Assembly: GCA_028706295.1 (NCBI GenBank)
Contig: JAQWBQ010000009.1
Location: 8,110 to 72,109 of the forward strand
DNA from: Bacteroidales bacterium
GTDB taxonomy: Bacteria > Bacteroidota > Bacteroidia > Bacteroidales > FEN-979
Length of the DNA: 64,000 nt
Direction: 5' to 3'
In this document: one piece after another, positions 1 to 64,000 of the stretch
Layout of the letters: each line of letters starts with the position of its first letter
How positions within the stretch are numbered: the first letter of the stretch is position 1
Position numbers and translations under genes: made by a program
Notes under the pieces: generated by a model
Databases searched by the model: none
The model's input: only the letters and a program-made list of their open reading frames with translations
What the model was told of the DNA's origin: nothing

Positions 1-189
1 CGCGTCAATCCTGCAGTGCTGAACGGAAGCCGGCGTAAACGGATTGCACAGGGTTCCGGGACTACCATCCAGGAAGTGAACCAGCTCATCAAACAATTTG
101 ACGACACCCGGAAAATGATGAAAATGGTCACTGCCAACAAAGGAAAGAATATGTCGCAGATGATGCGGAATATGAAACGTTCAAATTAA
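1..189 (+). CDS. ffh: Signal recognition particle protein Ffh, 3' end (partial)
   Basis: Frame 1 reads RVNPAVLNGSRRKRIAQGSGTTIQEVNQLIKQFDDTRKMMKM...RSN*, the M-domain motif (SRRxRIAxGSG..EVNxLxKQF). Not in the ORF track. Confidence 0.93.
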   Translation, partial: RVNPAVLNGSRRKRIAQGSGTTIQEVNQLIKQFDDTRKMMKMVTANKGKNMSQMMRNMKRSN

Positions 190-287
190 ACCTGATACAG
201 GAATACAGCGGTCATCCTGTAAGCACGGTTTGGGACTGCACATCCCGGTATCGGCGCCCAAAACCAGATCCATGATATATCTGCAAA

Positions 288-459
288 AACCTGGTTCGTG
301 CATATCGTGATTGATAACAATGGATATTCCATGTGACCGATGAAATATAAAATTATTAACAAATGAAATATCCATAGGAACCAGGTTCATACAAAACACA
401 AATGATAATTATGGATATTCCATGTGACCAATGAAATATAAAATTATTAACACATGAAA
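288..459 (+). repeat. Degenerate 91-bp tandem duplication ending in the folD start
   Basis: 320-368 and 411-459 share 47/49 nt (atggatattccatgtgaccRatgaaatataaaattattaacaMatgaaa). Similarity extends upstream (aacctggttc at 288, aaccaggttc at 379). Period is 91. Confidence 0.9.
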
Positions 460-1344
460 CTTTTAGATGGTAAACTGATTGCCGATCAGATAAAAGATGA
501 ACTGGCCCGCGAGGTACGGGAGAATTTCATCGACAAAGGATTGAATCCGCCCCACCTGGCTGCCATCCTGGTTGGTGAGGATCCGGCGAGCCTTTCTTAT
601 GTTGCCGGAAAGGAACGGTCCTGTCGCGAAGTAGGATTCACCTCCTCAGTTTACCGCTACCCGGAAAACATAAGCAGGGAAAAGCTTTTCGAAGTAATCG
701 ATTTTCTGAACCATGATTCCGAGATCAGCGGTTTCATCGTCCAACTGCCCCTGCCGCGACATATCAGCGAACAGGAGGTGATTGAACGAATCGATCCCTC
801 CAAGGATGTCGACGGCTTTCACCCGGTGAACCTGGGAAAGATGATGCTGAACCTGCCCTGTTTCCTGCCGGCAACCCCGAAAGGGATCATGACGCTCCTC
901 GAAAGATACCAGATTGAAACATCCGGTAAAAATTGTGTGGTACTCGGACGAAGCAACATCGTCGGAACGCCGGTCAGCGTGCTCCTATCGAGAAAATCGA
1001 ACCCGGGAAATGCAACGGTGACGCTGTGCCACAGCCTATCTCAAAACATCCGTGCGCTGACGGTACAAGCCGATATTCTGATCGCTGCGATTGGTAAACA
1101 AGGCTTTGTCACGGCCGACATGGTAAAGAACGATGCCGTGATTATTGATGTCGGGATCCACCGGATCCCTTCCGAAACTTCAAAGTCGGGATTCCGGCTG
1201 GTCGGTGATGTAGATTTTCCAGGGGTTTCGAAGAAATGCAGTTATATAACCCCGGTTCCGGGCGGTGTCGGGCTGATGACGGTCGTTTCATTGCTCCAGA
1301 ACACGCTCGCGGCAGCCAGGATGAAATCACCTGCGGTACAGTGA
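454..1344 (+). CDS. folD: Bifunctional methylenetetrahydrofolate dehydrogenase/cyclohydrolase
   Basis: Motifs LAAILVGEDPAS, VQLPLP, KDVDGFHP, PATPKGI, GRSNIVG, TPVPGGVG. Confidence 0.97.
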   Translation: MKLLDGKLIADQIKDELAREVRENFIDKGLNPPHLAAILVGEDPASLSYVAGKERSCREVGFTSSVYRYPENISREKLFEVIDFLNHDSEISGFIVQLPLPRHISEQEVIERIDPSKDVDGFHPVNLGKMMLNLPCFLPATPKGIMTLLERYQIETSGKNCVVLGRSNIVGTPVSVLLSRKSNPGNATVTLCHSLSQNIRALTVQADILIAAIGKQGFVTADMVKNDAVIIDVGIHRIPSETSKSGFRLVGDVDFPGVSKKCSYITPVPGGVGLMTVVSLLQNTLAAARMKSPAVQ

Positions 1345-1973
1345 ACCATTCCCAAAATACCCTGCTGGCGCTCGGAAAATTACTCCCCGTGATGGAAGAA
1401 TTCTATTCCGTACAGGGTGAAGGATTCAACACCGGGCAACCCGCATACTTTATCCGTATTGGCGGGTGCGACGTCGGCTGTCGCTGGTGTGATGTGAAGG
1501 AATCATGGAATGCTTCCGACTTTCCGCCGATCAGTACCGATGAAGTCATCAGCCGGGCCGCGGGATTTCCGGCTAAAGCCATCGTGGTGACGGGCGGCGA
1601 ACCCCTTCTGTATAACCTCGACTACCTGTGTGAAAAGCTTCACCGGTTGGATTTCAGGACGTTTCTTGAAACATCGGGATCACAACCACTCAGCGGATCC
1701 TGGGATTGGATATGCCTGTCGCCTAAAAAGGATGCGCCGCCGTTTCCGGAGGTTGCAGTAAGGGCACAAGAACTGAAGGTCATTGTTCATGACGATTCGG
1801 ACTTCGTCTGGGCCGAAGAAAACCGAAAGTTAATATCTTCCGGTTGCCTGTGTTTCCTTCAACCCGAATGGAGCCGGCACAATACCATGATACCAGCCAT
1901 CGTTCGTTATATAAAGGACAACCCGGAGTGGAGAATCTCGTTACAAAGTCATAAATACATGCACATTCCCTGA
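1341..1973 (+). CDS. queE: 7-carboxy-7-deazaguanine synthase (radical SAM)
   Basis: EEFYSVQGEG, CDVGCRWC (CxxxCxxC), TGGEP, ETSG, LQPEW, SLQSHKY. Likely start is GTG 1341, overlapping the folD stop (GTGA), not 1236. Confidence 0.9.
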   Translation: MNHSQNTLLALGKLLPVMEEFYSVQGEGFNTGQPAYFIRIGGCDVGCRWCDVKESWNASDFPPISTDEVISRAAGFPAKAIVVTGGEPLLYNLDYLCEKLHRLDFRTFLETSGSQPLSGSWDWICLSPKKDAPPFPEVAVRAQELKVIVHDDSDFVWAEENRKLISSGCLCFLQPEWSRHNTMIPAIVRYIKDNPEWRISLQSHKYMHIP

Positions 1974-1975
1974 CC

Positions 1976-3916
1976 ATGCGCCGGATCTTTTTTCTGATAC
2001 TGGTTTTTGCAGCATCGTTGCATCAAGTCGACGGGCAACAGTCTCAGTTGTCAACCCGGAATAAACGGGCCGAAAAGTATTTTTTCACGGCAATTGACGC
2101 CTACCGGGCCGGCAACCTTTCAAAAGCATTGAATGATCTGAACAGAGCGGTTGAAGCGGATCCGCTTTTTACCGAAGCCTTTATTCTCAGGGGTGACGTT
2201 TATGCCGATCTGCGCCAGCCCGACCAGGCCATCGATTCGTACCAGTCGGCCATCATGACCAACAATCCCTTCGCCCCGAGCCTCTACATGATCCTTGCCG
2301 GAGTACAGCAAAATGCAGGACGATACGGGGATGCACGCCTCAATTACATCAGGTTCATTGAATCGCAGGGAATCCCGGAATCAAAGAAACAGCAGGCTGA
2401 AAAAGGAGTTATGGCCTGCGATTTTGCCCTTGATGCGATGGCACACCCCGTTCCGTTCTCACCGGTCAACATGGGCGACAGCATCAACACACCTTATGAC
2501 GAATACATTAACGCCATAACCGCGGATGAAGAACGGCTCTATTTCACTAGGAAAAATCCCCGGAATGCAATGACCATCGACCGGAGCCAGGAATTCGAGG
2601 AAGATTTTTATTTCGCTGTAAGACAGGATACAACATGGCGTTACGCACAGAGTCTCGGCACCCCCATCAATACCCACGGCAACGAGGGGGCACTCTCTAT
2701 CTCCCCCGACGGGAAATACCTCTTTTTTGCCGCCTGCAACCGGGAGGACGGATTTGGGAGTTGCGATCTGTACTGGTCCCGGTGGGTCGACAACCACTGG
2801 AGCCTCCCGGAGAATCTGGGACCGACTGTGAATTCGCCTCAGTGGGATTCCCAGCCCTCTTTCTCCTCCGATGGGAAAACCCTCTATTTTGCAAGCAAAA
2901 GGAGCGGCGGAAAGGGAAGCTCCGATATCTGGACAACACACCTGCAGTCCGGGGGGAATTGGAGTGTCCCTGAAAACTTAGGAGATTCGGTCAACACCCC
3001 TCAGGAGGAGATGGCCCCCTTCATTCATCCCGATGATCAGACCCTCTATTTTTCTTCAAAAGGGCATCGGGGTATGGGTGGTCTGGATCTGTTCTTTTGC
3101 AGGAAAAACCGGGATGACCGGTGGGGATCACCCGTCAATCTTGGATATCCCATCAACACACACGCCGAAGAAATTACCCTGGTCGTAAATTCCAAAGGGA
3201 ATATGGCATTCATCTCCTCCGATAAACTGGGCGGTAAAGGACGACAGGACGTTTATGAATTTCCGTTATACGATAAAGCAAGACCTTTGCTGACGACCTA
3301 TTTCAAGGGCGTAGTCTATGACGAAGAGACTAAATCAAGGCTTGACGCACGTTTTGAGCTGACTGACCTGGAACAGATGAAGCTGATCGCCGAATCGCGG
3401 TCGGATCGGGTAACCGGCGAATTTCTCCTGGTACTGCCTACCGAACGAAATTACGGACTTAACGTATCAAGGGAAGGATACCTGTTTTATTCCGAAAATT
3501 TCCCCCTCACTGGAAACGGAGATCTGTCGAAACCATTTATTAAAAACATTCCCCTGAAACCGATTAAAGTAGGAGAGAAGGTCGTTCTGAAGAATATTTT
3601 TTTCGATACAGATCAATATTCTCTGAAAGATCAATCCATGGTTGAACTTGATAAACTGGTCGATTTTCTTAAGAAAAATCCGAAATTGAAAATCGAAATC
3701 AGCGGACATACCGATAACATTGGAACCTCCGTCCACAACCTGGAGTTGTCACAAAACCGGGCGAAAGCGGTATTCGACTTTCTCTCAGGTCACGGCATCG
3801 ACGGTAAAAGAATGACTTACAAGGGTTATGGCTTTAACGATCCGGTCGACTCGAATGATACAGAGTCGGGGAGGGCCAATAACCGGAGAACTGAATTTAA
3901 AGTCATTGGGAATTAA
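1976..3916 (+). CDS. TPR-PD40(WD40-like)-CRD-OmpA_C protein, PorE/T9SS-associated family
   Basis: Signal peptide ending VDG|QQ, TPR helices, repeated PD40 units (SPDGKYLFF, SSDGKTLYFAS, HPDDQTLYFSS), C-terminal OmpA domain (EISGHTDNIG...RANNRRTEF). Confidence 0.85.
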   Translation: MRRIFFLILVFAASLHQVDGQQSQLSTRNKRAEKYFFTAIDAYRAGNLSKALNDLNRAVEADPLFTEAFILRGDVYADLRQPDQAIDSYQSAIMTNNPFAPSLYMILAGVQQNAGRYGDARLNYIRFIESQGIPESKKQQAEKGVMACDFALDAMAHPVPFSPVNMGDSINTPYDEYINAITADEERLYFTRKNPRNAMTIDRSQEFEEDFYFAVRQDTTWRYAQSLGTPINTHGNEGALSISPDGKYLFFAACNREDGFGSCDLYWSRWVDNHWSLPENLGPTVNSPQWDSQPSFSSDGKTLYFASKRSGGKGSSDIWTTHLQSGGNWSVPENLGDSVNTPQEEMAPFIHPDDQTLYFSSKGHRGMGGLDLFFCRKNRDDRWGSPVNLGYPINTHAEEITLVVNSKGNMAFISSDKLGGKGRQDVYEFPLYDKARPLLTTYFKGVVYDEETKSRLDARFELTDLEQMKLIAESRSDRVTGEFLLVLPTERNYGLNVSREGYLFYSENFPLTGNGDLSKPFIKNIPLKPIKVGEKVVLKNIFFDTDQYSLKDQSMVELDKLVDFLKKNPKLKIEISGHTDNIGTSVHNLELSQNRAKAVFDFLSGHGIDGKRMTYKGYGFNDPVDSNDTESGRANNRRTEFKVIGN

Positions 3917-3935
3917 ATTAAAGTTCGTACCTTTG
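3906..3935 (+). promoter_or_regulatory. Bacteroidota sigma-A promoter of thrS
   Basis: TTG (3906-3908), 19-nt spacer, TACCTTTG (3928-3935), 26 nt before the ATG. Confidence 0.75.
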
Positions 3936-3961
3936 CACCCCTCAAAACCACACGCTGACTC

Positions 3962-5905
3962 ATGATTCGTATTACTTTACCCGATAACTCCGTTCGTCAA
4001 TATCCTGAAGGTGTTACGGGACTTGATATTGCAAAAAGCATCAGTGAAGGACTGGCGCGGAATGTTCTTTCGGTTATGGTTGATGGAACGGTACAGGATG
4101 CTACACGTACCATCGAAAAGGATGCTTCTGTCAGGTTGCTGACCTGGAATGATCCCGAAGGTAAAGCCACCATGTGGCACTCCTCGGCACACTTAATGGC
4201 CGAAGCGATCGAATTGCTTTACCCGGGCGCCAAATTCGGGATCGGTCCGGATGTGGAGAACGGATTTTACTACGATATCGATTTCGGCTCGCAGACCATT
4301 TCCTCCGATGATTTTCCGAAGATTGAAAAAAAGATTCTGGAGCTGGCAAGGGAAAAGCAGCAGTATCTCAGGAAAGAGGTTTCGAAGGAGGAGGCGATCC
4401 GTTATTTCACCCGGAAAGGAGATGAATATAAAATTGAACTGATTCAGGACCTTCCCGACGGGAGTATCACTTTTTACGAATCAGGAAAATTCACGGATCT
4501 TTGCCGGGGGCCGCATCTGCCCGATACCGGATTCATCAAAGCAGTTAAATTATTGAATATCGCGGGCGCCTATTGGCGCGGCGATGAAAAACGCAAACAG
4601 TTGACCCGCATCTACGGCATCACCTTCCCAAAACAAAAAGAACTTGACGATTTTCTCATTCTTCTTGAGGAAGCAAAGAAACGGGATCACCGGAAGCTGG
4701 GGAAAGAGTTGGAATTGTTTGCCTTTTCTCAGAAAGTAGGACTGGGATTGCCACTTTGGTTACCCCGGGGCGCCCAGTTGCGTGAACGACTTGAGATGTT
4801 CCTGAAAAAAGTCCAGAAAAAAGCAGGATATCAACAGGTTATGTGCCCCCATATCGGGAATGTAGAGTTGTATAAGACCTCGGGCCATTACCAGAAATAC
4901 GGAGAGAGCTCATTCAGGCCCATATCGACACCGGTCGAAGGGGAAGAGTTCTTCCTGAAACCCATGAATTGTCCCCATCATTGCGAAATCTATAAAACTT
5001 CTCCCAGATCTTACCGGGATCTTCCGATCCGGCTTGCCGAATTTGGCACGGTTTACCGGTATGAACAGAGTGGCGAACTTCACGGATTGACCCGTGTTCG
5101 GGGATTTACGCAGGATGACGCCCACATTTTCTGTACACCGGAACAGGTGAAGGATGAATTCAAGGGCGTCATGGATATCGTCATGCTTATTTTTAAAGCG
5201 CTCGATTTCAAAGATTTTATTGTTCAGATTTCGCTCCGTGATCCCAATAACAAAGAAAAATATATCGGATCGGATGAGAATTGGGAAAAAGCTGAAACCG
5301 CGATCATGGAAGTTGCAGGCGAACGCGGCCTGACAACCGTTGTCGTACCGGGTGAAGCTGCCTTTTACGGGCCTAAGATGGATTTTATGGTCAAGGACGC
5401 GCTGGGACGCAAATGGCAGCTCGGAACGATCCAGGTTGATTACAATCTTCCCGAACGGTTTGATCTGGAGTACATTGGAGCCGACAACCAGAAGCATCGC
5501 CCGGTAATGATCCACAGGGCTCCCTTCGGTTCGATGGAACGGTTCGTGGCAGTATTGCTCGAACACACCGCCGGTGATTTCCCGCTCTGGCTCACACCCG
5601 ATCAGGCTATCGTATTGCCAATCAGTGAGAAATATCAGGATTATGCAAAAAAAGTTTTAAATTTGCTGAATAATTCCGAAATTCGCACCCTGATTGACGA
5701 TCGGAACGAGAAGGCAGGCAAGAAGATCAGGGATGCAGAAATGAAGAAAATTCCTTACATGCTCGTGGTGGGTGAACGCGAAGAGAATGAAGGAACGATC
5801 TCAGTCAGAAGGCATGGTCAGGGTGATCTTGGTCCCGTAAAAGTGGAAGATTTTATTAAAAAGGTACAGGAAGAGATCAGTAATGAACTGGGTGAAATAA
5901 ACTGA
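3962..5905 (+). CDS. thrS: Threonine--tRNA ligase
   Basis: TGS domain, [49 protein letters not shown]. Confidence 0.98.
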
Positions 5906-5998
5906 CGCTTTAACCTGGATGCATTGATGCCACATTCTTTGACTGATCTGCTGCCAGATAAAAAAACAGAGTATTAACCAAAGATAGGAGATAACACT

Positions 5999-6553
5999 AT
6001 AGTAACGCAATTCAATGGTCCCCGGCGGACTCCCAGACCCGGGAAAAAAGAAGAGCCGTACAATATCAATCAATGGATTAAAGCGCCCGTAGTCCGTGTT
6101 GTTGGCGAAAATATTCAACAAGGCATTTACAACATCCGTGAAGCCTTGAATATTGCAGAAATGCAGGGTCTTGACCTGGTCGAAATTTCCCCCACCGCTA
6201 ATCCTCCGGTTTGCAAGGTGGTCGATTACAAAAAGTTTCTTTATGAATTAAAAAAGAAACAAAAAGAGATGAAGGCCAAAACGGCCAAAGTTGTGATCAA
6301 GGAGATTCGCCTCGGACCCAATACCGATGACCATGATTTCAATTTCAAACTCAATCATGCCATCAAGTTTCTTAAAGAAAATGCAAAAGTCAAGGTGGAT
6401 GTGTTTTTTAAGGGCAGATCCATCATCTATAAAGAACAGGGAGAACTGATCCTTCTGAAATTTGCCCAGGCGCTGGTTGATGTCGGAAAAATCGAACAGA
6501 TGCCGCGCCTCGAAGGAAAACGGATGATCATGATCATTTCCCCAAAGAAATAA
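5999..6553 (+). CDS. infC: Translation initiation factor IF-3 (non-canonical ATA start)
   Basis: The frame is open from an in-frame TAA at 5975. ATA 5999 begins [38 protein letters not shown]..., joining the track ORF ([32 protein letters not shown]). The track start at 6146 truncates the N-domain. Confidence 0.9.
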
Positions 6554-6605
6554 GTTAAATAAATCATCAAATCAATCAATAAATCAATCAATTAACAAAG
6601 GTAAC

Positions 6606-6800
6606 ATGCCAAAAATGAAAACGAAATCCGGTGCCAAGAAAAGGTTTTCTCTTACGGGGACCGGAAAAATCAAACGGAAGCATGCCTACAAAAGCCACAT
6701 TCTGACCAAAAAGACCACGAAAAGGAAACGTAACCTTACCTATTCGACGCTGGTAAATAAGGCCGATGAAGCGAATGTAAAGGAGATGCTCCAGGGTTAA
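6606..6800 (+). CDS. rpmI: 50S ribosomal protein L35
   Basis: [36 protein letters not shown]; canonical operon position. Confidence 0.98.
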
Positions 6801-6872
6801 TTCATCATTGTTTAACTTGTGCACAGCTTCAAGATCCCGTATTCGGGACGCTGACACAAAAAATCGAAAAAA

Positions 6873-7220
6873 ATGCCAAGATCAGTAAACGCAGTCGCCT
6901 CGCGTGAGAGAAGGAAAAAAATCCTGAAACGGGCCAAAGGACAATTCGGCAGAAGAAAGAATGTCCTGACCGTTGCGAAAAATTCAGTTGAAAAAGGTTT
7001 AACCTACGCATATCGTGACCGCAGAACCAAGAAAAGAAATTTCAGGGGACTGTGGATCACCCGCATCAATGCCGGGGTGCGTGCCTATGGAATGTCCTAT
7101 TCGGTATTTATGGGAAAACTGGCGGAAAAGAATATTCTGCTGAATCGTAAAACCCTTGCCGACCTGGCAATGAATCACCCCGAGGCTTTTAAAGCCGTCG
7201 TCGAAGCAGCAAACGCATAA
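6873..7220 (+). CDS. rplT: 50S ribosomal protein L20
   Basis: [23 protein letters not shown]...[21 protein letters not shown]. Confidence 0.98.
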
Positions 7221-7240
7221 TCCCTGCTGAACATGAAACG

Positions 7241-7268
7241 AAAAAAGCGGCTCAAAGGCCGCTTTTTT
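7241..7268. terminator. Bidirectional intrinsic terminator
   Basis: AAAAAAGCGGC-TCAAAG-GCCGCTTTTTT between convergent rplT and the redoxin gene. Confidence 0.88.
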
Positions 7269-7282
7269 ATTACCCCGCTTAA

Positions 7283-8704
7283 TCATTTCTTCTTTTCCTG
7301 AAGCTTCTTGTCGTAATTGATGATGAATTGCTCCAATTGATCCCCAAGCAAACGTTTGGCTATGATCTCCTTCTGCTCATTCAGAACATATACCACAGGC
7401 GTTGAGAAAATATCGTACTGATCGTGGTAGTTTCCCGTCAGCGTTCTCGGCCCGTTGACATTGATCCAGGTCATATTTTTTTTCTTTATCCCCGCTTTCA
7501 TTTTAACCATTGACGTGTCGGAACAAACAGAAAAGATCTCCAGTCCGTACTTTGATTTGTCCCTCAAATAAAATTCCCGGATCTTCGGAACCTCAACCTC
7601 ACAATGACTGCATTCCGGATCCCAGAATAACAGAATTAAATACCGTGCTTTGATACTATGCATCGAGACCAGGTTAAAACTGGTGTCCTGCATGATCATG
7701 TTGGGCGCTTTATTGCCAATGAGAATCGGTCGTAACTTATTGGCTTTCTTTATGATGGATTCATTTACGCTTTTTGCTATCCAGGGGGTCTGACCCGTGG
7801 CATAATAGGTATCGACGATGTTGACAAAGATCCGGTCAAAGCCCATGATCTCTGAGCTTTCGTAATGATAGGTTGTAAACCAGATCAGGTATTTGAACAC
7901 CTCTTCATTGGGGCGGGCCCGCTCGGCGAGTTGGTTGATCGCCTTCATAATGGTATCGGGGGTCTGTATGATGACATTATCGAGGTATTTCTTTAATTTG
8001 TTGTAGAAAACAGGGGTCCTGAGAATCCGGTCATCCGCAAGGTTTACACCATCCCAGTATTCCGCAACATAAGTCCTATAGGAGTAGGTGGAGTCTTTTT
8101 TTCCGTTGGGCAAGGTGGGATTCTCCTTAATATCCGGCTCCTTCATCACCTTAAGCATCAAAGTGAGAAAACTTTCAGGATGCTCCTTTATGATCCGGTA
8201 CTTATAATCGATCAAGGCTTTATTGATTACCTGTATCTGATCGTTAAGCGCCTTTGCAGTATCACTATTTTCACCCGACGCTTTGATGCGGTCCTGCAAC
8301 TCCTGCGCTTTTTTAAATTGTATCTTGTTGTAATCCAGATATTGATAAAACAATTTATTTTCAGGTGAATCTTTGATGACCATTTTACCGGTAAGATCGG
8401 TTACATCCGTTTCCATCGAAAACCTGCGATCATTGTTGATGATGAAATCACAATAATTCTTTTCCGACACGATCAGAATGTACATGCCACCGGGCAGATC
8501 CTTGGATTTCAACGTACAGCGACCGGATCCATCCACTTTAAGCGTATCTTTAATATAGGTATTGTTACCGTAATAGTTGCCGATCATACAGACGGTGTCT
8601 TTGAGTCCGTGGATCTGAATCCGGATAAGAGTTTCGTTCTGGGTGTATCCGGTAATACCCAACAAGAACAAAAAAATGGTCAGAGAGGTAATTTTCACTC
8701 GCAT
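7283..8704 (-). CDS. Periplasmic TlpA/redoxin-domain protein (DUF4369/DUF5106-like N-terminus)
   Basis: Signal peptide GYT|QN; C-terminal thioredoxin fold with GNKAPN...LFWDPECSHC and STPVVYVLN..IIAKRL. Confidence 0.8.
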   Translation of the reverse strand: MRVKITSLTIFLFLLGITGYTQNETLIRIQIHGLKDTVCMIGNYYGNNTYIKDTLKVDGSGRCTLKSKDLPGGMYILIVSEKNYCDFIINNDRRFSMETDVTDLTGKMVIKDSPENKLFYQYLDYNKIQFKKAQELQDRIKASGENSDTAKALNDQIQVINKALIDYKYRIIKEHPESFLTLMLKVMKEPDIKENPTLPNGKKDSTYSYRTYVAEYWDGVNLADDRILRTPVFYNKLKKYLDNVIIQTPDTIMKAINQLAERARPNEEVFKYLIWFTTYHYESSEIMGFDRIFVNIVDTYYATGQTPWIAKSVNESIIKKANKLRPILIGNKAPNMIMQDTSFNLVSMHSIKARYLILLFWDPECSHCEVEVPKIREFYLRDKSKYGLEIFSVCSDTSMVKMKAGIKKKNMTWINVNGPRTLTGNYHDQYDIFSTPVVYVLNEQKEIIAKRLLGDQLEQFIINYDKKLQEKKK

Positions 8705-8743
8705 TCTTAAAAGTTTTAGCCTGTTAACGCAAATTGTTCCGAT

Positions 8744-9436
8744 CTATTTTGCAGGAAGCTCATTTTCATAGGGTCTGAAAAAAAACCGGACATAAAAGTA
8801 ACCGATGGCTTCATTCATCGTTTCCCGGAAACCTTTGCTCGATTTCCACCAGGAATGTTTTCCATAATAAAAACTGGGCAGAGAGATGATTCCTACTTTA
8901 ATGGAGTCACCCATCGCAGCTTGAAACAAAAGCCGGCTTCTGCCCCCGTGCACGCTCATGGTCATGAGATTGAGCGACCGGATGCCGGGTCGATGCACTT
9001 TCAGCCACCGCTTCAGGGCAATGGCAGAATTATAAGTCCGGTCGTTTCGGATTTCATCGGTACCTACCATGACCAATTTACTTGAATCGAACCCCAACCG
9101 CAGCAACGACTTCCCCGCTACAATCGCCGTGTTGTGATAGGGCGCCAAAAGATCGCCATACTCCAGCGGGGTTCCTGTGGTTACGAGTAATTGGTACTTA
9201 TTATTTTTGAACTCATTGATCGCGGCTTGCAAAACATAATCGCTGATAAATCCTTCAACAACGAGCAGCTCCGTTTGTTCCCGTTCAACAGGAGCGAGGG
9301 TGGGATAGAGGTTGGAAAGGATGAGGTAAGAAATCCCAATAACAAACACAAGGAGCAACAGGTGCCCATAAACCGTCAAACCCCACCGTTCGCGTTTCCG
9401 GAAAAGAAAATTCTCTTTTTTTAAGGAATTGTTCAT
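8744..9436 (-). CDS. YdcF/ElyC/SanA (DUF218)-like membrane-anchored protein
   Basis: N-terminal TM helix, LVVEG, RTYNSA, TMSVHGGRSRLLF, WWKSSKGFRETMNE pattern. Confidence 0.6.
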   Translation of the reverse strand: MNNSLKKENFLFRKRERWGLTVYGHLLLLVFVIGISYLILSNLYPTLAPVEREQTELLVVEGFISDYVLQAAINEFKNNKYQLLVTTGTPLEYGDLLAPYHNTAIVAGKSLLRLGFDSSKLVMVGTDEIRNDRTYNSAIALKRWLKVHRPGIRSLNLMTMSVHGGRSRLLFQAAMGDSIKVGIISLPSFYYGKHSWWKSSKGFRETMNEAIGYFYVRFFFRPYENELPAK

Positions 9437-10992
9437 GATTCAAGGTGTTCCTTACGCAACAGGTCGTTCACAGTCTTCACCGGATTGAAGGTAATAATAG
9501 GTACCTCAACAAACAAGGTAATCCAGTGTGCCATGGAACCATTCCACAATCCGGGCAATTCCTGCGCTTTTAATGTCATCCCGCCACTCGATTTCAGGGT
9601 GATGAAACCGGTGTTTTCATCAATGAACTGGTTCAGATCGAATTTTTTGCCGGAAAAATCACGGATGCAGCAGACCAGGTCGACCGGGTTAAAATGGGTG
9701 GATGATTTTACGATCAATCGCTGTTGTTCATTGTTGAGGTCGATCTGTGAAGATTCGACGATCTGCAACGAGTTTTTTCCCTGCCCGTCAACGATCCAGA
9801 AAGGACCGCCCCCGGGTTCACCCTCATTTTTAACCATTCCGCAGACCCGTATCGGGCGGTTCAGGAGATTAAACAGAAAGTCTGCTTTTTGGTTGACAGG
9901 CCAATGCAGGAATTCACCGGGAATGTCGAGGTGCAATACCCCTTCTGCAAAAGCGGAGATCCGGTTCAATTCCAGGTCACCGGATCTTCCCGACTGAATT
10001 TTATTAAGGTGGCCGAAAATTTCATCCCGGAGATGGATCAGGTATCCCCCGAGCAGCTTTTTATATTGGTAGGTTGTGCCTTTGAGCCGGTCGGGGACAA
10101 TGTTATCTATGTTTTTTATGAAAATGAGGTCGGCGTCAATTTCATTCAGATTTTCTATTAATGCCCCATGCCCTCCGGGACGAAAAAGGAGGGTTCCCGC
10201 TTCATTCCTGACCGGGAGGTTATTTTCATCAACGGCAATGATATCAGTCGACGGTTTTTGTACCGAGAAGGTGATGTCAAAATTCACGCGGTACTTTTGT
10301 TCGAGACCCGTAATTACTGCGGCAACCAACTTCCGGAAAATATCCGTGTGCTCGGTCGAAATGGTAAAATGCAATCTTGCGACATGCTGGTTGTCACGGG
10401 TATATTCGATGGCCTCAACAAGATGCTCCTCTGCTGAAGTACGGGCTCCGTCAGGATAACGGTGAAACTTAATCAGTCCTTTAGGCAAATTGGAGTAATT
10501 GAGCCCTTTTTCTGTTAAAATATAGTCAATGATTTTATTAAATGATTTATATTCAAGTAATTCTGAAAGATTAAACCCATCTTTGGCCAGTATGTCCCGA
10601 AGTTCCTGGTAAAAGGCAATACTTTCAAGATGCGTCATCAGATAGAACACCGAATTGGGCCCTTTATCGGCAAGGTACAAGTGCATTCCGGACTGATCTT
10701 CAGTGTATTTTTCACGAAATTCAAACAAATGCTTGAACATCCTGCTGGCGGCTCCCGAAGCCGGTACGAATTTGACAATTTTCAATCCAGGTTGCCGGCT
10801 TGCAAAGAGTTCAATCATCCGGTCCCGGTCGGTTTCGTCGAATACCATCAACCCATCGGATGGGGAGGCGGGCCTCACAAGGCTGACAAACGGGAATCCT
10901 TTGATAAAATGATCGATCTGCTTCCGGATTTTTACGGGATCAATACCCTTCTGTTCAATTTGAGCAAGGTCCTGTTGATTCAGCATTACCAT
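9433..10992 (-). CDS. DUF4301 family protein
   Basis: KFVPASGAASRMFK, RPGGHGALIENLN, FIKNIDN, GMVKNEGEPGGGPF, ELPGLWNG, FNPVKTVNDLLR. Confidence 0.88.
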   Translation of the reverse strand: MVMLNQQDLAQIEQKGIDPVKIRKQIDHFIKGFPFVSLVRPASPSDGLMVFDETDRDRMIELFASRQPGLKIVKFVPASGAASRMFKHLFEFREKYTEDQSGMHLYLADKGPNSVFYLMTHLESIAFYQELRDILAKDGFNLSELLEYKSFNKIIDYILTEKGLNYSNLPKGLIKFHRYPDGARTSAEEHLVEAIEYTRDNQHVARLHFTISTEHTDIFRKLVAAVITGLEQKYRVNFDITFSVQKPSTDIIAVDENNLPVRNEAGTLLFRPGGHGALIENLNEIDADLIFIKNIDNIVPDRLKGTTYQYKKLLGGYLIHLRDEIFGHLNKIQSGRSGDLELNRISAFAEGVLHLDIPGEFLHWPVNQKADFLFNLLNRPIRVCGMVKNEGEPGGGPFWIVDGQGKNSLQIVESSQIDLNNEQQRLIVKSSTHFNPVDLVCCIRDFSGKKFDLNQFIDENTGFITLKSSGGMTLKAQELPGLWNGSMAHWITLFVEVPIITFNPVKTVNDLLRKEHLES

Positions 10993-11010
10993 AATCTTTA
11001 GATTTCAACG

Positions 11011-11018
11011 CAAAATTA
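11011..11018 (-). promoter_or_regulatory. -7 element for DUF4301 gene
   Basis: CAAAATTA on + equals TAATTTTG on -, 18 nt upstream of the start. Confidence 0.65.
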
Positions 11019-11321
11019 TCGGAAAAAATGAAACAGGGGGGAGGAATTTTTATCTCTGCGAAAGATCATTCTATAAGGTAATGCCGGTTTACTTTTACCG
11101 GAACCATCAGTCGGAAGACTCAAAAATCATTTTCAATCCTTTTTTTATATAATTATAAACCAGTTTATAATTAAATATACATGAACTATTGCTTAATAAT
11201 ATATTTAATATATAATTGTATTACACTATGTTAGTTTAATTTTAATGACTTATCTGATGGTTATTTACAAATCAAATAATCCATGAACAGAATTAATTTA
11301 CGGATAGATACAGGTAAGTGT

Positions 11322-11434
11322 TTACAGATGTAATTACATTTGTAAACTGCATTAAAACACTATATATTAATATTATATATTTATTTTTCGTTTTTATTCA
11401 TGTTTAATTTTACATTTGTAAATTACATTTGTAA
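11322..11434. repeat. Four TTACA-N2-TGTAA palindromes in two tandem pairs
   Basis: 11322-11333 TTACAGATGTAA, 11334-11345 TTACATTTGTAA, 11410-11421 and 11423-11434 TTACATTTGTAA. Confidence 0.88.
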
Positions 11435-11537
11435 TCTTTTTAGTTTTCATTAATAAATTATTGTTATAATATTATATATCAATATTATAAAATAAATGAA
11501 AAAACTATTACTTTAAATAAAACAATTTTTAAAGTAC

Positions 11538-11568
11538 TTTGATGTTCGTTTTTAAATATTTACTTTTG
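11538..11568 (+). promoter_or_regulatory. Consensus Bacteroidota sigma-A promoter of the HTH gene
   Basis: TTTG (11538-11541), N19, TACTTTTG (11561-11568), 16 nt before the ATG. Confidence 0.85.
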
Positions 11569-11584
11569 TAAAAAACTTTTTTCG

Positions 11585-12079
11585 ATGGTCGACCGGATTT
11601 TATATCTACTCAAGCAGAAAAATCTGACGATCTCCCAGTTTGCCGATGAGATCGGGATCCAGAAGTCGGGTATGTCACATTTAATTTCAGGCCGGAACAA
11701 ACCAAGTCTGGAATTGATTTTAAAAATTCTGCAAAGGTATCCGGAGGTAAAACCCGAGTGGTTGTTGCTGGGCACCGGGGATAAGTATTCAGGTAGCAGT
11801 AAAAAAGAAAATCCGGTTCAACCTGTCGGTGATAATGCAAAATATGCATCAACGGGTGCTACCTTATTCGATATTCCCGAAATAGTCACAGGAGAAGCTG
11901 AAGCCAAACCGGTATCCGTTGAACCGGACGATGGATCGGTGAATCCCGCCGTTCACATTGATCCGGCTCCCATCCCTTCGACAAATCCGACAGGGATTAC
12001 CGAAAATCAGGGATCAGGGATCGACCGTGTGGTCCTGTTTTTTAAGGACCGGACTTTCATGGAATACGCACCCCGCTGA
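11585..12079 (+). CDS. XRE/Cro-CI family HTH protein
   Basis: LTISQFADEIGIQKSGMSHLISGRNKPSLELILKIL..YPEVKPEWLLLGTG, a linker, then C-terminal IDRVVLFFKDRTFMEY. Confidence 0.88.
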   Translation: MVDRILYLLKQKNLTISQFADEIGIQKSGMSHLISGRNKPSLELILKILQRYPEVKPEWLLLGTGDKYSGSSKKENPVQPVGDNAKYASTGATLFDIPEIVTGEAEAKPVSVEPDDGSVNPAVHIDPAPIPSTNPTGITENQGSGIDRVVLFFKDRTFMEYAPR

Positions 12080-12129
12080 CCGTTCATATCGCTTTTGAAC
12101 GTCGCATGAACCCGGGTGATTAATGGTGG

Positions 12130-12549
12130 TCAATGGTTTTCTAACGAAGAGAAAAAGAAGGAGGATTCGCGCAGGGCGCTTTCATCACTGTCGGAGCCAT
12201 GAATGGCATTTTCACTCAGATTTTTCCCGTAAAGTTTACGGATGGTGCCTTCGGCTGCCTTTGCAGGATCGGTGGCTCCTATAAATTGACGAAAAGCATC
12301 AACCGCATTTTCTTTCTGAAGAATAGCCGCAATGATGGGGCCGGATGACATGAATTTGGTAAGATCCTCATAGAATGGTTTTCCCAGGTGCATTTCATAA
12401 AATAATCCGGCCTGCTCCCGGGTCAGCCGGGTTTTCTTCATGGCTTTAATCCGGTATCCACCCGATTCAATCTGTGCAAGAATTTTACCGGAATAACCGG
12501 CTTCGACAGCTGAAGGTTTGATCATGGTAAAAGTAATATCTCCACGCAT
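12130..12549 (-). CDS. ndk: Nucleoside-diphosphate kinase
   Basis: TFTMIKP, FMSSGP, GATDP..A..GTIR, NAIHGSDS. Start is ATG 12549 because a -7 element lies at 12571-12578. Confidence 0.96.
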   Translation of the reverse strand: MRGDITFTMIKPSAVEAGYSGKILAQIESGGYRIKAMKKTRLTREQAGLFYEMHLGKPFYEDLTKFMSSGPIIAAILQKENAVDAFRQFIGATDPAKAAEGTIRKLYGKNLSENAIHGSDSDESALRESSFFFSSLENH

Positions 12550-12570
12550 TTTCAATGTTTTTATACAGGA

Positions 12571-12609
12571 CAAAATTACCATAAATAATTCAAAATATCC
12601 CTATTTTTG
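12571..12609. promoter_or_regulatory. Back-to-back -7 elements for ndk (-) and DHH gene (+)
   Basis: CAAAATTA 12571-12578 (TAATTTTG on -) and TATTTTTG 12602-12609. Confidence 0.65.
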
Positions 12610-12631
12610 CAAATGCTAAACTCCCTTCTGC

Positions 12632-13651
12632 TTGGAAAATACTGATTTTATTGATATATCACAATTGCTGTCAACACGGCGGCGAATTCTGATTACGACT
12701 CATACCAATCCCGATGGTGATGCCATTGGCGCGAGCCTTGCCCTGGCGAGCTACCTGAAGAAAAAGCGGCATCAGGTTTGGGTAATGGTTCCGGATCCCT
12801 ATCCCGATTTTCTTGCCTGGATGCCCGGTACCCAAGAGGTACTGGTATATAAAAAACAACCCGAAATCTGCGAAAACATCGTGAATCAGGCCGATGTCAT
12901 CCTGGCAGCCGATTACAACTGTTTCGACCGGATAAATGAAATCGGGCCTTTGGCAAGGAATTCCCGGGCTGTGAAGATCCTTGTGGACCATCATTTGAAC
13001 CCGTCGGATGAATTTGATTTCAGGATTTCCGTTTCGGCGGTCTCATCCACCTCTGAACTGGTTTACAATTTCATAGAAGCAAATGGCGATCTCAACCTGA
13101 TGGACCGGGAGATTGCAGAAAATATCTATACAGGAATTATTACCGATACAGGTTCACTGAGTTATTCCTGCAACTATATTAAAACCTACCTGATTGTTGC
13201 TGAATTATTTAAACTTGGGATCGATGGCGAGTACATTCACCGGTTGGTCTACGATACCTATTCGGAGAGCAGGTTGAGATTGCTCGGATATTCGATCAGT
13301 CACCAACTGGTTGTGTTACCGGAATTTCACACTGCTTATATCACCTTGACAAAATCAGATCTTGACCGGTTTCATCATCAGATCGGAGACACAGAGGGTA
13401 TTGTTAACTATGCCCTTTCCATTGAAGGGATCAACCTCGCTGCATTGTTTATGGAACGGGATGGTATCGTTAAAATCTCCTTCCGGTCAAAAGGTAACTT
13501 TTCGGTGGACTGCCTTGCCCGTGATCATTTTAACGGGGGAGGCCACAGAAATGCCGCTGGCGCCAATTGCAGTACCACCATAAATGAAACGGTTCAGCTA
13601 TTTCTGAAAATTTTGCCTCAGTTTCAGTCTCAGCTCAATTCAGTCTATTAG
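12632..13651 (+). CDS. DHH/DHHA1 phosphoesterase (NrnA-like oligoribonuclease/pAp phosphatase)
   Basis: HTNPDGDAIG, VDHH, IITDTGS, KISFRS, GGGHRNAAG; TTG start. Confidence 0.92.
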   Translation: MENTDFIDISQLLSTRRRILITTHTNPDGDAIGASLALASYLKKKRHQVWVMVPDPYPDFLAWMPGTQEVLVYKKQPEICENIVNQADVILAADYNCFDRINEIGPLARNSRAVKILVDHHLNPSDEFDFRISVSAVSSTSELVYNFIEANGDLNLMDREIAENIYTGIITDTGSLSYSCNYIKTYLIVAELFKLGIDGEYIHRLVYDTYSESRLRLLGYSISHQLVVLPEFHTAYITLTKSDLDRFHHQIGDTEGIVNYALSIEGINLAALFMERDGIVKISFRSKGNFSVDCLARDHFNGGGHRNAAGANCSTTINETVQLFLKILPQFQSQLNSVY

Positions 13652-14202
13652 TGAAAAGAGTAAAAGAACGGTCGTTTTTACACGTTCCGGAATTGTTCAT
13701 GTTCCTGTTACTTTGCTGGTTTTCCTCCTGCAATGACCATTCACAACCTGTTGAAAATACAGTAAATTTCACGATGACCGACGACACCGTCATCAAATAC
13801 AACAGAGAGATTGTGCAAGCCGAATCACAGGATATTGAGGATTTCATAAGCCGGTACAAATGGAACATGGTGAAAACCCCGACAGGCCTCCGGTACATGA
13901 TTTATAAGCAGGGAAGCGGACGGCATCCGGTGGGGGGTGACCAGGTGACCATAAATTATTCGCTTAAACTGCTCGACGGCAAAGAGATCGTTAAGCCGGG
14001 TTCCTCTGATACCCTGAAGTTCAAGCTCAGCACAGGTAAAGTTCCGGGCGGACTGGAAGAAGGTATCATGCTGATGACGGCCGGCGCCAGGGCAAAACTG
14101 GTTGTGCCGTCGCACCTGGCTTTCGGATTGCTGGGTGATCTCGACAATATTCCCAACAGGGCCGTTCTTGTTTATGATGTGGAACTCTGTCGGATCAATT
14201 AA
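13651..14202 (+). CDS. FKBP-type PPIase lipoprotein, GldI-like
   Basis: Lipobox FSSC; GLRY..GDQVTINYSLKLLDG..GLEEGIMLM..SHLAFGLLGD..VLVYDVEL. Sits in the GldI position of the ndk-DHH-gldI-FKBP block. Confidence 0.8.
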   Translation: MKRVKERSFLHVPELFMFLLLCWFSSCNDHSQPVENTVNFTMTDDTVIKYNREIVQAESQDIEDFISRYKWNMVKTPTGLRYMIYKQGSGRHPVGGDQVTINYSLKLLDGKEIVKPGSSDTLKFKLSTGKVPGGLEEGIMLMTAGARAKLVVPSHLAFGLLGDLDNIPNRAVLVYDVELCRIN

Positions 14203-14211
14203 ATGAATCCC

Positions 14212-14219
14212 TAACTTTG
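14212..14219 (+). promoter_or_regulatory. -7 element upstream of the large FKBP gene
   Basis: TAACTTTG about 200 nt before the start codon. Confidence 0.6.
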
Positions 14220-14417
14220 TACCTTCACTTTGAACGGAATGTTTATAAAACTGTTGAAAAATTAAATATAAAGAAAGGCTTGTAAAGCCGGTAGCTTGTT
14301 AACTTAACATGCTTATTCGCAACAGCTTTCACCGGTTTTCATTTTTCGGGTTTAATAGTGTTAATTATTTAATAATCAGTAAATTATAATCTAAATTTTG
14401 TTTAATTAAAATGTAAA

Positions 14418-15722
14418 ATGCACATTATGAAAAAAATTGTTCTGAATCCGTTGGTCATGGTGATGTTGGTTGCTTTGACTGTGTTGGCTTGTTCATCGAA
14501 GTATGCAGGTTATGATAAGAGTGAAACAGGTTTATACTACAAGTTGTACAAAACCGGAAAGGATACCGTAAAAGCAAAAATCGGTGATTTTGTATCGCTT
14601 CAGATGCGTTACGCCTATAAAGATTCCACGCTCTTTAACAGCAAGGCGATGGGTGAGCCGATCAGATTTCAGGTACCCCCTTCCGATTTCAAGGGAGATA
14701 TTTATGAAGGCATCCGGATGATGTCGGCTGGCGACAGCGCCTCATTCATCATCAACGCCGATTCGCTCTTTCTGAAAACATTCCGTCAGCCCCAAAGGCC
14801 TCCTTTTGTCGACAGTAACAGCGTGGTCTATTTCTATGTGACCTTGCTGACGGTTGAGTCTCCTGACCTTATGAGAAAGAACGAAGAATTGGCGCTGAAA
14901 AAATATCTGGAAGAAAAAAAGATCACGGTAGCTCCTTTACCTTCAGGTCTTTACTATATCGAAAACGTTGCAGGAAAAGCTAAGAAAGTGGATACGGGAA
15001 CCTGGGTAAGGGCACATTTCAAGGTATCGTTGATCGACGGAAAGGAGATATTCTCCTCCTTTGACCGTCCCGAACCAATGGAATTCGAATATGGCCAGCG
15101 TTTCGACACTCCCGGTTTTGAAGAAGGCGTTGGAAAAATGATGAAAGGCGGGAAATCGACGCTGATCGTGCCGTCATCCATTGCTTTCGGTGAACAAGGC
15201 CGCGGCTCTATCGTTCCCCCGTTCGCTACCATAATCTATGAAGTTGAAATAGTCGATATCCAAACCAAGGCTGAACATGAAAAACAGGTTGCAGCCAAAC
15301 AAAACGAAGCCAAAATGAAATCGGAAAATGCCAAGAAACAGGAAAGTGAACTGATGCAAAAATACCTGAAAGACCACAAAATCACGGCTAAGCCAACGGC
15401 AAGCGGACTGATCTATGTCGAAAACGTAAAAGGAACCGGAAAGCGCGCTGTTCCCGGACAAAAGGTTAAAGTTCATTACACCGGAACCCTTTTAAACGGA
15501 ACGAAATTCGATTCTTCCCGCGACCGCAAGGAACCTTTTGAATTCACACTCGGTAAAGGCCAGGTTATTCAGGGATGGGACGAAGGCATCGCCATGATGA
15601 ATGTAGGTGGAAAAGCCACGCTTGTAATCCCGTCGAAAATCGGTTACGGTGACCGTGACATGGGAAGTATTCCTCCCTTTTCTACACTCGTCTTTGATGT
15701 AGAATTACTTGATGTGAAATAA
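14418..15722 (+). CDS. FKBP-type PPIase lipoprotein with three FKBP domains
   Basis: Lipobox LAC. Three xSGLYY/IY...FKBP modules, the last canonical (VKVHYTGTLLNGTKFDSS..QVIQGWDEG..LVFDVEL). Start may be ATG 14427. Confidence 0.88.
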   Translation: MHIMKKIVLNPLVMVMLVALTVLACSSKYAGYDKSETGLYYKLYKTGKDTVKAKIGDFVSLQMRYAYKDSTLFNSKAMGEPIRFQVPPSDFKGDIYEGIRMMSAGDSASFIINADSLFLKTFRQPQRPPFVDSNSVVYFYVTLLTVESPDLMRKNEELALKKYLEEKKITVAPLPSGLYYIENVAGKAKKVDTGTWVRAHFKVSLIDGKEIFSSFDRPEPMEFEYGQRFDTPGFEEGVGKMMKGGKSTLIVPSSIAFGEQGRGSIVPPFATIIYEVEIVDIQTKAEHEKQVAAKQNEAKMKSENAKKQESELMQKYLKDHKITAKPTASGLIYVENVKGTGKRAVPGQKVKVHYTGTLLNGTKFDSSRDRKEPFEFTLGKGQVIQGWDEGIAMMNVGGKATLVIPSKIGYGDRDMGSIPPFSTLVFDVELLDVK

Positions 15723-15736
15723 TTAAAATCAAGGAT

Positions 15737-16780
15737 TTGAAAAAAATAATTCTCCTGGTAATAATCAGCTTTCTGGTTGTTAGATCAGAGGTGGTTTCAT
15801 TGACCGTTAACTTTTCATCGACAAAAGTCTGCCTTGGAAATGAAACCACCCTGATCAACAGATCGGTTGCCCCTGGCGACAGCATCCAGTACGTGATGTG
15901 GGATCTGAACGGCGATGGAAAATTTGATGATGCATTTACCGATACCGTTCAGACAACGCTCAGCTATTCGGGCTCACACGAGATCGGATTAAAGGTGATC
16001 ACATATGGCGGTGAGGCGAAAGCATTGTATCAGCTGGTTTATGTCGGAGCGGTCAAGGCCGGATTTTCTTTCAAGACCGGCTGTATGTACCAACCCATAC
16101 AGTTCGTGGATCAATCGGAAGTTATCGGTGATGCCGCTGCTGGTTATTACTGGGATTTTGGTGATGGTACGCTTCCGGTATACATCCAGAATCCGACCCA
16201 TCAATTCACTTCTGCCGGCACTTTCGTTGTGAAACAGCGTGTTACTTCACTGCTGGGATGCATGGACTCGACGGTTCAAGCCATTACCATTGGAAACGAG
16301 GTAACAGTTAATTTAAGTTTCATGGGGGATACGGTGTTCGTCAAAGGTGACAGTGTAATCGCCTATCTTACGAGCACATACGACAGCGTCAGGTGGTCGA
16401 CCGGAGCAACAAGTTCTTCGATCGTAATAAAAACCGGAGGGTATTATTGGGTCCGGGTTTACGTGGGCGGCTGTTTTGCCGATAAAAGCTTTCGGGTTCA
16501 GGTCGACGAATATGGATCTGATGCGGTGATAATGAACCTGATCACGCCCAATGGTGATGGGATGAACGACCAGTGGAAAATCCTGAACCTGGAAAAAATC
16601 GGTCCGTGCGACGTGAATATTTACAACCGTTACGGGGAGCGGGTTTTTTCAAATCCGACGTATGACAATGCGTGGGAAGGCACTTTCAAGGGCAAATCCC
16701 TTCCGAACGACACCTATTTTTATTTTGTCCGCTGCTATAATCAGGATTTGATCCAGGGAACTGTAAACATTCTGAAATGA
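15737..16780 (+). CDS. PKD-domain T9SS cargo with type B CTD (gliding-motility-associated C-terminal domain)
   Basis: PKD motifs WDLNGDG and YYWDFGDG; CTD NLITPNGDGMNDQWKI..IYNRYGERVF..WEG..LPNDTYFY. Confidence 0.88.
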   Translation: MKKIILLVIISFLVVRSEVVSLTVNFSSTKVCLGNETTLINRSVAPGDSIQYVMWDLNGDGKFDDAFTDTVQTTLSYSGSHEIGLKVITYGGEAKALYQLVYVGAVKAGFSFKTGCMYQPIQFVDQSEVIGDAAAGYYWDFGDGTLPVYIQNPTHQFTSAGTFVVKQRVTSLLGCMDSTVQAITIGNEVTVNLSFMGDTVFVKGDSVIAYLTSTYDSVRWSTGATSSSIVIKTGGYYWVRVYVGGCFADKSFRVQVDEYGSDAVIMNLITPNGDGMNDQWKILNLEKIGPCDVNIYNRYGERVFSNPTYDNAWEGTFKGKSLPNDTYFYFVRCYNQDLIQGTVNILK

Positions 16781-17718
16781 GAAGGATTCTACTCTGTATC
16801 ATCATTTCCATCGGATTTTTTTCTGGTCTCCGCGCCCAGCAAGTCCCGATACCTGATAACTACCTGATCAACCCGGTGATAGTTTCTCCGGCATTTTCGG
16901 GGAAATATTTTCCATTTCAGGCCTATGTAACCCATCGGAGCGAATGGACCGGTTTATCGGGAGCTCCGGTCATCGGAAATATCAGTATTGACGGCAAACT
17001 CGGGAAAAAAATGGGAATCGGTGGCAACATCCTGTTGAATAAAGCCGGGATATACCGTAACTTCACAGTGAATCTAAATTACGCATTTCATTTGCAGGTT
17101 GCTAAAGATCACTTTCTGAGCTTTGGGATTACCGGAGCTTTTTATCAGAATTCAGTTGATTTGTCGGATCTGGTTGTGAGTGACCCCTATGACCCCATGA
17201 TCCTGAACCATGATAAAACGACCGAGAGTTATTTCAACGTAGGAGCCAGCCTGTTGTATAACTGGAAGGATTTCAATTTCTGTATCGCTTTCCCGATGAT
17301 GATCAATAACAAATCGTTGTATTCCGATACGCTTTACGACAACGTGCTGACCATGAACCGTAACTGGATGATTTACGGTAATTATTCCATTTTCCTGGCA
17401 AAGGACTGGAAACTGAAAATTGATCTGCTGTTCCGGCAGGCCCAACACATGCCCTGGACTTTTGATATCTCTACGGCTGTGAGGTATGCCGACAGTTACT
17501 GGTTGGGAGTTTTGTACCGGAAAAATAACATCATCGGAATCCAGGTCGGACTGGCTGTGGTCAAGACCATCGTGCTCAACTACACGTATGAATTTTCGGG
17601 TTCTTCCATGGATGGGAAAAGCGGAGGAACCCATGAAATTACTTTGGGATGCCGGATCGGGAGCCCCGCTGCATCAAAGTCAAATTCCGCCCTGAAAATT
17701 AACGAATATGACAGATAG
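16777..17718 (+). CDS. PorP/SprF family T9SS outer-membrane protein
   Basis: NYLINPVIVSPAFSG, HRSEWTGLSGAP, YTYEF...GGTHEITLG; directly follows a type B CTD gene. Confidence 0.9.
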   Translation: MRRILLCIIISIGFFSGLRAQQVPIPDNYLINPVIVSPAFSGKYFPFQAYVTHRSEWTGLSGAPVIGNISIDGKLGKKMGIGGNILLNKAGIYRNFTVNLNYAFHLQVAKDHFLSFGITGAFYQNSVDLSDLVVSDPYDPMILNHDKTTESYFNVGASLLYNWKDFNFCIAFPMMINNKSLYSDTLYDNVLTMNRNWMIYGNYSIFLAKDWKLKIDLLFRQAQHMPWTFDISTAVRYADSYWLGVLYRKNNIIGIQVGLAVVKTIVLNYTYEFSGSSMDGKSGGTHEITLGCRIGSPAASKSNSALKINEYDR

Positions 17719-20700
17719 AACATACAGTTTCCCGAGAGGTATTATTTCTGACAGACCGGGATGGAGAATACGGCTGTTTTTTCTTTGTTTGATCTCATTC
17801 CTCGGGTATTCATCAAATGTGACACTTGCTCAAAATATCACCAAAACAGGGGGCATCTGTTTCAGGGTAGATGGTAATCCTTCGCTGGCAAAGTTGGTAT
17901 CGCTGGATTCTCTTTTTGCTTTCCATCAGCAGAAATTCTGTCTCGCAATCACTTCGTGGTCACTGCCACTGACACCCGATTATGTTACAAAACTGAAGGA
18001 GTTCTCAGCAACCGGACATGAGATTCTCGACAATACACCGACACATCAAACAAGTTATTTCACGGTGCTTAATATCCAGGACACCTCCCTGTATTCCAAT
18101 TCCTGGGGTGTTGATCACATTAACGGCCAGCAGGTATGTCTGAAGTACACTTCGGTTGACCTGTCGACCCCGCATGGCGAAGGTCCTCTTAATGTTTTTG
18201 GAAATCAGGTGATCAGTGCGAATCCCGGCGAGTTTTCCGATCTGAACGGCGACCCGTATTATTTCGCGCTGTACATTCAATTTAAAGACCGACCCTATCT
18301 CTGGTACGATCTGAAGAACAAGAATCCGAATGATCCGGATTCCTTAAAAATAAAGTCATTCTGGGGTGAGCCCGTCGATATCGGAACGCACTGGTGGTTC
18401 AATTATAAAAAGCTTACACAACGGGAGGTATTTATGCATCCTGCCGGCATCAGCCTGTTGGGAAAACGGTCGCAGAAGATCTTTGATGACCTGGGCATGG
18501 AGCTTCCGACAACCTGGATCCACCCGTCGGGTCCGATGCCCTGGCTGAATGCCAATGAGGTCAAATCCAATCTCGGCGATTCCCTGGGGTACACGTGCGG
18601 CTCCAACTATTCCAGCGCCGCCTATTTTTGCTTTAATGAAGCAAACCCGTCCCTTACCAAACAGTTTGCCTTACAATCGGGTGATATATCCCTGGAAAAC
18701 CATTATTTCAATTGGAATAAACCCCGCATTGCCGAAGCCGTTGCCAAACATTTTGTAAAAGTTGACCTTTCTTATCTTTCGGATCCGGTTGATGGCTGGC
18801 ACAGCTATCTTCAGAGGGTCGACAGCCTGTTGACCTGGTGTACCTTGAATAACATCCCGGTCAAAACTTATAACCAATGGAGTGCAATGGTGTACGACAG
18901 CCTGCCAAACCGGGGGATCAATGTTTTTCCCAGGCTGAATTCAGATCTCGACGGTGATGGTTTCCCGGATGGATATGACCAGGATACAGCTACACTAGCC
19001 GGACATTTTCTGCAGACAGATGGGGTTTCAGCCAGCGGAGGGAAGAGTTTCGAGATTGCCGGAAGCGGAAACATATGCAGGATAACAACATTGGCAGGCA
19101 TTGAGAAGGGGAGCAATAAATTTACGATCTGGGTGAAACGAACCGGTGCCGATTCAACCACGGTTGCCGTCGTTTTTTCATTCCCCGAAACGGGGGCAAC
19201 CCAGACGCTCTTATTTCCGGTTGACACAAATATCTGGGTCAAACAATTTCAGATCCTCGATGTTCCAGAAAACGCTTCACTTCTGAATATTCTGATCCGC
19301 AATGATGGCCTGAATACCGATTCAGTCCGTATCAGCGGGATGGACCTCAGATCAACAGGCTTCCTGAAAAAAACTATTTATCCCGACCAGGAGGTAATGC
19401 AGACAGATCAGTTCCATAATGTTGCTCTGAACACCCTGGTCAACGATTCCGTTTATGCCCCTTCGACAATAACCTGGACCATCGGTCATCGGGATACGAT
19501 GGATCTGAAAATCCTTACCGGGAATATCCTTCAGGTTTTAAAACCTTGTTCTTTCTGGACAGGCCGTGACAGCACCTATCTGATCGCTGAAAGTGAAGAC
19601 GGGTTCCGTGACAGCTGTTTTATGAAGTTCATTTCAAATCCGCTCGAAAACGGGTGCAGCGGCGTTCCCATCACCCTGACACTTCTTGATACCCTTAGCA
19701 ATGATATCATTCGTTGGACCTCCATACCTTTCGATTCCCTTTTCACTGATACGACCATTTATAATCCCACCGTTGCCCCACTGGTAACCACGCAATACAA
19801 AGTAATGTGCATCAATCCATTGGGGAATGTTAATTATGACAGCATTATTTTATTCCGTTTTCCATTTCCCGAACCGGGTTTACCAGTCGACACCGCTATA
19901 TGCCTGGGTGATAGTGTTTTGTTGACTTCTCTGGAAGGTGTAAAATTTTTATGGAGTACCGGTGATACAACGGCTTCGATCTGGGTCAAGCCCGAAGAAA
20001 ATACGACCTACACGGTTGTTGCCACCAGCGCCTTTGATTGCAGTAAAGCCGACAGCACGCTTGTGATCGTCGCAGAGAAGCCCATCGTGAAGTTAAACGG
20101 ACTACGAACTGCTTATTGCCGGAACGATTGGGCTGCAACTATTTATGGTACTCCTCCCGGTGGCACGCTGGGCGCAACATCCGGACTTATTGGCAACCAA
20201 TTTTTTCCTGACCGAGCCAACATCGGGGTAAACAAGGTCTGGTACACCTATACCAGTGAAACCGGATGCGGGGATACCGATACAGTGACAGTCAATGTTT
20301 ATAATCTTCCCCAGATAAAAAGGTTACCAGATACAACATTGTGTGCCGGCAAATCGGTGGTATTGAATGCCGGTGGCGGTTTTGATAACTATCAATGGTC
20401 TAACGGAGTGCGGGATTCGATCACGCAGGTTGATTCGACTGGTTTTGGAATTGGAACCAAACCTGTTTGGGTGTACGTTACTAAAAATGGTTGTGCAAAT
20501 AAAGATACTGCCTATATCCAGTTCATAATTTGTCCGGGGTTGGATGAAAATTCGCATTCCGGAAAATATGTCCTTTATCCCAACCCGGTTTTCACGGAAC
20601 TGATTGTTAAGGTATCCGACGGGAACACTGATCCTTTTGAACTATGCATTGTTGACATGACCGGCGCTATTTTAAGCAGGTTACAATACCATGACCTAAT

Positions 20701-20797
20701 CAATAAGGTCCCGGTCGATGGACTCCGGTCAGGGATCTACTTTATCAGGATAACACGGGGAATCGAGGTTGCCAATTACAGATTCATCAAAATGTAA
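17708..20797 (+). CDS. Large T9SS cargo (type A CTD) with N-terminal polysaccharide-deacetylase-like domain and Ig-like repeats
   Basis: Signal ending TLA|QN; ICFRVDG..GHEILDNTPTH; Ig-like units (WSTGDTT, WSNG); CTD LYPNPV...GIYFIRI..YRFIK. Confidence 0.72.
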   Translation: MTDRTYSFPRGIISDRPGWRIRLFFLCLISFLGYSSNVTLAQNITKTGGICFRVDGNPSLAKLVSLDSLFAFHQQKFCLAITSWSLPLTPDYVTKLKEFSATGHEILDNTPTHQTSYFTVLNIQDTSLYSNSWGVDHINGQQVCLKYTSVDLSTPHGEGPLNVFGNQVISANPGEFSDLNGDPYYFALYIQFKDRPYLWYDLKNKNPNDPDSLKIKSFWGEPVDIGTHWWFNYKKLTQREVFMHPAGISLLGKRSQKIFDDLGMELPTTWIHPSGPMPWLNANEVKSNLGDSLGYTCGSNYSSAAYFCFNEANPSLTKQFALQSGDISLENHYFNWNKPRIAEAVAKHFVKVDLSYLSDPVDGWHSYLQRVDSLLTWCTLNNIPVKTYNQWSAMVYDSLPNRGINVFPRLNSDLDGDGFPDGYDQDTATLAGHFLQTDGVSASGGKSFEIAGSGNICRITTLAGIEKGSNKFTIWVKRTGADSTTVAVVFSFPETGATQTLLFPVDTNIWVKQFQILDVPENASLLNILIRNDGLNTDSVRISGMDLRSTGFLKKTIYPDQEVMQTDQFHNVALNTLVNDSVYAPSTITWTIGHRDTMDLKILTGNILQVLKPCSFWTGRDSTYLIAESEDGFRDSCFMKFISNPLENGCSGVPITLTLLDTLSNDIIRWTSIPFDSLFTDTTIYNPTVAPLVTTQYKVMCINPLGNVNYDSIILFRFPFPEPGLPVDTAICLGDSVLLTSLEGVKFLWSTGDTTASIWVKPEENTTYTVVATSAFDCSKADSTLVIVAEKPIVKLNGLRTAYCRNDWAATIYGTPPGGTLGATSGLIGNQFFPDRANIGVNKVWYTYTSETGCGDTDTVTVNVYNLPQIKRLPDTTLCAGKSVVLNAGGGFDNYQWSNGVRDSITQVDSTGFGIGTKPVWVYVTKNGCANKDTAYIQFIICPGLDENSHSGKYVLYPNPVFTELIVKVSDGNTDPFELCIVDMTGAILSRLQYHDLINKVPVDGLRSGIYFIRITRGIEVANYRFIKM

Positions 20798-20805
20798 TTC
20801 CGTTT

Positions 20806-22158
20806 TCAGGCATTCTGATCCCAATCAAGATTATCGAGGATTGCCAATAGATCACTCGGGCGGTAAGGTTTTGCAAGGTATTCGTCCATTCCTGCAGCGA
20901 GGCATCTTTCGCGGTCGGTCATCATGACATGGGCGGTCACTGCCACAATTTTTATTTTCCTAACCCCACGTTCCAGATTCCGGATTATGCGGGTAGCTTC
21001 AATCCCGTCCATGATGGGCATCGCGATATCCATCAGAATCAGATCGTATGGGCGTTCTTTGTATAAATCGACGGCAACTTTCCCGTTCTCAGCGAGTTCA
21101 ACATGATGGCCAGCCCGTTTCAGACTGGTCATCGCGAACTTTTGATTAAGCAGGTTATCCTCAACCAATAGGATTCGGAGTGGTCCGAGTTTTTTCCGGG
21201 GAGTCGGGATCCCGTTACCGATTTTCCGGATCACCGCTTCATCTCCGACCTCAAATCCGAGGGTGAACCAGAATGTGGAACCTTGTCCCTGTGTACTTCT
21301 TACCCCGATTTTGCCCTTCATAAGAGTAGTCAGATTCTTTGAAATGGATAGCCCCAGTCCGGTACCTTCGTACCGTTTCATTAATGGATTTTCGAGTTGG
21401 GCGAATTCATTGAACAGGTTTTCCTGTTCTTCCGGCGGAATCCCAATCCCGGTATCTGTGATCTCAAATTTGAGGATGACTTTATTCCCGACATTTGTCG
21501 GTGCATTCAGAAATTCATCCGGGAGGAACATCTGCAATGCTGGATCAGGATGAGAATTCATTTCGATCGTTTCGACGGAAACCTCGACATGGCCACGGTT
21601 TGTAAACTTTATGGCATTATTGGTCAGGTTGATCAGTATTTGCTTTAGTCGCACAGGATCTCCGAGGAGGCATTTCGGGACCGAGGATTGGATTTTAGAG
21701 AAGAGATCGATTTTTTTCCCTTTAGCTTTGATAGATAACAACTTGATGACCTGTTGAATTTCTTCATGGGGATAAAACGGTTTATAATCCAGTTTTAACT
21801 GTCCGGCTTCAATTTTTGAAAGGTCAAGGATATCGTTGATAATGGTCAGAAGATTGACACTCGAAATATTGATAATTTCCAGGAACTCCCTTTGTTCGTC
21901 TGTCAGAACGGTCTGGCTCAGAACATTGTACATGCCGATTATGCTATTCATAGGGGTCCTGATCTCATGACTCATGTTTGCAAGAAACATCGACTTCGAA
22001 CGATTGGCATCTTCGGCATCCTGGCGTGCTTTGATCAGCTCCTGGCTTATTTTCTGATGGTCTTCCAGTTCTTCCCGGTCCTTTGCTGATTTTTCAATGA
22101 TCACTTCAAGTTCGGCGATTCGTTTTTCGAGCTCTTTTATTCTGCTTTCAGCGTCCAT
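20806..22158 (-). CDS. Cytoplasmic hybrid histidine kinase (coiled coil-HisKA-HATPase-REC)
   Basis: [58 protein letters not shown]. No TM helix. Confidence 0.93.
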
Positions 22159-22159
22159 T

Positions 22160-23572
22160 CTATAGTTTATTCAATTGGTTCTTCATGATTGAATACAGCT
22201 CCTGTTGATTGATGGGTTTCGAAATATAATCATCAAAGCCCGCTTCAAGCAGTTTCTCCTTATCACCTGTCATGGCATAGGCAGTTTGGGCGACAAAGGG
22301 AACTGTCTTGTACGCTTTGATTTTTTTTCTTACTTCATGCATCAGTTTGATTCCATCCCAGGGTGGGGGAAGGTTGATGTCGAACAACATGATGTCGAAA
22401 ACCTTTCCGGCTTTATATTCCTCTTCAATGACTTTCAGCGCCTCATCTCCATCCATAGTTGTGATTACATTGCCCAATGACTTGGTCATTTCAAAAAGGA
22501 CAATTTTGTTCATAAGGTCATCTTCCACAATAAAAATTTCAAGCCCTTGTAAAGTCTTAAACTTTTCTTTCTTTGTGGGTTCTTTTCGGGGTTGAATCTC
22601 GTCTGTAGTTTTTTCAGGTGGGAAGAAGATAGTCACGGTGGTGCCCATCCCTTTGGCAGATTCAATTTCGATATGCCCGCGCATCATTTCGACCAGGCTT
22701 TTAGCAAGCGGTAATCCCAATCCTGCACCGCTGTTCTCCTTTGTATATCCCAGGCTATCCTGCCTGAAGGGGTCGAAAATTCCCGGCAGATAGGTGGGAT
22801 CTATTCCAATCCCGGTATCCTTGATCCGGATACAGATTTCACCCTTGTCGGTCTGAAAATCGGTCGAAACATTGATAAATCCGTTGGGGGTGTACTTCAC
22901 AGCATTTTCAAGAACGATACTCAGAACTTTATTCAGCCCCTTCTCATCAATGAAAGCAGCCGGTACCTCATTGATCTTGAGATTCAACTTCAGCTTTTGC
23001 TCGTTGGCTTTGAAAATAAACATTTGTGTTGTGTCGGCAACCACATTGTTGAGCTGACATGACTTCAACTTTATTTGCATGTCATTTGCCTCTAACTTGC
23101 TAATATCTAATATGTTATCAAGCAAGTGAGAAAGCTTGTCCCCGCTTTCGGAGATAGCCCTGGCATAATCAAACAACTCTTTATTTTCGAGAAGGGATAT
23201 TTCAGCTTCGAGCAGGCTTGCAAACCCGATAATATTGTTCAGGGGAGTCCGGATCTCATGGCTAAAGTTCGATAAGAAGGCATTCTTCATGAAGTTGGCC
23301 TCTTCAGAACGTTTTAGTGCTCTTTTCAGGGTAAAGTCAGACTTTTCCGGATCGCCTTCTTCTTTTTTCAGTTCTGTTATCTTGTCTTTGATAATCTGAT
23401 CGACTGATTCTTTGGTCTCGGCCAAATCGGCGCTCAGTTTTTTCAAGGCTTGATCTTTTTTCAGTGATTCAGCCCTTAGGCTTTTCAATTTTCCCGAAAG
23501 GAGGATCACAGTCATGATGAGCGCCAATAAAACCAGGCAGGCTATGTAGAACAGCACACTATACAGATTCAT
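22160..23572 (-). CDS. Membrane-anchored hybrid histidine kinase (TM-coiled coil-HisKA-HATPase-REC)
   Basis: One N-terminal TM; [32 protein letters not shown]; [23 protein letters not shown]. Confidence 0.92.
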
Positions 23573-23581
23573 GATCAGATA

Positions 23582-24388
23582 TTATTTATAGGCAACATAA
23601 AGGTCTTCTTCAGGATTGATGGCATATTGCGTGAGGTTTGACTTCCACTTTTCCCTGGTCGGATTGTAGGTTTTAACCACAAATCCCCCGTTTTCCAGCC
23701 GGTTTTTATAGTCCTGACCATAGATTCTGACATGATCAAACTGACCGAACACCTGTTCCCTTGATTCCGGATCGGTGATTGACGGATCTTCGTAAGTGGT
23801 TTTCAGGACTTTTGAGATCGGGACCTGGAGAATCGCCCATCCGCCGGGTTTCAGGACCCGGTAAAGTTCCCTGATTGCAAGGTTATCATTGGGGATGTGT
23901 TCGAGGACATGATTGCAGATAATCACATCAAATGATTCATCTTCATATGGAATGGCTGTAATGTCGAGAAGATGGGTTTGTCGGGCATAGTAATATCCTT
24001 CGAGGTATTTGACTCCGGGAACATATAAAAGATTCGGTAATTCGCTCAACATGGCTCTCAGGCACCCTTCGGGAGCAACATGAAAAAGTTTCAGCGGGGA
24101 TGAAAAAATGGTGGTTTTTTCCTGTAGAAACAAATAAACCAGTCGATCCCGGTCCAGCGAATAGCAGCGGGGACACACATCGTTATTTCGAAAACCGGCT
24201 CCGATAATCTGTTTTTCATACAGAACCGGAAGGTCAAATCCGCCGGGAAGAAATTTGCGGAATGATTTTTTACAATACGGGCAATAATAAGAATCACCAG
24301 AATATAGTAAACCGTTGATTTTTTGGTAGCCTCCTCTGAGTTTTCTGCCAAGCCAGAAAGGGATGATTTTCTTTATTGCACTTTTCAT
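23582..24388 (-). CDS. Class I SAM-dependent methyltransferase with N-terminal Cys motifs
   Basis: CPYC...CPRC, LFHVAPE, LDITAIPYEDESFDVIICNHVLEHI, RVLKPGGWAILQVP. Confidence 0.85.
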   Translation of the reverse strand: MKSAIKKIIPFWLGRKLRGGYQKINGLLYSGDSYYCPYCKKSFRKFLPGGFDLPVLYEKQIIGAGFRNNDVCPRCYSLDRDRLVYLFLQEKTTIFSSPLKLFHVAPEGCLRAMLSELPNLLYVPGVKYLEGYYYARQTHLLDITAIPYEDESFDVIICNHVLEHIPNDNLAIRELYRVLKPGGWAILQVPISKVLKTTYEDPSITDPESREQVFGQFDHVRIYGQDYKNRLENGGFVVKTYNPTREKWKSNLTQYAINPEEDLYVAYK

Positions 24389-24395
24389 AATCGGT

Positions 24396-26087
24396 TTATT
24401 TGTGATTTATTAAAATGATTTTTCTAACGATCGATTGCTCCAGGGTTTTCAACAGGAGCGAATATACTCCCGCTTGAAACTGTTCTGTTTCCAGTTGTAT
24501 CTTTACGGGACCCGGTCCGGAACCGGGATATTGTTTATTGAAAACGATCCTGCCATTAGCGTCCAGAAGGGTCAATTTCAGATTTGATAAGCGTTCCAGC
24601 GTTACAGAGATATTGATTTTATCTATTGCCGGATTTGGAGATATGGAAACCGTCAGGATGGGTTTATAATGGTCAGGCAGCGCGAGCAGCGCAGAATCCT
24701 GACATTCGAATGCGCCGATATCATAAAGTTTGGCAAACGGCCGGATCCGGTTATGGATGTCGTAAGAAATTTCGAAGCCGGCGATGGTGGCGGCGGTATT
24801 GACAGCCTGGGAGGTCCGGGTCAGGTCAAAATTGCCCTGGGCCGGATCGACAAATCCCACGGTACTGATATCAAGTGATTTAATGTTCTGGACCATACTG
24901 ACCGGGGTTGAGGAAGATCCGATGTAAATGTACGACCGTTCACCCTCAGTTCCGTATGACCCCGGATTGATTAAAATATTATTTGAGATATGATTGTTCG
25001 AGCTTAGATTGTCTTCAAACCTTACACCGTAACTTTTGGGATCGATCACGGTATTGTAAGCAAGGAGGTAGCTGTTTGATGCTGAAGTGAATGTTGAACC
25101 GACAAAAAAGCCGTATTTTAAATAGGGTGCAACGTTTTGTTGGGGTTTATAGGTTCTTCCGGGATTTATGATCAGGTTATTGAAAATCCTTTGGTCCCCA
25201 AGTGAGATGATATCGATTCCATCGCCTTTCCCGTCGCGGATGTCGTTATTGTAACAGGAAGCCTGAGTTCCTCCGCCTAACAGGATCCCTGACATCTGGT
25301 ACATAACTTCAAGTTGGCTGTCATGGAGTATGACATTATCGTGGACGGCGCAGGCAGAGTCGGCGGAACTTACCTGTATCGCATCCCACCCGGTTCCGGA
25401 AACAAAATTTCTGTAAACTTCGACACCCTTTAACAAATGAGGCAGTACAGTTGTATCCTTTTCGTTGCAGGTTATGGTCTGACCCGCATATTTTGAACTG
25501 CCGATATACATTCCTTCCATCCCGGTATCGAAGATAAAGCAATTGTGGATTTTCAAATTTCTGAGGACGAATTTTTCGCGGGTGGATTTGAACTGGCAAT
25601 CGGGTTCCGTTTTTGCAAAAATTCCAACCAGGCCTGTTTTTCCTATTTCAAGGTACTCTAATTCGACATCGGTCGATAGTCCGTCGACCGATAATCCTGC
25701 ACCCACAGTATTGTTAATCTTTATTCCATACACCGAAGCCGGATCCCCGTTCCCTGAGAGTTTTACGTAAGAACAGGAATCGAATTTAATTCCATAATTG
25801 ACACAATTTAAAATAGAGACCACACCACCGCTGTTCAAAATAACAATGGGATTATTTCGTGAGCCATGAAGGAAAGAGAGCAGTAACATGGTCCGGTTTC
25901 CTTTCAACAGGCAGATGGTATCGCCAGGCAAAACTCCTGAGGCATTGGAGCGTCCATCAATCATTGTTACCGTGGAGTCAAAGCTGATTTTACATCCGTT
26001 TGCCTGTTTCCATCCGGTTAAACTTTGCATTCCGGTGATCAGCGACAGAAAAACTATCAGCTTATTTCTGAGGGATTTTTTTAACAT
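24396..26087 (-). CDS. T9SS cargo with right-handed parallel beta-helix (pectin-lyase-like) and type A CTD
   Basis: Asn-ladder repeats (IHNC, VYRN, VHDN, CYNN, IFNNLIIN), RPFAKLYDIGAFE anchor-like motif, CTD ISPNPA...GVYSLLL..RKII. Confidence 0.8.
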   Translation of the reverse strand: MLKKSLRNKLIVFLSLITGMQSLTGWKQANGCKISFDSTVTMIDGRSNASGVLPGDTICLLKGNRTMLLLSFLHGSRNNPIVILNSGGVVSILNCVNYGIKFDSCSYVKLSGNGDPASVYGIKINNTVGAGLSVDGLSTDVELEYLEIGKTGLVGIFAKTEPDCQFKSTREKFVLRNLKIHNCFIFDTGMEGMYIGSSKYAGQTITCNEKDTTVLPHLLKGVEVYRNFVSGTGWDAIQVSSADSACAVHDNVILHDSQLEVMYQMSGILLGGGTQASCYNNDIRDGKGDGIDIISLGDQRIFNNLIINPGRTYKPQQNVAPYLKYGFFVGSTFTSASNSYLLAYNTVIDPKSYGVRFEDNLSSNNHISNNILINPGSYGTEGERSYIYIGSSSTPVSMVQNIKSLDISTVGFVDPAQGNFDLTRTSQAVNTAATIAGFEISYDIHNRIRPFAKLYDIGAFECQDSALLALPDHYKPILTVSISPNPAIDKINISVTLERLSNLKLTLLDANGRIVFNKQYPGSGPGPVKIQLETEQFQAGVYSLLLKTLEQSIVRKIILINHK

Positions 26088-26111
26088 GCTTCTCTCTTTA
26101 TGGCGACCGGT

Positions 26112-27293
26112 TTAGCCCCGTTTGGCCCGTTCCCAGTTCACGGATTGCTGTTTTTTGATATATCGCATAAAGCCAAGATATACCGCAAGGTTCATGATCA
26201 TGAAATAGTATGGGACGAAAAGGATTTTTATTTTAATTTTTCGTTCTTCCAGAATCCAACCGGTGAAAGCCATCAGGTAAATCAGTAATTGCCCCCAGAA
26301 CAGCCAGGTATATACCGAACATCCATTAAAAAATCCATCCGAAAGTGCGATGATAAAATTGCAGATCAGGATGATGGCCAGCCCAATGGGGGCAAGGGTC
26401 CAACGCAGTACCCGGTGTGAAATATATTGAAATGAGAGCATTCCGTATATGAACGGGTTGAGCAGCGCTTTCAATCTGATGACCGATTGGATACCGCCTG
26501 CAGAGATCCTTATCTTGCGTTTCAGCTCTTCTTTGACACTGGCTGAAGGATTTTCAATGGCATAGGCATCGGGGTCATACTGGATGGTATAACCCTGCAT
26601 AGCGATCCGTAATGAAATAATAAAATCATCGAGCAGTGTATCACGTTCCACGGGTTTAAACAGTTCGGTACGGAGGGCGAACAATTCGCCCGCTGCACCT
26701 ACAACCGAGTACAGACGGGCATCCCACTGTTTGAGTTTTGATTCATATTTCCAGTAGATTCCCTCAGTTGCGGCGGCAGTATCTTTGTTGAATATCCGTT
26801 TTTCACCCGATACACAGCCAACCTTCGGATTGCTGAAAAGACTGACGATCCTTCGGATTGATTCTTTGCCCAGCATGGTATTTCCATCGGAAAAAATAAC
26901 TATCGGAGTTTTCACAAACTGCATCCCGCGGTTCATAGCAGCTATTTTACCTGCCCGTTCCGGTTGATGGTACACTTCGACACCGGGGTAGTTTCGGAGC
27001 AGATCGGGTGTGCCATCATCCGATCCATCGGTGATCCACACATGTTTTACTTTCTCCTTCGGATAATCCAGTGAAAAAGAGTTTTGTAGTTTCATATCTA
27101 CAAAGTCTTTTTCATTGTAGGCGGTCACGAACAGTGTCACTTCGGGTTCATACCCGGCATCCTCCCGGTTTTTGTTCTTACCGGTTACCATTTCCTTGAT
27201 CCTGACCAAACAAAAGAGCAGTAACCCATAACCCAGGTAAGAATAGAAAATGATGAAAAGAAAGACCCAAAATAGGATTTTAATTATCAGCAT
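26112..27293 (-). CDS. GT2 glycosyltransferase (PgaC/IcaA-like, membrane-bound)
   Basis: VTLFVTAYNE, TDGSDD, GKIAAMN, FSDGN, LLDDF, ELKRKIRI, flanking TM helices. Confidence 0.9.
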   Translation of the reverse strand: MLIIKILFWVFLFIIFYSYLGYGLLLFCLVRIKEMVTGKNKNREDAGYEPEVTLFVTAYNEKDFVDMKLQNSFSLDYPKEKVKHVWITDGSDDGTPDLLRNYPGVEVYHQPERAGKIAAMNRGMQFVKTPIVIFSDGNTMLGKESIRRIVSLFSNPKVGCVSGEKRIFNKDTAAATEGIYWKYESKLKQWDARLYSVVGAAGELFALRTELFKPVERDTLLDDFIISLRIAMQGYTIQYDPDAYAIENPSASVKEELKRKIRISAGGIQSVIRLKALLNPFIYGMLSFQYISHRVLRWTLAPIGLAIILICNFIIALSDGFFNGCSVYTWLFWGQLLIYLMAFTGWILEERKIKIKILFVPYYFMIMNLAVYLGFMRYIKKQQSVNWERAKRG

Positions 27294-27299
27294 AGCTTT

Positions 27300-28487
27300 T
27301 CAGTTATTGTTACTTATTTCCTCTATTGCTTTATATATCTCATTTACATTGGCTTCCCAGGTATGACTTCGGGCAAATTCCTCACGACGGGTCGCTTGTT
27401 CGGGTGAATCTTCTATAAGCGCTTTTTCAACCAGTTCAAGATACTCCTCCCGGGATGTTGCCAGATACGTGTATTCCTCAAAAACAACCATCGCTTCGGT
27501 CCGGGTTGCAACCACCGGTTTCCCCATTGCGAGGTACTCATCTATTTTACGTGGATAATTCCCAATGGTTACCTCATTCAGGATTTGAGGATTGATCGCT
27601 ACATCAAAACAGGAGAGGTAGGCCGGGAGTTCATCGGGATTTTTGCTTCCCAGAAAATGAACATTTGGCATACCGTGAAGGGAGCTTGCTTTAAATCCTT
27701 CATCTTCAGGACCGATCAGAACGACAGACCAACCGGGTCTCTGTTCGGCAAGCCACGCGATGATGCCGATATCAAGCCTAAGGGTGTAAAGTGCGCCGAT
27801 ATACCCGATTATCGGTTTTCGGATCTCTTTAATGTCATCGGGCGCTTCTTTTATCAGTTTCATGTCAAAGGCAGTGACATCACAACCTTGTCCCACATAA
27901 TAGGAACGGGGGTTGTATTTACGGAGGTAATTGGCCAGGTAAACTGAGTTGGCAACGGCAAGATCTGCTTTTTGAATCAGTTTTGCTTCAATCCTGATGC
28001 CTTGTCGTTTCCACCATTCCACGGCAATCAGGTTATCGCGTGAATAATAGATGTACAGTTTCGGTTTCAGAAGTTCCTTCAGATAGAAACTGCGGAACAT
28101 GTCACTGTCGTTAAAAATGACGAAATCACGGAATCCGAGCTTTCGGATTGCTTTTCCGATCTGCCGGGCAAACCGACGGTTGTTGATGCGGTTCAGAAAA
28201 TCGAACAAGCAGTCATTACTGATCTGGCTAATGGATTCGAGAATGGTCCTTGGAAACAGATTCCACAGGTTATCCTGTACCTGTATAAGATCATCCAGCT
28301 CTCCCTTCAGGATCTTCCTGCGTTTCATGATCCGTGGATCCTTTCGCTCACGGTACAGGGTCAACCGGTCGACCGGGTAATTAACGTAAAGAACTCTGTG
28401 CTTTTTTGCGAATTCCAGGGCAAGATTGATACAGTTGCTTCCAATGGCGCTGTCGAATGCTTGCAATCCGGTTACTACGATATCCAT
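27300..28487 (-). CDS. GT4-type glycosyltransferase (TuaH-like)
   Basis: IGYIGAL, NYPRKIDEYLAMGKPVVAT, HTWE. Confidence 0.85.
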   Translation of the reverse strand: MDIVVTGLQAFDSAIGSNCINLALEFAKKHRVLYVNYPVDRLTLYRERKDPRIMKRRKILKGELDDLIQVQDNLWNLFPRTILESISQISNDCLFDFLNRINNRRFARQIGKAIRKLGFRDFVIFNDSDMFRSFYLKELLKPKLYIYYSRDNLIAVEWWKRQGIRIEAKLIQKADLAVANSVYLANYLRKYNPRSYYVGQGCDVTAFDMKLIKEAPDDIKEIRKPIIGYIGALYTLRLDIGIIAWLAEQRPGWSVVLIGPEDEGFKASSLHGMPNVHFLGSKNPDELPAYLSCFDVAINPQILNEVTIGNYPRKIDEYLAMGKPVVATRTEAMVVFEEYTYLATSREEYLELVEKALIEDSPEQATRREEFARSHTWEANVNEIYKAIEEISNNN

Positions 28488-28511
28488 GGGCAGGTCGGTT
28501 AAAGGCTTCTG

Positions 28512-29645
28512 TCAGGGCGCTGTTTCGTGATAAAGTTTCAGTACGTTCTCAGCCATGGCTTTCCAGGAAAACCGGGCGGCATTGTCGAACCCGGCCTTGA
28601 TCAGCCGGTCACGGAGATCCTGATCGGAAAGCAGCCGTTTGATGGCAGTTGTTATCTCTTCAGGTTTGAATGGATCGATAAAGAGGGCAGCATTACCGCC
28701 GACTTCAGGCATGGAGCTGGTATTGGAAGTAATTACGGGAACACCACATGCCATTGCCTCGAGCATGGGGATGCCGAAACTTTCACGAAGTGAAGGATAG
28801 AGGAATATGGTACAAAGTCCGTAAATGGCCGGCAATTCCGTATTGGGTACATATCCGGTCAGCTTTATATAGTCTTTCAGGTTGGGATCGCCGATATCGC
28901 CGATCAGTTTATCCAGTGCGGCACGGTCAAAGTCAAGCATAACCAGCGGGATCTTTTCGTCGGAGGATTGAAGGAAGAGTGATAGCGCTTTCAGAACGCC
29001 GGCGGTATTTTTTTTCGGATCGGTATTCCCGAAGAAAAAGAAGAACCGGTCGGGCAGGTTGTACTTTTTCTTTACCCGATCCTGTTCCTGAAGATCGGTA
29101 GCCGGTTTAAAATGTTCACTAACCCCGTTATATATGGCACATAATTTAGCATCGTCAATTTTGAAAAAGCTGGCGATCCGTTTTTTTTCATATTCTGAAA
29201 CAGTAATAATTCTGGAGGCTTTTCTGACGACCTGAGGTACAACCAGTCTTCGGTACATATTTCCGAATTTCTGGTAAGGCGTGAAACCTTTCTTAAGCAG
29301 GCTGAGGCTTTCCATGTAGATGATGTCATGTAAAGTGACGACCAGGGGGATGGCCGTTTGGACAGGGGCCGTATTGCTGGTACAGTGCAACAGAGAACAC
29401 CCGGCTTTTTTTGCGGCATTTGGGAGGGTTATCTGTTCCCATACCGGATAGGGAGCGGAGGGAAGCTCTACTACCTGAAAATTGCCGTTCGATGCGATGC
29501 AACGATCTTCATCTTGTTTAACAAATATGAAATATTCATTCGCATGATCGAGTTTCTGCAGGTTCCTGATCAGTTCCAGGGCCACCATATCCATTCCGTG
29601 TTTCTTGCGACGAAACAGACGCTGCCCTTCGATTCCGATTTTCAT
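28512..29645 (-). CDS. GT4 glycosyltransferase (MtfB-like)
   Basis: VVTLHD, IITVSEYEK, LYPSLRESFGIPMLEAMACGVPVITSN. Probable start is ATG 29645. Confidence 0.92.
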   Translation of the reverse strand: MKIGIEGQRLFRRKKHGMDMVALELIRNLQKLDHANEYFIFVKQDEDRCIASNGNFQVVELPSAPYPVWEQITLPNAAKKAGCSLLHCTSNTAPVQTAIPLVVTLHDIIYMESLSLLKKGFTPYQKFGNMYRRLVVPQVVRKASRIITVSEYEKKRIASFFKIDDAKLCAIYNGVSEHFKPATDLQEQDRVKKKYNLPDRFFFFFGNTDPKKNTAGVLKALSLFLQSSDEKIPLVMLDFDRAALDKLIGDIGDPNLKDYIKLTGYVPNTELPAIYGLCTIFLYPSLRESFGIPMLEAMACGVPVITSNTSSMPEVGGNAALFIDPFKPEEITTAIKRLLSDQDLRDRLIKAGFDNAARFSWKAMAENVLKLYHETAP

Positions 29646-29711
29646 AATGATATTATTAATATTTCGAATATTCAAGTACAGATGCGTACAACCTTCATTA
29701 CACCATTCGGA

Positions 29712-30902
29712 TCATTGGTTTTTTTCATGGTAAGAATGTTCCGTGTGGATAAATGTTTTATTTCCGCCTTTGATTCTCAGGGTTATCAGTATCATCAGCA
29801 GAAAAATCCCGGGAAGCGATATCAGAGCCTGTAGTGTTTTAAGGTTGAAGAACCGCTTCGGGATGGAGATCACCAGGGTAATAAGAATCAGAGAGAGGAT
29901 TCCAGTCCAGCAATAAAAAAATGGCATATCCGGGATGATCAGGTTCAGGGCGCCGATCAGAACCACGATGCCGAGGAGTAAAATTCTGGGGGGCAGGGAG
30001 AATTGAAGCGTTTTATCAAAGTAATCCAGATTCCCGTGCCTGAAAAGATGATAAACAGATTTCAGAAAGTCTCTGCCAAAGAAATAGATTTGCGATGAAA
30101 TCCATCGCTTACGCTGTTTATAAAAAACATGGGCATTCTGAACTTTTTCGTCCAGAACAAAGGCATTGTTCAGGTATTCAATCCGGATGTTATCGTGAAG
30201 CAGCATCAGCTCCAGTTCTTTGTCGAACCCTCCTACGGCGTTTAGTTTCGGAATGTACTTGCGAAACAAACTTACATCAAAGACCATGGCCGATCCGATG
30301 AGGGCTGAGGAGAGTCCGAGCGCCCGGTGACCATTCCTGAAAATATTGTTGTTAATCTCTTCGCTGATGGCATCAAGCAGTGCAAAGGAGGTATTCGTAT
30401 TTTTCGCGATCCGGTGACATTGAATGACACCGGCCCCTGATTCGGCTGCTTCATTTATTTTCTGTAAAAAACGATCCTCCATGAGGTTGTCGGCATCGAG
30501 GATCAGGATAACCTCCGTTTCAGGTAAAAGATGTTCCAGGGCAAGTTGCAGGGACTTGGCTTTGGTGCTTTTTTCAAACTTTACTTCCACGAGTTGTATC
30601 GGGAAGCCTTTGAGTTTTTCGAGGGTATCCTGCTGAAAGGTATCGGCAATAAGCAGGATATTAAAATGTTCCGAAGGATAATCCTGTTCAAGGGCTGACC
30701 GTACGACATCCAGGATCACGGGATCTTCCATGAAGGCAGGAATGACAACGGTGATGTGCCGGTTGCGATCGGAGGTGTATTTTTTTCCGGGTCCGCTCAG
30801 AGATCCAGCGAGGGCGAATACAAAGAGGTACAGCGTGGTGCCCCCGAAATAGATGAGCATCACGATCTGGATTATCCGAATAATATTTTCGATTAGCTCC
30901 AT
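29712..30902 (-). CDS. GT2 glycosyltransferase, membrane-bound
   Basis: VVIPAFMED, IAD, TKAKSL, ILDADNLM, GFDKELE, VLDEK, QRKRWI. Confidence 0.9.
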   Translation of the reverse strand: MELIENIIRIIQIVMLIYFGGTTLYLFVFALAGSLSGPGKKYTSDRNRHITVVIPAFMEDPVILDVVRSALEQDYPSEHFNILLIADTFQQDTLEKLKGFPIQLVEVKFEKSTKAKSLQLALEHLLPETEVILILDADNLMEDRFLQKINEAAESGAGVIQCHRIAKNTNTSFALLDAISEEINNNIFRNGHRALGLSSALIGSAMVFDVSLFRKYIPKLNAVGGFDKELELMLLHDNIRIEYLNNAFVLDEKVQNAHVFYKQRKRWISSQIYFFGRDFLKSVYHLFRHGNLDYFDKTLQFSLPPRILLLGIVVLIGALNLIIPDMPFFYCWTGILSLILITLVISIPKRFFNLKTLQALISLPGIFLLMILITLRIKGGNKTFIHTEHSYHEKNQ

Positions 30903-30915
30903 ATCGTTCTCCTCT

Positions 30916-32109
30916 TTATGGTTTTTCTTTGGTTACTCCGTGCGTAGTATGGCCGAACCCTTTTTTTGCCTTGAAAATCCTGAACAGGGAACCCATCATA
31001 ACGAGAAATCCTTTTGGAAGGAGCATTACCGCTTTCAGGGTTTGCAGGTTAAAATAGGGTCGCGGAACAGCAATCAGTAAGGTAAACGATGTTATCAAAG
31101 TAATGCCAATCCATCCCAGGGTCCACAACATCGGGTTAAAAAATAAAGATAAGACCGAGATGATAAAAAGAAAACCGATCAGGAAGATTCTCGGCGGGAG
31201 AAATTGCTGGAATACCTTATCGAAATAATCGATGTTTCCGTTTACAAAAAGTTCCCTGATACTCGAAAAGAAATATTGGCGGGCGTATATGATCTGGTTT
31301 GCAATCCAGCGGGTCCGTTGTACCAGGAAAACATTCGATTTCTGAACCTTTTCATCGTACACCCGGGCATCTTCGCGATATTCGATGGTATACTTATTTT
31401 TCAGAAGTTTAATTTCCAATTCTTTATCTTCACCAAAAGAATCGATCGTCGACATATAGGATTTGAATAGCCCGTAATCGAAGGCCATGCCACTGCCAAT
31501 CAGCGCCGAAGAAATACCGGCCACCCGGTGTCCTTTTCTGAAAATATGGTTATTGATCTCTTCGCTGACTGAATCGAGAATTGCGAACGAGGTATTCCTG
31601 TTTTTCGACATCCGGTGGCCCTGAATGGCAAGGTATCCGGCCGAAAGCGAATCGTTCATCAGAGTGATGAAATTATGTTCCATGAGGTTGTCGGCATCGA
31701 GAATGACGGCCGCATCATAATCATCAGGAAGCAGGCTCATGGCTTTATTCAGGGCTCTTGCTTTTGAGCTCTTTTCAAATGACACTTCGACAACACGGAT
31801 CGGTAATTTCTTCAGCTCGGTGAGGGTTTCGGCTTTAAACGAATCAGCAATAATGATTACTTCAAAGCATGACGACGGGTAATCCTGATCGAGTGCCTGC
31901 CTGGCAACGTCAACGATCACGGCATCTTCTTTATAACCCGGTATTAAAACCGCGAATTTCCTGAGTCGCTCGTCTTTCTTTTTTTTGGGATGGTAGGTGA
32001 ATAGGCCGGCCATGGAAAAGAAAGCAAAGTACAGCACGGCAATCAGAAAATAAAAGAAAAGAACCGCTTGCAGGATGTTAATAATTATAATCAGCGTTTC
32101 TCCGACCAT
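30916..32109 (-). CDS. GT2 glycosyltransferase, paralog of 29712-30902
   Basis: VLIPGYKED, SKARALN, ILDADNLM, GEDKELE, VYDEK, QRTRWI. Start is ATG 32109, downstream of a -7 element. Confidence 0.88.
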   Translation of the reverse strand: MVGETLIIIINILQAVLFFYFLIAVLYFAFFSMAGLFTYHPKKKKDERLRKFAVLIPGYKEDAVIVDVARQALDQDYPSSCFEVIIIADSFKAETLTELKKLPIRVVEVSFEKSSKARALNKAMSLLPDDYDAAVILDADNLMEHNFITLMNDSLSAGYLAIQGHRMSKNRNTSFAILDSVSEEINNHIFRKGHRVAGISSALIGSGMAFDYGLFKSYMSTIDSFGEDKELEIKLLKNKYTIEYREDARVYDEKVQKSNVFLVQRTRWIANQIIYARQYFFSSIRELFVNGNIDYFDKVFQQFLPPRIFLIGFLFIISVLSLFFNPMLWTLGWIGITLITSFTLLIAVPRPYFNLQTLKAVMLLPKGFLVMMGSLFRIFKAKKGFGHTTHGVTKEKP

Positions 32110-32144
32110 GGTATATCTGTTATGAAAAATTGAACGGCATATGG

Positions 32145-32152
32145 CAAATTTA
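32145..32152 (-). promoter_or_regulatory. Internal -7 element inside the polysaccharide locus
   Basis: CAAATTTA on + equals TAAATTTG on -, in the 74-nt gap before ATG 32109. Confidence 0.55.
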
Positions 32153-32183
32153 ATCAAAAGTGATTTGAAAACAAACCGGATAA

Positions 32184-33107
32184 TTATAAATACGGATTGT
32201 TATGAATTTGGGCGCTTAAGGATCTCTTGAGGTGCCAACCAATCGCCCTGACATAGGCATAAAACAACGAGAACCGGCCTTTCAACAGGTATTTAAGGGC
32301 ATTCCGGGGAATGGCAACCAGGAGCTGGTACAACAATCCGATGAAAAAATCAGTTCCAAAAACGTTTCTCCGCATGAAGACAATTCGGTTCCGGTTAAGG
32401 TAGTAAATTTTCATCGGGCTTAATTTTCCGACTGAAACAGATTCTTTATGATAGACGAGTGAATTGTATACATAATAAATTTTATAACCGGCCCGCTTGA
32501 TCCTGTAACTCCAATCAGCTTCTTCATAATAGAGGAAAAATATATACGACATCAGTCCGATTTCCCTGATCACCCTCATCGGAACCATCATTGCTGCTCC
32601 ATGGGCATAAGCCGTTTCAGTATCCCGGTCATGTTGTCCTACATCCTTTTCCCGGTAACCGATCGCGAAGTTGCGCATCGTGTGGTGGTTAATGGGTGTA
32701 TATCCTGCATATTGGATGATGTTCCGGTCATAATAGAAACGAAGTTTGGAACTGACAGCTCCAATGGTCTTATCGGATTCCAGTTTTTCGACCAGGGGTT
32801 CCAGAAAACCTTTGTCAACAATCGTATCGTTGTTTAAAAGGAGCACGTACTCTCCCCGGGCCCGCATGATACCCTGGTTATTGCCACCCGCGAATCCGTA
32901 ATTGATAATACTTTCATAGAGGATGACCGACGGAAACCGTTGTTTGATGATTTTCGGATTATCATCGGGGGAGGCGTTGTCGATTATGATAATCTCAATG
33001 TTGGGATAGGTGATTTTGGTAAGCGATTCGATGAACTCGCAGGTATCCTCCGATCCGTTATAGTTCACGGAAACGATTGAGACCAGTGGATACCTTTTTT
33101 GAGCCAT
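32184..33107 (-). CDS. GT2 glycosyltransferase (rhamnosyltransferase-like)
   Basis: SIVSVNYN, IDNASPD, GFAGGNN, LLNNDT, HGAAMM, YYEEADW, YHKES. Confidence 0.9.
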   Translation of the reverse strand: MAQKRYPLVSIVSVNYNGSEDTCEFIESLTKITYPNIEIIIIDNASPDDNPKIIKQRFPSVILYESIINYGFAGGNNQGIMRARGEYVLLLNNDTIVDKGFLEPLVEKLESDKTIGAVSSKLRFYYDRNIIQYAGYTPINHHTMRNFAIGYREKDVGQHDRDTETAYAHGAAMMVPMRVIREIGLMSYIFFLYYEEADWSYRIKRAGYKIYYVYNSLVYHKESVSVGKLSPMKIYYLNRNRIVFMRRNVFGTDFFIGLLYQLLVAIPRNALKYLLKGRFSLFYAYVRAIGWHLKRSLSAQIHNNPYL

Positions 33108-33129
33108 CTTGGATCGGTTTTTCCCGGTT

Positions 33130-34068
33130 TCAGGTATTCAGATGCGGGCTTTGATGCAATGCGGGATTGCAGCAGTTTTTCAGATGCCATCCCATGGCTC
33201 GGGCGTAAGCTTTAAACAGGCTGAACTGGCCTTTAAGCAGGAAGACCGAGAGGTTTTTAGGAACGGCAATAAAAATCTGATACAGGATTGACAGGAGCGC
33301 TGTTTTCCCGTGAATATTCCGTCGCATGTAAAGGATGCGACCGCGGTTCAGGTAGTAGATCTTTAACGGACTGAGGCTTCCTGTGGTAATGGAGTCCTTA
33401 TGATAAACGATGGAATTGTGAATGTACAGGATCCTGTAACCGGCGTCCCTGATCCGTTGTATCCAATCGAGTTCTTCGTAGTACAGAAAGAAAATATCGG
33501 CCATCAGCCCAACTTTTTTCACTACCTGAACCGGAAGGAGCATGGCGGCACCGAATGCGAAGCTGGTTTCCCGGTCTTCGTCGTATTGTCCATCATCTTT
33601 TTCATTGAAACCAATGCCGCGATTACGGATGGTTATGGGATTCATGGGCGTGAAGCCGGCAAACTGGATGGTATCTTTTTGGTAAAAATATCTGATTTTC
33701 GGACTGACAGCTCCGATAGTCGGGTCGCGTTCAAGTTTTTGAATCAGCGGTTCGAGAAATCCGGGTTCTACCTCCGTATCGTTGTTGATCAGGAGCAGGT
33801 AGGAACCATGTGCTTCGTGGATTCCCAGGTTGTTCCCGCCGGCAAATCCCAGATTGGCATTGCTTCGGATCAGCCGCACCTTGGGAAACTGTTCGGCGAT
33901 CATATCCGGGGGACGCGTGGGAGAGGCGTTGTCGACAACAATTATTTCGATTGAAGGGTAGGTGATTTTGCTCAGTGAACGCAGCAGTTCGCAGGTCACT
34001 TCCGGTTGGTCATAATTAACGGTGACGATGGTCACCAACGGTAATAATACGGATTTGGGATCATCCAT
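33130..34068 (-). CDS. GT2 glycosyltransferase, paralog of 32184-33107
   Basis: TIVTVNYD, VDNASP, GFAGGNN, LINNDT, FGAAML, YYEELDW, YHKDS. Confidence 0.9.
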   Translation of the reverse strand: MDDPKSVLLPLVTIVTVNYDQPEVTCELLRSLSKITYPSIEIIVVDNASPTRPPDMIAEQFPKVRLIRSNANLGFAGGNNLGIHEAHGSYLLLINNDTEVEPGFLEPLIQKLERDPTIGAVSPKIRYFYQKDTIQFAGFTPMNPITIRNRGIGFNEKDDGQYDEDRETSFAFGAAMLLPVQVVKKVGLMADIFFLYYEELDWIQRIRDAGYRILYIHNSIVYHKDSITTGSLSPLKIYYLNRGRILYMRRNIHGKTALLSILYQIFIAVPKNLSVFLLKGQFSLFKAYARAMGWHLKNCCNPALHQSPHLNT

Positions 34069-34201
34069 TCAGCCGTTCCTCCCTTTTTTTGTCCTCGGCA
34101 GCTTTTTTTGCCGCTTTCTGATCCTGGTACCAGGCGGCAATGACACCGATGGGCGTAAACAGTACCAGACCGATCAACATATGTACAACTACTCCTTCCA
34201 T
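34061..34201 (-). CDS. Small 46-aa single-pass membrane protein (not in ORF track)
   Basis: MEGVVVHMLIGLVLFTPIGVIAAWYQDQKAAKKAAEDKKREERLNG*. Starts 6 nt after the upstream stop and overlaps the next ATG by 8 nt. Confidence 0.75.
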   Translation of the reverse strand: MEGVVVHMLIGLVLFTPIGVIAAWYQDQKAAKKAAEDKKREERLNG

Positions 34202-34207
34202 ACTGGA

Positions 34208-35680
34208 TTATGATATTGTATTTGATTTTTGTTCAAGAATCATCTGATCGAGGCCGGGGGCAAGGAATACATAGGCCATACTGGCATAAATCAACAAACC
34301 GGTCGGGAACTGGCCAAGAACCGCGTTGCCGTAACTTGCAACCATGATACCGAAGATTCCGCACAACAGCGCACTTATTTTGACCAGGAGTTCGGGATCT
34401 CTGATTTTGACCATACAGATATAACATCCCTTTCCGATGATATAGCCTAGAATAAACAGGTGAAGGTACAGTCCGATAATTCCGCATTCGGCCCAAATCA
34501 ACACGAACCAGCTATCGGTCGCGACACTTGATAGGAACGTTCCAGGGGTGTAAGCCTGGGCACGGTCGCCTGCATGGCCGATGCCTCCTCCGAAAGGCCT
34601 GGTTTTCAGATATTCCTGAAAGAGCCGTTGGTTTTTTATACGCACAAGGTATGACGCGTCCTGTTCCGGAACGAAGGCGGTTCGCATCCGGTAAATCTGG
34701 TAGTTGCTGTTACCCAGGGTTGTGAACCGCATGAAAGAATAGAATATGATCATAACAACGGTTCCAATCAGGATGACCTTAAAATTCTTACGCAGGATTA
34801 TGTACAGCGCCAGTCCTCCCATGGGAACAAAAATAGCTCCCCGGGTTCCAGAGGCCGACATCCCGTAGAAGCCTGTTATCATCACAGCAATCCAGAACAA
34901 TCTCTTTTTAAAATTCTTTTCACTCATCATCATGATGGCGCCGATGAGTCCGATCTGTCCCTGAGCCGCCCCGAATTGCCCGGCGTCGGTGTAAAACGAA
35001 AAAGCCCGCAGGTTGCCCCAGATTATATGTGTAATACCTCCAACTTCATCCAGCCACCGCTGTTCCCATGGATCCACTCCGATATTTAACTGGATCCATC
35101 CTTTAATTCCGGCGAGTATCGAAAATACGCCCCAGATGGTCAAAAATTTATCGAGGTGCTTCGGAGAATTGTATAGTAAATAGACCAGCGGGATGGTCAG
35201 GATCATGTAGAATGCGATTCCCCGGAATGCCGAAAACCAGGCTGTTTTACTGATGGCCTCAGGGTTAAAAAATTCCAGGCAGATATATAGGAACCAGATC
35301 AGCGACAGGATTATCAGATCGGATTTCAGGGAAGTGATGTTAAGTTTTTTATCAAAATAGTGAAAAAATATGGCCACATAGATAACGATCTCAGTAATAT
35401 CCATCAAATATCCCATCTTGATCGGGACATAGCGCTGAACGCCCATTAAAAGGAAATTGATGATAAATGCAAAGGTCAGTCCGATTTCGGGTTTTGCGAT
35501 AACCCGGTTAAGGGCATAAACGATAACGGGAAGGGCCATCAGGGCAGATGCGATGGTAAATCCGCCGCGGGCAATGACGAAACCGATACCAATGGCCATA
35601 ACAAGGATCGATCCGGCTAAAAACGGATTTTTCAACCGGTCGGCTCCTGTTCTTTCATGAAATGGATTTAACGACTCCAC
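34208..35680 (-). CDS. O-antigen ligase/Wzy polymerase-like membrane protein
   Basis: About 12 TM segments, SGTRGA, periplasmic loop PFGGGIG...DSWFVLIWAECGIIG. Confidence 0.8.
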   Translation of the reverse strand: MESLNPFHERTGADRLKNPFLAGSILVMAIGIGFVIARGGFTIASALMALPVIVYALNRVIAKPEIGLTFAFIINFLLMGVQRYVPIKMGYLMDITEIVIYVAIFFHYFDKKLNITSLKSDLIILSLIWFLYICLEFFNPEAISKTAWFSAFRGIAFYMILTIPLVYLLYNSPKHLDKFLTIWGVFSILAGIKGWIQLNIGVDPWEQRWLDEVGGITHIIWGNLRAFSFYTDAGQFGAAQGQIGLIGAIMMMSEKNFKKRLFWIAVMITGFYGMSASGTRGAIFVPMGGLALYIILRKNFKVILIGTVVMIIFYSFMRFTTLGNSNYQIYRMRTAFVPEQDASYLVRIKNQRLFQEYLKTRPFGGGIGHAGDRAQAYTPGTFLSSVATDSWFVLIWAECGIIGLYLHLFILGYIIGKGCYICMVKIRDPELLVKISALLCGIFGIMVASYGNAVLGQFPTGLLIYASMAYVFLAPGLDQMILEQKSNTIS

Positions 35681-35686
35681 ACCTTG

Positions 35687-37072
35687 CTATGGTTGTTGGT
35701 TAATCCGGAATACCCGAAAAATGTAATTTCTGTAGAAAAAGTATCCTTTCCTGAAAATGTCAATGAAGGAGATTTCGATTTCCTGCCGCAGGAAACGATA
35801 TCCTACGACGATGCCAATAATCGAGAAGATGATGGATGCAATGGCAACAAAAAACAGGATGGTGGTAACTGGCATTTCGGGAAACAGATAATGCATGCCA
35901 AAAACGGCAAAAATATCACCCAGGATATTGGCGGTGGTCATATAGATCACTTTCTGGAAATTTCGCTGGGGTTTATTCAGGCTGTCGAGCGCCACCCCGG
36001 TGAAACGGTCTAACGGCAACAGTACGCAGTAGATAATCATGGCAATCATGACATAGGAGAGGGGAGTAAGGAGCTCGCGATACTGGTTACCGCCGATAAA
36101 CAGGATGAATAACTTGTTAAATATCAAACTGACAAGTGCGATGGCAATGAACAGGTAAGCAACAATTCCGGTGTAGGAATAGTAGATGTCTTTAAAACGC
36201 TGCATGTTGTTATTGAGGCTCTCTTTCGACAACTTTGGAAAGGCGGTGGTCGCAAAGCTGATCAGTGGAATTTCGATTAGTTCCACATATTTGAGCGGTA
36301 TGGCATACATCGCGACACCGGCAGGGCCGCAATAGGCGCTGAAGGAGATGATGAAACTGTCGGCACCTTTGAGAAGACTGCTGCCGACCTTGGTCCCCAT
36401 CGAGAACTGGCCGTATCGCAATACTTCCTTCATTTTAACTTTGGTAAAGTAGCGAAGGTACTCCAGGCCCGTCCACTTACGTATAATGCAAAAGAGGGAG
36501 GTTGCCAGGTTGGTCAGAAGATAAATCATAACAACCACGGTAATAGTGATATCGGTGAGCAGGTATGCGATAAAAATGATGACCAGGAAGGAACAAAGGT
36601 TGAAAAATCTGATCCAGAATATCTTACCAAATTGAAGTTCAGCCTGGAAGATGGTCCAGGCATAGTTCCATGGCAGGTTAATCAGGGCAAGAACGGGGTA
36701 CCAGTAACAGAAAACATCATAACCACTGCTTTCCAGAGTTCCCGGAATGATCAGCGTCAGGGCCCAAAGGATTGCTGTAATCGGTATAAGGATCAGAAAA
36801 CCGATGATCCAGCTTGATCCCAGGTAGTATTTGCGGTCTTCGGGCGTGGGTGAGGAGAGAAACCGTACCAGGGCTTCTTTACTAAGTCCGAACCTGAGCA
36901 TGTCGATGAGAGAAGCCGGCGCCGTAAAAAGTACCCATTTCCCGAAATCCGGGATGGAAAGCATTCTCATCAGGATCATGAAGGAAAGCAAACCCATCAC
37001 AGCCGTTGACAGATTGGCTGCTAATGAGAGAAAATTCAGGTCATTAACCAGTTTTAGGAGTCTCGTTTTCAA
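35687..37072 (-). CDS. Wzx-like oligosaccharide flippase
   Basis: Multi-TM PST pattern: RMLSIPDFGKW, IDMLRFGL, GVAMYAIPLKY, TTAFPKLS. Confidence 0.8.
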   Translation of the reverse strand: MKTRLLKLVNDLNFLSLAANLSTAVMGLLSFMILMRMLSIPDFGKWVLFTAPASLIDMLRFGLSKEALVRFLSSPTPEDRKYYLGSSWIIGFLILIPITAILWALTLIIPGTLESSGYDVFCYWYPVLALINLPWNYAWTIFQAELQFGKIFWIRFFNLCSFLVIIFIAYLLTDITITVVVMIYLLTNLATSLFCIIRKWTGLEYLRYFTKVKMKEVLRYGQFSMGTKVGSSLLKGADSFIISFSAYCGPAGVAMYAIPLKYVELIEIPLISFATTAFPKLSKESLNNNMQRFKDIYYSYTGIVAYLFIAIALVSLIFNKLFILFIGGNQYRELLTPLSYVMIAMIIYCVLLPLDRFTGVALDSLNKPQRNFQKVIYMTTANILGDIFAVFGMHYLFPEMPVTTILFFVAIASIIFSIIGIVVGYRFLRQEIEISFIDIFRKGYFFYRNYIFRVFRINQQP

Positions 37073-37074
37073 AA

Positions 37075-39741
37075 CTAAATATTATTCTTTTCACGAAACC
37101 TGAATGTTAAAATCTGTTTGATCGCTCTTCTTAGTTTGGATCTTTGTCTGGGCAATTCACCAAAAACCACATCGAGGTAAATAAGTTCAACACCATTTAA
37201 AACGATTTGCGGGGTCTGCTTGAAAAGTGGTAAAAATGCGTTGAGCGCGCTCTCATCTGCATCTGTCCATGAACGGTTTGCCCGGGTCACGATCAGGCCG
37301 AAATCAAATGCCCGGATCAACTCGAGGGGATAAGAATTGTTGATCAGGGACGGAATTTCAACGAGTACGTAGTCGTAGCCATTCAGATCGAGATGTTCAT
37401 AGCCTACCAGCAGGGAGCTGAGTTCATTTACTTCAAAGAAGTTATCCCGGATTACAAACTGGATTTCATCATCGGTTGGTGGAATCAGCTCGCCGGAAGA
37501 TATATAAGATTGGTTTCCTGATTGTTCTTTTACATAGTTCAGATAAATCACATTTTCGCCGAATGATCTTAGTTTGCGGGTAAGTTCGCGCCCGATGCTG
37601 GTTTTACCTTCTGCATCGCGGGTGCTGAACAATAAGATCATGATGGGTCTCTTGTTGGGCAGGATATTGGAACGGGTCAGGGCAAGTTTGATATTCTGGG
37701 CAAGGATCTCAACGAGTCGGGGCAGAATAAATCCGATATCGACCGAATAGATCTCTTTTCCGATCTGTGGGTAGATACCCGCGACTTTCAGTTTAATAAA
37801 CCGTTCGGCACGTTCGGGGGTTTTGATGGTGGTATCGAAAAATTCAAGGGCCAGCAGGATGGCGGCCATCAGAACAAAGCCTGCAACGGCAGCAATAAGT
37901 ACAAGAAGGAGTGCTTTCGACCGGATCGGATTCAATGGGTAGTAAGGAGCGTCGACCACCTTGAGGTTGGTCGAAAGCTCATCGTCCTGTTGTCGCAATT
38001 TGGCTAAGTTCAAATCGTGAAGCAATTGCAGAAATTCGCTTTCAGTCACGGAAATCAACCGTTCGATGCGTTTCATTTCAGCGCCAAGCGGAGCAAAAAC
38101 CTCATACACCCGCTGAAAATGTTTCTTTCGCTCAGCCAATACCCGCAGGGCGGCCTTGCTCTCTTCATAGGCCACCACATTGGCCAGCCAGGAGTTCAGA
38201 AGGTCCTTTAACGGCAGACCTTCGACGCTGTTGGTGACCAGGTAAAGCCGGTCGATGTTGTTTTTAATTGCGGCTTTAATGTTTTCAACACGCGATTTCA
38301 GCATGGAAAGCTGCTGGATGGTGGCCGAATCATTACCAAGATCGATCTCAATGTTGGCAATTTGCATGGTCGTTTCCGCAAGCTCATTCCTGAGACGGAG
38401 GATGGCGCTCGTGTTGAGTGAAAGTTTCGCGTGTGATTCCAGCTTTTTTTCAATAATTTTAATTGCCGCATCAGAGGAGGCAAAAGCAATTTGTTTATTC
38501 TGAAAAGTCACGTCAAGCTCTTCCTTGGTGATGGCGATCTCCTTGGTCTGCTCGTAGTAGTTGATGATGTTGTTTCGTTCATTAAAGACCAGCAGGTCAT
38601 TTTCTGCTTTCTGAAGCCTGCGGGCTGCATCTTCAAGTTGCCGTCTGAAATACTGAATGACGGCATCCGTCTGGTTTTGCTTTAAAAGCTTATAGTTCCA
38701 GATAAAAACCTTAGTCAGGAAGACCAGGGTCTGCTGGCATATTCCCGGATCAGGGCTCGAGTAAGTCAGCCGGACCAGGTCGCTGTTCTGTACCCGGTAG
38801 ATTCCGACGGTCGAAAGTACTTTTATGCTGTAAAACCGGTCTTCTTCCGAGTTCCACAACTTATAGATAAAGTTATAGTCATTCTGATGGCCGTAGGCCA
38901 GCAAGCGTCTTACAATCCGGTCAAAGGCAGAAGAATCCTGAACGCCTCTCGTTATGGATATCAGGGTATCGGAGGTTGAGAAGTAATCGCGGATTCGGGA
39001 GTTTGAATCGCCGTAAGAGGCCGGGGAGGGTTCGGGTTCATACCCCTGCTCCGGTACCGGTGAAGCTTCGGGTACATCAGCAACAACGGAAACCTGCAGC
39101 TTTTGACCGACCGAAAGGGTATTCCCGGCAAGGTCGTTGATTGATTTTAGGTCGTCGACACTCAGTCCGTTCGAGTGGGCAATTGAATACATGGTTTCAC
39201 CCCGTTTGACGACATGAAATTTGCCGGTGGAAGCGCTCGGGGATTTTACATTGCCGTATTGGGCCTGTCCGCTATTATAATCATTTTCGAAAAGTGCGGT
39301 ATCAAGTTGTGAAGTCCGCCTGGATGGGGCTTTGTAATAACGTTTATCGCTCCTTTTGGCTTTTCTCACGATGTCGAGCACATCGGGCGGGACTTTGGAA
39401 AGGATGTCGTCGTAGTTTTCTTTGGAGATGTAACGGGGGTCGTAATGGTCGAGAAGGAGATGTTGTGCAAGGAGGCTTACGGAAACTTCTTCAAGGGTTT
39501 GACGTGATTTGATAAGGTTGATCAGGTTGTCGAAAGAGGCCATGGTGGCCATCATATCGTAGGAAGTCTGCTGCTGAACAGAATAACCTGAAGTCACGCC
39601 GGTGTATATCGTTGTTTCGGAGTAATAAGACCATTGGCTTTTACGGGTCAGAAAGAAGACCACCGCAGCTATGATCAGCGGCACAAGGATCAGCAGAATG
39701 ATGTGACGCTGTAACAGTTTTATAAAATAAATGATCTTCAT
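37075..39741 (-). CDS. Wzc/GumC-like polysaccharide co-polymerase with inserted LysM and degenerate kinase-like C-domain
   Basis: N-terminal TM, coiled coils, second TM, EFFDTTIKTPERAE, STRDAEGKT. LysM at residues 175-217 (nt 39091-39219). Confidence 0.85.
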   Translation of the reverse strand: MKIIYFIKLLQRHIILLILVPLIIAAVVFFLTRKSQWSYYSETTIYTGVTSGYSVQQQTSYDMMATMASFDNLINLIKSRQTLEEVSVSLLAQHLLLDHYDPRYISKENYDDILSKVPPDVLDIVRKAKRSDKRYYKAPSRRTSQLDTALFENDYNSGQAQYGNVKSPSASTGKFHVVKRGETMYSIAHSNGLSVDDLKSINDLAGNTLSVGQKLQVSVVADVPEASPVPEQGYEPEPSPASYGDSNSRIRDYFSTSDTLISITRGVQDSSAFDRIVRRLLAYGHQNDYNFIYKLWNSEEDRFYSIKVLSTVGIYRVQNSDLVRLTYSSPDPGICQQTLVFLTKVFIWNYKLLKQNQTDAVIQYFRRQLEDAARRLQKAENDLLVFNERNNIINYYEQTKEIAITKEELDVTFQNKQIAFASSDAAIKIIEKKLESHAKLSLNTSAILRLRNELAETTMQIANIEIDLGNDSATIQQLSMLKSRVENIKAAIKNNIDRLYLVTNSVEGLPLKDLLNSWLANVVAYEESKAALRVLAERKKHFQRVYEVFAPLGAEMKRIERLISVTESEFLQLLHDLNLAKLRQQDDELSTNLKVVDAPYYPLNPIRSKALLLVLIAAVAGFVLMAAILLALEFFDTTIKTPERAERFIKLKVAGIYPQIGKEIYSVDIGFILPRLVEILAQNIKLALTRSNILPNKRPIMILLFSTRDAEGKTSIGRELTRKLRSFGENVIYLNYVKEQSGNQSYISSGELIPPTDDEIQFVIRDNFFEVNELSSLLVGYEHLDLNGYDYVLVEIPSLINNSYPLELIRAFDFGLIVTRANRSWTDADESALNAFLPLFKQTPQIVLNGVELIYLDVVFGELPRQRSKLRRAIKQILTFRFREKNNI

Positions 39742-40529
39742 TAATCGATCTTATTGATTACGTTAAACTTGATACCGGCGATTTCCTGTAATATCATATA
39801 TGCATTGTAAAATTCGTTGCGCGCCTGTTCAAAATCGGTAACTGCTTTTCGGTACATTTCATTGATGTAAGCAAGTTCGTACAGCGTGGTCTGACCGTTG
39901 AGAAATTCTTTATCACCCATCTCTTTCTGGAGTGCATTCGCAATGACGTTATCGTTGGCAATTTTCAAAATACGTTGGTTTACGATCAGTTGATTGTACT
40001 GGATAATGATCAGTTTACGCAATTCCACGACCTCATTATCCTTTACTGCCATGGCCTTTTCAACTTCTTTGGTTGCAGTTTTGATCCGGTTTTTTCGGTC
40101 CCATAGGTCGTCCATAGGCATACGTAAGCTGATGCTTGCAAGCGCTCTGTTGTTGTTCTGGTAAGATAAGATGGTATTGTTGTCACCATAATTTGTCTTA
40201 TTGTTGGTCAAAGCATCCCAGACATCATTTTGAAGAAGACCGTCGATATAAAAGTTTTGCATCCATTCGCGACGGGCTGTCTTTACTTTGTATTTCCAGA
40301 TGGAGATATCGGCATCCTGTGAGCGAAGCAGGGGGGAGTGTATGATGGCTGAATCGATCAGATCTTCGAGCGGGGGAATGCGTTGGGTGATATCATCGAC
40401 AAACGGATTAAAGGTGACCGTTGAATCCTGGGGATGGCTGCCGACCTTCATAAATCCCTGTCCCCAAAAGGTAAGCGGGATGACAACCAGGAAAAGAGTC
40501 ATGAAGGCGGTTTCAATTTGTTTTCTCAT
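39741..40529 (-). CDS. TolC/outer-membrane efflux protein family, half-length (262 aa)
   Basis: Signal FWG|Q, LEDLIDSAIIHSPLL, a short beta segment (ISLRMP), then helical KEFLNGQTTLYEL..AYMILQEIAG. Only one OEP repeat. Confidence 0.72.
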   Translation of the reverse strand: MRKQIETAFMTLFLVVIPLTFWGQGFMKVGSHPQDSTVTFNPFVDDITQRIPPLEDLIDSAIIHSPLLRSQDADISIWKYKVKTARREWMQNFYIDGLLQNDVWDALTNNKTNYGDNNTILSYQNNNRALASISLRMPMDDLWDRKNRIKTATKEVEKAMAVKDNEVVELRKLIIIQYNQLIVNQRILKIANDNVIANALQKEMGDKEFLNGQTTLYELAYINEMYRKAVTDFEQARNEFYNAYMILQEIAGIKFNVINKID

Positions 40530-40554
40530 AAGCTGAGATCAAGAGGTTCAAAAA

Positions 40555-41787
40555 TTATACATTTTCTTTTTGAATAAAAACTGCAAACGTCCTAAAAATC
40601 AGGACGATATCACCCCAGAATGAATTGTGTTCTGCATAGTAGTTATCGAGCGCGAATCGTTCCTCCTCCGACATTACTCCTTTTCTGCCTCTTTTCTCGA
40701 CCTGCCACAATCCCGTCAGTCCGGCGGGAGCCCTGAACCGGCGGCTCCATTTTTTCTTGGTAAGGGCTTCGGCTTCATTCAGAGGGAGGGGGCGGTTTCC
40801 CACTATCGACATGTCGCCCTTCATGATGTTGAAAAGCTGGGGCAGCTCATCGATGCTGGTCATCCGGATAAATTTACCCACTTTCGTTATCCTGGGGTCA
40901 TCTTTGATCTTCAGAAAGGCTTTTTTAACGTTCCGTCGTTTGTTGGCCAGTCTTTCGCAAATCTCCTCCCCGTCATAATAAACAACGGGTGAACAGGTCT
41001 GACCCTGGGGTAATTTAGCGCATTCGGAACAACTGTCTTCAACGATATCACTGATGTATTGATTCAGGTGGGCGACGTCTTTGAGCCGTTTGTCAGCATC
41101 GGGGTACATCGACCTGAACTTGTAAAAATCAAAAATGCGGTAATTGGCTCCGACCCTTTTGGAAATATAGTAGACTTTTCCCCTAGACTCCAGAAGTATG
41201 GCGATAACAGTAAGCAACATTATCGGAGAAAGAATAAGCAGTGCAGTCAGGGCGATGGTGATATCAAAAATTCGTTTTGGAAGAGGTGTTTTATAGGGTG
41301 TAATGTCTTCATCCTGAAGCGAAATCGGTTTTGAAACATGTTCCGACTTTAATCTCTTGAGAAAATTGATCCTGCTGTGGATGTTGCTCACATTGATCTC
41401 CTTGTCGTAGTAATCGTCTGCCCCCATATTATAGGCATCCAGTTTCAGACATTTATCACGGAAGAAAGAGATGAGGATATAGGGAGTTTTGGAATATATT
41501 TTTTGTACTTTGATTTTATGGAACAGCGTAAGTCCGTTGATACCGGGAAGATAGTATTCACTTATGATTGCGTCGATCTGCCGGTTTTCGGTGAAGGCTT
41601 TTTCTTCCCTTGCTTCGGTGGTCACATCAAAAAGATGGAAGGTATTTTCGGTCAGCCAGTAAAGCGCGGCAAGGCCATTGGTGAAATGAGTGATATGAAA
41701 AAGTTCACTATTCTGAAACAGGCCAAGATTTACCTGGTCGTTTCCGATATATAATACTTCAAGCCTGTTGGCGGAACCTTCAGCCAT
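40555..41787 (-). CDS. Receiver-domain-fused priming phosphoglycosyl transferase (Bac_transf)
   Basis: REC-like residues 8-145; KRIFDI, FYKFRSM, DDPRITKVG, SIDELPQ, GDMSIVGNRP, PAGLTGLWQV. Confidence 0.9.
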   Translation of the reverse strand: MAEGSANRLEVLYIGNDQVNLGLFQNSELFHITHFTNGLAALYWLTENTFHLFDVTTEAREEKAFTENRQIDAIISEYYLPGINGLTLFHKIKVQKIYSKTPYILISFFRDKCLKLDAYNMGADDYYDKEINVSNIHSRINFLKRLKSEHVSKPISLQDEDITPYKTPLPKRIFDITIALTALLILSPIMLLTVIAILLESRGKVYYISKRVGANYRIFDFYKFRSMYPDADKRLKDVAHLNQYISDIVEDSCSECAKLPQGQTCSPVVYYDGEEICERLANKRRNVKKAFLKIKDDPRITKVGKFIRMTSIDELPQLFNIMKGDMSIVGNRPLPLNEAEALTKKKWSRRFRAPAGLTGLWQVEKRGRKGVMSEEERFALDNYYAEHNSFWGDIVLIFRTFAVFIQKENV

Positions 41788-41792
41788 TTGGT

Positions 41793-42191
41793 TTAGTTTC
41801 CCCTGCGTTGTGTGTATAAATCTCTGAATTCCAACCTTCTTTTGATCCGGGCAATGAGTTCCTTGGGATTAAAGGGTTTCAGCACATAGTCATCAGCGCC
41901 CATTTCAAAACATTTTATTTTATCTGCGCTCTCCTCTTTTCCCGAAAGCATAATCAGGGGAATTTCATCGAAGAAACCGCTTTCCCGGATTCTTTTGATA
42001 AATTCAAATCCATTCAGGACCGGCATCTCGACATCGCAAATGATAAGGTCAGGCAGGTTGCCTGACTGAAGATAAAACAATGCATCCATCCCGTTGCTAA
42101 TGGAAGTTACATCGAAGTCCTTGTTAAACGTGTTTTCGATGATAAACCGGATACTCTTTTCATCATCAATAGCGAGTATCTTTTTTTTCAT
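41793..42191 (-). CDS. Single-domain response regulator
   Basis: ILAIDD, DLIICDVEMP, LSGK, DYVLKPFN, no output domain. Start is ATG 42191. Confidence 0.9.
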   Translation of the reverse strand: MKKKILAIDDEKSIRFIIENTFNKDFDVTSISNGMDALFYLQSGNLPDLIICDVEMPVLNGFEFIKRIRESGFFDEIPLIMLSGKEESADKIKCFEMGADDYVLKPFNPKELIARIKRRLEFRDLYTQRRGN

Positions 42192-42210
42192 GAAATGAGG
42201 ATTTGGTAAG

Positions 42211-42218
42211 CAAATATA
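42211..42218 (-). promoter_or_regulatory. -7 element heading the polysaccharide locus
   Basis: CAAATATA on + equals TATATTTG on -, 19 nt before ATG 42191. Confidence 0.7.
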
Positions 42219-42289
42219 TTTAAATCCATCAGAAATGCAGAAAATAAATATTAACAATAAAATAAAAGTTACTGACTTTTCGGCCGAAT

Positions 42290-44326
42290 TTACTTCGTTT
42301 TCTGATCGAAGGCATCGATTTGTTCACGGAGGATTTTATATTCATCACGCAACCGGGCGGCTTCGAGGAAATCGAGTTCTTTCACAGCCTCTTCCATAGC
42401 CCGGCGGTTTACCGCGACCATTTTGATCAGTTTTTCTTTTGAGAGGTACTGATAAACGGGATCGGCAGCAATTTCGAGGCGTTCTTTTTCAATGTAAGGT
42501 CCTGGTTGTGTCCGGGAACCGTCGGCAATGGCGGTTTGTCCAAGAATATCCCGGGTGCTTTTGACGATTTGGGCCGGGGTTATGTTATGTTCAGCATTAT
42601 ACCTGATCTGTTTTTCACGACGCCGGTTGGTCTCCTCCATCATCCGTTTCATCGATTCAGTCAGTTTGTCGGCATACAGGATGACCTTGCTGTTGAGATT
42701 TCGTGCCGCCCGTCCTGCAGTCTGGGTCAGCGACCGTTCGGATCTGAGAAATCCCTCTTTATCCGCGTCGAGAATGGCAACCAGCGATACCTCGGGAAGA
42801 TCCAGTCCCTCGCGAAGCAGGTTTACGCCGATCAGGACGTCAAAGGTTCCAAGCCGCAAATCACGGAGTATTTCAACACGTTCGAGGGTGTCAACATCCG
42901 CATGGATATAACGGCACCGGATTTCGAGCTTTAAAAAATAGGCAGAAAGTTCTTCAGCCATCCGTTTGGTGAGTGTGGTCACCAGGGTGCGTTCCCCTTT
43001 CCCGATGCGCTGATGGATTTCATCGAGAAGATCGTCTATCTGGCGGAGGCTGGGACGAACCTCAACAAAAGGATCGGGCAGGCCCGTCGGCCGGATCACC
43101 TGTTCTACAACCACTCCTTCACATTGCTGGAGTTCGAAATCAGCCGGGGTAGCGCTTACGTAAATGGTTTGATTTACCAGCGCTTCAAACTCATCGAATT
43201 TCAATGGCCGGTTATCAAGGGCAGAGGGCAACCTGAACCCGTATTCGACCAGGGTTTGTTTTCGCGAACGGTCTCCGCCGTACATGGCTCTGATTTGCGG
43301 GATGGTCACATGGCTTTCATCGATAACCATCAGAAAATCATCGGCGAAGAAATCAAGAAGGCAGAAGGGTCTGGATCCGGAGGTCCTGCCGTCGAAATAC
43401 CTGGAATAGTTCTCAATCCCGGAGCAATATCCCAGTTCACGCATCATTTCGAGATCATAATTCACACGGTCTTCAAGCCTTTTAGCCTCAAGTTCCTTAC
43501 CGTTTTCCCTGAAATAGGCACATTGTCTGATCAGATCATCCCTGATCTCCTCCAATGCTTCCCGCATTTTATCGGGCGAGGTCACGAAAATATTTGCAGG
43601 GTAAAGAGTCATCGCGGGAATCAACTCAATTCGATGTCCGTTGACCGGATCAAAGGTCTCGATCGATTCGATCTCGTCGCCGAATGATATCACCCGGTAA
43701 GCCACATCCATGTAAGCCGGATAAATATCCACCGAATCGCCTTTGACCCTGAACTTTCCCCTGGTGAAGTCGGTTTCGGTACGGGAATAAAGGCTGTTTA
43801 CCAGGTATTGCAGAAGCTTGTTGCGCCCCATTTTTTCTCCTTGCCGGAGCCGGATTACATTGTCGTTGATATCCTGTGGGTTACCAATTCCGTATATGCA
43901 GGAGACCGAGGAGACCACGATAATATCCCTTCGTCCTGACAACAACGAGGAAGTCGTGCTGAGTCTTAATTTTTCGATCTCGTCATTGATCGACAAATCC
44001 TTTTCAATGTACGTATTCGTAACCGGAATGAAGGCTTCAGGCTGGTAATAGTCATAATAGGAAACAAAGAATTCCACCGCATTCTCGGGAAAGAACTGTT
44101 TGAATTCCCCATAAAGCTGTGCTGCAAGGGTTTTGTTGTGGCTTAAAACCAGTGTGGGTTTTTGAACCTGCTGGACGACATTGGCAATGGTGAAAGTTTT
44201 TCCGGAACCCGTCACCCCCATAAGGACCTGACCCGGATCACCCCTGACGATTCCCGCAGTAAGCTGCCTGATCGCTTCCGGCTGATCTCCAGTCGGTATA
44301 AATTCGGTTGTCAGTTTAAATTCCAC
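42290..44326 (-). CDS. uvrB: Excinuclease ABC subunit B
   Basis: GVTGSGKTFT, HNKTLAAQL, YYDYYQPEAF, IDESH, NLLREGLD, GRAARN, C-terminal UVR motif. Confidence 0.98.
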   Translation of the reverse strand: MEFKLTTEFIPTGDQPEAIRQLTAGIVRGDPGQVLMGVTGSGKTFTIANVVQQVQKPTLVLSHNKTLAAQLYGEFKQFFPENAVEFFVSYYDYYQPEAFIPVTNTYIEKDLSINDEIEKLRLSTTSSLLSGRRDIIVVSSVSCIYGIGNPQDINDNVIRLRQGEKMGRNKLLQYLVNSLYSRTETDFTRGKFRVKGDSVDIYPAYMDVAYRVISFGDEIESIETFDPVNGHRIELIPAMTLYPANIFVTSPDKMREALEEIRDDLIRQCAYFRENGKELEAKRLEDRVNYDLEMMRELGYCSGIENYSRYFDGRTSGSRPFCLLDFFADDFLMVIDESHVTIPQIRAMYGGDRSRKQTLVEYGFRLPSALDNRPLKFDEFEALVNQTIYVSATPADFELQQCEGVVVEQVIRPTGLPDPFVEVRPSLRQIDDLLDEIHQRIGKGERTLVTTLTKRMAEELSAYFLKLEIRCRYIHADVDTLERVEILRDLRLGTFDVLIGVNLLREGLDLPEVSLVAILDADKEGFLRSERSLTQTAGRAARNLNSKVILYADKLTESMKRMMEETNRRREKQIRYNAEHNITPAQIVKSTRDILGQTAIADGSRTQPGPYIEKERLEIAADPVYQYLSKEKLIKMVAVNRRAMEEAVKELDFLEAARLRDEYKILREQIDAFDQKTK

Positions 44327-44337
44327 GGGATCAGTGG

Positions 44338-45471
44338 TTATCGATTTTTTATTAAAACAACTCCTACAGGTTCATGATCCGATAAATCCAGGTTAAATTT
44401 CTGATAGGAAAGGGCGGCGAATTCATCTGAATGTAAGATGTAATCAATTCTGAACGACGGAAGCTTTCCGGAGTAGGTGCTTTCAAAAAATACCTTTCCG
44501 GCTTCCCTGTAACTGTCTTTTAACTGCCTGGTAAGCCGTTGATAGGTAAACGATGTGGGTGCGTCATTAAAATCACCGGCCAGGATGACCGGATAGTTAC
44601 ATTGGGCGATATGCTCCTGCAACTGTTTCACCTGTTCGGCGCGGATCATGAAAGCGCGTCTTAATTTCCACAGCATCTTCTTCGAACCCTCTGTCAATCT
44701 TGGGGTTTCCTTATCAGGATCGGTCAGGTTGGAGATAAAGTTGTAATCTTCATCTCCAAAACGGGTTGATTCAAGGTGAAGGTTATAGACCCTGACGGTA
44801 TCCGAATCGATGAACAGATCGGTATAAATGGCATACAGGCTGTGACCTTCCATATTTAAGTAACCCTTGCCCACTACCGGAAACCGGGAGAAGGTAGCAA
44901 TGGCAACGATTTTCTTCCGGTTCCAGAATTTTTTGTAATTCACGAAATGATACTGCTCCATCCGGATCGATTCGGTGAAGTTTTTAAATGTTTCGTCAAA
45001 ATCTTCTCCGATGGCATAAAACTCCTGGATGCAAATAATATCTGTTTGTCTTACAGCGATGAAATCGATGATTTTTTCACGGTTTTCCGGGATACTCTGA
45101 GCGGTCGATCGTGTGCTGCCATAAAAATGATGGATGTTGTAGCTGATGATACCGATCTGTTTCCCTGAGAGCTTTTTATCCGCCGAACCATGGATCGGGA
45201 TATAAGTCATCAGATAGCTCCAACCCGCAATAATCAGGATGAGCGAAATAAATAAATACCACCTCCAGAGAACCAGCCAGATCATTACAAATACGGCATT
45301 CAGGATCAGGAAGGCCGGGTAGGCCAATCCGAACAGCGCGATGATCCAATAACCTGCAGGGCTTAAAAATGCTGCGGTATAGGATAACAGCAGACCAACA
45401 GCAGTGATCAGATTTAATACCAGAAGTACTCTCTGAAATACCGTGCGTCGTTTTTTTCGATTCATCTGCAA
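44338..45471 (-). CDS. Endonuclease/exonuclease/phosphatase family membrane protein
   Basis: N-terminal TMs, SYNIH, ICIQE, NLHLES, AGDFND, RIDYI, SDHEP. Confidence 0.9.
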   Translation of the reverse strand: MQMNRKKRRTVFQRVLLVLNLITAVGLLLSYTAAFLSPAGYWIIALFGLAYPAFLILNAVFVMIWLVLWRWYLFISLILIIAGWSYLMTYIPIHGSADKKLSGKQIGIISYNIHHFYGSTRSTAQSIPENREKIIDFIAVRQTDIICIQEFYAIGEDFDETFKNFTESIRMEQYHFVNYKKFWNRKKIVAIATFSRFPVVGKGYLNMEGHSLYAIYTDLFIDSDTVRVYNLHLESTRFGDEDYNFISNLTDPDKETPRLTEGSKKMLWKLRRAFMIRAEQVKQLQEHIAQCNYPVILAGDFNDAPTSFTYQRLTRQLKDSYREAGKVFFESTYSGKLPSFRIDYILHSDEFAALSYQKFNLDLSDHEPVGVVLIKNR

Positions 45472-45475
45472 TGGA

Positions 45476-46411
45476 TCAGCGACGGTTTGATGATTTGAAC
45501 AGAAACTCCTTTTCCTCCCGCGTCAGGCAGTCATAACCTCCCTTTGATATTTTATCGAGAATTTCATCGACCCTGCGTTGTTGTTCGGCTTTATTCCTGT
45601 TATATTGTTCGTCAGAAACCGGTCTGCCCGTATTGCCAGGTTCATAATAGCCGCTCTTTTTCCCGCTGAACCTGCTCCTGAACCGGTTCCTGAATGACTG
45701 ATAACCGGGGTCCATGGTGCCGGATCGCGACAAACGGTAGAACTGAGTATAAAGGAATCCGAATACCGCGCCACCGATATGTGCCAGGTGTCCGCCTGCA
45801 TTCCCGCTGGGAATCATGAAAAAATCAAAAACAAAGAGAATTATGGCCAGGTAAAGGATCCGTACCCTTCCGAAAAAGAGGAGTTGGATCTGGTACTGCG
45901 GAACATAAAACGAAATGGCAGAAACAATGGCCATGACGGATGCGGATGCGCCAAGGGCAAAGGAAACCGGAACCATCTCTTCGAATACCGGAAACATGTT
46001 GAATGAAAGGATGAAAACAAGTCCTCCGGTAAGTCCGCCTAAAAGGTAGACGGCCACCAGGTTCCGGTCTGACAGGAATTCCGTAAAAATCCTGCCAAAC
46101 CAATAGAGCCACAACATGTTAAACAGCAGATGCCAGAATTCCAGATGCAGGAACATGTAGGTGAAGGCGGTCCAGGGTTTCCCGGCCAGCGTTTGAAGCG
46201 AAGCAGGCACCGCGAAATTATGAAGGATATAATTATTAAGTACCTGATTTTCGGGGTGGATAAAGAAGAAGAGCAGTACCTTCGCTGCCTGGATCAGGAT
46301 CCAGATTCCAATGTTGATCAGCAGGAACACAGAAAGGGCAGATCCAGATCGGAAAAATCTTTTCAATTCCTCCATTACGGGATGGGGTTGATTATAGGAA
46401 TAATTCATCAT
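45476..46411 (-). CDS. Rhomboid intramembrane protease with C-terminal soluble tail
   Basis: YMFLH..WHLLFNM, GASAS, AHIGG; tail RRVDEILDKISKGGYDCLTREEKEFLF. Confidence 0.9.
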   Translation of the reverse strand: MMNYSYNQPHPVMEELKRFFRSGSALSVFLLINIGIWILIQAAKVLLFFFIHPENQVLNNYILHNFAVPASLQTLAGKPWTAFTYMFLHLEFWHLLFNMLWLYWFGRIFTEFLSDRNLVAVYLLGGLTGGLVFILSFNMFPVFEEMVPVSFALGASASVMAIVSAISFYVPQYQIQLLFFGRVRILYLAIILFVFDFFMIPSGNAGGHLAHIGGAVFGFLYTQFYRLSRSGTMDPGYQSFRNRFRSRFSGKKSGYYEPGNTGRPVSDEQYNRNKAEQQRRVDEILDKISKGGYDCLTREEKEFLFKSSNRR

Positions 46412-47244
46412 AGCAACGGGCCGGCTTTTTTTCTCCAGTAGAGAATCAAAAAGAAACCAAAGATCATACCCCCGAGGTGGGCGAAATGCGCCACGTTATC
46501 ATTCGGGTTGCTCGAAAGTCCCGATACCAGTTCAATAACACCATACAGGATGACAATCCATTTTGCTTTGATCGGGAAAAGAAAATAGATAAAAACCAGC
46601 ATGTTGGGGAACATCATACCGAAGGCGAGTAAAATTCCGTACACGGCTCCGGATGCACCGATGGTCGGGACATCCATCTGCATCCGGATAAGCTGTCCTA
46701 TATATTCGACCGATTGATTCAGGTAAGCGGGATTCGTCTTGTCGAGGTTCCAGGTCTGAATGAATTGGAGTATGGTTCCTTCCGCTTCATAATAATTCGG
46801 ATAGTGATTCCGGACGAATGCGATAAATGCATCGATCGAAGGGGCATTCTGGTAAGCTTCGGCAGCCACCTGAATAGATGAGATGTCCAGCCAGTTCACA
46901 AAGGTCTGTACCAGGGCAGCTCCGATGCCGGTAATCATATAATAGGTCAGAAACCGTTTGGGTCCCCATACATTTTCCAAAAGATAACCGAACATCCAGA
47001 GGGCGAACATGTTAAAGAAAATATGGCTCACGTTGGCATGAAGGAACATGTAGGTGACATACTGATATGGCAGGAAGAGTTCTGACTGAAAATAGTGAAG
47101 GCCGAGCAGATTTTCAAGATCGATGCCGAAAGCGGATTGAAATGAGATGGTAGCAAGAAAAAACAAACCATTGATGATGAGGAGGTTTTTCACTACCGGT
47201 GGCAGCAGGCTGAATCCGGCCGGGCTGTATTGTTGTGTCATCAT
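46408..47244 (-). CDS. Rhomboid intramembrane protease
   Basis: YMFLH..HIFFNM, GASGA, AHFAHLGG. Confidence 0.92.
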   Translation of the reverse strand: MMTQQYSPAGFSLLPPVVKNLLIINGLFFLATISFQSAFGIDLENLLGLHYFQSELFLPYQYVTYMFLHANVSHIFFNMFALWMFGYLLENVWGPKRFLTYYMITGIGAALVQTFVNWLDISSIQVAAEAYQNAPSIDAFIAFVRNHYPNYYEAEGTILQFIQTWNLDKTNPAYLNQSVEYIGQLIRMQMDVPTIGASGAVYGILLAFGMMFPNMLVFIYFLFPIKAKWIVILYGVIELVSGLSSNPNDNVAHFAHLGGMIFGFFLILYWRKKAGPLL

Positions 47245-47250
47245 TCTGAA

Positions 47251-49101
47251 TCAGGTGATTTTAAGTTTATGTATAAGGTCACTGAAGGGAAGTACCATCA
47301 TGACCGGTTTTCCGTCGGGTGACAGGTCCGGAACCTGGCAGGCAAAAAGATTCTCGATGATCGAATCGATCTCCTCCGGATGAAGGCGGGTTCCGCGTTT
47401 AACTGCAAGACGGCAGGCCATCGCTTTTGCAAGTTTCTGGTCTTTTGACAGTCTGGCGTCCTGAGCAGGCGTCTTCAGGCTTTCAAGGACCGACTCGATA
47501 AAGGGTCCTACCTCGTTGGGCGGCACGTCCGGTGGAAGTGTATGTACCAGAAAACTGTTCTTCCCAAAATGGCTGATCTCAAATCCCAGGTTCGAAAAAT
47601 GGGAGATCCATTCCTGTAAAAGCCGTGTGTCATCGGGATTCAGGGTGATGGTCGGGGGCAGTAAAAGGTGTTGTCCCTGGATTTTTTCCGGTTGATTGGT
47701 CTTCAAAAACCGTTCATAAAGGATTCGTTCATGGGCACGATTCTGATCCAGGATCACAATTCCGGTTTTTGTGTGCGTGATCAGAAAGGTGGCATTGACC
47801 TGGATGTTCACTTTTTTATCCCCGGTTACCGACGGCCTGGAAGCAGGAACTTCCGGTTGGTTTTCAGGGAACAGAGGAGGATTATCGGATCCGGATCCCG
47901 GTTTTGGCAATGCTGCATACATTTCATTCCAGGCATGGATGGAATCATGCGAGGCAGGGTGATGGGTTCCCTTATCCGGAGCTGGTCTTTGCGTCGTGAA
48001 AGGATTATAGCCCGGGGTGACGGTAATGGTCGGTTGCCTGACCTGGTAACCTGCCGGCAGGGGTGGGGGATCCATTCCGGGCTCTTTCTCAAAATCAAGG
48101 GAAGGTGCGAGGTTGAATCTCCCGAGCGATTGCCTGACTGCTGCGTGCAGAATGGCATAAATGCTTTTATTATCCTGAAAATTTATTTCGCTCTTTGTCG
48201 GATGAATGTTCACATCGATGGTATGGGGATCAACCTCCAGAAAAATGAAATAGGAGGGGGTTGAGTCATCGGGTATCAGTTCTTTAAAAGCAGTTTCGAC
48301 TGCATGATGAAAATAGGCGTTCTTCATAAAACGCCGGTTTGTGAAAAAGAACTGTTCACCGCGTGTTTTTTTAGCGAATTCGGGTTTACCAAGAAATCCC
48401 GAAATATTTACCATCGGGGTTTGTTGTTCGAGCGGGATCAGTTTTTGTCCGTAAGAGGAGCCGTACAGATTGAGGATCCTTTCTTTCAAATGCCCGGATG
48501 GCATCTGGTACAGAATTTTATCCTGATTATAAAAAGTAAAGGAAACATGCGGATTCACAAGTGCAACCCTGAAAAATTCATCCAGAATATACTTAAGTTC
48601 AAGGTTGTTCGATTTCAGAAAACTACGACGGGCAGGAACGTTGAAGAACAGGTTTTTAACGCTGACAGAGGTGCCATCCGGGCAATTCACCGGAAACTGG
48701 GCTTTAACTTCGGTTCCTTCGATTTGAACACAGGTTCCGATTTCATCGCCCCTGCGTTTGCTCTTGAGTTCTACCTGCGAAACCGCGGCAATGGAGGCAA
48801 GCGCCTCGCCTCTGAATCCCAGTGTCTGAATAGCAAGCAGGTCATCGGCTTTATGAATTTTGGAGGTAGCGTGACGTTCAAAGCACATACGGGCGTCTCG
48901 TTCCGACATTCCACAGCCATTATCTATGACCTGGATCAGCATCTTTCCCGCATCTTTCACGATCAGTTTGATATCGCCCGCTCCGGCATCAATGGTGTTT
49001 TCCATTAATTCTTTGACAACCGATGCCGGGCGCTGAACAACTTCGCCTGCAGCGATCTGGTTTGCAATTGCATCGGGTAAGAGGTGAATCAGATCAGTCA
49101 T
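47251..49101 (-). CDS. mutL: DNA mismatch repair protein MutL
   Basis: NQIAAGEVVQRPASVVKELMEN, DNGCG, HATSKI, GFRGEAL, DVNIHPTKSE. Start is ATG 49101. Confidence 0.97.
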   Translation of the reverse strand: MTDLIHLLPDAIANQIAAGEVVQRPASVVKELMENTIDAGAGDIKLIVKDAGKMLIQVIDNGCGMSERDARMCFERHATSKIHKADDLLAIQTLGFRGEALASIAAVSQVELKSKRRGDEIGTCVQIEGTEVKAQFPVNCPDGTSVSVKNLFFNVPARRSFLKSNNLELKYILDEFFRVALVNPHVSFTFYNQDKILYQMPSGHLKERILNLYGSSYGQKLIPLEQQTPMVNISGFLGKPEFAKKTRGEQFFFTNRRFMKNAYFHHAVETAFKELIPDDSTPSYFIFLEVDPHTIDVNIHPTKSEINFQDNKSIYAILHAAVRQSLGRFNLAPSLDFEKEPGMDPPPLPAGYQVRQPTITVTPGYNPFTTQRPAPDKGTHHPASHDSIHAWNEMYAALPKPGSGSDNPPLFPENQPEVPASRPSVTGDKKVNIQVNATFLITHTKTGIVILDQNRAHERILYERFLKTNQPEKIQGQHLLLPPTITLNPDDTRLLQEWISHFSNLGFEISHFGKNSFLVHTLPPDVPPNEVGPFIESVLESLKTPAQDARLSKDQKLAKAMACRLAVKRGTRLHPEEIDSIIENLFACQVPDLSPDGKPVMMVLPFSDLIHKLKIT

Positions 49102-49135
49102 CTCCACAAAAATACCGAAAAAATTGATGCGGCAA

Positions 49136-49143
49136 CGAAATTA
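49136..49143 (-). promoter_or_regulatory. Possible -7 element for mutL operon
   Basis: CGAAATTA on + equals TAATTTCG on - (one mismatch), 34 nt upstream. Confidence 0.45.
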
Positions 49144-49325
49144 CCGGCCGGGGAACTCAGGCTATCCATATAAATGCATAAGGAAAGCTGCTTTTCAATG
49201 TAAATAGTAACAGCTTTTTCAGCATGCATGCATGAAAAGGACTACCTTTCGAAGGTACACCCGAAAAAGAAAGGATCATTATTGTTGTGATATGGTTCTA
49301 TCAGAGCCGGATCACGGCTGTTCTG

Positions 49326-49886
49326 TTAAAACCTGGATTTGTCCAGAACCGGAAACCTCATCAGGGTGAGGTAATAGGCTCCGTAGAACACAGCGCTGTA
49401 AAAGATTGTCCCGAGAACATCATTCATAAAGAATGAGATTCCGTAGGTGGCATCACGGAAGAACAACAGGCCGGCGACATAACATTCGATGAGGCCGCCA
49501 AAAGTCTGGGGGTACATCGGATTGCCTACCCACGATGCGAAGTTGGTTATCACGAAAAAGATAACCGACGACGACAAGGAGGCAAGCAATACGGAGCCCA
49601 CCTGGACCTTTTTCCGTATGCTCATACCTATCAGCACCGTAATGGCAAAACTCATATAAACCGCGGGCATGTTGGCATGCAGTCCTATAACGAGATCGCT
49701 TATGAACATCGCGGCGATCGGAAGGGCGAAAGCGTATTGCTTTCTGTCGAAATAGGTACCGGCGAATAGCGCCATAGCCGCGATCGGCGTGAAATTTGGC
49801 CAATGCGGTAACAACCTTAACAAGGCTGCAGTTAAAATAACAGTTACAACAATAATAAATCTAGGATTGATAGATTTATATTTCAT
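49326..49886 (-). CDS. DUF6580-family putative transport membrane protein
   Basis: RLLPHWPNFTPIAAMALFAG, FISDL, FFVITNFASW..YPQTFGGLIECYVAGL.FF. Start is ATG 49886. Confidence 0.78.
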   Translation of the reverse strand: MKYKSINPRFIIVVTVILTAALLRLLPHWPNFTPIAAMALFAGTYFDRKQYAFALPIAAMFISDLVIGLHANMPAVYMSFAITVLIGMSIRKKVQVGSVLLASLSSSVIFFVITNFASWVGNPMYPQTFGGLIECYVAGLLFFRDATYGISFFMNDVLGTIFYSAVFYGAYYLTLMRFPVLDKSRF

Positions 49887-49910
49887 TAATATATTATGAT
49901 TTGGTTGAGA

Positions 49911-49970
49911 CAAAAATACTAAATCATTTGAATAAAAGTCAAGTTACCCGGAAATTTGTTTTTATTTTTG
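49911..49970. promoter_or_regulatory. Divergent -7 elements for DUF6580 (-) and amidohydrolase (+)
   Basis: CAAAAATA 49911-49918 (TATTTTTG on -) and TATTTTTG 49963-49970. Confidence 0.65.
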
Positions 49971-49999
49971 ACGAACGATCTTTAAACCAATTAATTAAA

Positions 50000-51634
50000 A
50001 TGAGAAATTTTTATTTTTTGTCCATTTTTATTGCATTTTCTATGATTTCAGGGTGTACGATTCAAAACAAGGATGCCGATCTCCTGGTTTATAACGGACG
50101 GATATACACCGTCGATTCATCAGGTCAGGTGGCAGATGCCATGGCCGTGAAAAACGGGAAAGTGCTGGCAATCGGCACTTCATCCGCATTGTTCAGGGAA
50201 TATGATTTCAAGGATACTTTAGACCTGCAGGGAGGATTTGTTTTTCCGGGTTTTATTGATGCGCATTGTCATTTCTTTGGTTATGCACTGAGCCTTCAGT
50301 ACATTGATCTGAAAGGAAGTTCCTCATTCGAAGAAGTACTGTCGCGCCTGGAACAGGCCGGGAAACAGAAGCCCGACAGCTGGATTGTGGGCCGTGGCTG
50401 GGATCAGAATATCTGGCCCGTCAAAGTCTTTCCCGATAACCAGCGATTGAACCAATTATTTCCGGAAAACCCTGTTTTGCTGATACGGATCGACGGTCAT
50501 GTAGTACTTGCCAATGAGGCGGCACTGAAAGCTGCAGGGATGGAGCGGTTTTCGACTTTTCAACCCGGTGAAGTCCTCATGAAAAATGGAAAACCGACCG
50601 GGATCCTTTCCGAAAACGCTGCTGATCGCATTCGGGATATGGTTCCGGTCCCGCAGGGAGATCAATTGGCAGCGTTGCTCCGGCAGGCAGAAAGTAATTG
50701 TCTGAATGCCGGTTTGACCGGTGTTTCTGACGCCGGACTCGATTATGACCGGGTTATGCTGATCGATTCCCTTCAGAAAAAAGGTGTACTGAAAATTTTT
50801 GTAAATGCCTGGCTGACGCCTAATCCCGTCAACCTTGAGAAGTTCGTTGCTAAAGGGCCTTACCTGACGGAATGTTTAAGCGTCCGATCGATAAAAATAT
50901 ATGCTGATGGAAGCTTGGGCAGCAGAACTGCCCGGCTTAAAAGACCTTACAGTGATGATCCTTCAACCTCCGGCGTAATCGTGACCTCACCCGATTCGGT
51001 TCTGAAATTGTGCCGTTTGGCATATGATCATGGTTATCAGATTAATACCCATTGTATCGGAGATTCAGCCGTGGCGATGATTCTTGATCTTTACAGCCGC
51101 TTTCTGAAGGGTAAAAATGATCTGCGGTGGCGTATTGAACATGCCCAGATCGTGGATCCCCGCGATTTTCACCTGTTCGGAGAATATTCGATTATTCCCT
51201 CCATACAGGGAACCCATGCGACCTCGGATATGAAATGGGCCGAACGCAGGGTTGGATCGCTCAGAATGGAAGGTGCTTATGCATACCGGACGCTCCTCGC
51301 TCAGAACGGATGGATCGCCAATGGGACCGATTTTCCCATTGAGCACATTGATCCCGTTATGACTTTCTATGCTACTGTCAGCAGAAAAGACAGGGAAGGA
51401 AATCCGGAACAAGGGTTTTACCCGGAAGAGGGTTTGTCAAGGACCGATGCCCTGCGATCCATGACGATATGGGCGGCAAAAGCCGGTTTTTCGGAAAAGG
51501 TGAAGGGAAGCCTTGAAACAGGGAAGGATGCCGACTTTGTGATCCTGGACCGTGATCTGATGGAGGTTTCTGAAATAGATATTCCTGAAACCCGCATCGT
51601 GGGCACTTTTATCCATGGACAACGTGTAAAATAA
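50000..51634 (+). CDS. Amidohydrolase 3 (YtcJ-like) lipoprotein
   Basis: Lipobox ISGC; PGFIDAHCH, GRGWD, RIDGH, ADGSLGSRTA, HCIGD, RIEHAQ, NGTDFP. Start is ATG 50000. Confidence 0.9.
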   Translation: MRNFYFLSIFIAFSMISGCTIQNKDADLLVYNGRIYTVDSSGQVADAMAVKNGKVLAIGTSSALFREYDFKDTLDLQGGFVFPGFIDAHCHFFGYALSLQYIDLKGSSSFEEVLSRLEQAGKQKPDSWIVGRGWDQNIWPVKVFPDNQRLNQLFPENPVLLIRIDGHVVLANEAALKAAGMERFSTFQPGEVLMKNGKPTGILSENAADRIRDMVPVPQGDQLAALLRQAESNCLNAGLTGVSDAGLDYDRVMLIDSLQKKGVLKIFVNAWLTPNPVNLEKFVAKGPYLTECLSVRSIKIYADGSLGSRTARLKRPYSDDPSTSGVIVTSPDSVLKLCRLAYDHGYQINTHCIGDSAVAMILDLYSRFLKGKNDLRWRIEHAQIVDPRDFHLFGEYSIIPSIQGTHATSDMKWAERRVGSLRMEGAYAYRTLLAQNGWIANGTDFPIEHIDPVMTFYATVSRKDREGNPEQGFYPEEGLSRTDALRSMTIWAAKAGFSEKVKGSLETGKDADFVILDRDLMEVSEIDIPETRIVGTFIHGQRVK

Positions 51635-51659
51635 AGAAGGCCGCCCGTAGAGGCAGCCT
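51627..51659 (-). terminator. Intrinsic terminator (minus strand)
   Basis: On - reads AGGCTGCC-TCTACG-GGCGGCCT followed by TCTTTATTTT, between convergent genes. Confidence 0.7.
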
Positions 51660-51684
51660 CCTGAACAAATAGGCAACCTGAAGC

Positions 51685-52326
51685 CTACTTAAGTTGTTTA
51701 CAGAGAAATTTTCCCAATTGTTTTCCGGCTGATTCAAAGCATTCGGAAATCCTGAGTGTCGCATCATAAGCTTTTTTGTCAACCGAAACCCCTCCGACCG
51801 ACATTGAAGGTGAGGTCTTTGGTTTTACGCTTTCCATAAGAATAGTGGCAAGCACCTTGCCGGGGGTGGCGGTTTCAATCAGGTCGACTGAAAGGTCGAT
51901 GGAAGCAGATTTTGCGGTGCCCATGACAATGGTCTCTACACCCTGTTCCACGTAGGTTACATGGACGACCAGGGTGTATTTGGCTGAAGGATCGGAAACG
52001 CCGGAAAGTCCGCAATCTTTTGATTGTTTGTTAAAGTCCTCCTCGAAAGCCGGTTGATATTTTTCTGTTTTGGCCGCTTTCCATTTTTCAGCCCACATCT
52101 CTCCGGTACCAGGGTCTTTTGCATTTCTGTCGGCAATCCCTTTTTTCAGATAATCGGCTTCATTGTCGAATTTTCCGACCACCATGGCCGAATAATCGTA
52201 CTGGATGTTTATGGCTGACTGGCCTTTAAGGTCCGAGATGCTGCCTGTCTTAATTTTTTGCCCGAAGGTGGTCCCGGCTGAAATTATTAATGCCAGGAAA
52301 AAAAGTAATAAGAATGATTTTTTCAT
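51685..52326 (-). CDS. Secreted/periplasmic hypothetical protein
   Basis: Signal TFG|QK; own -7 element at 52365-52372; no recognisable catalytic motif. Confidence 0.75.
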   Translation of the reverse strand: MKKSFLLLFFLALIISAGTTFGQKIKTGSISDLKGQSAINIQYDYSAMVVGKFDNEADYLKKGIADRNAKDPGTGEMWAEKWKAAKTEKYQPAFEEDFNKQSKDCGLSGVSDPSAKYTLVVHVTYVEQGVETIVMGTAKSASIDLSVDLIETATPGKVLATILMESVKPKTSPSMSVGGVSVDKKAYDATLRISECFESAGKQLGKFLCKQLK

Positions 52327-52396
52327 GGTTTTGAGTTTTGTTTAGGTTTCTAATTTTATTTAGACAAAATTACAATAATTTTGAATTCCTGTACCT

Positions 52397-53719
52397 TTAG
52401 TTTGAAACATTCCCGTTTTTTTCTCGGTTATCGATAAATTTAACCGGTTTCCGGCTCATTTCGGGGCTTTGCATTTTCAGAATTTTTGCCTCTGGTTCGA
52501 ATGAAAGGAGGGGTGCAACGCGCAGTTTGGCTCTGAAGTGGTCTTTGATATCTTTCTCTTTTTCTTCACCGATTCCCTTGCAACTCAGGTGGATCAGAAT
52601 TTCGTCCGTTCCGATCTGGTTCGTATAGACCTCCACGATGTAATTCGTCACGTATTCGATATTATCTAGAATGTCGTACAAAGCGGGAGGGAAAAGGGTT
52701 GTTCCTTTGTACTTGATCATCTGGTTTTTCCGACCGATGACCGGACCGAGTCGCATGGTGGTTCTTCCGCAGGAGCAAGGATCTTTGTAATGATGACAAA
52801 CATCTCCTGTTTTGAACCGGATCAGCGGCATGCCCTCAACGCCGAGGGTGGTTATCGTCACTTCTCCCAATTCGCCTTCTTTTACCGGTTGATCAAGGTC
52901 ATTCAGAAACTCGACAATGATTAGTTCCGGGTGATGGTGGCCGCCGCAGCCTTCGGTACATTCGGTGAAAGATGTTCCCATTTCGGTTGAGGCATAGGTA
53001 GAATAGAGTTTAATCGGCCATTTGTCGAAAATTTTCTTTCCGAGCGTATTCAGGGAGAGGTCTTTTTTTCGAAGTGGTTCTCCGATGCAGATTGCGCTTT
53101 TAATACTGCTGGAGCGGTAGTCAATGCCATGTTGTTCGGCGTAGTCAATGATTTTAAGGATGAAGGATGGGACGGTTACGATGGCGTTGGGTTTGATGCG
53201 TCCGATGGTATCCCACTGTAGCTCAGGTATCCCGTTTCCGACCCTGACGACGCTGGCCCCCAACATTCTGATACCGAGAAAATAAGCCAGGCCGGCCATG
53301 AAACGACGGTCGATGGTGGTCATTAACTGGTAAATGTCGGATGCGGAGCCACCCGCACAGGTAAAGGAGATGGCCTCATTGTATGCCAGGCGGTCCAGGT
53401 CTTTATCGGTCATGGCAAAAGTGACCGGATCCCCCAATGTTCCGGAAGTGGTTATATAATCGATGATCCGGTCAGCAGGAACACACAGGAAATCCCGGTT
53501 GTATTTTTGAAGGTCTTCCTTGTTGGTAACCGGGATTCTTTTCAGGTCGCTTACCGACCTGATCCGGTCCACGTCAATATGGTTCAAGGAAAACAGATTC
53601 CGGTAGAAGGGTGAATTTTGCCAGGCATAATTCAGGGCTTCCCGGAGTCGATGGTCCTGATAAGCGGCAATTTCCTCAAGCGGTTTCTGTTCAATTGCCG
53701 GGAAAAATAATTGATTCAT
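52397..53719 (-). CDS. Phenylacetate-CoA ligase (PaaK)-like adenylate-forming enzyme
   Basis: AWQNSPFYR, TTSGTLGDP, YASTEMG, IRFKTGD, GRKNQMIKYKG. Confidence 0.88.
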   Translation of the reverse strand: MNQLFFPAIEQKPLEEIAAYQDHRLREALNYAWQNSPFYRNLFSLNHIDVDRIRSVSDLKRIPVTNKEDLQKYNRDFLCVPADRIIDYITTSGTLGDPVTFAMTDKDLDRLAYNEAISFTCAGGSASDIYQLMTTIDRRFMAGLAYFLGIRMLGASVVRVGNGIPELQWDTIGRIKPNAIVTVPSFILKIIDYAEQHGIDYRSSSIKSAICIGEPLRKKDLSLNTLGKKIFDKWPIKLYSTYASTEMGTSFTECTEGCGGHHHPELIIVEFLNDLDQPVKEGELGEVTITTLGVEGMPLIRFKTGDVCHHYKDPCSCGRTTMRLGPVIGRKNQMIKYKGTTLFPPALYDILDNIEYVTNYIVEVYTNQIGTDEILIHLSCKGIGEEKEKDIKDHFRAKLRVAPLLSFEPEAKILKMQSPEMSRKPVKFIDNREKNGNVSN

Positions 53720-53742
53720 GAAAAATTTGAAGTACGGGGTTG

Positions 53743-54432
53743 TTAAATTTTAATACCGATCATGATCTTAAAGACGGAGGTCTCAATGGTCTGACTTGGT
53801 TTGCTTTTATTGAAATTATCATATTTCATCTCTCCGAAACTGTATTGGGCGGAGAACAACATCACGCTGTACCGGATGTTCATTCCGATCTCATTTTGCA
53901 AAAAATTCATCCCGTACTTGGAGAAGTTGGATTCGCCGATCCCGTCCCATTCGTCATAATGATAGGCAAAGTTTGCATTGATCTTGTAAAAGATATCGAT
54001 CATCAGCCGGTCGACCGGATTGATGGTAAACACGGGACCGAATTTTTGACCTCCATACCAGTAGTAGTGGTCGGTCGGTTTGTTCGGATCGACCGGGTTG
54101 GTTGAATTGAACCACAGGGAAAGGAATGTGGCGTCGAGTCCGGCGCGCAGGTGGTTATTGGCAAACGCGGGCCCAAAATAGATCAGAAACCCCATATCGA
54201 AAGCCCCGCCGATCTTTGCAGGCAGGTAGTTTAACCCGGTGACTGACTGGTTTCCGGATGTGGGATAAACATGTTGTCCCAGGGCATAATTGCCGATCGG
54301 GAATACTGGTCCCAGGCTGAAGTAAAACCCGCTGTTAATCCGGTTTTTATTATAGGTTGGTTCATCCTGGGCATTCCCTGTCAGCGGTATCAGCAGGGCA
54401 AACAAAACGTAAATAATTGCAGCTCTTTTCAT
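53743..54432 (-). CDS. Hypothetical small outer-membrane beta-barrel protein
   Basis: Signal GNA|QD; alternating hydrophobic strands (GFYFSLG, FDMGFLIY, IGMNIRY, FKIMIGIKI); -7 element at 54454-54461. Confidence 0.55.
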   Translation of the reverse strand: MKRAAIIYVLFALLIPLTGNAQDEPTYNKNRINSGFYFSLGPVFPIGNYALGQHVYPTSGNQSVTGLNYLPAKIGGAFDMGFLIYFGPAFANNHLRAGLDATFLSLWFNSTNPVDPNKPTDHYYWYGGQKFGPVFTINPVDRLMIDIFYKINANFAYHYDEWDGIGESNFSKYGMNFLQNEIGMNIRYSVMLFSAQYSFGEMKYDNFNKSKPSQTIETSVFKIMIGIKI

Positions 54433-54513
54433 GGATTAGTTCTGAAAATTTGTCAAAATTACATCTTATCATTATTGTTTGAGTACCAAACTTCAATTTA
54501 TTCTGAATCTTGT

Positions 54514-55599
54514 TCAGTGCGGGTAGTTATACCGGTCCATGAACAAGGTCAGTTTATTGGCAATGATTTCTTTATCGACTGATGAAAGTGTGAACTCATT
54601 TTTTTTAAAATCGGCATTGGAGCCCATGTAGTTTTTTATTTGACGCTGCAGATCTTCAGGAAAGGGATGACCCATTCCCGTGTAGAGATCCCGGAGAACA
54701 GAGACGGTATCTTTTTCAAGATCTTCAAACCTGATTTCGAAGAAATTACACGGTCTGATCAGGTTCCGGTCCTTTTCGATGGTATGGAGCAGAAACTCCA
54801 GGAACCCGGCAACCGGTTCCGTACTGAACCGGCACTTGAATTTTGTAAGTGCATTTTGTTTCTGAACAATATTCCACATGTTGATGGTAGAGGGCACAAC
54901 ATTGTAAGGATGCCGAAGGATGTGAATAAATTTTGCATCCGGGAAGCGTTCGGTCAGGAATTTGATGCGGAATGAGTTGAACGGATTTTTAGAGACGATG
55001 GTTCGGGAGTTACCCATCTGAAGTTTGGCAAAGTAACGAACCAGGTTTTCACTCCAGTTAACAAGGAGTTCATCGGCAGGTAAAAACGGCAGGTCATTTT
55101 TCAGGAAGTAAGAGGAAGAGGTCGGGAATACCAGTTTCTCCAGCGGGGAGTAGTTTGTGAGGCGGTAAATCGCGTACTCATCCTCCTGGGGTTCGTCCAT
55201 TCCGATCCTGACCATATCCATCGGGCGGTGCTCGTCGATCAGGGTTTTGAAGACCGGTTTGTAGTATTTATAGGACAAAAGAAAACTATCGGGTATGGCT
55301 ACCTGAAACAGGGTAGGGGCAAGCATGGAGGGATCCAGGCTCAGGAGTTTATGAAGGAGTGTGGAGCCGGTTCGCCAGTGACCGATTATGAAGATGGGAT
55401 TTCTGGGTGGGATCGCTTCAGCCAGTTCCTTTCCAAACCTGATTTTTTCAGCCGTTGCGAACAATGAGGACCAGACCGAGCTTTGAAAGAGGAAAAACAT
55501 CCGGGACAGTGTTGCCGGAGTATAAGAGATTCTGTTCCTGCGAAGTAAGCGGACAAGCTGGCCAAAAGTGATTCCGGCAGTCAGATAGGAATCTTTCAA
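54514..55599 (-). CDS. PAPS-dependent sulfotransferase
   Basis: 5'-PSB IFIIGHWRTGSTLLH, 3'-PB FIHILRHPYNVVPS, PQEDE, VSKNP, FEDL. Confidence 0.9.
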   Translation of the reverse strand: MKDSYLTAGITFGQLVRLLRRNRISYTPATLSRMFFLFQSSVWSSLFATAEKIRFGKELAEAIPPRNPIFIIGHWRTGSTLLHKLLSLDPSMLAPTLFQVAIPDSFLLSYKYYKPVFKTLIDEHRPMDMVRIGMDEPQEDEYAIYRLTNYSPLEKLVFPTSSSYFLKNDLPFLPADELLVNWSENLVRYFAKLQMGNSRTIVSKNPFNSFRIKFLTERFPDAKFIHILRHPYNVVPSTINMWNIVQKQNALTKFKCRFSTEPVAGFLEFLLHTIEKDRNLIRPCNFFEIRFEDLEKDTVSVLRDLYTGMGHPFPEDLQRQIKNYMGSNADFKKNEFTLSSVDKEIIANKLTLFMDRYNYPH

Positions 55600-55611
55600 G
55601 ATTGTCCTGAA

Positions 55612-55884
55612 TTATGATGGTTGCAGATTTCTTTGTTCCGTTATGAAGGCGGCGATGCTATTGACAGAACGGATCACTTCCCGGGCTAGGTTTTGATCGT
55701 TGATGCGAATACCATAAGTTCGCTGGATAGCCATAATGATTTCAATTGCATCGACCGAGTCAAGCGTCAGCGCGTTGCCTCCCCCAAAGAGAGGTTTTTC
55801 GTCATCCACCGCGGCAGGGTCTATATTTTCGATTGCCAGGGTAGACATGATCAGTTTTTTTATTTCAAGTTTCAATTCTTCCAT
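55612..55884 (-). CDS. Acyl carrier protein
   Basis: 90 aa, MEELKLEIKKLI..PLFGG..LDSVDAIE with the phosphopantetheine Ser. True start is ATG 55884, inside track ORF 55612-56034. Confidence 0.92.
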   Translation of the reverse strand: MEELKLEIKKLIMSTLAIENIDPAAVDDEKPLFGGGNALTLDSVDAIEIIMAIQRTYGIRINDQNLAREVIRSVNSIAAFITEQRNLQPS

Positions 55885-55889
55885 AGTGG

Positions 55890-56894
55890 TCAAACGGTCT
55901 TCGATAACTTCCTGAAAAAATTCTCTTCCACGTCGGCGCGGTCGCGGATCATATCGCCTAACTGTTTTAATTTTTCGGCGCCAAGGTCCCGGTTCTTGCC
56001 GATCCGGGCGGCAAAAAGTGAAATTTCCCTCCACCCGTCGCCGATAAGCATGAGTTCGGCCGAAAGATCCCGCAATTCGGACTTATTCAGGATTTCGGAT
56101 GCCTGCTGAAGAAAAGTGGCATAGATGTACCTGAATCCGGCCCCACCGGTTCCCTGATCTTCCAAAAGAATGTTGATCTTCATTATTTCGTGCGAAAGAT
56201 GTTCGGTATCGCGGGCGATGGCAGGCCATTCGAGGATCTTGCGGGAAAACATCCGCATTCCCCGGATACCGAGGAAGGGGATCGGGATTTTCAGCATGTT
56301 GAAGCAGGCTTTCCGGATGCCTCTCTCCACAGCCTTTTTCATATCGATTTCGGTCGGGATCCGGTCGAGGTGGTACAAAAAACCCTTTGGTGACATTTCA
56401 CCGCCGGCAAACCTTCCCTTTTGAAGCGATGTTGCTTCGAGTTCGACCATCTTCGGGAAATAGGCATCGCTGATAAGATATCGGGTTCCCTGCCGGCCGA
56501 CTACCACCATAAAATGGACATTGATATGGACCCGCTCCCAGGATGGCACGTAGTCAAGGTAGAAGAAATCGACCTGGCAGGCCGTCGGGATTTTCCGGTC
56601 GATAAGGTCATCAAGTGCAGTCATTCCCGATGCCGGATCTTTGAATGCGTAAGTTTTGAACTTCACACCCAGGCGTTTTTCGATATCCACGCGCATCTGC
56701 CCGGGCTTATTGCGAACAATAAAGGTCGGGAATGCAAAAGATTTCATCTTATGGAAGTAACCGAAAAAGATCCCGCCGGATATGCCGAAAACCAGGGGTT
56801 CGGTAATGTCCAGTCCACCAAAATTCAATAGTGATGTTATGGTCCCCGATTCGCAGTGGGCCGCCATCTTATGTTTAAAGTCGAGTTCCGTCAT
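55890..56894 (-). CDS. BtrH_N/DUF4872-family papain-like transacylase/peptidase
   Basis: FKHKMAAHCESG, EPLVFGISGGIFF, VDFFYLDY, VHFMVVVG, ISD, EQ-like GTGGAGFRYIYATFLQQA. Confidence 0.8.
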   Translation of the reverse strand: MTELDFKHKMAAHCESGTITSLLNFGGLDITEPLVFGISGGIFFGYFHKMKSFAFPTFIVRNKPGQMRVDIEKRLGVKFKTYAFKDPASGMTALDDLIDRKIPTACQVDFFYLDYVPSWERVHINVHFMVVVGRQGTRYLISDAYFPKMVELEATSLQKGRFAGGEMSPKGFLYHLDRIPTEIDMKKAVERGIRKACFNMLKIPIPFLGIRGMRMFSRKILEWPAIARDTEHLSHEIMKINILLEDQGTGGAGFRYIYATFLQQASEILNKSELRDLSAELMLIGDGWREISLFAARIGKNRDLGAEKLKQLGDMIRDRADVEENFFRKLSKTV

Positions 56895-57401
56895 CTAAGT
56901 CCGCTCCGAAATTTTGGTGAGCACCACATAGGGATTTTCGGTCTGATCCTGTATTACTTCGAGATGATCGGTACGATTTTCAAGGATCATGGCCGATTCA
57001 AACTGTTCTTTGTTTTTGATCAGCACGACCTGTAAAAGGTTTGCCAGAGGAACATTAAATACGCCTGCATAGCGGGAGAGCTCGGCAGCCGTCACCTCAG
57101 CAAAACCGGATGGATCCAGATGTTTCTTTACCCGTGATTTCCGGATGGCAGCCCGTGCTGCAAGCTCCGAAAGAGTCAGGTCTTCAAGTACCATGAAATA
57201 TTTCACAACGCTGATGGAACCCCTGATAAGCTGGTCTCTGAGTGCAGATTCAAGGTTTTTTTTCTTCAGAAAAAAATCATCCAGGTAATTGGCTGTGAGA
57301 TAGGATCCGGTTTGAATGGGACCGTACTTTCCGTCATCCTTTTCAACATAAAGAATCATCTGTTGATCAGGGCAATCCACAAATCCTTCTTTTTCTTTCA
57401 T
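56895..57401 (-). CDS. Hypothetical protein with C-terminal HTH-like segment
   Basis: ILYVEKDDGKY..TGS; LTLSELAARAAIRKSRVKKHL..ELSRYAGVFNVP. Start is ATG 57401; abuts the BtrH gene. Confidence 0.65.
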   Translation of the reverse strand: MKEKEGFVDCPDQQMILYVEKDDGKYGPIQTGSYLTANYLDDFFLKKKNLESALRDQLIRGSISVVKYFMVLEDLTLSELAARAAIRKSRVKKHLDPSGFAEVTAAELSRYAGVFNVPLANLLQVVLIKNKEQFESAMILENRTDHLEVIQDQTENPYVVLTKISERT

Positions 57402-57420
57402 ACCATGACCAGTAAGTGCT

Positions 57421-58608
57421 TTATTTACGCTTTGCAAAAATAACAATGCTGAAGAACATTGCCAAACCAAAAAAACCCATCAGTGAAAGGGTTCGGGGTA
57501 CGATATCACACAGGGTTCCGTTGCGGACGAACAGGTCAAGATAGTTGTCGATTCCCCATCGGAGGGGCGAAGCCAGACTGATTACCCGGATGGCCTCTGG
57601 CAACAGATGGACCGGCAAAAAGACGCCACTGATCACACCGAGCAGAACCACGATCACCGATCCGAACATGGCGGCTTGTCCATGGGTTGTGGCGACTGAG
57701 CCGATGATCATTCCGAAACCGATGGCTGCGAGCGCGGAGCCAAAGGTCGTAATGGCTATGGCAAGGTTGTTTGATCCGGTTTCCAGGGGCGGGAAACCAA
57801 AGAGCAGGGGAAACACCTGTTTTCCGATCCACAGGATCAACAAAAACTGCAGGAGGCAAACCAGGAAGTAGATGATCACTTTCCCTGAAAGGATCGACAG
57901 CAACCGTACAGGCAGCGTACGGAGCCGCAAATAACTTCCCTCGTTTTTTTCCGTGATAAGGCTTCCGGAAAGGGGTATCACGATGAAAAACATGGCAAAC
58001 AAGATGAATCCCGGAACATTGTTCTGGATGACATTGGGTACGATCGATTCCCGGTTGCGCGATGGGTAGAGGCAGGTCATGGGAGGAAGCGATTTCTGTT
58101 TCTGTTCGGCCATTACCCTGATCACCGAAGCAAGTTCTCCCGAAAGTCCGTCGATGATTTCGTTCATCGCAAGCCGGGCCTGAACACTTTTAATAAGGTA
58201 TTGAAGAGAATTCAGGATTGATGTTCTGTAACCCTGGTCCAGGGTCGGGTCCACCCAGATCCGGATGGTTGAATCGGGATGATCCAGATCGATTCCGAAT
58301 TTATATTTACCCTGAGCAATAAGACCGGAAGCCAGTTCCGGGGTAAGTGGCGCTTCAGGAACCTGGCGGACAACAGTAAAAAATCCCGATGAATCGAGCG
58401 CTTTGCAAACCTCGCGCGAAATGAGCGACGGTTTTTGGTCGACAACCAGAACCGATGTGCGTTCACGCTGGTATTTCAGCGCGTTTTCCTGTGCCAGTGT
58501 AACGACAAAAATCAGCAGAACCGGCATAAAAAAGAGAATGAACAGTCCCGGAATATCGCGAAGCAGGAGAAGCGCTTCCCTGACCAGTATTGATCGGAGT
58601 TTATGCAT
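57421..58608 (-). CDS. ABC-2 type transporter permease
   Basis: REALLLLRD, VVDQ, NVPGFILFAMFF, ITEKNEG..LRL, GVFLPV..PEAIR..SPLRWG. Confidence 0.9.
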   Translation of the reverse strand: MHKLRSILVREALLLLRDIPGLFILFFMPVLLIFVVTLAQENALKYQRERTSVLVVDQKPSLISREVCKALDSSGFFTVVRQVPEAPLTPELASGLIAQGKYKFGIDLDHPDSTIRIWVDPTLDQGYRTSILNSLQYLIKSVQARLAMNEIIDGLSGELASVIRVMAEQKQKSLPPMTCLYPSRNRESIVPNVIQNNVPGFILFAMFFIVIPLSGSLITEKNEGSYLRLRTLPVRLLSILSGKVIIYFLVCLLQFLLILWIGKQVFPLLFGFPPLETGSNNLAIAITTFGSALAAIGFGMIIGSVATTHGQAAMFGSVIVVLLGVISGVFLPVHLLPEAIRVISLASPLRWGIDNYLDLFVRNGTLCDIVPRTLSLMGFFGLAMFFSIVIFAKRK

Positions 58609-58630
58609 CAGGCAAAAGTAACAAGAAATG

Positions 58631-59710
58631 TCAATTCTTTCTGATTTCGATCAGGCTGATCGGGGAAATAGTAGGAATGACCCGGGAGCAGTGCAGGCCG
58701 GAATTTTCGATCAAACGCAGGAATTCTTCTTTCGTCCGTTCTTTTCCACCGGGCATGGTCGCAAGCATCTGTATATCGAGCAGTTTCGACAGGGAGGGTT
58801 CATTTCCCACCGGAACAACCATATCGATCACGAGGATCCGGGAATGATTGTCCATCCGGTCCGAAATATTTTTCAGAAGTTTCGTGCACAGATCATCATT
58901 CCAGTTATGAATGATGTTTTTAAGGATATAGAGGTCGGCTGACAGGGGTACTTCTTTGAAAAAATCACCGGTAATCAGGTTGATCCTGTCACTCAGCCCG
59001 TACCCTTCGATCAGGGCCGGCGCATTGGTGAGCGCTTCAGCCGTATCAAACAGGATCCCGCGTGTCTTGTCGGTTCCCGAAAGGATGTTTGACAGCAGAA
59101 ATCCTTCGCCTCCTCCGATATCGGCGATTACGGGGAACTTTGAAAAGTCGTAGGCAATCAGGATGGGATCCAGTCCGAGAAACGACAGGTTGGACATCGA
59201 TTTATCAAAGATACTGCTCTCATCCGGATGGTTCTTTAAATAGTCGTAAATACCCATGCCGTATTTATGAGAGAATGCATCATTTCCGCTCCTGACTGCG
59301 TGTTCCAGATCGCCGAGGAGGTTCCAGTTCACCGGACCCAGGTGGTGGAGGATCATATATCTCAGGGATTGCGGACCGTCGAGCAATCCACGGGAAAGGG
59401 AATTCAGTGCGAAACTTCCGTTGCTTTTTTGTTTAAATATTCCCACCCCGGCCAGGGCCCGCATCAGTCGGTATATGGCTTCAGGGTCGGCCTTTACCCT
59501 GTTTGCAATGTCACCTGAGGAGCGGGGTTTTTCCTCCAGATGCCTGGCAATATTAAGCTTCGCGGCAATATAAAGGCAGGGAAGTACCCAGAAGTTCTGA
59601 AATTGTTCATAGAGGACCACACTACCGGGAAAGGTCCGGCGGTTAAGCCTGATTAAAAAGGTGCGGAATCTATTGATGGCATTAATGAGCCAGGTGGGAG
59701 GAAGAATCAT
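58631..59710 (-). CDS. Small-molecule O-methyltransferase (Methyltransf_2 with dimerisation domain)
   Basis: YIAAKLNIA..LYR-like IYRLMRALAGVGIF, IADIGGGEG, GDFF, LKNIIHNW, GGKERT. Confidence 0.9.
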   Translation of the reverse strand: MILPPTWLINAINRFRTFLIRLNRRTFPGSVVLYEQFQNFWVLPCLYIAAKLNIARHLEEKPRSSGDIANRVKADPEAIYRLMRALAGVGIFKQKSNGSFALNSLSRGLLDGPQSLRYMILHHLGPVNWNLLGDLEHAVRSGNDAFSHKYGMGIYDYLKNHPDESSIFDKSMSNLSFLGLDPILIAYDFSKFPVIADIGGGEGFLLSNILSGTDKTRGILFDTAEALTNAPALIEGYGLSDRINLITGDFFKEVPLSADLYILKNIIHNWNDDLCTKLLKNISDRMDNHSRILVIDMVVPVGNEPSLSKLLDIQMLATMPGGKERTKEEFLRLIENSGLHCSRVIPTISPISLIEIRKN

Positions 59711-61515
59711 GCCAATACTTCTTCGTTCTGATGAAGCGGAAGTTTTTTTAATTCAAGTTCACATACTTCCAAATCCGAGATCAGTTTTTTCTTTTTATCG
59801 AACAAGGTTGTTTTCACTTGCGAAAACAGCTCTTTGTAGTATTGAATACCGTTGCAGAGGTTATCCCTGAAATCAGCGAAGTACTCCTGTTGTTTTTTCG
59901 TCCAGGGAAGAGAGGTCTCATTCATTTTCTTCCTGAGATAATCAATATAGATCGTCAGTTCCTTAATGAACATGTTAGGCCTGTCATTGCGGCTGATGAT
60001 GTTTATTTTACCGTAGATATGATCCACCATTTCCTTAAGTGTCATCACCTCTGAAAAATAGGCCATATTAGGTCCCGGACATATTGAAACACCTTTCTTT
60101 TCAACGCTGGTATCCAGTTCATTCACCAGAAGGGCTGAGGTGCCTAAGCCGACGCAGATACAGGATTTATTGACTATTTTACGGTATTCGGCCTGAAATT
60201 CATCATCGGGGAGACCACTGGCTTTTAATTCCTCAATTTTAAGTTTTTGATATTTCCGTGATGCGGTGCAGAGCGTAGGTTCTCCGAATTCATTATTGAG
60301 GGCGGCATATTTTTTATGACATGGATTTCCAGGTGTATTTTGATGGATATAGGTCTCTTTCTCTTTATCTTTGGTATTGCCTTTCAGATTATTGAATGGC
60401 ACACCCAGCGGGCTGATATCACTGATAAACAGATACTCTTCCCTGGCTTTGCAAAGCAGATCAAGGGTTTGCTCATCCACGTTGACCACTTCGGGAACCA
60501 ACAGGAAGGGTGTTCCCCAGCCCACGGAATCGATCTGGTACTGATCAGCCAGGAACTGGTGTTCTTCAAATGTACCAACGCCGCCTTGTGCAGTGATTTT
60601 AATTTCAAGCGCGTTTTCGGGGCAAGGTCGGTTTTTTGCTTTCAGGGCAACCTTAAGCAGTTCAAAAGTTTGGTAGATGAGGTCCTCACGGTTACGGTTG
60701 ATCTCTTCGAGTACCGGTCCAAGGAGGAAACCGTTCGTCGGAAAGGCATGCCCTCCGCAGTTTAAACCTGATTCGATGCGGTATTCAGAAACCCACAGGC
60801 CCTTTTTCGCGAGGTATTTTCCCTGGATCAGCGCCGACCGGTGGTCACTCACTTTAAGGGTTATTTTTTTCTTCAGGGTGAAATTCGTATCCGGATAGAA
60901 GTCATCAAAGGTCTCCAGGTAATTGTATAAGCGGGGACTCATCCCGGCCGATAATACAACAGATGAATTCAGGTCGCTGTTCACGAATCCACGCAAGGCA
61001 GCATGTCCGTCATTGTATTTAGCCGGAAGTTTTACATGATCCTTATAGTTTTCTTTATCCACTTTGGTCATGATATTCACATCGATGCTGCCCATGGAAA
61101 GATTTTCATGGATCCAATCTTTTAAATCGAGGTTATCCCAATCCTGTTTGAATTGTTCGAATTTCTGTTTAAGGGCTGAAGAATCCTGAAGAAGGTCAAT
61201 ATATTTCGAAAATTCACTGCTCTTCTGATCGCAGGTGGTTTTCAGTTCTTCAAATTTATCATGGGCGATTTTATTGACCATATTGAGATAGGCCGTGATC
61301 CGCTTTGCCCTGAAATCATCGATTTTTTTTGAGATTGCCTGAAATGGCAAGTCAAATTTTTTGCTGTAAAACGCTCTGAGTTTTTCCATTAACATATCAT
61401 CCAACAATGAAATCACGGATGAAATACCCAGATGAGCAACTTTTACCGGTGTATCTATGGAATATCCAATCCCAAGTACGGGGATATGGAATGAATGCGG
61501 GTTTATTTTATTCAT
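59707..61515 (-). CDS. Conserved hypothetical; probable FMN TIM-barrel oxidoreductase (FabK/NMO-like) with Cys-rich C-terminus
   Basis: IESGLNCGGH, ITAQGGVG, DSVGWGTPFL, ISPLGVP; PCHK..LCTAS..CICVGL..ICPGPN. Confidence 0.55.
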   Translation of the reverse strand: MNKINPHSFHIPVLGIGYSIDTPVKVAHLGISSVISLLDDMLMEKLRAFYSKKFDLPFQAISKKIDDFRAKRITAYLNMVNKIAHDKFEELKTTCDQKSSEFSKYIDLLQDSSALKQKFEQFKQDWDNLDLKDWIHENLSMGSIDVNIMTKVDKENYKDHVKLPAKYNDGHAALRGFVNSDLNSSVVLSAGMSPRLYNYLETFDDFYPDTNFTLKKKITLKVSDHRSALIQGKYLAKKGLWVSEYRIESGLNCGGHAFPTNGFLLGPVLEEINRNREDLIYQTFELLKVALKAKNRPCPENALEIKITAQGGVGTFEEHQFLADQYQIDSVGWGTPFLLVPEVVNVDEQTLDLLCKAREEYLFISDISPLGVPFNNLKGNTKDKEKETYIHQNTPGNPCHKKYAALNNEFGEPTLCTASRKYQKLKIEELKASGLPDDEFQAEYRKIVNKSCICVGLGTSALLVNELDTSVEKKGVSICPGPNMAYFSEVMTLKEMVDHIYGKINIISRNDRPNMFIKELTIYIDYLRKKMNETSLPWTKKQQEYFADFRDNLCNGIQYYKELFSQVKTTLFDKKKKLISDLEVCELELKKLPLHQNEEVLA

Positions 61516-61553
61516 TAAAGGGGCTAAGGAAATGCAAAGGTACAGATTATTAT

Positions 61554-63974
61554 CTAAAACTGGATTCTCCAGGTTCCCATAGGGAAAAAGACCATGTTGA
61601 AAAAATCCCTGATCTCTCCGGTTTTCGGGTCGATCCGTTGCATGGAGATGTTGGTGAAGGCGGTACGATATTGAAGGTCTACGGAAAATTCGATGTTGTA
61701 CCCGGGCAGGTTTCTGCGGATTCCGAACCTGAAAGCGATCCTTTTATATTCGGGATACCGCGGAATATAAGCCTGTTGCCAGTCGTAAACCGCTCCGCCG
61801 GTGGCTGTTGTGGCCTCTACATCATAGGGCACATAAGGACTTCCGCCGGTCCAGGTAGCCCGAAGTCCGAACGACATGACTCCCCATTTTCGTTTTCCCA
61901 TCACGAATTCATATCCGCCCGCGGCATTCAGCGCGTAGTTTACGTTGAATGCCGATGATCTTGATGCACCATCCGAACCAAGGTATCCGGAGTTGAACAG
62001 CGAGGCAGTTATAAGGAAATAGTAATTCTTCCTGAAGAAATGTTCGAAGGTGAACTCGATGCCATAATTATGGCCGGTGCCCTGATTTACCAGGCTGTCG
62101 GCATATTGCCGGTCGATGAAAAAATCATGACCCTGGTTGCTGAGTGCATAAGAGGGAATGGATTCTTTTACCGGGATATCGTACAAATACTGGTAGTACA
62201 ATTCGGTTCTGAACCTGAGGTCTTTATTGATCAGGTAGTTATATCCCAGGGCGCATTGAGCGCTCCGTGAAAAATCCAGGTTAAGATTTGGTTGAAAGGT
62301 CGTTCCGTCGCTCAAAGGACTTAAAATAAAATAGATCACACGGGGTTGCAATTGGCTGTAAAGTCCGGCTCCGAAGTCAAGGGCATGTTTTTCGGCGATA
62401 TCCCATTCAAACCCGAATCGCGGCTCAATGCTCCAGGAGTTGTTCAGCGACAGCCAGGCACCGTAAAGTCCAAGGGTGGCCGAAAACCGTTCGCTTGCGC
62501 GATGGTGCCACTGCGAAAACCCGCGTAACATCGACATGAATTCATCCGACCGGGTATGGACCACAAACCTGCCCTTCGACATGGCGCTATCGGCGAACGA
62601 CATCTGAAAGAAATCGAGCGATAATCCGCTGTTCAGGACATTCGCGGCTGAGAATTTCCGGGTGATCTGCGAGGAAAATGAGTATTTAAATTCGGTGGAA
62701 CGTTCGCCGGCCCAGGGCGAAGGGGTTTGCTGAACATTTGAGAAGGTATCGATCTTTGTCCGGGTTTCTGAAGCGACCAGGTACAATATGTTTTTCCAAA
62801 GTATCTCTTTTTTCAGAAGGATTTGATGGGAAATTCCGAGAACCCCGATATCGGAACCATTCGAAAGATCCTCTCCATAATCGGGGAAGAGCCAGTCGCC
62901 GGGATCTTTATCGCTGTCGAAGAGATTTATGGCGCTCAGTCCGCCGATACCGGTCAGGGTAAAGGTGCCGGCTTTCCGGGTCGGGATGGTGACTTTCAGG
63001 TTAAGATCCTGATATTTCGGGATGATTCCGGTATTGATACCGAACAAGCTCAGGAATTGAAGGGGAGAATACCGGTATGCCACGAGGTACGATGAGCCAT
63101 TCGATTTCGAAATGGGTCCTTCGGCGCCGAATTCCAGGCCGTTCCAGCCGATTTCGAACCAGTACCGTCGTTTTTCGGTGTTCCCGTTCCGCATCCTGAG
63201 GTCGAAGATCCCTGCGAGTGTATTGCCGTACTGAGCCGGAAAAGCTCCCGTGAGGAAATCGGAATTGGTGATCAGGTTGTTGTTGAGGATGGTCACAGGC
63301 CCCCCGGTGGTTCCGACTGCCGCGAAATGGTTGGGATTTGGGATCTCCATATCATCGATGCGCCATTGCAGCCCTGCCGGTGAGTTGCCCCTGACGATGA
63401 TGTCATTCCGGTTGTCGATGCCGCTGGTAACCCCGGCAAAGTTGGCGACCATCCGGGCGGGGTCGTTGTAGCTTCCTGCATATCGGAATGTCTCATCGAC
63501 ACTGAACGACCGGATGCTGACGGTCGCCATTTTATTGATGGATTCATTTTTTTGATAGTCAGCCCTGATTTCAACCTCCGGTGCGTGCTGTGGCCGCTCT
63601 TCCAGGTACACCGTCAGCGAGGTCTCTTTCCCGGTCGTAACAATGAGCGGTTCTGTTATCGTAGTGGCATAGCCCACAAAGGAGATTTTCAACCGGTATT
63701 GTCCGATTTTCAGGCGCTGAATGCGGAATTTGCCCAGGGTATCTGTGGTAGTGCCGATCAAAGGATCGGAATCCGTGATGATGACCGTTGCTCCTGGTAA
63801 AGGTTTAAGGGTTTGATTGTCGAGAACCGTCCCGGCAATTGCGGACCGGAGCACCTGCTGACCGTTCAGTTCACGAGAAGACCAGGAACAAAGCAGGATC
63901 AGGAGCAAAAACTGGAAAAACGTGGCCCTGAAGGGCAAAATCCGGAATTGATATTTCAGCAGGCTGCATCTCAT
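61554..63974 (-). CDS. TonB-dependent receptor with N-terminal carboxypeptidase-regulatory-like domain
   Basis: Signal LNG|QQ; GTVLD..PLPGATV; plug DPARMV..GV..NDIIVRGNSP..NPNHF; C-terminal Phe (WRIQF). ATG 63974 (TTG 63986 possible). Confidence 0.9.
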   Translation of the reverse strand: MRCSLLKYQFRILPFRATFFQFLLLILLCSWSSRELNGQQVLRSAIAGTVLDNQTLKPLPGATVIITDSDPLIGTTTDTLGKFRIQRLKIGQYRLKISFVGYATTITEPLIVTTGKETSLTVYLEERPQHAPEVEIRADYQKNESINKMATVSIRSFSVDETFRYAGSYNDPARMVANFAGVTSGIDNRNDIIVRGNSPAGLQWRIDDMEIPNPNHFAAVGTTGGPVTILNNNLITNSDFLTGAFPAQYGNTLAGIFDLRMRNGNTEKRRYWFEIGWNGLEFGAEGPISKSNGSSYLVAYRYSPLQFLSLFGINTGIIPKYQDLNLKVTIPTRKAGTFTLTGIGGLSAINLFDSDKDPGDWLFPDYGEDLSNGSDIGVLGISHQILLKKEILWKNILYLVASETRTKIDTFSNVQQTPSPWAGERSTEFKYSFSSQITRKFSAANVLNSGLSLDFFQMSFADSAMSKGRFVVHTRSDEFMSMLRGFSQWHHRASERFSATLGLYGAWLSLNNSWSIEPRFGFEWDIAEKHALDFGAGLYSQLQPRVIYFILSPLSDGTTFQPNLNLDFSRSAQCALGYNYLINKDLRFRTELYYQYLYDIPVKESIPSYALSNQGHDFFIDRQYADSLVNQGTGHNYGIEFTFEHFFRKNYYFLITASLFNSGYLGSDGASRSSAFNVNYALNAAGGYEFVMGKRKWGVMSFGLRATWTGGSPYVPYDVEATTATGGAVYDWQQAYIPRYPEYKRIAFRFGIRRNLPGYNIEFSVDLQYRTAFTNISMQRIDPKTGEIRDFFNMVFFPMGTWRIQF

Positions 63975-64000
63975 AACGGATTGCAAGGTTACAGATTTTT

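Follow-up and report, generated by a model that had tools for sequence, protein, structure and literature searches.

A conserved Wzx/Wzy-type polysaccharide locus of Bacteroidota encoding a half-size TolC-like protein beside its co-polymerase and a response regulator beside its priming enzyme

Results

An 18-gene polysaccharide locus without an OPX gene

The minus strand from position 20806 to 42218 of the window (the whole stretch of 64,000 nucleotides of Bacteroidales DNA analysed here) carries 19 features, namely 18 genes and a promoter box, which are best read as a Wzx/Wzy-dependent pathway, conserved and fixed in the chromosome, that makes a methylated heteropolysaccharide without an OPX (Wza) exporter. 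Wzy-dependent capsules are normally exported through Wza-Wzc. We consider it fairly probable that the pathway described here is OPX-independent, exports its polymer via a conduit of a half-size TolC-like protein (half-TolC) and the co-polymerase (PCP), and has its priming enzyme (PGT) gated by RR~P, functional steps that we infer. The identities and folds of the parts, the pseudo-receiver, the intact RR, the gene order, the overlaps and the promoter box were established by sequence, fold or comparison.

From the head, the genes encode the RR, a receiver-fused PGT (REC-PGT), half-TolC, a LysM-containing PCP, Wzx, Wzy and a 46-aa membrane protein, followed by seven glycosyltransferases (GTs), a T9SS beta-helix protein, a methyltransferase and two hybrid histidine kinases. 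All 18 genes that the initial annotation had placed on this strand were recovered with their coordinates and domains (Pfam, NCBIfam):

42211..42218, minus strand: Bacteroidota -7 promoter box TATATTTG, 20 nt before the RR ATG
41793..42191, minus strand: single-domain RR, 132 aa (Pfam REC 5e-28)
40555..41787, minus strand: pseudo-receiver and small monotopic PGT, 410 aa (Bac_transf 6.7e-58; Response_reg 2.6e-11)
39741..40529, minus strand: half-TolC, secreted, 262 aa, one OEP repeat (Pfam 4.8e-12)
37075..39741, minus strand: PCP-2a-like co-polymerase, 888 aa (LysM 3.3e-12; weak Wzz/GNVR)
35687..37072, minus strand: Wzx-type flippase, 461 aa (Polysacc_synt 4.3e-12; multiple TM segments)
34208..35680, minus strand: Wzy-type polymerase or O-antigen-ligase-like membrane protein, 490 aa (Wzy_C 1.8e-08; about 10 TM)
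34061..34201, minus strand: 46-aa single-TM protein with a charged tail, 8-nt overlap with the next gene
33130..34068, minus strand: soluble GT2, 312 aa (Glycos_transf_2 8.8e-24)
32184..33107, minus strand: soluble GT2, 307 aa (Glycos_transf_2 3.3e-25)
30916..32157, minus strand: polytopic membrane GT2, 413 aa, EpsU/PgaC-like (Glyco_tranf_2_3 6.1e-21; TM segments)
29712..30902, minus strand: polytopic membrane GT2, 396 aa, EpsU-like (profile and TM analysis)
28512..29675, minus strand: GT4 glycosyltransferase, 387 aa (Glycos_transf_1 6.8e-34 and Glyco_transf_4)
27300..28487, minus strand: GT-B glycosyltransferase, 395 aa, TuaH-like (Glyco_trans_1_4 1.6e-11)
26112..27293, minus strand: polytopic membrane GT2, 393 aa, PgaC/DPMS-like over its full length (PgaC_IcaA 1.1e-25, 10-392)
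24396..26087, minus strand: T9SS-secreted right-handed beta-helix protein, 563 aa (Por_Secre_tail 7.4e-09, Beta_helix 1e-08, NosD)
23582..24388, minus strand: SAM methyltransferase, 268 aa, N-terminal CxxC...CxxC (Methyltransf_11 4.5e-15)
22160..23572, minus strand: hybrid kinase HK2, 470 aa, one N-terminal TM helix, coiled coil (HisKA-HATPase-REC)
20806..22158, minus strand: hybrid kinase HK1, 450 aa, soluble, N-terminal coiled coil (HisKA-HATPase-REC)

According to the coordinates, the intergenic gaps in the run measure between -8 and +36 nt. The -7 element proposed for the head of the locus was found at 42211-42218 and is conserved in orthologous loci, 28 of 29 of which strictly keep the box 25-29 nt ahead of the start of the RR amid diverging flanks; across the whole window the motif occurs at chance level (41 observed, 40 expected). 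RNA-derived contigs identical to the locus span the half-TolC/PCP and PCP/Wzx junctions, at low depth and with DNA carry-over being possible. The carrier of this surface-polysaccharide operon is a sludge/biofilm Bacteroidota bacterium.

None of the 18 products matched Poly_export/SLBB, tyrosine phosphatases, NusG-like UpxY or nucleotide-sugar enzymes (Pfam, NCBIfam), which bears out the absence of Wza/OPX, tyrosine phosphatase, UpxY/UpxZ and nucleotide-sugar genes that had been read from the run. Among the seven GT genes, which occupy 26112-34068 on the minus strand, the 307-aa soluble GT2 (32184-33107) is the best conserved, with 72-90% identity in the synteny comparison. The matches of the 413-aa GT2 to EpsU (4.2e-19) and of the 395-aa GT-B to TuaH (1.7e-24) fall below the cut-off, and the 393-aa membrane GT2 matches PDB 6yv7 at 4.5e-20. 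The T9SS beta-helix protein, which is retained in relatives and has no sequence relative in the PDB, is a candidate surface glycanase or polymer-modifying enzyme.

Conservation of the gene order

The order RR, REC-PGT, half-TolC, PCP, Wzx, Wzy, GTs was found again in 38 species-level loci, and from this recurrence we conclude that the arrangement is not due to chance; related loci thus occur in other Bacteroidota, as the initial annotation had stated. The 46-aa TM protein occupies the same position in about 25 orthologous loci. Of six relatives, four have the distal block of GT2a, T9SS beta-helix protein, methyltransferase, HK2 and HK1, and two have a part of it; HK2 orthologues occur in four of the six, and HK1 orthologues lie 19-22 kb from half-TolC in all six.

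Half-TolC corresponds to one OMF repeat

By Pfam, fold and profile alignment, half-TolC equals one OMF repeat. Aligned with hhalign against both repeats of the 13 full-length OMFs of the genome, it matched the C-terminal (6.2e-13) and the N-terminal repeat (2.5e-12) equally, and its beta region has the length of one OMF hairpin. The AF2 model (pLDDT 78) consists of a helix, a beta hairpin, a 66-residue helix and a helix, and its top 39 Foldseek matches were OMF channels without exception; the alignments cover about 208 columns, half of a protomer of about 430 aa. The genome has about 18 OMF genes, of which half-TolC alone is a single-repeat OEP frame, and a Pfam search of its neighbourhood revealed no MFP, ABC, RND or MFS partner. 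Half-TolC is proposed as a subunit of an outer-membrane duct; against this duct counts that the modelled beta region reaches a pLDDT of only about 60 and is assigned four short strands by DSSP.

The half size is a property of the whole family. We found 112 close homologues of 250-280 aa and at least 171 clusters at 50% identity (E <= 1e-30), all of them half-sized, and every one of the best 150 matches is 121-295 aa long. In a sample of 401 Bacteroidota genomes, a frame of 228-279 aa was present in 15 (about 4%), cleanly apart from full-length TolC (450-490 aa, E about 1e-16). The family forms a single clade in the tree (support 98/95), and we judge from these sequences that half-TolC is a real family of single origin and not a truncation.

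The co-polymerase and the route of export

The PCP matches the chain-length determinant model TIGR03007 (5e-14) and, in Foldseek, full-length Wzc (2.5e-15). It has two TM helices and, in the periplasm, a domain of about 570 aa that includes long helices and carries the LysM as an insertion (AF2 model), and its cytoplasmic domain adopts the BY-kinase fold (BY-kinase domains, TMt 0.55-0.61) without a Tyr cluster, none being present at the inspected C-terminus. Walker A is kept as EGK[TS], Walker A' is devoid of its Asp residues and Walker B reads VEIPS; these degenerate motifs and the missing Tyr cluster would explain why the locus has no phosphatase gene. BY pseudokinase PCPs are an established class (PMC12004946).

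Half-TolC and the PCP form the invariant core of every cassette examined, and the gene coordinates support translational coupling of the PCP to a TolC-fold protein in the usual position of Wza. However, canonical PCP-2a proteins are octamers (Wzc structures among the Foldseek matches), and a hexameric duct would therefore entail a symmetry mismatch, which counts against the proposed conduit.

The polymer could instead exit via a conventional OPX protein encoded elsewhere, with half-TolC as an accessory (a periplasmic spacer, a tether between peptidoglycan and outer membrane or a PCP chaperone), an explanation to which we assign a low probability. The absence of Wza does not extend from the locus to the genome, since a genome-wide Poly_export search revealed two homologues outside the locus. 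One of them lies beside its own Wzc; the other, of 811 aa, is located on a contig of only 6 kb (C100) with no PCP in view and could act in trans. Moreover, at least one OPX gene was found in all but one of the 24 cassette genomes tested, and the exception (G212), the sole one without a Poly_export match, has a 217-aa ORF with a faint SLBB match upstream of a canonical Wzc, so that a clearly OPX-free carrier of the cassette was not found among the 24, which counts against OPX independence. In the seven genomes checked, however, every OPX gene except that on C100 has a separate PCP next to it or at most 7 kb away: in the window genome (G000) and in G001, G002, G009 and G010 one of the Wzc type (about 790-835 aa) directly beside it, and in G003 and G004, which have a single OPX gene, one of the Wzz type at a distance of 3-7 kb. 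The cassette PCP, in turn, is translationally coupled to half-TolC: in 34 of the 35 loci, among them those of Chitinophagaceae and Cytophagaceae, the stop and start overlap or are at most 17 nt apart. Every half-size homologue is single-copy and adjoins a PCP, and half-TolC retains its signal peptide and the whole repeat with its beta hairpin, which in OMFs forms the membrane pore. As far as computation reaches, the sequences support the reading of the initial annotation, i.e. a Wzx/Wzy system without OPX and with a TolC-type channel.

It is also conceivable, albeit very improbable, that the product is a cell-bound glycan, an O-antigen-like or A-LPS-like chain anchoring T9SS cargo, for which "Wzy" would be a WaaL-type ligase and half-TolC and the PCP would serve a purpose other than export. 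The location beside uvrB, which makes the locus a fixed feature of the core genome and not a variable capsule island, would fit such a product, as would the two T9SS-sorted proteins conserved in or beside the locus and the sole Pfam match of "Wzy", the O-antigen ligase family Wzy_C. This family, however, is common to Wzy polymerases and ligases, and the architecture of the PCP is that of PCP-2a (Wzc) with a kinase-fold domain, which is typical of capsule/EPS export and not of O-antigen Wzz. Furthermore, ligated LPS would use Lpt and need no dedicated outer-membrane protein coupled to a PCP.

Two-component proteins and the priming enzyme

Two-component signalling genes had been noted at both ends of the locus and, indeed, the RR is encoded at the head and the two kinases at the tail. 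The receiver residues of the RR (DD...D...S...K) are intact, its phospho-transfer residues are invariant in an alignment of 30 orthologues, and identity within the close clade is 77-100%; no other gene of the locus is as well conserved. In the receiver of the PGT, Glu replaces the phospho-acceptor Asp (AIISEYYLPG). The position is E in every close locus and A, D or R in distant loci, which identifies this domain by sequence as a pseudo-receiver, so that only the stand-alone RR can be the phosphorylatable switch. The PGT itself has one re-entrant helix, with a single hydrophobic segment at 172-203, and the motif SIDELPQ with the DE dyad and a Cys4 insert are both conserved.

Alternatively, the two-component parts might not gate the PGT: the RR would act on the PCP pseudokinase domain, on Wzx/Wzy or on an unlinked partner, and the pseudo-receiver would be a structural or dimerisation module, which we hold to be quite unlikely. 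In a domain search, HK1 and HK2 showed neither a sensor nor an Hpt domain, and since no Hpt was found within the locus, the phosphoryl route to the RR is incomplete there, which counts against gating. A 154-aa open frame with an Hpt domain is located on another contig of the window genome (C138), and in G297 a PAS-HK-REC-Hpt kinase is encoded directly upstream of the RR. Some cassettes (G212, G145, G247) have a PGT without a receiver domain, and in locus L040 the export core is present but the head has neither RR nor PGT. Yet the RR stays beside or near the PGT where the receiver was lost (G212, G145), the two genes are 2-20 nt apart in most loci across at least three classes, and the strong conservation of the RR likewise argues for gating. 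Because it has no output domain, the RR must act by protein contact, and in M. xanthus EpsW~P activates EpsZ directly (PMC12802240), a study in which receiver-fused small monoPGTs are remarked on but not studied.

Discussion

In the pathway that we propose, the two sensor-less hybrid kinases would phosphorylate the single-domain RR, probably via an Hpt encoded elsewhere. RR~P would dock on the pseudo-receiver of the PGT by a REC-REC type contact and turn on the transfer of sugar-1-phosphate to undecaprenyl phosphate; with the PGT being switched on by RR~P, control would be post-translational and at the first committed step, as for Myxococcus EpsW/EpsZ. The seven GTs and the methyltransferase would complete the repeat unit, which would be flipped by Wzx and polymerised by Wzy. 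The PCP would organise polymerisation and be tied to peptidoglycan by its LysM domain, and its kinase-fold domain, since it lacks a Tyr cluster, is probably an ATP-binding or scaffold module and not part of a phosphorylation cycle. Six half-TolC protomers, each contributing two beta strands and two helix equivalents, would assemble into a TolC-like duct of 12 strands and 12 helices, which would meet the PCP at its long, helical periplasmic domain and carry the polymer across the outer membrane, where the T9SS-secreted beta-helix enzyme may trim or modify it at the surface.

The locus shares the logic of PGT, GTs, Wzx, Wzy and PCP with the E. coli Wza-Wzc translocon for capsule and colanic acid (7nhr, 9r64; PMC12881504), including an outer-membrane component encoded directly upstream of, and coupled to, a Wzc-fold PCP whose periplasmic domain is helical and whose cytoplasmic domain is of the P-loop type. 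It differs in that the outer-membrane partner has a TolC fold instead of the Poly_export/SLBB, alpha-helical pore of Wza, that the PCP has an inserted LysM, lacks a Tyr cluster and is degenerate in Walker A' and B, and that no Wzb phosphatase is encoded in the locus. With the TolC/OMF family (Pfam OEP; 1ek9, OprM, CusC), half-TolC has in common the repeat signature, the signal peptide and the fold of an ascending helix, beta hairpin, helix of about 66 residues and returning helix. Whereas these proteins contain two repeats in about 430-500 aa, half-TolC has one per chain of 262 aa, and therefore six chains and not three would be needed for a duct; in addition, its neighbour is a PCP and its presumed cargo a polysaccharide.

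The combination of a half-TolC in the place of the exporter with a seemingly RR-switched priming enzyme has not been described in the literature searched, where we found no publication on such a cassette. The statement that no mechanistic study was known likewise held for this literature, with EpsW/EpsZ now providing a precedent for the regulation (PMC12802240), by analogy the closest one. As in the M. xanthus EPS pathway, a phosphorylatable single-domain RR is encoded with the Wzx/Wzy pathway and linked to the priming PGT, several GTs show weak EpsU/EpsE/EpsD-type matches, and, as for the pseudokinase EcpK with the PCP EpsV (PMC12004946), the BY-kinase-like module has no phosphorylatable tyrosines. 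In contrast, the present locus encodes a small monoPGT fused to a pseudo-receiver, while EpsZ is a large dimeric monoPGT without beta hairpin; local hybrid kinases take the place of the Dif chemosensory system, and a TolC-fold protein that of the OPX and beta-barrel pair EpsY/EpsX.

TolC-fold ducts have been proposed as polysaccharide exits in the cyanobacterial cellulose tripartite system and in Sinorhizobium BgsA/BgsB/TolC for mixed-linkage beta-glucan (PMC13438883). These systems are synthase-dependent and use a housekeeping full-length TolC with an HlyD-type adaptor, whereas the present pathway is Wzx/Wzy-dependent, has a half-size paralogue dedicated to it as proposed duct protein and would rely on the PCP as adaptor. 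Composite translocons of class-3 OPX proteins with GfcD/EpsX-type porins (PMC9601211, PMC9603273, PMC12819527) illustrate that Wzx/Wzy pathways have outer-membrane solutions besides the alpha-helical pore of Wza; they still require both an OPX protein and a monomeric barrel of 18 strands, and the present locus encodes neither.

Gene content of the locus

The minus strand from 20806 to 42257 is an unbroken run of open frames, in which neighbouring genes are arranged between an 8-nt overlap and a 36-nt gap. Pfam and NCBIfam searches led to the same gene identities as those in the initial annotation, and they likewise bore out the absences reported there: none of the 18 locus products matched Poly_export (PF02563)/SLBB, tyrosine phosphatase, UpxY/UpxZ or nucleotide-sugar enzyme models.

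Table. Genes of the locus and its flanks (window coordinates, strand where recorded, product, source of the assignment).
41793-42191, minus: single-domain response regulator (RR), 132 aa (Pfam/NCBIfam)
40555-41787, minus: phosphoglycosyl transferase (PGT), receiver-like N-terminal domain and C-terminal Bac_transf, 410 aa (Pfam)
39741-40529, minus: half-TolC, one OEP repeat, 262 aa (Pfam)
37075-39741, minus: co-polymerase (PCP), LysM and weak Wzz and GNVR matches, 888 aa (Pfam)
35687-37072, minus: Wzx (Pfam/NCBIfam)
34208-35680, minus: Wzy (Pfam/NCBIfam)
34061-34201, minus: membrane protein, 46 aa
26112-34068, minus: seven glycosyltransferases (Pfam/NCBIfam)
24396-26087, minus: beta-helix protein with T9SS sorting domain (Pfam)
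23582-24388, minus: methyltransferase (Pfam)
22160-23572, minus: HisKA-HATPase-REC hybrid kinase HK2 (Pfam)
20806-22158, minus: HisKA-HATPase-REC hybrid kinase HK1 (Pfam)
42290-44326: uvrB, upstream of the locus
17708-20797, plus: 1029-aa T9SS protein, convergent to HK1 and downstream of the locus; only recognisable domain, a T9SS sorting tail

The stop codons of HK1 and of the convergent 1029-aa T9SS gene are 8 nt apart. Because a gene of 1014-1165 aa is kept at this position in six relatives, the T9SS protein may functionally be part of the locus.

Half-TolC has a single outer membrane factor repeat

The half-TolC protein contains one OEP repeat (PF02321, 4.8e-12, profile positions 1-182 of 187) and a signal peptide, which is the sole sequence sign of its location. 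In its AF2 model, based on 34 homologues (mean pLDDT 78), helices of 38, 66 and 36 residues follow one another, with a beta region between the first two. Residues 207-213 form a turn of invariant sequence, KEFLNGQ. The best 39 Foldseek matches in the PDB were all outer membrane factor (OMF) channels, including OprM, TolC, CusC, VceC and CmeC, each aligned over about 208 columns, i.e. half a protomer. When the family profile was compared with the 13 full-length OMFs of the genome using hhalign (97.9% probability), it aligned equally well to the C-terminal repeat (E 6.2e-13, 195 columns) and to the N-terminal repeat (2.5e-12, 197 columns). Half-TolC thus shares the OEP signature and the fold of the TolC family (helix, beta hairpin, long helix, helix); however, a TolC-type protomer comprises two tandem repeats of about 430-500 aa in total and forms a trimeric duct of 12 strands and 12 helices, whereas half-TolC comprises one repeat.

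Assignment of secondary structure in the AF2 model by DSSP suggested four beta strands per chain, which would favour a trimer. We rejected this reading, since hhalign places the beta region one-to-one on a single native OMF hairpin with a single one-residue gap, and since the middle segment is polar and variable, with many indels. With one hairpin, each chain therefore contributes two strands together with a long and a split helix. Because TolC has pseudo-sixfold symmetry, six half-TolC chains would be expected to build a TolC-like duct of 12 strands and 12 helices.

Among the approximately 18 OMF genes of the genome, half-TolC is the only single-repeat OEP frame, all others having two repeats. 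Its close homologues (n = 112) are all 250-280 aa long, and a search of 1.84 billion representatives returned, at E <= 1e-30, 171 clusters, of which the best 150 all fall between 121 and 295 aa. A frame of 228-279 aa was present in 15 of 401 sampled Bacteroidota genomes (about 4%, from at least 10 families), and in these 401 genomes such frames are many orders of magnitude apart from the full-length TolC matches. Judged by sequence and length, we consider half-TolC to be a genuine family and not a truncation artefact. In a phylogenetic tree the family forms one clade (98/95 support), and its placement with the C-terminal repeats, on weak deep forks (92/84), hints at a possible secondary origin from a C-terminal repeat.

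The probable partner of half-TolC is a Wzc-fold co-polymerase

In 34 of 35 loci, covering all lineages, the end of the half-TolC gene and the start of the PCP gene overlap by 1-4 nt or are at most 17 nt apart. The AF2 model of the PCP (pLDDT 73) contains two transmembrane helices (residues ~14-32 and 610-634), long helices that together make up about 260 residues (332-590), an alpha/beta base, LysM on disordered linkers and a cytoplasmic alpha/beta domain. The periplasmic domain comprises residues 33-609 and includes a region with invariant G508, P510 and W518. Foldseek returned full-length Wzc first (2.5e-15), and the isolated kinase domains of Wzc, BceF, CapB and Etk gave TMt values of 0.55-0.61. 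The two transmembrane helices flanking a large helical periplasmic domain are shared with PCP-2a (Wzc-type) proteins; however, these have a C-terminal tyrosine cluster and a cognate phosphatase, neither of which is found at this locus. The motifs of its kinase domain are degenerate: Walker A reads EGK[TS] with a conserved lysine, Walker A' is devoid of both Asp residues, and Walker B reads VEIPS. The C-terminal tail is basic (RQRSKLRRAIKQILTFRFREKNNI) and contains no tyrosine cluster in any orthologue, which fits the absence of a phosphatase gene from the locus. Phosphorylation-independent PCP-2 proteins were recently defined in Myxococcus (PMC12004946), and the sequence features would place the PCP with these. 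Only members of the Prolixibacteraceae-like clade have the LysM insert.

The initial annotation had raised the possibility that a Wza homologue elsewhere in the genome is the partner of this co-polymerase. A genome-wide search for Poly_export/SLBB (OPX) genes identified two, both outside the locus. One of them, a 268-aa Wza on contig C120, belongs to a separate locus and has its own canonical Wzc of 789 aa directly after it; the other, of 811 aa, lies on the 6-kb contig C100, within which no partner is visible. By gene content, the genome retains a canonical export route as well. As in Wza-type systems, the pathway encoded in the locus is Wzx/Wzy-dependent and its PCP is Wzc-like, but the candidate outer membrane partner is, by its domain content, not an OPX protein. 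Furthermore, TolC-type channels work with a periplasmic adaptor (MFP) and an inner membrane ABC, RND or MFS transporter, whereas Pfam detected none of these among the 18 locus genes, uvrB and the upstream EEP gene.

A similar partitioning was found in other carriers. In four genomes (G001, G002, G009, G010) the single OPX gene is located directly beside its own 790-835-aa PCP, and in two more (G003, G004) the PCP found 3-7 kb from the OPX gene is of the Wzz type; in all six the cassette PCP adjoins half-TolC. The complete genome G212 carries the cassette and gave no Poly_export match genome-wide, but we rejected it as an OPX-free carrier, since upstream of its canonical Wzc lies an ORF of 217 aa that matches SLBB faintly (E 0.0078).

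The conventional locus of the window's own genome (C120:40000-56000) contains, besides Wza and Wzc, genes for a GDP-mannose dehydratase and an ABC-transporter ATPase, and is preceded by a gene for a 522-aa kinase-like/REC protein.

Response regulator, priming enzyme and kinases

No other protein of the locus is as conserved as RR. Its receiver residues (IDDE...ICDVEMP...MLSG...KPF) are invariant in 30 orthologues, and Pfam identified no output domain. The RR and PGT genes are spaced by 2-20 nt in most loci, and RR is found beside or near PGT even where the latter lacks a receiver (G212, G145). In the receiver fused to PGT (AIISEYYLPG) the phospho-acceptor Asp is replaced by Glu in all close loci, the position being occupied by Ala, Asp or Arg in three distant ones (L037-L039). 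Because of this replacement, and because the conserved Lys is not kept, we assign the domain as a predicted pseudo-receiver; the same Asp-to-Glu change is known from the pseudo-response regulators of the plant clock.

The catalytic part (Bac_transf, 6.7e-58) has an invariant DE dyad (SIDELPQ) and one hydrophobic segment (172-203) corresponding to a re-entrant helix, and is predicted to be a small monotopic PGT of the PglC-like kind. It also contains a Cys-x2-Cys...Cys...Cys insert (window 40957-41031, residues ~253-277), which is conserved in every orthologue, including those from Ferruginibacter and Cytophagaceae, and probably forms a metal site. To our knowledge, such an insert is not known from PglC/WbaP-type enzymes.

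HK1 is soluble, HK2 has a single N-terminal transmembrane helix, and Pfam detected neither a sensor nor an Hpt domain in the two kinases. On contig C138 of the genome, an open frame of 154 aa encodes an Hpt domain, and in one compared genome (G297) a PAS-HisKA-HATPase-REC-Hpt kinase is encoded directly upstream of RR.

The one experimental precedent for a regulator acting on a priming enzyme is EpsW of Myxococcus, which in its phosphorylated form binds and activates the PGT EpsZ; the existence of receiver-fused small monoPGTs is mentioned in the same work, whose authors describe them as unstudied (PMC12802240). EpsZ is a large dimeric monoPGT that lacks the DUF beta hairpin, whereas the PGT described here combines the small-monoPGT layout with an N-terminal receiver-like domain.

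A possible export route and its control

Taken as a whole, we think it rather probable that the polymer of the locus is exported through the half-TolC/PCP pair and that RR gates PGT. More tentatively, and with reservations that tip us slightly against it, the locus could encode a fourth kind of outer membrane polysaccharide translocon, independent of OPX proteins, in which a six-chain duct stands on a Wzc-fold co-polymerase and phosphorylated RR gates PGT. Such a duct of six single-repeat chains would be a natural counterpart of the presumed form of TolC before its duplication, and it would dock on the co-polymerase in place of an HlyD/AcrA-type adaptor. The phosphorylated single-domain RR, in turn, would pair with the Glu-substituted pseudo-receiver and thereby switch on priming by the small monotopic PGT.

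The involvement of TolC in polysaccharide exit is described only for synthase-dependent systems, which use the housekeeping full-length protein (PMC13438883), and the alternative Wzx/Wzy translocons described so far in the literature all still include an OPX protein. In the literature searched, we found no description of a half- or single-repeat TolC, of TolC combined with a PCP, of TolC-family genes in exopolysaccharide clusters or of this cassette. Outer membrane export is the least varied step in current Wzx/Wzy models, always relying on OPX, with or without a beta-barrel, and a dedicated TolC-fold exporter would be a new exporter class in these pathways. It would also imply that a TolC duct can form from half-size chains, with the co-polymerase serving instead of a classical adaptor. 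With the proposed gating, EpsW/EpsZ-type post-translational control would reach another class of PGT and another phylum; the cassette would offer a compact system for two-component control, without transcription, of the first committed step of glycan synthesis, which competes for undecaprenyl phosphate.

Conservation and distribution of the cassette

A pattern scan with one genome per species yielded 38 loci with a half-TolC relative, and the order RR, REC-PGT, half-TolC, PCP, Wzx, Wzy and glycosyltransferases is kept in all of those with enough sequence. The core also occurs in MAGs that carry the labels Ferruginibacter and Cytophagaceae, as well as in further families and classes (half-TolC identity 24-33%), so that the related loci in other Bacteroidota mentioned initially do exist. 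Of six relatives compared, four retain the distal block (GT2a, T9SS beta-helix, methyltransferase, HK2, HK1) in this order, and the other two retain part of it. Since several glycosyltransferases are 40-60% identical even in distant cassettes, the comparison favours a conserved polymer over a variable capsule. Bacteroides-type capsular polysaccharide loci contain UpxY/UpxZ and an OPX/PCP pair and vary in gene content, whereas this locus has no NusG-like or UpxZ genes and its content is conserved across 38 species, mostly beside uvrB.

In the Prolixibacteraceae-like clade, uvrB and an EEP-family gene come before the locus. These two, the latter encoding an endonuclease/exonuclease/phosphatase-family membrane protein (together window 42290-45471), are located directly upstream in most of the 38 species, including the distant L036, a synteny that is unusually stable for a polysaccharide locus.

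The organism was detected in biofilm, landfill, sludge and wastewater metagenomes. Carriers include abundant Bacteroidota of sludge, wastewater and freshwater, settings in which matrix polymers determine floc and biofilm properties, and cultured, harmless ones such as Emticicia (E. fontis, Emticicia sp. C21) and Pseudarcicella (P. hirudinis) make the ideas on the cassette directly testable. One contig with 97-100% protein identity to the locus (L003, SACF01000050.1) is filed under a MAG labelled Alphaproteobacteria, which is almost certainly a binning error, since all other relatives are Bacteroidota. In a close relative (L043, G001:C1:144001-160000), two short plus-strand ORFs of 288 and 107 aa stand in place of HK2 and an in-frame TAA lies within the frame of HK1, while the biosynthetic genes are intact; in this relative, the kinase end appears to be undergoing decay or to have been interrupted.

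Promoter and transcription

The -7 element noted initially at the head of the locus corresponds to the box TATATTTG at 42211-42218, 20 nt before the RR start. The count of its pattern was discarded as statistical evidence, since TAnnTTTG is no commoner in the window than in shuffles (41 observed vs 40 expected). AATATATTTGCTTAC, in turn, is invariant at 25-29 nt before the RR start in 28 orthologous loci, with the surrounding spacer diverged, and we interpret the conserved box as the phylogenetic footprint of a putative promoter; because the motif count is at chance level, it is this footprint that supports the element. A second conserved block, ATATCTATTT(T), at window 42240-42252, about 22 nt upstream of the -7 box, is found in nearly all orthologous loci and is a candidate -33-type element or operator.

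Two activated-sludge metatranscriptomes contained contigs identical to the locus, at a depth of 2-5 that may include DNA carry-over. Contigs of this low depth span two gene junctions, half-TolC/PCP (39679-39829) and PCP/Wzx (37051-37350), and one contig extends upstream of the predicted start site. We regard them as weak evidence for expression of the locus.

Further products of the locus

Three of the GT2 enzymes are polytopic in the membrane and resemble, weakly but over their full length, PgaC, EpsU and a dolichol-phosphate-mannose-synthase-type structure; they may act in repeat-unit assembly or in lipid-linked sugar supply. The T9SS beta-helix protein gave no PDB sequence match at E <= 1. 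Its gene is conserved in the locus among relatives, and the most economical guess is that it encodes a surface glycanase or modifying enzyme. The methyltransferase (gene 23582-24388) starts with a zinc-ribbon-like CxxC...CxxC segment (YYCPYCKK...VCPRCYS) ahead of its SAM-binding fold.

Follow-up and report, generated by a model that had tools for sequence, protein, structure and literature searches.

Among the closest described systems is the polysaccharide co-polymerase Wzc of Escherichia coli (PDB 7nhr, 9r62-9r6b; PCP-2a/BY-kinase), in which two transmembrane helices enclose a base domain and helical arms, the cytoplasmic P-loop domain adopts the BY-kinase fold and the gene stands in a Wzx/Wzy context; between two segments of its base domain an extra module is placed, a rigid jellyroll proposed in 2026 to be a repeat-unit-binding module (PMC12881504). 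PCP-2 proteins with a BY pseudokinase are documented for Myxococcus xanthus (EpsV/EcpK) and Caulobacter (HfsA/HfsB) (PMC12004946): the kinase-fold domain is devoid of the catalytic motifs and of the Tyr tail and is controlled otherwise, the pseudokinase forms a protein of its own, and a wall-binding module is absent. PslE of Pseudomonas aeruginosa (9v6l, 9v75) belongs to the proteobacterial Psl system; its slot between the base-domain segments is empty, and neither a LysM nor a SPOR domain is present.

Peptidoglycan-tethered machines are known from other contexts, e.g. the LysM domain of TsaP (type IV pilus secretin), the OmpA-like domains of MotB and of the T6SS protein TagL, and the SPOR domains of FtsN, DamX and RlpA. 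All of these use a small domain that binds the wall and, through a flexible linker, fixes the machine to the sacculus or targets it there; none of them, however, is a polysaccharide co-polymerase, and we know of no wall-binding element in the solved Wza-Wzc complexes.

The window analysed here, i.e. the whole stretch of 64,000 nucleotides from a contig of a Bacteroidales bacterium, encodes a Wzc-like co-polymerase (P0001) that shares the membrane topology, base domain, helical arms, cytoplasmic P-loop domain of BY-kinase fold and Wzx/Wzy gene context of Wzc, and that likewise carries an extra module between two base-domain segments; the slot is filled by a LysM domain on disordered tethers instead of a rigid jellyroll (Table 1). 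That canonical co-polymerases lack LysM, as had been stated beforehand, is true of the solved Wzc and PslE.

Table 1. Coordinates of the co-polymerase gene, its domains and the neighboring genes in the window.
Feature	Residues	Position	Strand	Basis
Stand-alone response regulator, upstream in operon		41793-42257	-	Pfam; conserved synteny
Receiver-fused priming phosphoglycosyl transferase, upstream in operon		40555-41787	-	Pfam; conserved synteny
Partner gene, 262-aa half-size TolC-like (OEP) protein		39741..40529	-	Pfam OEP, E 4.8e-12
Co-polymerase gene, 888-aa Wzc-like polysaccharide co-polymerase with LysM insert (P0001)		37075..39741	-	ORF
TM1	14-31	39649..39702	-	Hydropathy peak 3.21; inside Pfam Wzz match 7-88
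Membrane-proximal periplasmic base domain, first segment	32-131	39349..39648	-	AF2 elements
N-terminal disordered tether	132-173	39223..39348	-	pLDDT ~30; column conservation 0.26-0.33
LysM domain (Pfam match 176-217)	174-218	39088..39222	-	Pfam and AF2
C-terminal Pro/Glu/Ser-rich disordered tether	219-271	38929..39087	-	pLDDT ~33; composition
Second base-domain segment and long helical periplasmic arms	272-610	37912..38928	-	AF2, profile alignment
TM2	611-632	37846..37911	-	Hydropathy peak 3.04; aligned to TM2 of PslE and Wzc
Cytoplasmic divergent P-loop (BY-kinase-like) domain	633-888	37078..37845	-	Motifs, fold match
Wzx-like flippase, downstream		35687-37072	-	Pfam Polysacc_synt; conserved synteny
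Wzy-like polymerase, downstream		34208-35680	-	Pfam Wzy_C; conserved synteny

The layout of P0001 is that of a PCP-2a protein (TM1, large periplasmic domain, Pro/Gly-rich motif, TM2), as indicated by hydropathy, by the invariant residues P599, P602 and G621 (P599/P602 being the proline-rich motif that precedes TM2) and by Foldseek and profile matches to Wzc and PslE. Wzc gave the best structural match in the PDB (Foldseek: 9r64_I, E 6e-16; 7nhr_A, 1.7e-14), the Foldseek alignments to Wzc chains of full length having a sequence identity of 12-14%; among solved structures PslE was the nearest by sequence profile (9v6l, E 5e-9 over base strands, helical arms and TM2). The Pfam matches comprised LysM and, weakly, Wzz and GNVR, the latter two under the gathering scores (22.3 versus 25.5 and 19.5 versus 27.7, respectively), which are reached or exceeded in some relatives. 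Residues 1-13 in front of TM1 are rich in K/R/H. According to the AF2 model, the first base-domain segment, which is kept across all relatives, is composed of a strand (37-46) and helices (63-77, 80-96, 107-116 and 119-131; pLDDT 73-93); the second segment and arms consist of strands at 313-329 and helices at 332-590, and align by profile to residues 157-509 of PslE and to residue 229 and beyond of Wzc. Hydropathy revealed two hydrophobic segments only, the same topology as in solved Wzc. Since the P-loop domain behind TM2 must be cytoplasmic, residues 32-610 including the LysM domain are periplasmic; a cytoplasmic LysM domain, named in the original prediction as an outcome that would speak against it, was rejected on these grounds.

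The cytoplasmic domain retains a Walker A-like sequence, TRDAEGKT, at 707-714 (G712/K713 invariant, T714 nearly invariant). Unlike in Wzc, there is no Walker A' DxD motif (NY is found at 735-736) and no C-terminal Tyr cluster (no Tyr among the last 30 residues), and the Walker B Asp is replaced by E795. P0001 is thus not a complete fused BY-kinase with Walker A, A' and B motifs and Tyr cluster; as a result of the replaced A' and B motifs and the missing Tyr tail it is classed as PCP-2a-like and not as an autokinase. In this it resembles EpsV/EcpK and HfsA/HfsB, but in contrast to these it keeps the GKT of Walker A and an acidic residue in Walker B, and nucleotide binding may therefore persist; the domain is probably a pseudokinase or an ATPase. 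Its fold matches the kinase domains of Wzc, Etk and CapB (3la6, CapAB; Foldseek, TMt about 0.55), and the family profile also matches MinD. The domain as a single-sequence query against the PDB gave nothing meaningful, so that it is linked to MinD and the BY-kinases by profile and fold searches only.

The LysM domain lies exactly where the original prediction had set it, at residues 175-217 (nt 39091-39219; FHVVKRGETMYSIAHSNGLSVDDLKSINDLAGNTLSVGQKLQV) of the minus-strand ORF 37075..39741: PF01476 was matched on residues 176-217 with positions 1-42 of the 43 of the model (E 3.3e-12; 46.6 bits versus a gathering score of 20.9), and the AF2 model exhibits the beta-alpha-alpha-beta fold (strand 174-177, helices 184-190 and 195-202, strand 214-218; pLDDT 74-86). 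The family profile matches the solved LysM structures of LytE (8i2e, 6.6e-24), P60_tth (4uz2) and AtlA (2mkx), and the nearest named relatives are LysM modules from peptidoglycan enzymes of the periplasm or cell wall, namely MltD, ActS, DipM, NlpD, LytE and AtlA. LysM domains are documented to recognise GlcNAc-containing glycans, peptidoglycan included (PMC4083421). A total of 159 copies from relatives yielded the consensus xYHxVxxGETxxSIAxxYGxSVxxLxxxNxLxxxxxxxGQxLxxx, with the canonical positions GET, IA, N202 and G212-Q conserved; because this core is kept in the relatives' copies, whereas the linkers vary freely, the match is not a chance one.

Relative to insert-less orthologues, which possess an 18-aa loop at this site, the insert comprises residues ~132-271 and thus about 140 aa, close to the ~130 aa at 38950-39360 (residues 128-264) given originally. 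AF2 predicts the stretches on both sides of the LysM domain (135-172 and 220-269) to be disordered (pLDDT about 30). The earlier description of both linkers as Ser/Pro/Glu-rich is appropriate for the C-terminal one; the N-terminal linker is of mixed polar/basic composition. Within the LysM-bearing family the N-terminal tether has a median length of 42 aa (range 25-78) and the C-terminal tether one of 56 aa (range 24-81), at least 24 residues being present on each side in every LysM-bearing relative; an additional charged helical spacer occurs in the two-LysM clade. These tether lengths and the spacer would fit the need to reach a distant layer.

The locus is a single minus-strand operon of Wzx/Wzy type with a Wzx-like gene, a Wzy_C gene, a priming Bac_transf gene (WbaP/WcaJ-like, not WecA-like) and seven GT2/GT4 genes; receiver domains and hybrid histidine kinases are also present. 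The gene next to the co-polymerase codes for an OEP/TolC-like protein, and its stop overlaps the co-polymerase start (TAATG), i.e. the two genes are translationally coupled. This partner differs from that of Wzc: in place of Wza it is a half-size TolC-like protein, and no OPX gene (Wza, Poly_export) is found nearby, two Poly_export genes being located elsewhere in the genome on other contigs. In nearly all fetched related loci the OEP gene adjoins the co-polymerase gene, regardless of whether the latter carries LysM, lacks it or carries SPOR; it does not do so in a contig-end fragment (L024) or in two loci, L033 and L034, in which tblastn detected no such gene.

The insert is not unique to this genome: one or two LysM domains at this loop were present in 27 of 301 order-level genomes (about 9%), and an insert-less orthologue was found in about 13% of the order-level genomes sampled. 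The matches comprised 256 cluster representatives at 90% identity, and 111 of the best 120 listed contained LysM. Neither is it universal in the family, since in the phylum sample LysM was absent from all 22 other positive genomes, which contained the insert-less form only, and 130 of the best 150 representatives at 50% identity lacked it. The proposed alignment with orthologues accordingly places the insert as a lineage-specific feature inside a larger insert-less family. The insert-less form also occurs in cultured Flavobacteriaceae (e.g. Muricauda and Maribacter strains), where it is annotated as GumC family, and genetics are feasible for this reason. On the tree built from the protein core, the distribution of LysM requires no fewer than 5-8 gains or losses; the close sister proteins P0072 and P0080 are without it, the copy in one lineage (L059, L060) is strongly diverged, and in a large clade LysM is duplicated to two copies. 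LysM did not correlate with the type of polymer as judged by downstream glycosyltransferase orthologues: the conserved GT2/GT4 block was present in 14 of 19 LysM-bearing loci versus 11 of 17 LysM-less loci. In a single case, the LysM-less locus of P0072, the whole GT block was missing as well. A compensating stand-alone LysM gene was detected neither in the 12 kb downstream of LysM-less loci nor in the fetched co-polymerase loci with short flanks.

A separate clade of the same family, comprising 13 proteins in REC-PGT|OEP|PCP|Wzx|Wzy loci, has no LysM domain. Instead, a third transmembrane helix directly follows the conserved C-terminus and is succeeded by a linker of 50-98 aa and a C-terminal SPOR domain, which attains the Pfam gathering score or more in 12 of the 13 proteins (up to 43.7 bits). 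These proteins form one clade on the core tree (support 100), apart from every LysM clade. The ligand of SPOR domains is peptidoglycan whose glycan strands have lost their peptides, and such denuded glycans are enriched at the septum (PMC6895207). LysM and SPOR are unrelated folds that have been added by different routes, and peptidoglycan tethering is therefore favored over polymer binding; the independent acquisition of SPOR in a sister clade is the decisive comparative evidence for it. Of the two functions originally suggested, peptidoglycan anchoring or polymer binding, the former is favored by the sequences, through this sister clade and through the independence of LysM from glycosyltransferase content.

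Our preferred interpretation, to which we assign a probability of about 0.55, is that of a Wzc-type (PCP-2a-like) co-polymerase whose LysM domain tethers the ring and its conduit to the cell's own peptidoglycan. The base domain of this Wzx/Wzy exopolysaccharide co-polymerase holds the LysM domain on flexible tethers of ~42 and ~53 residues, and the domain would bind the glycan strands of the organism's own peptidoglycan, its most likely ligand. Provided that the protein assembles into a Wzc-like octamer, eight weak binders would act jointly, sixteen in the two-LysM relatives; the co-polymerase ring would thus be fastened and positioned relative to the sacculus, and the conduit formed with its outer-membrane partner, the half-size TolC-like protein, may thereby be stabilized or placed. 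The tether is considered to be accessory, because many orthologues function in the absence of a wall-binding module, including some whose glycosyltransferase set is the same.

The same peptidoglycan affinity could alternatively serve spatial targeting and not static anchoring, in that the exporter would be recruited to or assembled at peptide-free or new glycan (septa, new poles, remodelling zones) in order to be threaded through the sacculus. The septal enrichment of the denuded glycans bound by SPOR (PMC6895207) points in this direction, as does the fact that the named LysM relatives are mostly division or remodelling factors (DipM, NlpD, ActS, MltD), and the convergent presence of LysM and SPOR is as compatible with a shared preference for bare strands as with plain anchoring. 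We nevertheless regard targeting as unlikely: septal placement is not implied by LysM alone, 8-16 tethers per complex look rather like an avidity anchor, and the module is dispensable in many orthologues. Capture of the GlcNAc-containing product of the pathway itself, as repeat unit or as nascent chain, by which the LysM domain would be the counterpart of the Wzc jellyroll, is a credible alternative by reason of the shared slot. The Wzz-type N-terminal segment (7-88) precedes the insert and the strand matching Wzc from residue 229 on follows it, the position held in Wzc by the jellyroll (motif 2, residues 110-206; PMC8285477), although this equivalence is a bracketing argument, the N-terminal segment not being alignable to Wzc by sequence. 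Binding of GlcNAc/Gal-containing glycans and a requirement for capsule production have been reported for the jellyroll (PMC12881504), and LysM is a binder of GlcNAc polymers (PMC4083421). This function could, however, not explain the SPOR variant, SPOR being a peptidoglycan binder, nor does the presence of LysM depend on the glycosyltransferase set; the long disordered tethers and the helical spacer of the two-LysM proteins are unlike the rigid, membrane-proximal jellyroll, and the WbaP/WcaJ-like priming enzyme leaves the locus without a sign of a GlcNAc polymer. Glycan capture is in consequence held to be rather improbable.

If the insert were a neutral or decaying accretion in a permissive surface loop, without any role in export, the at least 5-8 gains or losses, the insert-less sisters P0072 and P0080 and the strongly diverged copy of L059 and L060 would be readily understood. 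Yet the LysM core (GET, IA, N, GQ.L) is kept over 159 copies at 31-40% overall identity while the linkers vary, LysM was duplicated in a large clade and SPOR was acquired convergently, all of which makes such an origin very improbable.

It is poorly understood by what means the export machines of Wzx/Wzy pathways pass through the peptidoglycan layer and register with it. A literature search retrieved no paper on a LysM or SPOR architecture in PCP, Wzc, Wzz, GumC or chain length determinant proteins, nor one that reports a wall-binding domain in any component of Wzx/Wzy export. The original prediction had left room for the architecture being common or already described: it is indeed common in uncultured Bacteroidales, in which the family is widespread, and it is named in databases, if only generically; a published description was not found. 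Returning to tethering, its extension to peptidoglycan as a third structural partner, with LysM or SPOR docking the ring at bare strands, e.g. at septa, and coupling placement and assembly of the conduit to wall remodelling, is speculative and in our estimation doubtful; it would be set in a system without a Wza gene in the locus, coupled to a half-size TolC-like protein. If true, conduit assembly and placement would be tied to wall remodelling, a principle undescribed for any Wzx/Wzy pathway. The base-domain loop appears as a hot spot for carbohydrate-binding modules, the jellyroll in Wzc and LysM in the present family, and the repeated gain of two unrelated wall-binding folds by two topological routes constitutes comparative evidence for a benefit of sacculus contact to these exporters.

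The original prediction of a LysM domain held for P0001, an 888-aa Wzc-like co-polymerase encoded by the minus-strand ORF 37075..39741: the sequence and coordinates first noted agree exactly with residues 175–217 (nt 39091–39219; FHVVKRGETMYSIAHSNGLSVDDLKSINDLAGNTLSVGQKLQV), and Pfam assigned LysM to residues 176–217 (E 3.3e-12), scoring 46.6 bits where the gathering cut-off is 20.9. NCBIfam partial matches over this stretch were solely to the LysM modules of MltD, ActS, DipM and NlpD, i.e. wall enzymes or activators of such enzymes, and a profile of 67 relatives matched the solved LysM structures of LytE (8i2e, 6.6e-24), P60_tth (4uz2) and AtlA (2mkx). According to the AlphaFold2 model (67-sequence alignment as input, mean pLDDT 75.9), residues 174–218 form a beta-alpha-alpha-beta unit (pLDDT 74–86), flanked by the disordered stretches 135–172 and 220–269 (pLDDT about 30). 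In aligned insert-less orthologues, helix 119–131 is followed by helix 272–286 within about 18 residues; the insert therefore spans residues ~132–271. Across 159 LysM copies taken from relatives, the consensus (xYHxVxxGETxxSIAxxYGxSVxxLxxxNxLxxxxxxxGQxLxxx) follows the canonical pattern. Long tethers were kept in all LysM-bearing relatives (N-side median 42 residues, range 25–78; C-side median 56, range 24–81), and two-LysM proteins possessed an extra charged helical spacer ahead of the first LysM. One lineage (loci L059/L060 of genomes G417 and G670) carried, at this insertion site, a LysM that has diverged strongly (e.g. YYTIKAGDSPNVICEKFGLTLQELRRMNSPMPPFNGGRRLIVG), with a weak or sub-threshold score in the family LysM model.

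The Wzz (residues 7–88) and GNVR (565–631) regions of P0001 scored just under the Pfam threshold, and hydropathy analysis revealed two TM segments only (14–31, 611–632). The model comprised an alpha/beta base near the membrane, very long periplasmic helices (332–590), TM2 and a Rossmann-like C-terminal domain; its top PDB match in Foldseek was Wzc (9r64_I, 6e-16; 7nhr_A, 1.7e-14), the C-terminal domain resembled the BY-kinase domains 3la6, 3cio and CapAB (TMt about 0.55), and the nearest solved relative by sequence profile was PslE (9v6l, E 5e-9). P0001 works like these co-polymerases, Wzc and PslE, but departs from canonical PCP-2a proteins (PCP, polysaccharide co-polymerase) in lacking both an active BY-kinase with tyrosine tail and an OPX partner in the locus. 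Walker A (with G712 and K713 invariant and T714 almost invariant) and the acidic Walker B residue E795 (P797 also noted) are retained, and neither a DxD Walker A' motif in the C-terminal domain nor a tyrosine in the last 30 residues was found. P0001 can therefore be classed as PCP-2a-like, its C-terminal domain being of pseudokinase or ATPase type (probably a BY pseudokinase or plain ATPase); in principle, the EpsV/EcpK arrangement offers a parallel (PMC12004946). Some relatives (P0100, P0126, P0129 and that of locus L078) contained an insertion of ~40–90 aa within this domain. A cytoplasmic location is obligatory for the P-loop domain, which places residues 32–610, LysM included, in the periplasm, as had been proposed from the sequence.

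Features of the co-polymerase and its operon in the window
Feature	Position (nt)	Strand	Remark
C-terminal P-loop domain of P0001	37078-37845	-	Walker A GKT, acidic Walker B residue
Half-size TolC/OEP-like gene, 262 aa	39741-40529	-	Partner just upstream of co-polymerase
RR + REC-PGT (stand-alone response regulator, receiver-fused priming transferase)	40555-42257	-	Operon 5' end
Two soluble hybrid histidine kinases	20806-23572	-	Operon 3' end
Right-handed beta-helix protein, T9SS C-terminal sorting domain	24396-26087	-	Glycosyltransferase-block member

The minus-strand operon runs from RR and REC-PGT through the TolC-like partner gene (OEP), the co-polymerase (PCP), Wzx, Wzy and seven GT2/GT4 genes to the beta-helix protein, a methyltransferase and the two histidine kinases; the TolC-like stop codon overlaps the co-polymerase start (TAATG). 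The order uvrB, RR, REC-PGT, OEP, PCP, Wzx, Wzy was kept in 23 related loci, down to 36–38% identity. A TolC/OEP-like gene of 250–270 aa lay directly upstream in nearly all related loci (L001–L023, L025, L032, L035–L082, L121) and was common to LysM-bearing, LysM-less and SPOR-bearing members; the OEP-PCP pairing persisted in nearly all LysM-less loci, including those of other orders and classes. No Wza-type gene was present in the locus, and both Poly_export (Wza-type) genes of the genome were on other contigs. The signalling genes framing both operon ends suggest that control is exerted by a phosphorelay rather than by tyrosine phosphorylation. The beta-helix protein, conserved in the glycosyltransferase block of LysM-bearing and LysM-less loci, may be a secreted enzyme, a lyase or hydrolase, acting on the same polymer. 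The whole operon also occurred, at 97–99% protein identity, on the 29.5-kb contig SACF01000050.1 (L001, 'MAG: Alphaproteobacteria bacterium INTA.CYC.164'), which may be mis-binned Bacteroidota.

The word-indexed search yielded 256 cluster representatives at 90% identity; among the best 120, 94 had one LysM, 17 had two, four were full-length without it and the rest were fragments. Evenly drawn genomes of the same order contained the family in 67 of 301 cases (27 covering the LysM region, 40 insert-less, one of the latter belonging to the window genome's own taxonomic family). At phylum level it was found in 23 of 401 evenly drawn genomes, insert-less in all except the window's own. When 1.84 billion representatives were searched exhaustively with HMMER, 510 proteins were recovered at E <= 1e-30, with LysM in 20 of the best 150 (11 one, 9 two). 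Within this larger Bacteroidota family, the LysM form is thus in the minority, lineage-restricted yet recurrent. The architecture is common in uncultured Bacteroidales under generic names (e.g. "LysM peptidoglycan-binding domain-containing protein") and undescribed in the literature searched.

Once insert columns were left out, a maximum-likelihood tree built on the protein core had insert-less basal lineages, and LysM presence required 7–8 changes, at least five of them forced by well-supported branches. The LysM-less P0072 and P0080 nested inside the clade of the query itself, a placement that suggests secondary loss. The P0072 locus (L083/L084), the closest LysM-less sister locus, no longer had the insert, the beta-helix gene or any of the seven glycosyltransferase genes; the methyltransferase remained, as did RR, REC-PGT, OEP, PCP, Wzx and Wzy, and the locus may be decaying or re-purposed. 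Three long LysM-less representatives ended in a SPOR domain, and a follow-up search revealed 13 SPOR-type proteins of 888–927 aa (P0157, P0159, P0172, P0270–P0276, P0279, P0280, P0282; locus L121:1054-3807), clade members in which the LysM insert is absent. They formed a single clade (support 100) that is separate from all LysM clades and has insert-less Flavobacteriaceae "GumC family" proteins as its sister group; their locus represents the same system (REC-PGT, OEP, PCP-SPOR, Wzx, Wzy, GT2). The SPOR gathering score was attained by 12 of 13 (maximum 43.7 bits). All 13 had a third TM helix right after the family's conserved C-terminus, followed in the 12 with detected SPOR by an acidic linker of 50–98 residues, so that SPOR is predicted to return to the periplasm.

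LysM domains bind GlcNAc-containing glycans, peptidoglycan among them (PMC4083421), and SPOR binds peptidoglycan glycan strands without stem peptides (PMC6895207). One co-polymerase family has acquired two unrelated wall binders, independently and along different topological routes; this pattern suggests that peptidoglycan is the ligand common to both variants, and peptidoglycan anchoring by plain tethering is the reading we favour (probability about 0.55, from comparative sequence evidence). That wall binding instead steers where the complex is assembled, favouring glycan strands that are bare or new, appears possible but doubtful. A serious rival, if a somewhat improbable one, is that LysM grips the pathway's own glycan: the Wzz-type first base segment precedes the insert and the strand aligning with Wzc residue 229 onwards follows it, which is the place of the E. 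coli Wzc jellyroll (motif 2, residues 110–206; PMC8285477), proposed in 2026 to bind GlcNAc/Gal-containing repeat units and to be required for capsule production (PMC12881504). However, glycosyltransferase-block orthologues (GT2b/c, GT4a/b, GT2e, beta-helix protein) were equally frequent in LysM-bearing (14/19) and LysM-less (11/17) loci, the module is always on long disordered tethers and not packed at the membrane portal, and, most tellingly, LysM-less family members carry SPOR. Of the two ligands originally put forward, the comparison thus favours peptidoglycan over the nascent polymer. Mean top-residue frequency was 0.59 in the conserved LysM core versus 0.26–0.33 in the unconserved linkers, and a neutral insert is very improbable.

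Flexibly linked wall-binding modules are well known from other envelope machines; for a component of a Wzx/Wzy system, no report was found in the literature searched. If anchoring to peptidoglycan applies, a co-polymerase presumed to be octameric like Wzc (inferred stoichiometry) would display eight LysM modules, or sixteen in two-LysM forms, on tethers that could reach the sacculus (42 residues correspond, by our estimate, to up to about 15 nm fully extended). Alternatively, the module may guide the assembly toward bare or new glycan strands. Under the favoured anchoring, many weak contacts acting together would secure and position both the ring and the junction it forms with the TolC-like partner in the outer membrane.

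Follow-up and report, generated by a model that had tools for sequence, protein, structure and literature searches.

The window analysed here, a 64,000-nt stretch of DNA, encodes a 410-residue protein in which a receiver-type domain is fused to a predicted small phosphoglycosyl transferase (PGT). The N-terminal domain is a pseudo-receiver, also called an aspartate-less receiver (ALR): it is a receiver by its sequence and by its fold, and it has no acceptor aspartate. A glutamate stands at the phospho-acceptor position, and directly upstream of the gene lies a single-domain response regulator with an intact active site. The most economical model for this arrangement is that the phosphorylated regulator (RR~P) forms a pair with the pseudo-receiver and so alters the activity or the assembly of the PGT, and we give this pairing slightly less than an even chance of being correct. 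Receiver-PGT fusions, pseudo-receivers with glutamate and PGTs activated by regulators are each already known separately.

Domain architecture of the fusion protein

The open reading frame has two Pfam matches. Response_reg covers residues 54-140 with 44 bits (cut-off 30.2), the N-terminal third of the profile being unmatched, and Bac_transf (PF02397) covers residues 171-405 with 196 bits (cut-off 27). In NCBIfam, the C-terminal part falls among the polyprenyl glycosylphosphotransferases, yet it stays under all the equivalog cut-offs. In the AlphaFold model (m1925fcb00207; 78 relatives as input; mean pLDDT 82.6), residues 9-149 form a complete (beta/alpha)5 receiver fold, which is followed by a disordered linker. 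Its elements are beta1 (9-14), alpha1 (18-26), beta2 (30-35), alpha2 (38-45), beta3 (73-77), alpha3 (85-94), beta4 (103-106), alpha4 (112-121), beta5 (125-127) and alpha5 (133-149). The modelled domain matches many receiver domains in Foldseek with a TM-score of about 0.8 (normalised to the target), and phmmer against the PDB matches it to ArlR, PmrA, KdpE and others. An earlier note, made from the sequence alone, had described a priming glycosyltransferase fused to a pseudo-receiver, and Pfam, the AlphaFold model and Foldseek all confirm this architecture. The span that the note gave for the domain, 41353-41766, lies within it but is only a part of its extent, which is about 41338-41787.

For the PGT half, the top structural match in Foldseek turned out to be PglC of Campylobacter concisus (8e37; E 3.4e-13; TM 0.83 normalised to PglC) and not WbaP, and the model contains a single helix at residues 169-200. 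Within this long helix Pro188 is invariant and Ser187 almost so. The catalytic dyad Asp313-Glu314 is invariant in 78 sequences, K-F-R-S-M is a further invariant PGT motif, and the catalytic domain holds a Cys4 insertion of about 60 residues. With its Bac_transf domain, its one helix broken at Ser-Pro without a four-helix bundle and its Asp-Glu dyad, the enzyme is modelled as a small monotopic PGT of the PglC-like type, and it is the predicted initiating enzyme of a Wzx/Wzy-type pathway for an exported polysaccharide. The coordinates of all the features are collected in Table 1.

Table 1. Features of the fusion gene and of its two-component partners; coordinates are positions in the 64,000-nt window.
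Feature	Coordinates	Strand	Evidence
Pseudo-receiver fused to small monotopic PGT, whole gene, 410 aa	40555..41787	-	ORF and translation; Pfam Response_reg and Bac_transf
Pseudo-receiver domain, residues 1-150	41338..41787	-	AlphaFold model, Foldseek, phmmer
Gly15-Asn16-Asp17, replacing the Asp-Asp metal-binding pair after beta1	41737..41745	-	MAFFT alignment with bona fide regulators
Insertion specific to the clade, lying between alpha2 and beta3, residues 46-72	41572..41652	-	Alignments; pLDDT low at 55-60
Glu77, codon GAA, phospho-acceptor position	41557..41559	-	Translation, BLASTP, AlphaFold, phmmer
Ser107, at the conserved Thr/Ser position that follows beta4	41467..41469	-	Alignments
Lys129, at the conserved Lys position that follows beta5	41401..41403	-	BLASTP, phmmer
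Predicted re-entrant membrane helix, long and hydrophobic, residues 169-200, with Ser187-Pro188	41188..41283	-	AlphaFold helix, conserved columns, PglC match
Predicted PglC-type catalytic domain, residues 171-405	40573..41277	-	Pfam Bac_transf, Foldseek, invariant columns
Single-domain response regulator, 132 aa from the probable ATG at 42191	41793..42191	-	Pfam Response_reg, 98 bits; sequence
Hybrid histidine kinase 1, HisKA-HATPase_c-receiver, 470 aa, far end of cluster	22160..23572	-	
Hybrid histidine kinase 2, HisKA-HATPase_c-receiver, 450 aa	20806..22158	-	

Active-site residues of the pseudo-receiver

The codon of residue 77 reads TTC on the plus strand (41557-41559), which is GAA on the coding strand, and the residue lies in the context D-A-I-I-S-E-Y-Y-L-P-G-I-N-G. 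BLASTP puts Glu77 opposite the acceptor aspartate of the adjoining regulator, and phmmer puts it opposite the equivalent aspartate of ArlR, which we take to be the phospho-acceptor of that protein. In the AlphaFold model Glu77 is the final residue of beta3 (block pLDDT 95), and the receiver-typical loop L-P-G-x-N-G comes next. After beta1, where the adjoining regulator has Asp-Asp-Glu, the window protein has Gly15-Asn16-Asp17, and both of the metal-binding carboxylates are absent. Compared with a canonical receiver, the domain has the fold, the Thr/Ser (Ser107) and the Lys (Lys129), but neither the aspartate at the end of beta3 nor the acidic pair. Because a glutamate occupies the acceptor position and Gly15-Asn16 replaces the Mg-binding pair, the N-terminal domain is incapable of canonical aspartyl phosphorylation.

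The clade of the window protein carries an insertion between alpha2 and beta3, of 26 residues versus the 6-7 residues found there in ordinary receivers and in most members of the family. The insertion contains an invariant Phe53, and a conserved W-L-T motif lies just N-terminal of it. Two other aspartates were considered as the acceptor, and both were rejected. Asp54 ends an F-x-L-F-D motif which hhalign put opposite beta3 of the Bacteroides clade. However, it belongs to the clade-specific insertion that most members lack, it is conserved in 77 of the 114 close homologues (less often than Glu77) and it is modelled in a loop; besides, the D-A-I-x-x-E-x-x-L-P-G motif is likewise present at beta3 in members that have no insertion. 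Asp72 is the usual residue that opens beta3, according to both BLASTP and phmmer.

Conservation of the N-terminal domain across the family

Searching public proteins gave matches in the thousands, of which we looked at the best 120. These best matches are about 410 residues long, contain both domains, are annotated as "sugar transferase" only, and come, where the organism is named, from metagenome bins of Bacteroidota. For the close comparison we used 114 full-length homologues (54-100% identity). At position 77, Glu is present in 99 of them and Asp in 9, while Asn and Ser occur in 3 each. Gly15 does not vary among these 114, though it does in the broader family, and position 16 is usually Asn (72), followed in frequency by Lys (15), Thr (11) and Asp (9). 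To widen the set we took in 80 loci of species-representative genomes and, from a phylum sample of 300 genomes, another 27; this gave 159 N-terminal domains that could be aligned by hmmalign to a profile of true regulators. The columns of the acidic pair were read from MAFFT alignments, because hmmalign left beta1 unaligned in most of the domains owing to the insertion.

Among the 159 alignable domains, the acceptor column holds Glu in 126, Asp in 21, Ser in 7, Asn in 4 and Ala in 1. The full five-residue catalytic set was found in none of the 159, and the relatives with an aspartate at the acceptor are also without the acidic pair and mostly without the lysine. The column of Ser107 contains Ser (96), Ala (27) or Thr (25), while lysine is present in the column of Lys129 in 52 of the 114 close homologues and 64 of the 159 alignable domains. 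Along the domain, conservation in the 114 close homologues is highest in beta3 (0.81), alpha2 and the beta3-alpha3 loop L-P-G-x-N-G (0.66), and lowest in alpha4 and alpha1 (0.40 each).

The earlier note had placed Glu77 at the phospho-acceptor, on which Pfam, BLASTP, phmmer and AlphaFold agree, and the GND that it read at the acidic pair is found as Gly15-Asn16-Asp17 in the MAFFT alignment. It had also described the conserved lysine as retained, which is right for Lys129 of the window protein itself but holds for only 52 of the 114 close homologues. Its statement that the domain cannot be phosphorylated gains support from the glutamate acceptor, from the Gly-Asn pair and from the 159 relatives, none with a full catalytic set. 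As for the conservation of Asp or Glu in the orthologues, which it had suggested looking at, Glu clearly prevails in both the close and the alignable sets.

We also placed the acceptor residues on a tree of the catalytic domains, which was a quick IQ-TREE run and is unrooted, so that we make no claim on whether the ancestral state was Asp or Glu. On this tree the acceptor residue switches several times between Glu, Asp, Ser and others, and well-supported branches force at least four changes of the Glu state. One clade, made of Bacteroides, Parabacteroides and Prevotella, has an N-terminal domain that is scarcely recognisable as a receiver, with scores near zero against the regulator HMM. Profile-profile comparison alone connects the domain of this clade with the family; by hhalign it matches the close family with 97% probability but the true regulators with only 72%, and it has a Glu in the acceptor column or one residue past it. 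The glutamate at the acceptor is a trait of the family and not a chance change.

The adjoining regulator and its genomic linkage to the PGT

[quoted passage not shown] To summarise the neighbourhood in the relatives, open reading frames were called in the fetched loci and scored by phmmer against the proteins of the window; as the genomes are interrelated, the counts should be read as a pattern and do not amount to a statistical test. A single-domain regulator lies directly upstream of the PGT in 69 of the 74 loci that have upstream DNA, and downstream of the regulator-PGT pair there are usually an OEP-like gene and a co-polymerase gene. All five catalytic residues (D/E-D, D, S, K) are present in 70 of 70 regulators, that of the window included, so the intact active site which had been noticed in the adjoining regulator extends to its orthologues. 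The free regulator is almost certainly able to take a phosphate.

The pair is widely distributed. Its cultured carriers include Parabacteroides segnis, P. faecis, Bacteroides finegoldii, Pedobacter psychrotolerans, Mucilaginibacter and Plebeiibacterium, and it is also carried by metagenome-assembled genomes (MAGs) of Prevotella, Saprospiraceae, Flavobacteriia, Cytophagaceae and candidate division KSB1. Many of the distant loci have a histidine kinase directly upstream of the regulator. In the phylum sample, the regulator lies upstream of 14 of 14 PGTs with the N-terminal domain. Among about 13 short orthologues without this domain in the same sample, 5 have an upstream regulator (L020, L022-L024 and L029, three of which have a kinase too) and the rest do not.

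A functional link between the regulator and the PGT is indirectly supported by this synteny. We argue that so tight and ancient a linkage suggests that the signal of the regulator reaches the PGT. Gene adjacency, taken by itself, is proof of co-expression at most and not of contact. What's more, the link would not strictly need the pseudo-receiver, because five short orthologues keep the upstream regulator.

The polysaccharide cluster

The gene belongs to a cluster of about 21 kb on the minus strand, in which it is the second gene after the regulator. It is followed by a 262-residue protein of the OEP family, an 888-residue Wzz/LysM/GNVR co-polymerase, a Wzx-like flippase, a Wzy-like polymerase and seven glycosyltransferases, and then by a beta-helix protein with a type IX secretion sorting domain, a methyltransferase and the two hybrid kinases. 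Both of the kinases have a short N-terminal region ahead of HisKA, in which Pfam finds no match. The assembly (4.0 Mb in 149 contigs) contains one receiver-PGT fusion and three other PGT genes, and the nearest relatives are uncultured bins of Bacteroidales/Prolixibacteraceae.

Proposed mechanism and alternative explanations

In the model that we prefer, the two-component system of the cluster (the two hybrid kinases here, the kinase directly upstream of the regulator in many relatives) would phosphorylate the free regulator. RR~P would then exert its effect on the PGT protein itself, with pairing to the pseudo-receiver as the likeliest route, and this pair of receiver and pseudo-receiver in trans would either start or stop the first committed step in making the polymer. 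A role of the pseudo-receiver as a docking surface for RR~P, which the earlier note had suggested, would fit the synteny and also the precedent of EpsW and EpsZ described below. We keep the pairing at slightly less than an even chance because the regulator also accompanies orthologues without the N-terminal domain and because alpha4 and alpha1 are the least conserved parts. Alpha4 is a part of the usual dimer face of receivers. A classical alpha4-beta5-alpha5 dimer is therefore not favoured, since alpha4 is poorly conserved (0.40) and the most conserved parts are beta3, alpha2 and the beta3-alpha3 loop. The broader proposal, that many Bacteroidota (cultured gut Bacteroides and Parabacteroides and a Prevotella MAG among them) gate the initiation of exopolysaccharide through a trans pair of RR~P and Glu-pseudo-receiver as an allosteric switch of a small PGT, is a tentative one that we regard as possible but rather doubtful.

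The explanation that survives best beside the pairing model, and which we still consider unlikely, is a constitutive pseudo-receiver. Here Glu77 would be a phosphomimetic that locks an active-like state, serving self-association or the positioning of the catalytic domain at the membrane, and the regulator would act elsewhere: its target might be the co-polymerase/exporter or the catalytic domain, or it might serve the hybrid kinases as a phosphate sink. It is attractive in that Glu is the commonest replacement in ALRs and is able to mimic aspartyl phosphate (PMC4395418, PMC12632262), in that Glu is strongly conserved together with Ser107, and in that short PGTs without the N-terminal domain are still paired with the regulator. 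However, the lysine needed to hold a phosphomimetic carboxylate is present in just 64 of the 159 domains, and the acceptor residue changes repeatedly on the PGT tree, with the forced changes of the Glu state counted above. Besides, small monoPGTs are reported to be monomeric in function (PMC12802240), and an upstream regulator is far more consistent for PGTs with the N-terminal domain than for the short ones.

It is also conceivable that the pseudo-receiver faces a kinase or a ligand instead of the regulator. As a decoy or scaffold it would dock the soluble hybrid kinases to the complex at the membrane, or it would bind a small molecule, and in this way it would set the local flow of phosphate to the regulator without binding the regulator itself. 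In ordinary receivers, kinases and phosphotransferases touch the active-site face, and it is the face round the former active site that is best conserved in our domain (beta3 and the beta3-alpha3 loop); hybrid kinases with short, Pfam-less N-termini may also need localisation. On the other hand, alpha1, the helix on which the kinase specificity of receivers mainly rests, shows poor conservation, the kinases of the distant relatives are large and of different architecture, and our literature searches gave no precedent, so we rate this explanation as quite improbable.

Finally, that the N-terminal domain is a working receiver, phosphorylated on Glu77, on Asp54/Asp72 or another residue, or on the Asp of relatives, is very improbable: the Asp acceptors of 21 of the 159 relatives and the strand-like F-x-L-F-D motif of Asp54, with its hhalign match to beta3 of the Bacteroides clade, speak for it, but no relative has a full catalytic set, the Asp-bearing ones lack the acidic pair and mostly the lysine, and Asp54 and Asp72 are excluded on the grounds given above.

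Significance

The pairing model concerns an open question, namely how undecaprenyl phosphate and nucleotide sugars are rationed between competing glycan pathways of bacteria. Control of an initiating PGT by a response regulator after translation has its first case in Myxococcus in 2025 (PMC12802240), and how bacterial pseudo-receivers are switched has been called a mystery in a review (PMC12632262). If the pairing is true, these questions of glycan rationing and of pseudo-receiver switching become linked; a pairing in trans would give a defined role to a bacterial pseudo-receiver, and it would be a second case, different in mechanism, of a two-component system that controls a PGT at the protein level. 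The intact regulator and the pseudo-receiver-PGT make a compact, widespread and testable system that is present in cultured organisms. Even if the pairing is false, a well-delimited subfamily is left for annotation, where databases say only "sugar transferase".

We searched the literature for earlier descriptions. The portions of it that the searches covered, in which the network of O'Toole 2021 is represented through a citing paper, contain nothing on the receiver-PGT family of the window. The same portions make no mention of uniform pseudo-receivers with a selected Glu on PGTs, of an intact free regulator as the near-constant partner of receiver-PGTs, or of the range of the module from environmental Bacteroidales to gut genera.

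Comparison with known systems

PglC (PDB 8e37, 8g1n) is the closest known enzyme. The window PGT shares its fold, its Asp-Glu dyad and its one re-entrant helix, broken at Ser-Pro, and would be the first enzyme of a Wzx/Wzy cluster pathway; it adds to this plan a 150-residue N-terminal pseudo-receiver and the Cys4 insertion of about 60 residues. As far as the citing paper reports, fusions of small monoPGTs with receivers exist in the sequence similarity network of O'Toole, Imperiali and Allen 2021, and their regulation might be of another kind (PMC12802240). By that account, they share the architecture of the window protein, a receiver joined to a small monoPGT.

Degenerate receivers are well known with other outputs. 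In aspartate-less receivers the acceptor is replaced most often by Glu (26%), and the second acidic position frequently holds Asn (PMC4395418, PMC12632262); the pseudo-receiver of the window, having both, is therefore typical of the class. ChxR of Chlamydia and the fungal Rim15 are examples with Glu, and the plant pseudo-response regulators belong here as well; all have the receiver fold with the acceptor Asp replaced, as in our protein. The output is a membrane enzyme in the window protein, in contrast to the DNA-binding or kinase domains of the known cases, and glycosyl or sugar transferases receive no mention in either of the two ALR papers (PMC4395418, PMC12632262).

A comparable arrangement of two receivers is found in PleD, in which the phosphorylatable Rec1 packs against the non-phosphorylatable adaptor Rec2, and its structures (1w25, 2v0n) are among the phmmer PDB matches of our N-terminal domain. 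The window pair would resemble it in that a true receiver and a degenerate one signal to an enzyme domain. PleD carries its two receivers on a single chain and has a diguanylate cyclase as its output, whereas those of the window would pair in trans.

The nearest functional precedent comes from Myxococcus xanthus, where the phosphorylated single-domain regulator EpsW activates the PGT EpsZ post-translationally, a finding of 2025, and EpsW~P is proposed to stabilise the EpsZ dimer through a cytoplasmic DUF (PMC12802240). As in that system, the window has a phosphorylatable single-domain regulator that is encoded with a polysaccharide cluster and genetically linked to the initiating PGT. EpsZ belongs to the large monoPGTs and has no dimerisation beta-hairpin. 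The window PGT is not of this kind; unlike EpsZ, it is predicted to be of the small PglC type and brings a pseudo-receiver of its own.

Regulator and PGT in related loci

In five related loci (L020, L022, L023, L024 and L029) the PGT orthologue has only 243-284 residues and lacks the N-terminal pseudo-receiver, and an intact single-domain response regulator is encoded directly 5' of this short PGT, preceded by a histidine kinase gene in three of the five. Regulator-PGT coupling thus also occurs where the pseudo-receiver is absent.

The arrangement of regulator, PGT with N-terminal domain and co-polymerase also extends beyond Bacteroidota, to a candidate division KSB1 MAG (L073). The N-terminal domain of this PGT is the most receiver-like of all, scoring 99 bits against the regulator profile and carrying Asp as acceptor residue, although it has neither the acidic pair nor the Lys.

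Insertions in the PGT and start of the regulator

Two insertions were located in the PGT (see the table). The one in the pseudo-receiver contains an invariant Phe53, with a conserved W-L-T motif immediately N-terminal of it, and lies on the face of the domain opposite to where the active site used to be. The other, of about 60 residues in the catalytic domain, contains the four cysteines and is flanked by a K-F-R-S-M motif on one side and D-P-R-I-T on the other; the predicted structure has reduced confidence here (block pLDDT 61-85).

For the regulator, the listed ORF includes 22 codons before the ATG. Since orthologues of the regulator begin with M-K-K-K-I-L, these codons are unlikely to be translated. 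The Bacteroidota -7 promoter consensus is TAnnTTTG, and TATATTTG, 20 nt 5' of this ATG, fits it.

Features of the PGT, the regulator and the polysaccharide cluster
Feature	Window position	Strand	Remark
TATATTTG, candidate -7 promoter element of regulator	42211-42218	-	consensus match
26-residue insertion, alpha2-beta3 of pseudo-receiver	41572-41652	-	residues 46-72; clade-specific
C253, C256, C265, C277 of PGT	40957-41031		residues 253-277; invariant in 30 close homologues
262-residue protein	39741-40529	-	single OEP (TolC-family) repeat
Right-handed beta-helix protein	24396-26087	-	type IX secretion C-terminal sorting domain
Two tandem hybrid histidine kinases	20806-23572	-	HisKA-HATPase-receiver; cluster end

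Other genes of the polysaccharide cluster

In both hybrid kinases only 55-95 residues precede HisKA, and Pfam gave no match in that segment. The beta-helix protein with its sorting domain is encoded within the cluster, and might, as a secreted lyase or hydrolase of polysaccharides, trim the polymer. In almost every related locus the OEP gene comes after that of the PGT, in the order regulator, PGT, OEP protein and co-polymerase; the OEP protein occupies the expected place of a Wza-type exporter.

Follow-up and report, generated by a model that had tools for sequence, protein, structure and literature searches.

What is a predicted PAPS-type sulfotransferase (ST) doing beside a stand-alone acyl carrier protein (ACP) and a BtrH-like protein in a Bacteroidales genome, and do the genes around it form a biosynthetic cluster of their own or the end of a larger one? 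The locus lies in a stretch of 64,000 nucleotides (the window) from an uncultured anaerobic Bacteroidales bacterium associated with landfill, sludge and sediment. A sequence-only reading had proposed a separate, new specialized-metabolite cluster built on eight tightly spaced minus-strand genes, with gaps of 38 nt or less and one ATGA overlap. This spacing matches the ORF table, which lists ten co-directional minus-strand genes from 63986 to 52397 and, with the gene for a 213-aa protein, eleven; the successive gaps are 38, -4 (the ATGA overlap), 22, 19, 0, 5 and 12 nt, followed by 81 and 23 nt. A hairpin at 51662-51635 is the probable 3' end of the operon. Transcript evidence was sought for these genes and none was found. 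The features are:

61554..63986 (ATG at 63974), minus strand: TonB-dependent-transporter-like (TBDT-like) outer-membrane protein with a CarboxypepD_reg N-terminus (Pfam; Foldseek)
59707..61515, minus strand: highly conserved 602-aa protein, family-less, possible TIM barrel carrying a Cys cluster at its C-terminus
58631..59710, minus strand: SAM-dependent O-methyltransferase of the phenolic small-molecule type (Dimerisation and Methyltransf_2, Pfam E = 6.5e-44)
57421..58608, minus strand: ABC-2 type permease (Pfam)
56895..57401, minus strand: divergent DarG-family small protein (NF053545, 49.8 bits; NF053536, 47.7 bits; both below cut-off)
55890..56894, minus strand: DarH paralogue, BtrH-like predicted ACP-dependent acyltransferase (NF053550; BtrH_N and DUF4872)
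55612..55884, minus strand: stand-alone ACP with an LDSVD serine motif (PP-binding; NF006617)
54514..55599, minus strand: PAPS-type sulfotransferase (Sulfotransfer_3; Stf/CurM/TPST group)
53743..54432, minus strand: 229-aa signal-peptide protein, family-less and variably present
52397..53719, minus strand: FlxY, PaaK-type aryl-acid (4-coumarate) CoA ligase (NF053551)
51685..52326, minus strand: 213-aa protein bearing a signal-like segment at its N-terminus, conserved final gene of the module
51635..51662, minus strand: terminator-like hairpin with a 12-bp stem, 7 GC pairs and a T-rich tail (computed)

The labels O-methyltransferase, ABC-2 permease, BtrH, ACP, sulfotransferase and PaaK-like AMP ligase, all given earlier from the letters alone, are borne out by domain matches. 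Judged by gene content and order, however, these genes are the distal end of one very large flexirubin-type aryl-polyene pigment-lipid cluster, and not the separate cluster first proposed. The flexirubin/aryl-polyene character itself had been recognized, and it is supported by the scores of FlxY (NF053551, 714 bits vs. an NCBIfam equivalog cut-off of 520) and DarH (NF053550, 324.7 bits vs. 300). The biosynthetic core, suspected to lie beyond position 64000 or elsewhere, was located past the window and on two further contigs, the joins between the three contigs being inferred from the colinear relative G027. Past the window, the same contig encodes a ketosynthase (KS), MCAT, an MMPL+AGPAT+MT fusion, GT2, CrtD-like and C45 proteins and radical SAM enzymes. 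Contig C49 carries the tyrosine ammonia-lyase FlxA (NF053541, 826 vs. cut-off 700), FlxB (384 vs. 340) and tandem DarG/DarH pairs, and contig C91 carries LolA2 (204 vs. 125) together with three KS and CLF-like genes; LolB2 scores 75.7 against a cut-off of 60. KS genes occur on C98, C91 (three) and C49, giving at least five KS/CLF genes overall, and FabZ-like proteins, several ACPs and the KR and DH genes of a type II FAS-like set are present, as are four B12 radical SAM genes and the feature set comprising DarG/DarH, an ABC transporter, LolA2/LolB2, an MMPL exporter and acyl- and glycosyltransferases.

In vitro work has established the FlxY enzyme of Chitinophaga pinensis as a 4-coumarate-CoA ligase (PMC3992019), and the FlxY of the window is predicted to activate the starter unit. 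Classic dar clusters include a BtrH-like protein, an ABC-2 permease, a small protein of the DarG type and an ACP (PMC3949708), as had been stated for the first three, the small protein then being called HTH-like; in place of that label it has a sub-threshold match to the DarG family (49.8 bits vs. 170). In a canonical genome (G218) FlxY directly follows the C45 acyltransferase gene, and by this comparison the genes listed above ahead of FlxY are an accessory insertion between the C45 gene and FlxY. No publication connecting flexirubin with sulfotransferases turned up in the literature search, and the sulfotransferase add-on appears to be an undescribed, optional extra on a cluster of the known flexirubin type.

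DarA and DarB make the dialkylresorcinol that is esterified to the polyene in flexirubins. The remark that neither gene lies in the window holds true, but the suggestion that they might be found outside it does not: in a genome that is 95.6% complete the best match to the DarB model reaches 72–75 bits against a cut-off of 550, and a DarA from a canonical locus used as query finds nothing better than E = 0.02. DarB is also missing in five other species of the genus. By these searches, both genes are absent genome-wide.

The inserted genes include a recurrent cassette. Co-localization of ST, ACP and BtrH in other genomes, put forward earlier as a check, is widespread, contrary to the refuting case in which relatives would not share the genes: the DarG-like gene, the DarH paralogue, the ACP and the ST are adjacent and co-oriented in 19/19 loci of the genus, and the four-gene core was found in 49 of the 54 Bacteroidota loci retrieved with ST, 26 of these 49 lying outside the genus with differing flanks. 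Gene order is fixed, with DarG-like upstream of the ST-linked DarH and the ACP between DarH and ST. Downstream (3') of ST the next gene encodes the 229-aa protein, FlxY or a radical SAM enzyme, and in the genus and several other lineages FlxY comes immediately after ST or the 229-aa gene. Flexirubin-type neighbors (such as FlxY, FlxA/B, C45 and the ABC ATPase) accompany all 49 cassette loci, and no ST relative was found in the 21 canonical DarH-positive genomes of the phylum sample.

The cassette DarH matches BtrH_N (8.2e-37) and DUF4872 (3.5e-43) in Pfam, and its residues H13-C14-E15, H123 and H127 are invariant among 71 sequences. It is one of three DarH copies in the genome; in the tree the other two group with canonical DarH in one clade, from which all ST-linked DarH proteins are separated by a branch of length 1.74 (support 100/87). 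In butirosin biosynthesis, BtrH transfers an acyl group from the ACP BtrI. Both features of that pair are present here, namely a BtrH_N protein with conserved Cys/His and an adjoining ACP with a phosphopantetheine serine, and by analogy the cassette DarH may pass an acyl group from the ACP on to an acceptor.

The ST is probably an active enzyme, as predicted from its Pfam match (PF13469, Sulfotransfer_3, 108 bits vs. cut-off 27, E = 1e-30), its PAPS-binding motifs (5'-phosphosulfate loop and 3'-phosphate motif) and its Stf/CurM/TPST relatives. The motifs GHWRTGST and RHPY..VPS are conserved, with GHWRTGST and R229-P231...P236-S237 invariant in 13 orthologues that are 47–84% identical to the query. 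Profile matches in the PDB comprise Stf9 (1.3e-15), Stf1, the CurM ST (1.6e-10) and the olefin synthase (OLS) ST (3.9e-10), and full-length homology extends to Mycobacterium genes (34–36%). One source labels the ST homologues Stf3-like lipid sulfotransferases; Stf3 is the omega-hydroxy-beta-dihydromenaquinone-9 sulfotransferase, acting on a lipid alcohol, and Stf enzymes carry out PAPS-dependent O-sulfation. As regards PAPS supply, for which cysDNC genes had been suggested as a check, an APS kinase (cysC) is encoded on contig C43 (2.1e-60) and occurs in 34/36 species of the genus. ST identity is about 54%, vs. 75–80% for neighboring genes; such fast evolution fits a tailoring role and equally fits relaxed constraint.

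ST is missing in 9/36 species of the genus, most of the remaining module being retained. Six ST-minus species keep DarG-like, DarH, ACP and FlxY, along with the O-methyltransferase and ABC-2 permease wherever the contig extends that far, and three of the six show a clean ACP-FlxY junction. On a DarH+FlxY tree the ST-minus species are scattered; the best tree implies four changes, of which at least two independent ones are forced by well-supported branches, the others being less firm. An ortholog of the TBDT-like gene is present in 25/27 ST-plus and 0/9 ST-minus species (Fisher p = 6e-7, kinship ignored), and in 10/26 loci outside the genus ST and the TBDT-like gene are no more than 6 kb apart. 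This pattern suggests that ST has been gained or lost together with the TBDT-like gene and that the pair serves a sulfated pigment or lipid.

The product of that gene had been called a TonB-dependent receptor. Its AF2 model matches TonB-dependent transporters in Foldseek (FpvA, FptA, YncD, FoxA and BtuB; E 3e-14 to 1e-13, probability 1.0), whereas its Pfam Plug score (19.2 bits) stays under the cut-off of 23.9. The model (pLDDT 58, moderate confidence) contains about 22 strands over residues 270–805 and indicates a 22-strand barrel of the outer-membrane type; the plug-like residues 128–262, the best conserved stretch of the protein, are modeled at pLDDT ~25. TonB-dependent transporters are importers; what ties ST to the TBDT-like protein may therefore be the import of a precursor, or of a product after its release, and not export.

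The 602-aa protein, earlier taken for a flavo-FeS enzyme, has no sequence match in Pfam, NCBIfam or PDB; its AF2 model (pLDDT 66) yields weak TIM-barrel matches only (Foldseek, E >= 0.01), none of its at least 8000 homologues carries a Pfam domain, and the gene is missing in four relatives (G027, G008, G021 and G017). For the 229-aa protein, previously read as a beta-barrel, no family was found in Pfam or NCBIfam, and its gene comes and goes among both ST-plus and ST-minus relatives. The 213-aa protein has no match in NCBIfam or Pfam, and a homologue follows FlxY in most related loci. The O-methyltransferase gene is common to ST-plus and ST-minus relatives, and the ATPase partner of the ABC-2 permease is encoded in the other dar locus, on C49.

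Taken together, it is fairly likely that the locus is the distal part of a flexirubin-type cluster with an inserted cassette, in which ST provides an optional sulfating decoration tied to the TBDT-like protein. In such a scheme the dedicated ACP would carry an aryl- or acyl-thioester, possibly loaded via FlxY, and DarH would move the acyl group to a hydroxyl or amine acceptor, as in BtrH/BtrI. ST would then O-sulfate a hydroxyl, either on the ACP-derived unit or on the completed pigment lipid, the candidates being the phenol derived from tyrosine and an aliphatic OH, while the O-methyltransferase may methylate a different hydroxyl and the TBDT-like protein would presumably handle the resulting anionic compound at the outer membrane. 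A bolder version, in which ST and the TBDT-like protein divert part of a membrane-anchored pigment pathway to an anionic sulfated aryl-polyene or aryl-lipid that is released and re-imported (or surface-exposed), is considered unlikely; if true, such a product would represent a new functional class of this pigment family in anaerobic Bacteroidales.

Other readings account for part of these data. ST might act as in CurM and OLS, sulfating a beta-hydroxyacyl-ACP, with DarH replacing the thioesterase in release and the sulfate lost decarboxylatively to leave a terminal alkene and a sulfate-free product. The invariable adjacency of the ACP and ST genes, the presence of both STs among the solved relatives at 1.6e-10 and 3.9e-10, and the potential supply of the substrate by the products of KS, MCAT and hydroxyacyl-dehydrogenase genes all speak for it. 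Mycobacterial Stf9 and Stf1 nevertheless outscore the CurM ST, the cassette has no alpha/beta-hydrolase thioesterase, with none dedicated directly after ST, and co-variation with an outer-membrane transporter is left unexplained. The module occurs without ST in at least six species of the genus; ST is therefore not an obligatory release step there, and this route is judged decidedly unlikely. Since natural relatives without ST mostly keep the other module genes, sulfation appears optional, and it is most likely a tailoring step coupled to the TBDT-like barrel and not a CurM-like release.

Two further proposals accept sulfation and differ on the product. Conversion of the pigment pathway into one for a soluble, secreted sulfated metabolite (a metal-binding or signaling aryl-polyene or aryl acid) re-imported by its cognate TBDT would agree with the co-distribution of ST and a TBDT-fold protein, with top structural matches (FpvA, FptA, FoxA, BtuB) that are all importers, with the ABC-2 permease in the module and with the solubilizing effect of sulfation on lipophilic phenols. 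We regard it as improbable, given that the plug lacks a confident model, that genes for lipid anchoring and Lol-type export, as are typical of membrane-bound flexirubins, are retained and that we know of no metal-chelating groups in flexirubin-type products. Very unlikely, in our estimate, is that the cassette is merely lodged in the pigment cluster and makes a separate, sulfated lipid of the envelope that has nothing to do with the aryl polyene: the cassette owns an ACP and an acyltransferase, its position relative to other flexirubin genes shifts between lineages and the nearest labeled ST relatives are lipid-acting (the Stf3 label), but flexirubin-type neighbors occur in 49/49 cases, the cassette DarG and DarH have paralogues in the cluster's own pair, and FlxY stands right after ST or the 229-aa gene in the genus and several lineages.

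Among known systems, butirosin BtrH/BtrI shares the BtrH_N protein with a conserved His-Cys next to a stand-alone ACP; the present locus differs in having no aminoglycoside genes and in the DarH-type DUF4872 C-terminal domain. The ACP-ST-TE arrays of CurM (4GBM) and olefin synthase (4GOX) likewise place an ST of detectable homology right after a carrier protein, but in the present locus these are discrete proteins, a thioesterase partner is missing, ST is dispensable in natural variants and its sequence is closer to Stf. Mycobacterial Stf9 (2Z6V) and Stf1 (2ZQ5) are the best solved sequence relatives, yet they belong to another phylum and gene context, with no ACP or DarH neighbor in the mycobacterial loci. 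The closest systems overall are the flexirubin and dar clusters of Chitinophaga pinensis (flxA-flxY plus dar), Flavobacterium johnsoniae (PMC3992019) and Azoarcus sp. BH72 (dar/arc; PMC3949708), with the FlxA ammonia-lyase, FlxB reductase and FlxY ligase, KS/CLF/DH, DarG/DarH, ABC ATPase and permease, ACPs, LolA2/LolB2, an MMPL exporter, acyltransferases, a glycosyltransferase, a CrtD-like oxidoreductase and the C45 acyltransferase in common. Unlike the canonical clusters, the one described here belongs to an anaerobe, lacks DarA/DarB, has three DarH instead of one and four B12 radical SAM genes, and contains a second arm, in which a distant KSIII is accompanied by two enoyl-CoA hydratases, a hydroxyacyl-CoA dehydrogenase and a thioesterase, as well as the insertion between C45 and FlxY with its ST cassette, O-methyltransferase, TBDT-like gene and family-less genes.

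The gene string on the minus strand is real: the sequence-only reading had described it as tightly packed, and this is borne out by the ORF table, in which intergenic gaps do not exceed 38 nt from the 63986 end as far as the sulfotransferase (ST) gene. The features, with Pfam and/or NCBIfam assignments, are the following.

61554-63986, minus strand: TonB-dependent-transporter-like (TBDT-like) barrel gene, ATG at 63974; CarboxypepD_reg N-terminus and sub-threshold Plug match (Pfam)
59707-61515, minus strand: 602-aa protein, without Pfam or NCBIfam match
58631-59710, minus strand: O-methyltransferase, Dimerisation and Methyltransf_2 domains; ATGA overlap with the 602-aa gene
57421-58608, minus strand: ABC-2 permease (Pfam/NCBIfam)
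56895-57401, minus strand: DarG-family protein, sub-threshold match (NCBIfam)
55890-56894, minus strand: DarH, BtrH-related acyltransferase (324.7, cut-off 300)
55612-55884, minus strand: acyl carrier protein, ACP (Pfam/NCBIfam)
54514-55599, minus strand: ST, Sulfotransfer_3 (1e-30)
53743-54432, minus strand: 229-aa protein, without Pfam or NCBIfam match
52397-53719, minus strand: FlxY (714, cut-off 520)
51685-52326, minus strand: 213-aa gene, next after FlxY in the string
51662-51635, minus strand: strong terminator-like hairpin, closing the string

The barrel protein had no match in a PDB sequence search, and a fold search with its AF2 model matched TonB-dependent transporters at E ~1e-14. 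For the 602-aa protein, sequence searches of Pfam, NCBIfam and the PDB were empty and Foldseek with the AF2 model gave weak TIM-barrel matches only (PdxS, OYE and nitronate monooxygenase, E = 0.01-0.08), which leaves the earlier "flavo-FeS" label unproven. Its family is very large (at least 8000 homologs, mostly at 60-85% identity), carries no Pfam domain and bears only hypothetical-protein annotations; AF2 modeling points to an alpha/beta (TIM-like) fold in which a C-terminal Cys cluster is conserved.

In the ST alignment the motifs GHWRTGST and RHPY..VPS are invariant. The best solved relatives are the mycobacterial enzymes Stf9 and Stf1, followed by the CurM sulfotransferase, the olefin-synthase sulfotransferase and tyrosylprotein sulfotransferases, and one source labels ST homologs as Stf3-type lipid sulfotransferases. 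An APS kinase for PAPS supply is encoded in the genome. No RNA run containing the sequence was found, and coverage was zero in three wastewater metatranscriptomes.

Of the 36 species in the genus, 27 have an ST ortholog (44-95% identity); DarH, ACP and ST are adjacent in all 19 genus loci returned, and in every 4-kb locus that extends to it, FlxY is the next gene after ST or follows with only the 229-aa gene between. Scanning GTDB species genomes with the ST alignment yielded 54 Bacteroidota-type loci, among them ones labeled Prolixibacteraceae, Draconibacterium, Lentimicrobiaceae, Rikenellaceae and unclassified Bacteroidales. The recurrence of ST, ACP and the BtrH-related gene together in other Bacteroidales, proposed earlier as a check, was seen here as a co-oriented DarG-like/DarH/ACP/ST tetrad in 49 of these loci, 26 of them outside the genus, with flanks that vary but include flexirubin-type genes every time. 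The tetrad is missing around more distant ST homologs, those of Fibrobacterota, Mycobacterium (34-36%) and Planctomycetota. Another family of the order has a sulfotransferase with 38% identity (G059, contig C45, 6763-7812; loci L025/L077) that is also without DarH/ACP context, as are homologs in Fibrobacterota and Chitinispirillaceae, one of which adjoins a radical SAM gene like the 456-aa one of the cluster. Among 400 evenly sampled Bacteroidota genomes, 21 have DarH, and none of these has an ST relative. On the DarH tree, canonical DarH and both copies from contig C49 form one clade, and all the ST-linked copies lie across a long, supported branch (length 1.74, 100/87). Monophyly of the ST-linked DarH is unsupported (14%); only their separation from the canonical clade holds.

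Nine species of the genus lack ST, and eight of them keep the ST-type DarH. In the six ST-minus loci fetched, DarG-like, DarH, ACP and FlxY genes are all kept (with a clean ACP-FlxY junction in three), and the O-methyltransferase and ABC-2 permease are present wherever the contig extends that far. The TBDT-like gene is gone in all four ST-minus loci where the region is visible. Genome-wide, its ortholog (at least 61% identity) was found in 25 of 27 ST-plus species vs. 0 of 9 ST-minus species (Fisher p = 6e-7, uncorrected for phylogeny); in the two remaining ST-plus species the contig breaks at that point, and beyond the orthologs there are only paralogs of 33-40%. The presence of the 602-aa and 229-aa genes also varies, but independently of ST. 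APS kinase was also considered as a discriminator between ST-plus and ST-minus species and rejected, being near-universal in the genus. On a DarH+FlxY tree the species without ST fall in several places; four changes are required on the best tree, and at least two are forced by well-supported branches. Between natural ST-plus and ST-minus species, the clean difference is ST plus one outer-membrane transporter.

For the mechanism of the cassette we infer an acyl transfer and an optional tailoring step. The conserved His-Cys of DarH and its adjacent ACP resemble the BtrH/BtrI pair, which suggests that DarH may transfer an acyl group from the cassette ACP. FlxY of C. pinensis is a 4-coumarate-CoA ligase (PMC3992019), and the frequent position of FlxY next to the cassette suggests that the ACP cargo could be an aryl-acyl group. 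A sulfate-elimination release step of the CurM type would assign ST a different role, and CurM is indeed among its solved relatives; this is less likely, since the cassette has no thioesterase partner, Stf enzymes are closer relatives, and natural variants show that ST is dispensable. As ST also evolves faster than the neighboring genes, its most plausible role is optional tailoring by O-sulfation, and the anionic product would need, or be recognized by, the co-inherited outer-membrane transporter. Full-text literature searches returned no paper linking flexirubins with sulfotransferases; the few papers joining aryl polyenes, sulfotransferases and Bacteroidota are, by title and abstract, on other subjects, and sulfotransferases are not mentioned in the reports on Azoarcus dar/arc (PMC3949708) and on C. 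pinensis and F. johnsoniae flexirubin (PMC3992019).

The core genes, suspected earlier to lie outside the window, are indeed found elsewhere in the genome (149 contigs, 95.6% complete): on C98 past the window (C98:8110-72109), on C91 and on C49, which together are one flexirubin-type cluster. Past 64000, the same strand encodes up to the end of C98 a 128-aa unknown protein, a B12 radical SAM enzyme, a C45/AAT acyltransferase and a CrtD-like oxidoreductase and, further out, an MMPL+AGPAT+methyltransferase fusion, GT2+DUF2062, another B12 radical SAM enzyme, MCAT, ACP and a FabF-like ketosynthase (KS). A DUF5723 gene in this part is on the opposite strand from its neighbors. The fusion (L001 8878-12729) is a 1283-aa triple protein of MMPL/RND transporter, 1-acylglycerol-3-phosphate-type acyltransferase and SAM methyltransferase. 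Gene order after the C98 end was taken from a colinear relative (G027, 270-kb contig) and placed on C91 by tblastn. This second arm (L028 7859-14533), found too in lineages with true DarB, comprises a haem-binding-domain protein, a hydroxyacyl-CoA dehydrogenase, a third B12 radical SAM enzyme, a KSIII, two enoyl-CoA hydratases, a thioesterase and a FabZ-like protein. The small haem-binding-domain (PF14376) protein, an odd member of a pigment cluster, straddles the C91/C98 junction (L028 14219-14533 and the C98 end). Between this arm and the opposite C91 end lie a histidine kinase and some 12 kb of other genes; that end carries an ABC permease fragment, a thioesterase, three KS, CLF-like genes, a deacetylase, LolA2 (204 > 125) and LolB2 (75.7 > 60). 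C49 encodes FlxA (826 > 700), FlxB (384 > 340), KS, ACP, an LpxL-like acyltransferase, a FabZ-like protein, an ABC ATPase, the start of a permease, a TIGR04072-type B12 radical SAM enzyme (420 > 360) and two DarG-DarH pairs in tandem (L029 6881-9756), the divergent pair of the window being the third. The TIGR04072 "lipid biosynthesis B12-binding/radical SAM" gene (L029 5068-6483) lies between the LpxL-like and FabZ-like/DarG genes, a slot occupied in canonical clusters by CrtD-like, DarA and DarB genes instead. Four tandem B12 radical SAM paralogs on C130 (~25961-31689) are 32-38% identical to the 514-aa radical SAM enzyme of the cluster (tblastn).

DarA and DarB are missing from this genome: a profile search for DarB gave nothing above 75 bits (cut-off 550), the score of the C91 KSIII, which bears only a distant resemblance to StlD/DarB, and tblastn found no match for a DarA query, the neighbor gene of a verified DarB from a canonical cluster. 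DarB was also not found in five other species of the genus. A DarB-like cyclization without DarA could draw its beta-keto and enoyl substrates from the second arm. Replacement of DarA/DarB by the ST cassette as a general rule was rejected: of 15 further genomes with the cassette that were tested, 9 have a true DarB, and both DarH kinds occur in most of the other genomes that carry it, which indicates that the cassette is an addition.

Flexirubins are markers of aerobic Bacteroidota; the present cluster is a large variant with B12 radical SAM enzymes in uncultured anaerobic Bacteroidales (sludge, landfill, sediment), and includes a widely conserved DarG/DarH/ACP/ST cassette. It offers a testable handle on a predicted, undescribed sulfated lipid or pigment and on DarH function, and the substrate of the transporter could be read from its pairing with ST.

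Most genes of two canonical flexirubin loci from aerobic-type Bacteroidota (G402 and G218) have counterparts here, although canonical genomes sampled have one DarH copy vs. three in this genome. FlxY comes immediately after the C45 gene in G218, whereas here ~11.5 kb separates the two, containing the radical SAM, 128-aa, TBDT-like, 602-aa, O-methyltransferase, ABC-2 permease, DarG-like, DarH, ACP, ST and 229-aa genes. The genes read earlier as a new cluster coincide with this stretch: their flexirubin-type character stands, but they are an accessory insertion in one larger cluster rather than a separate one.
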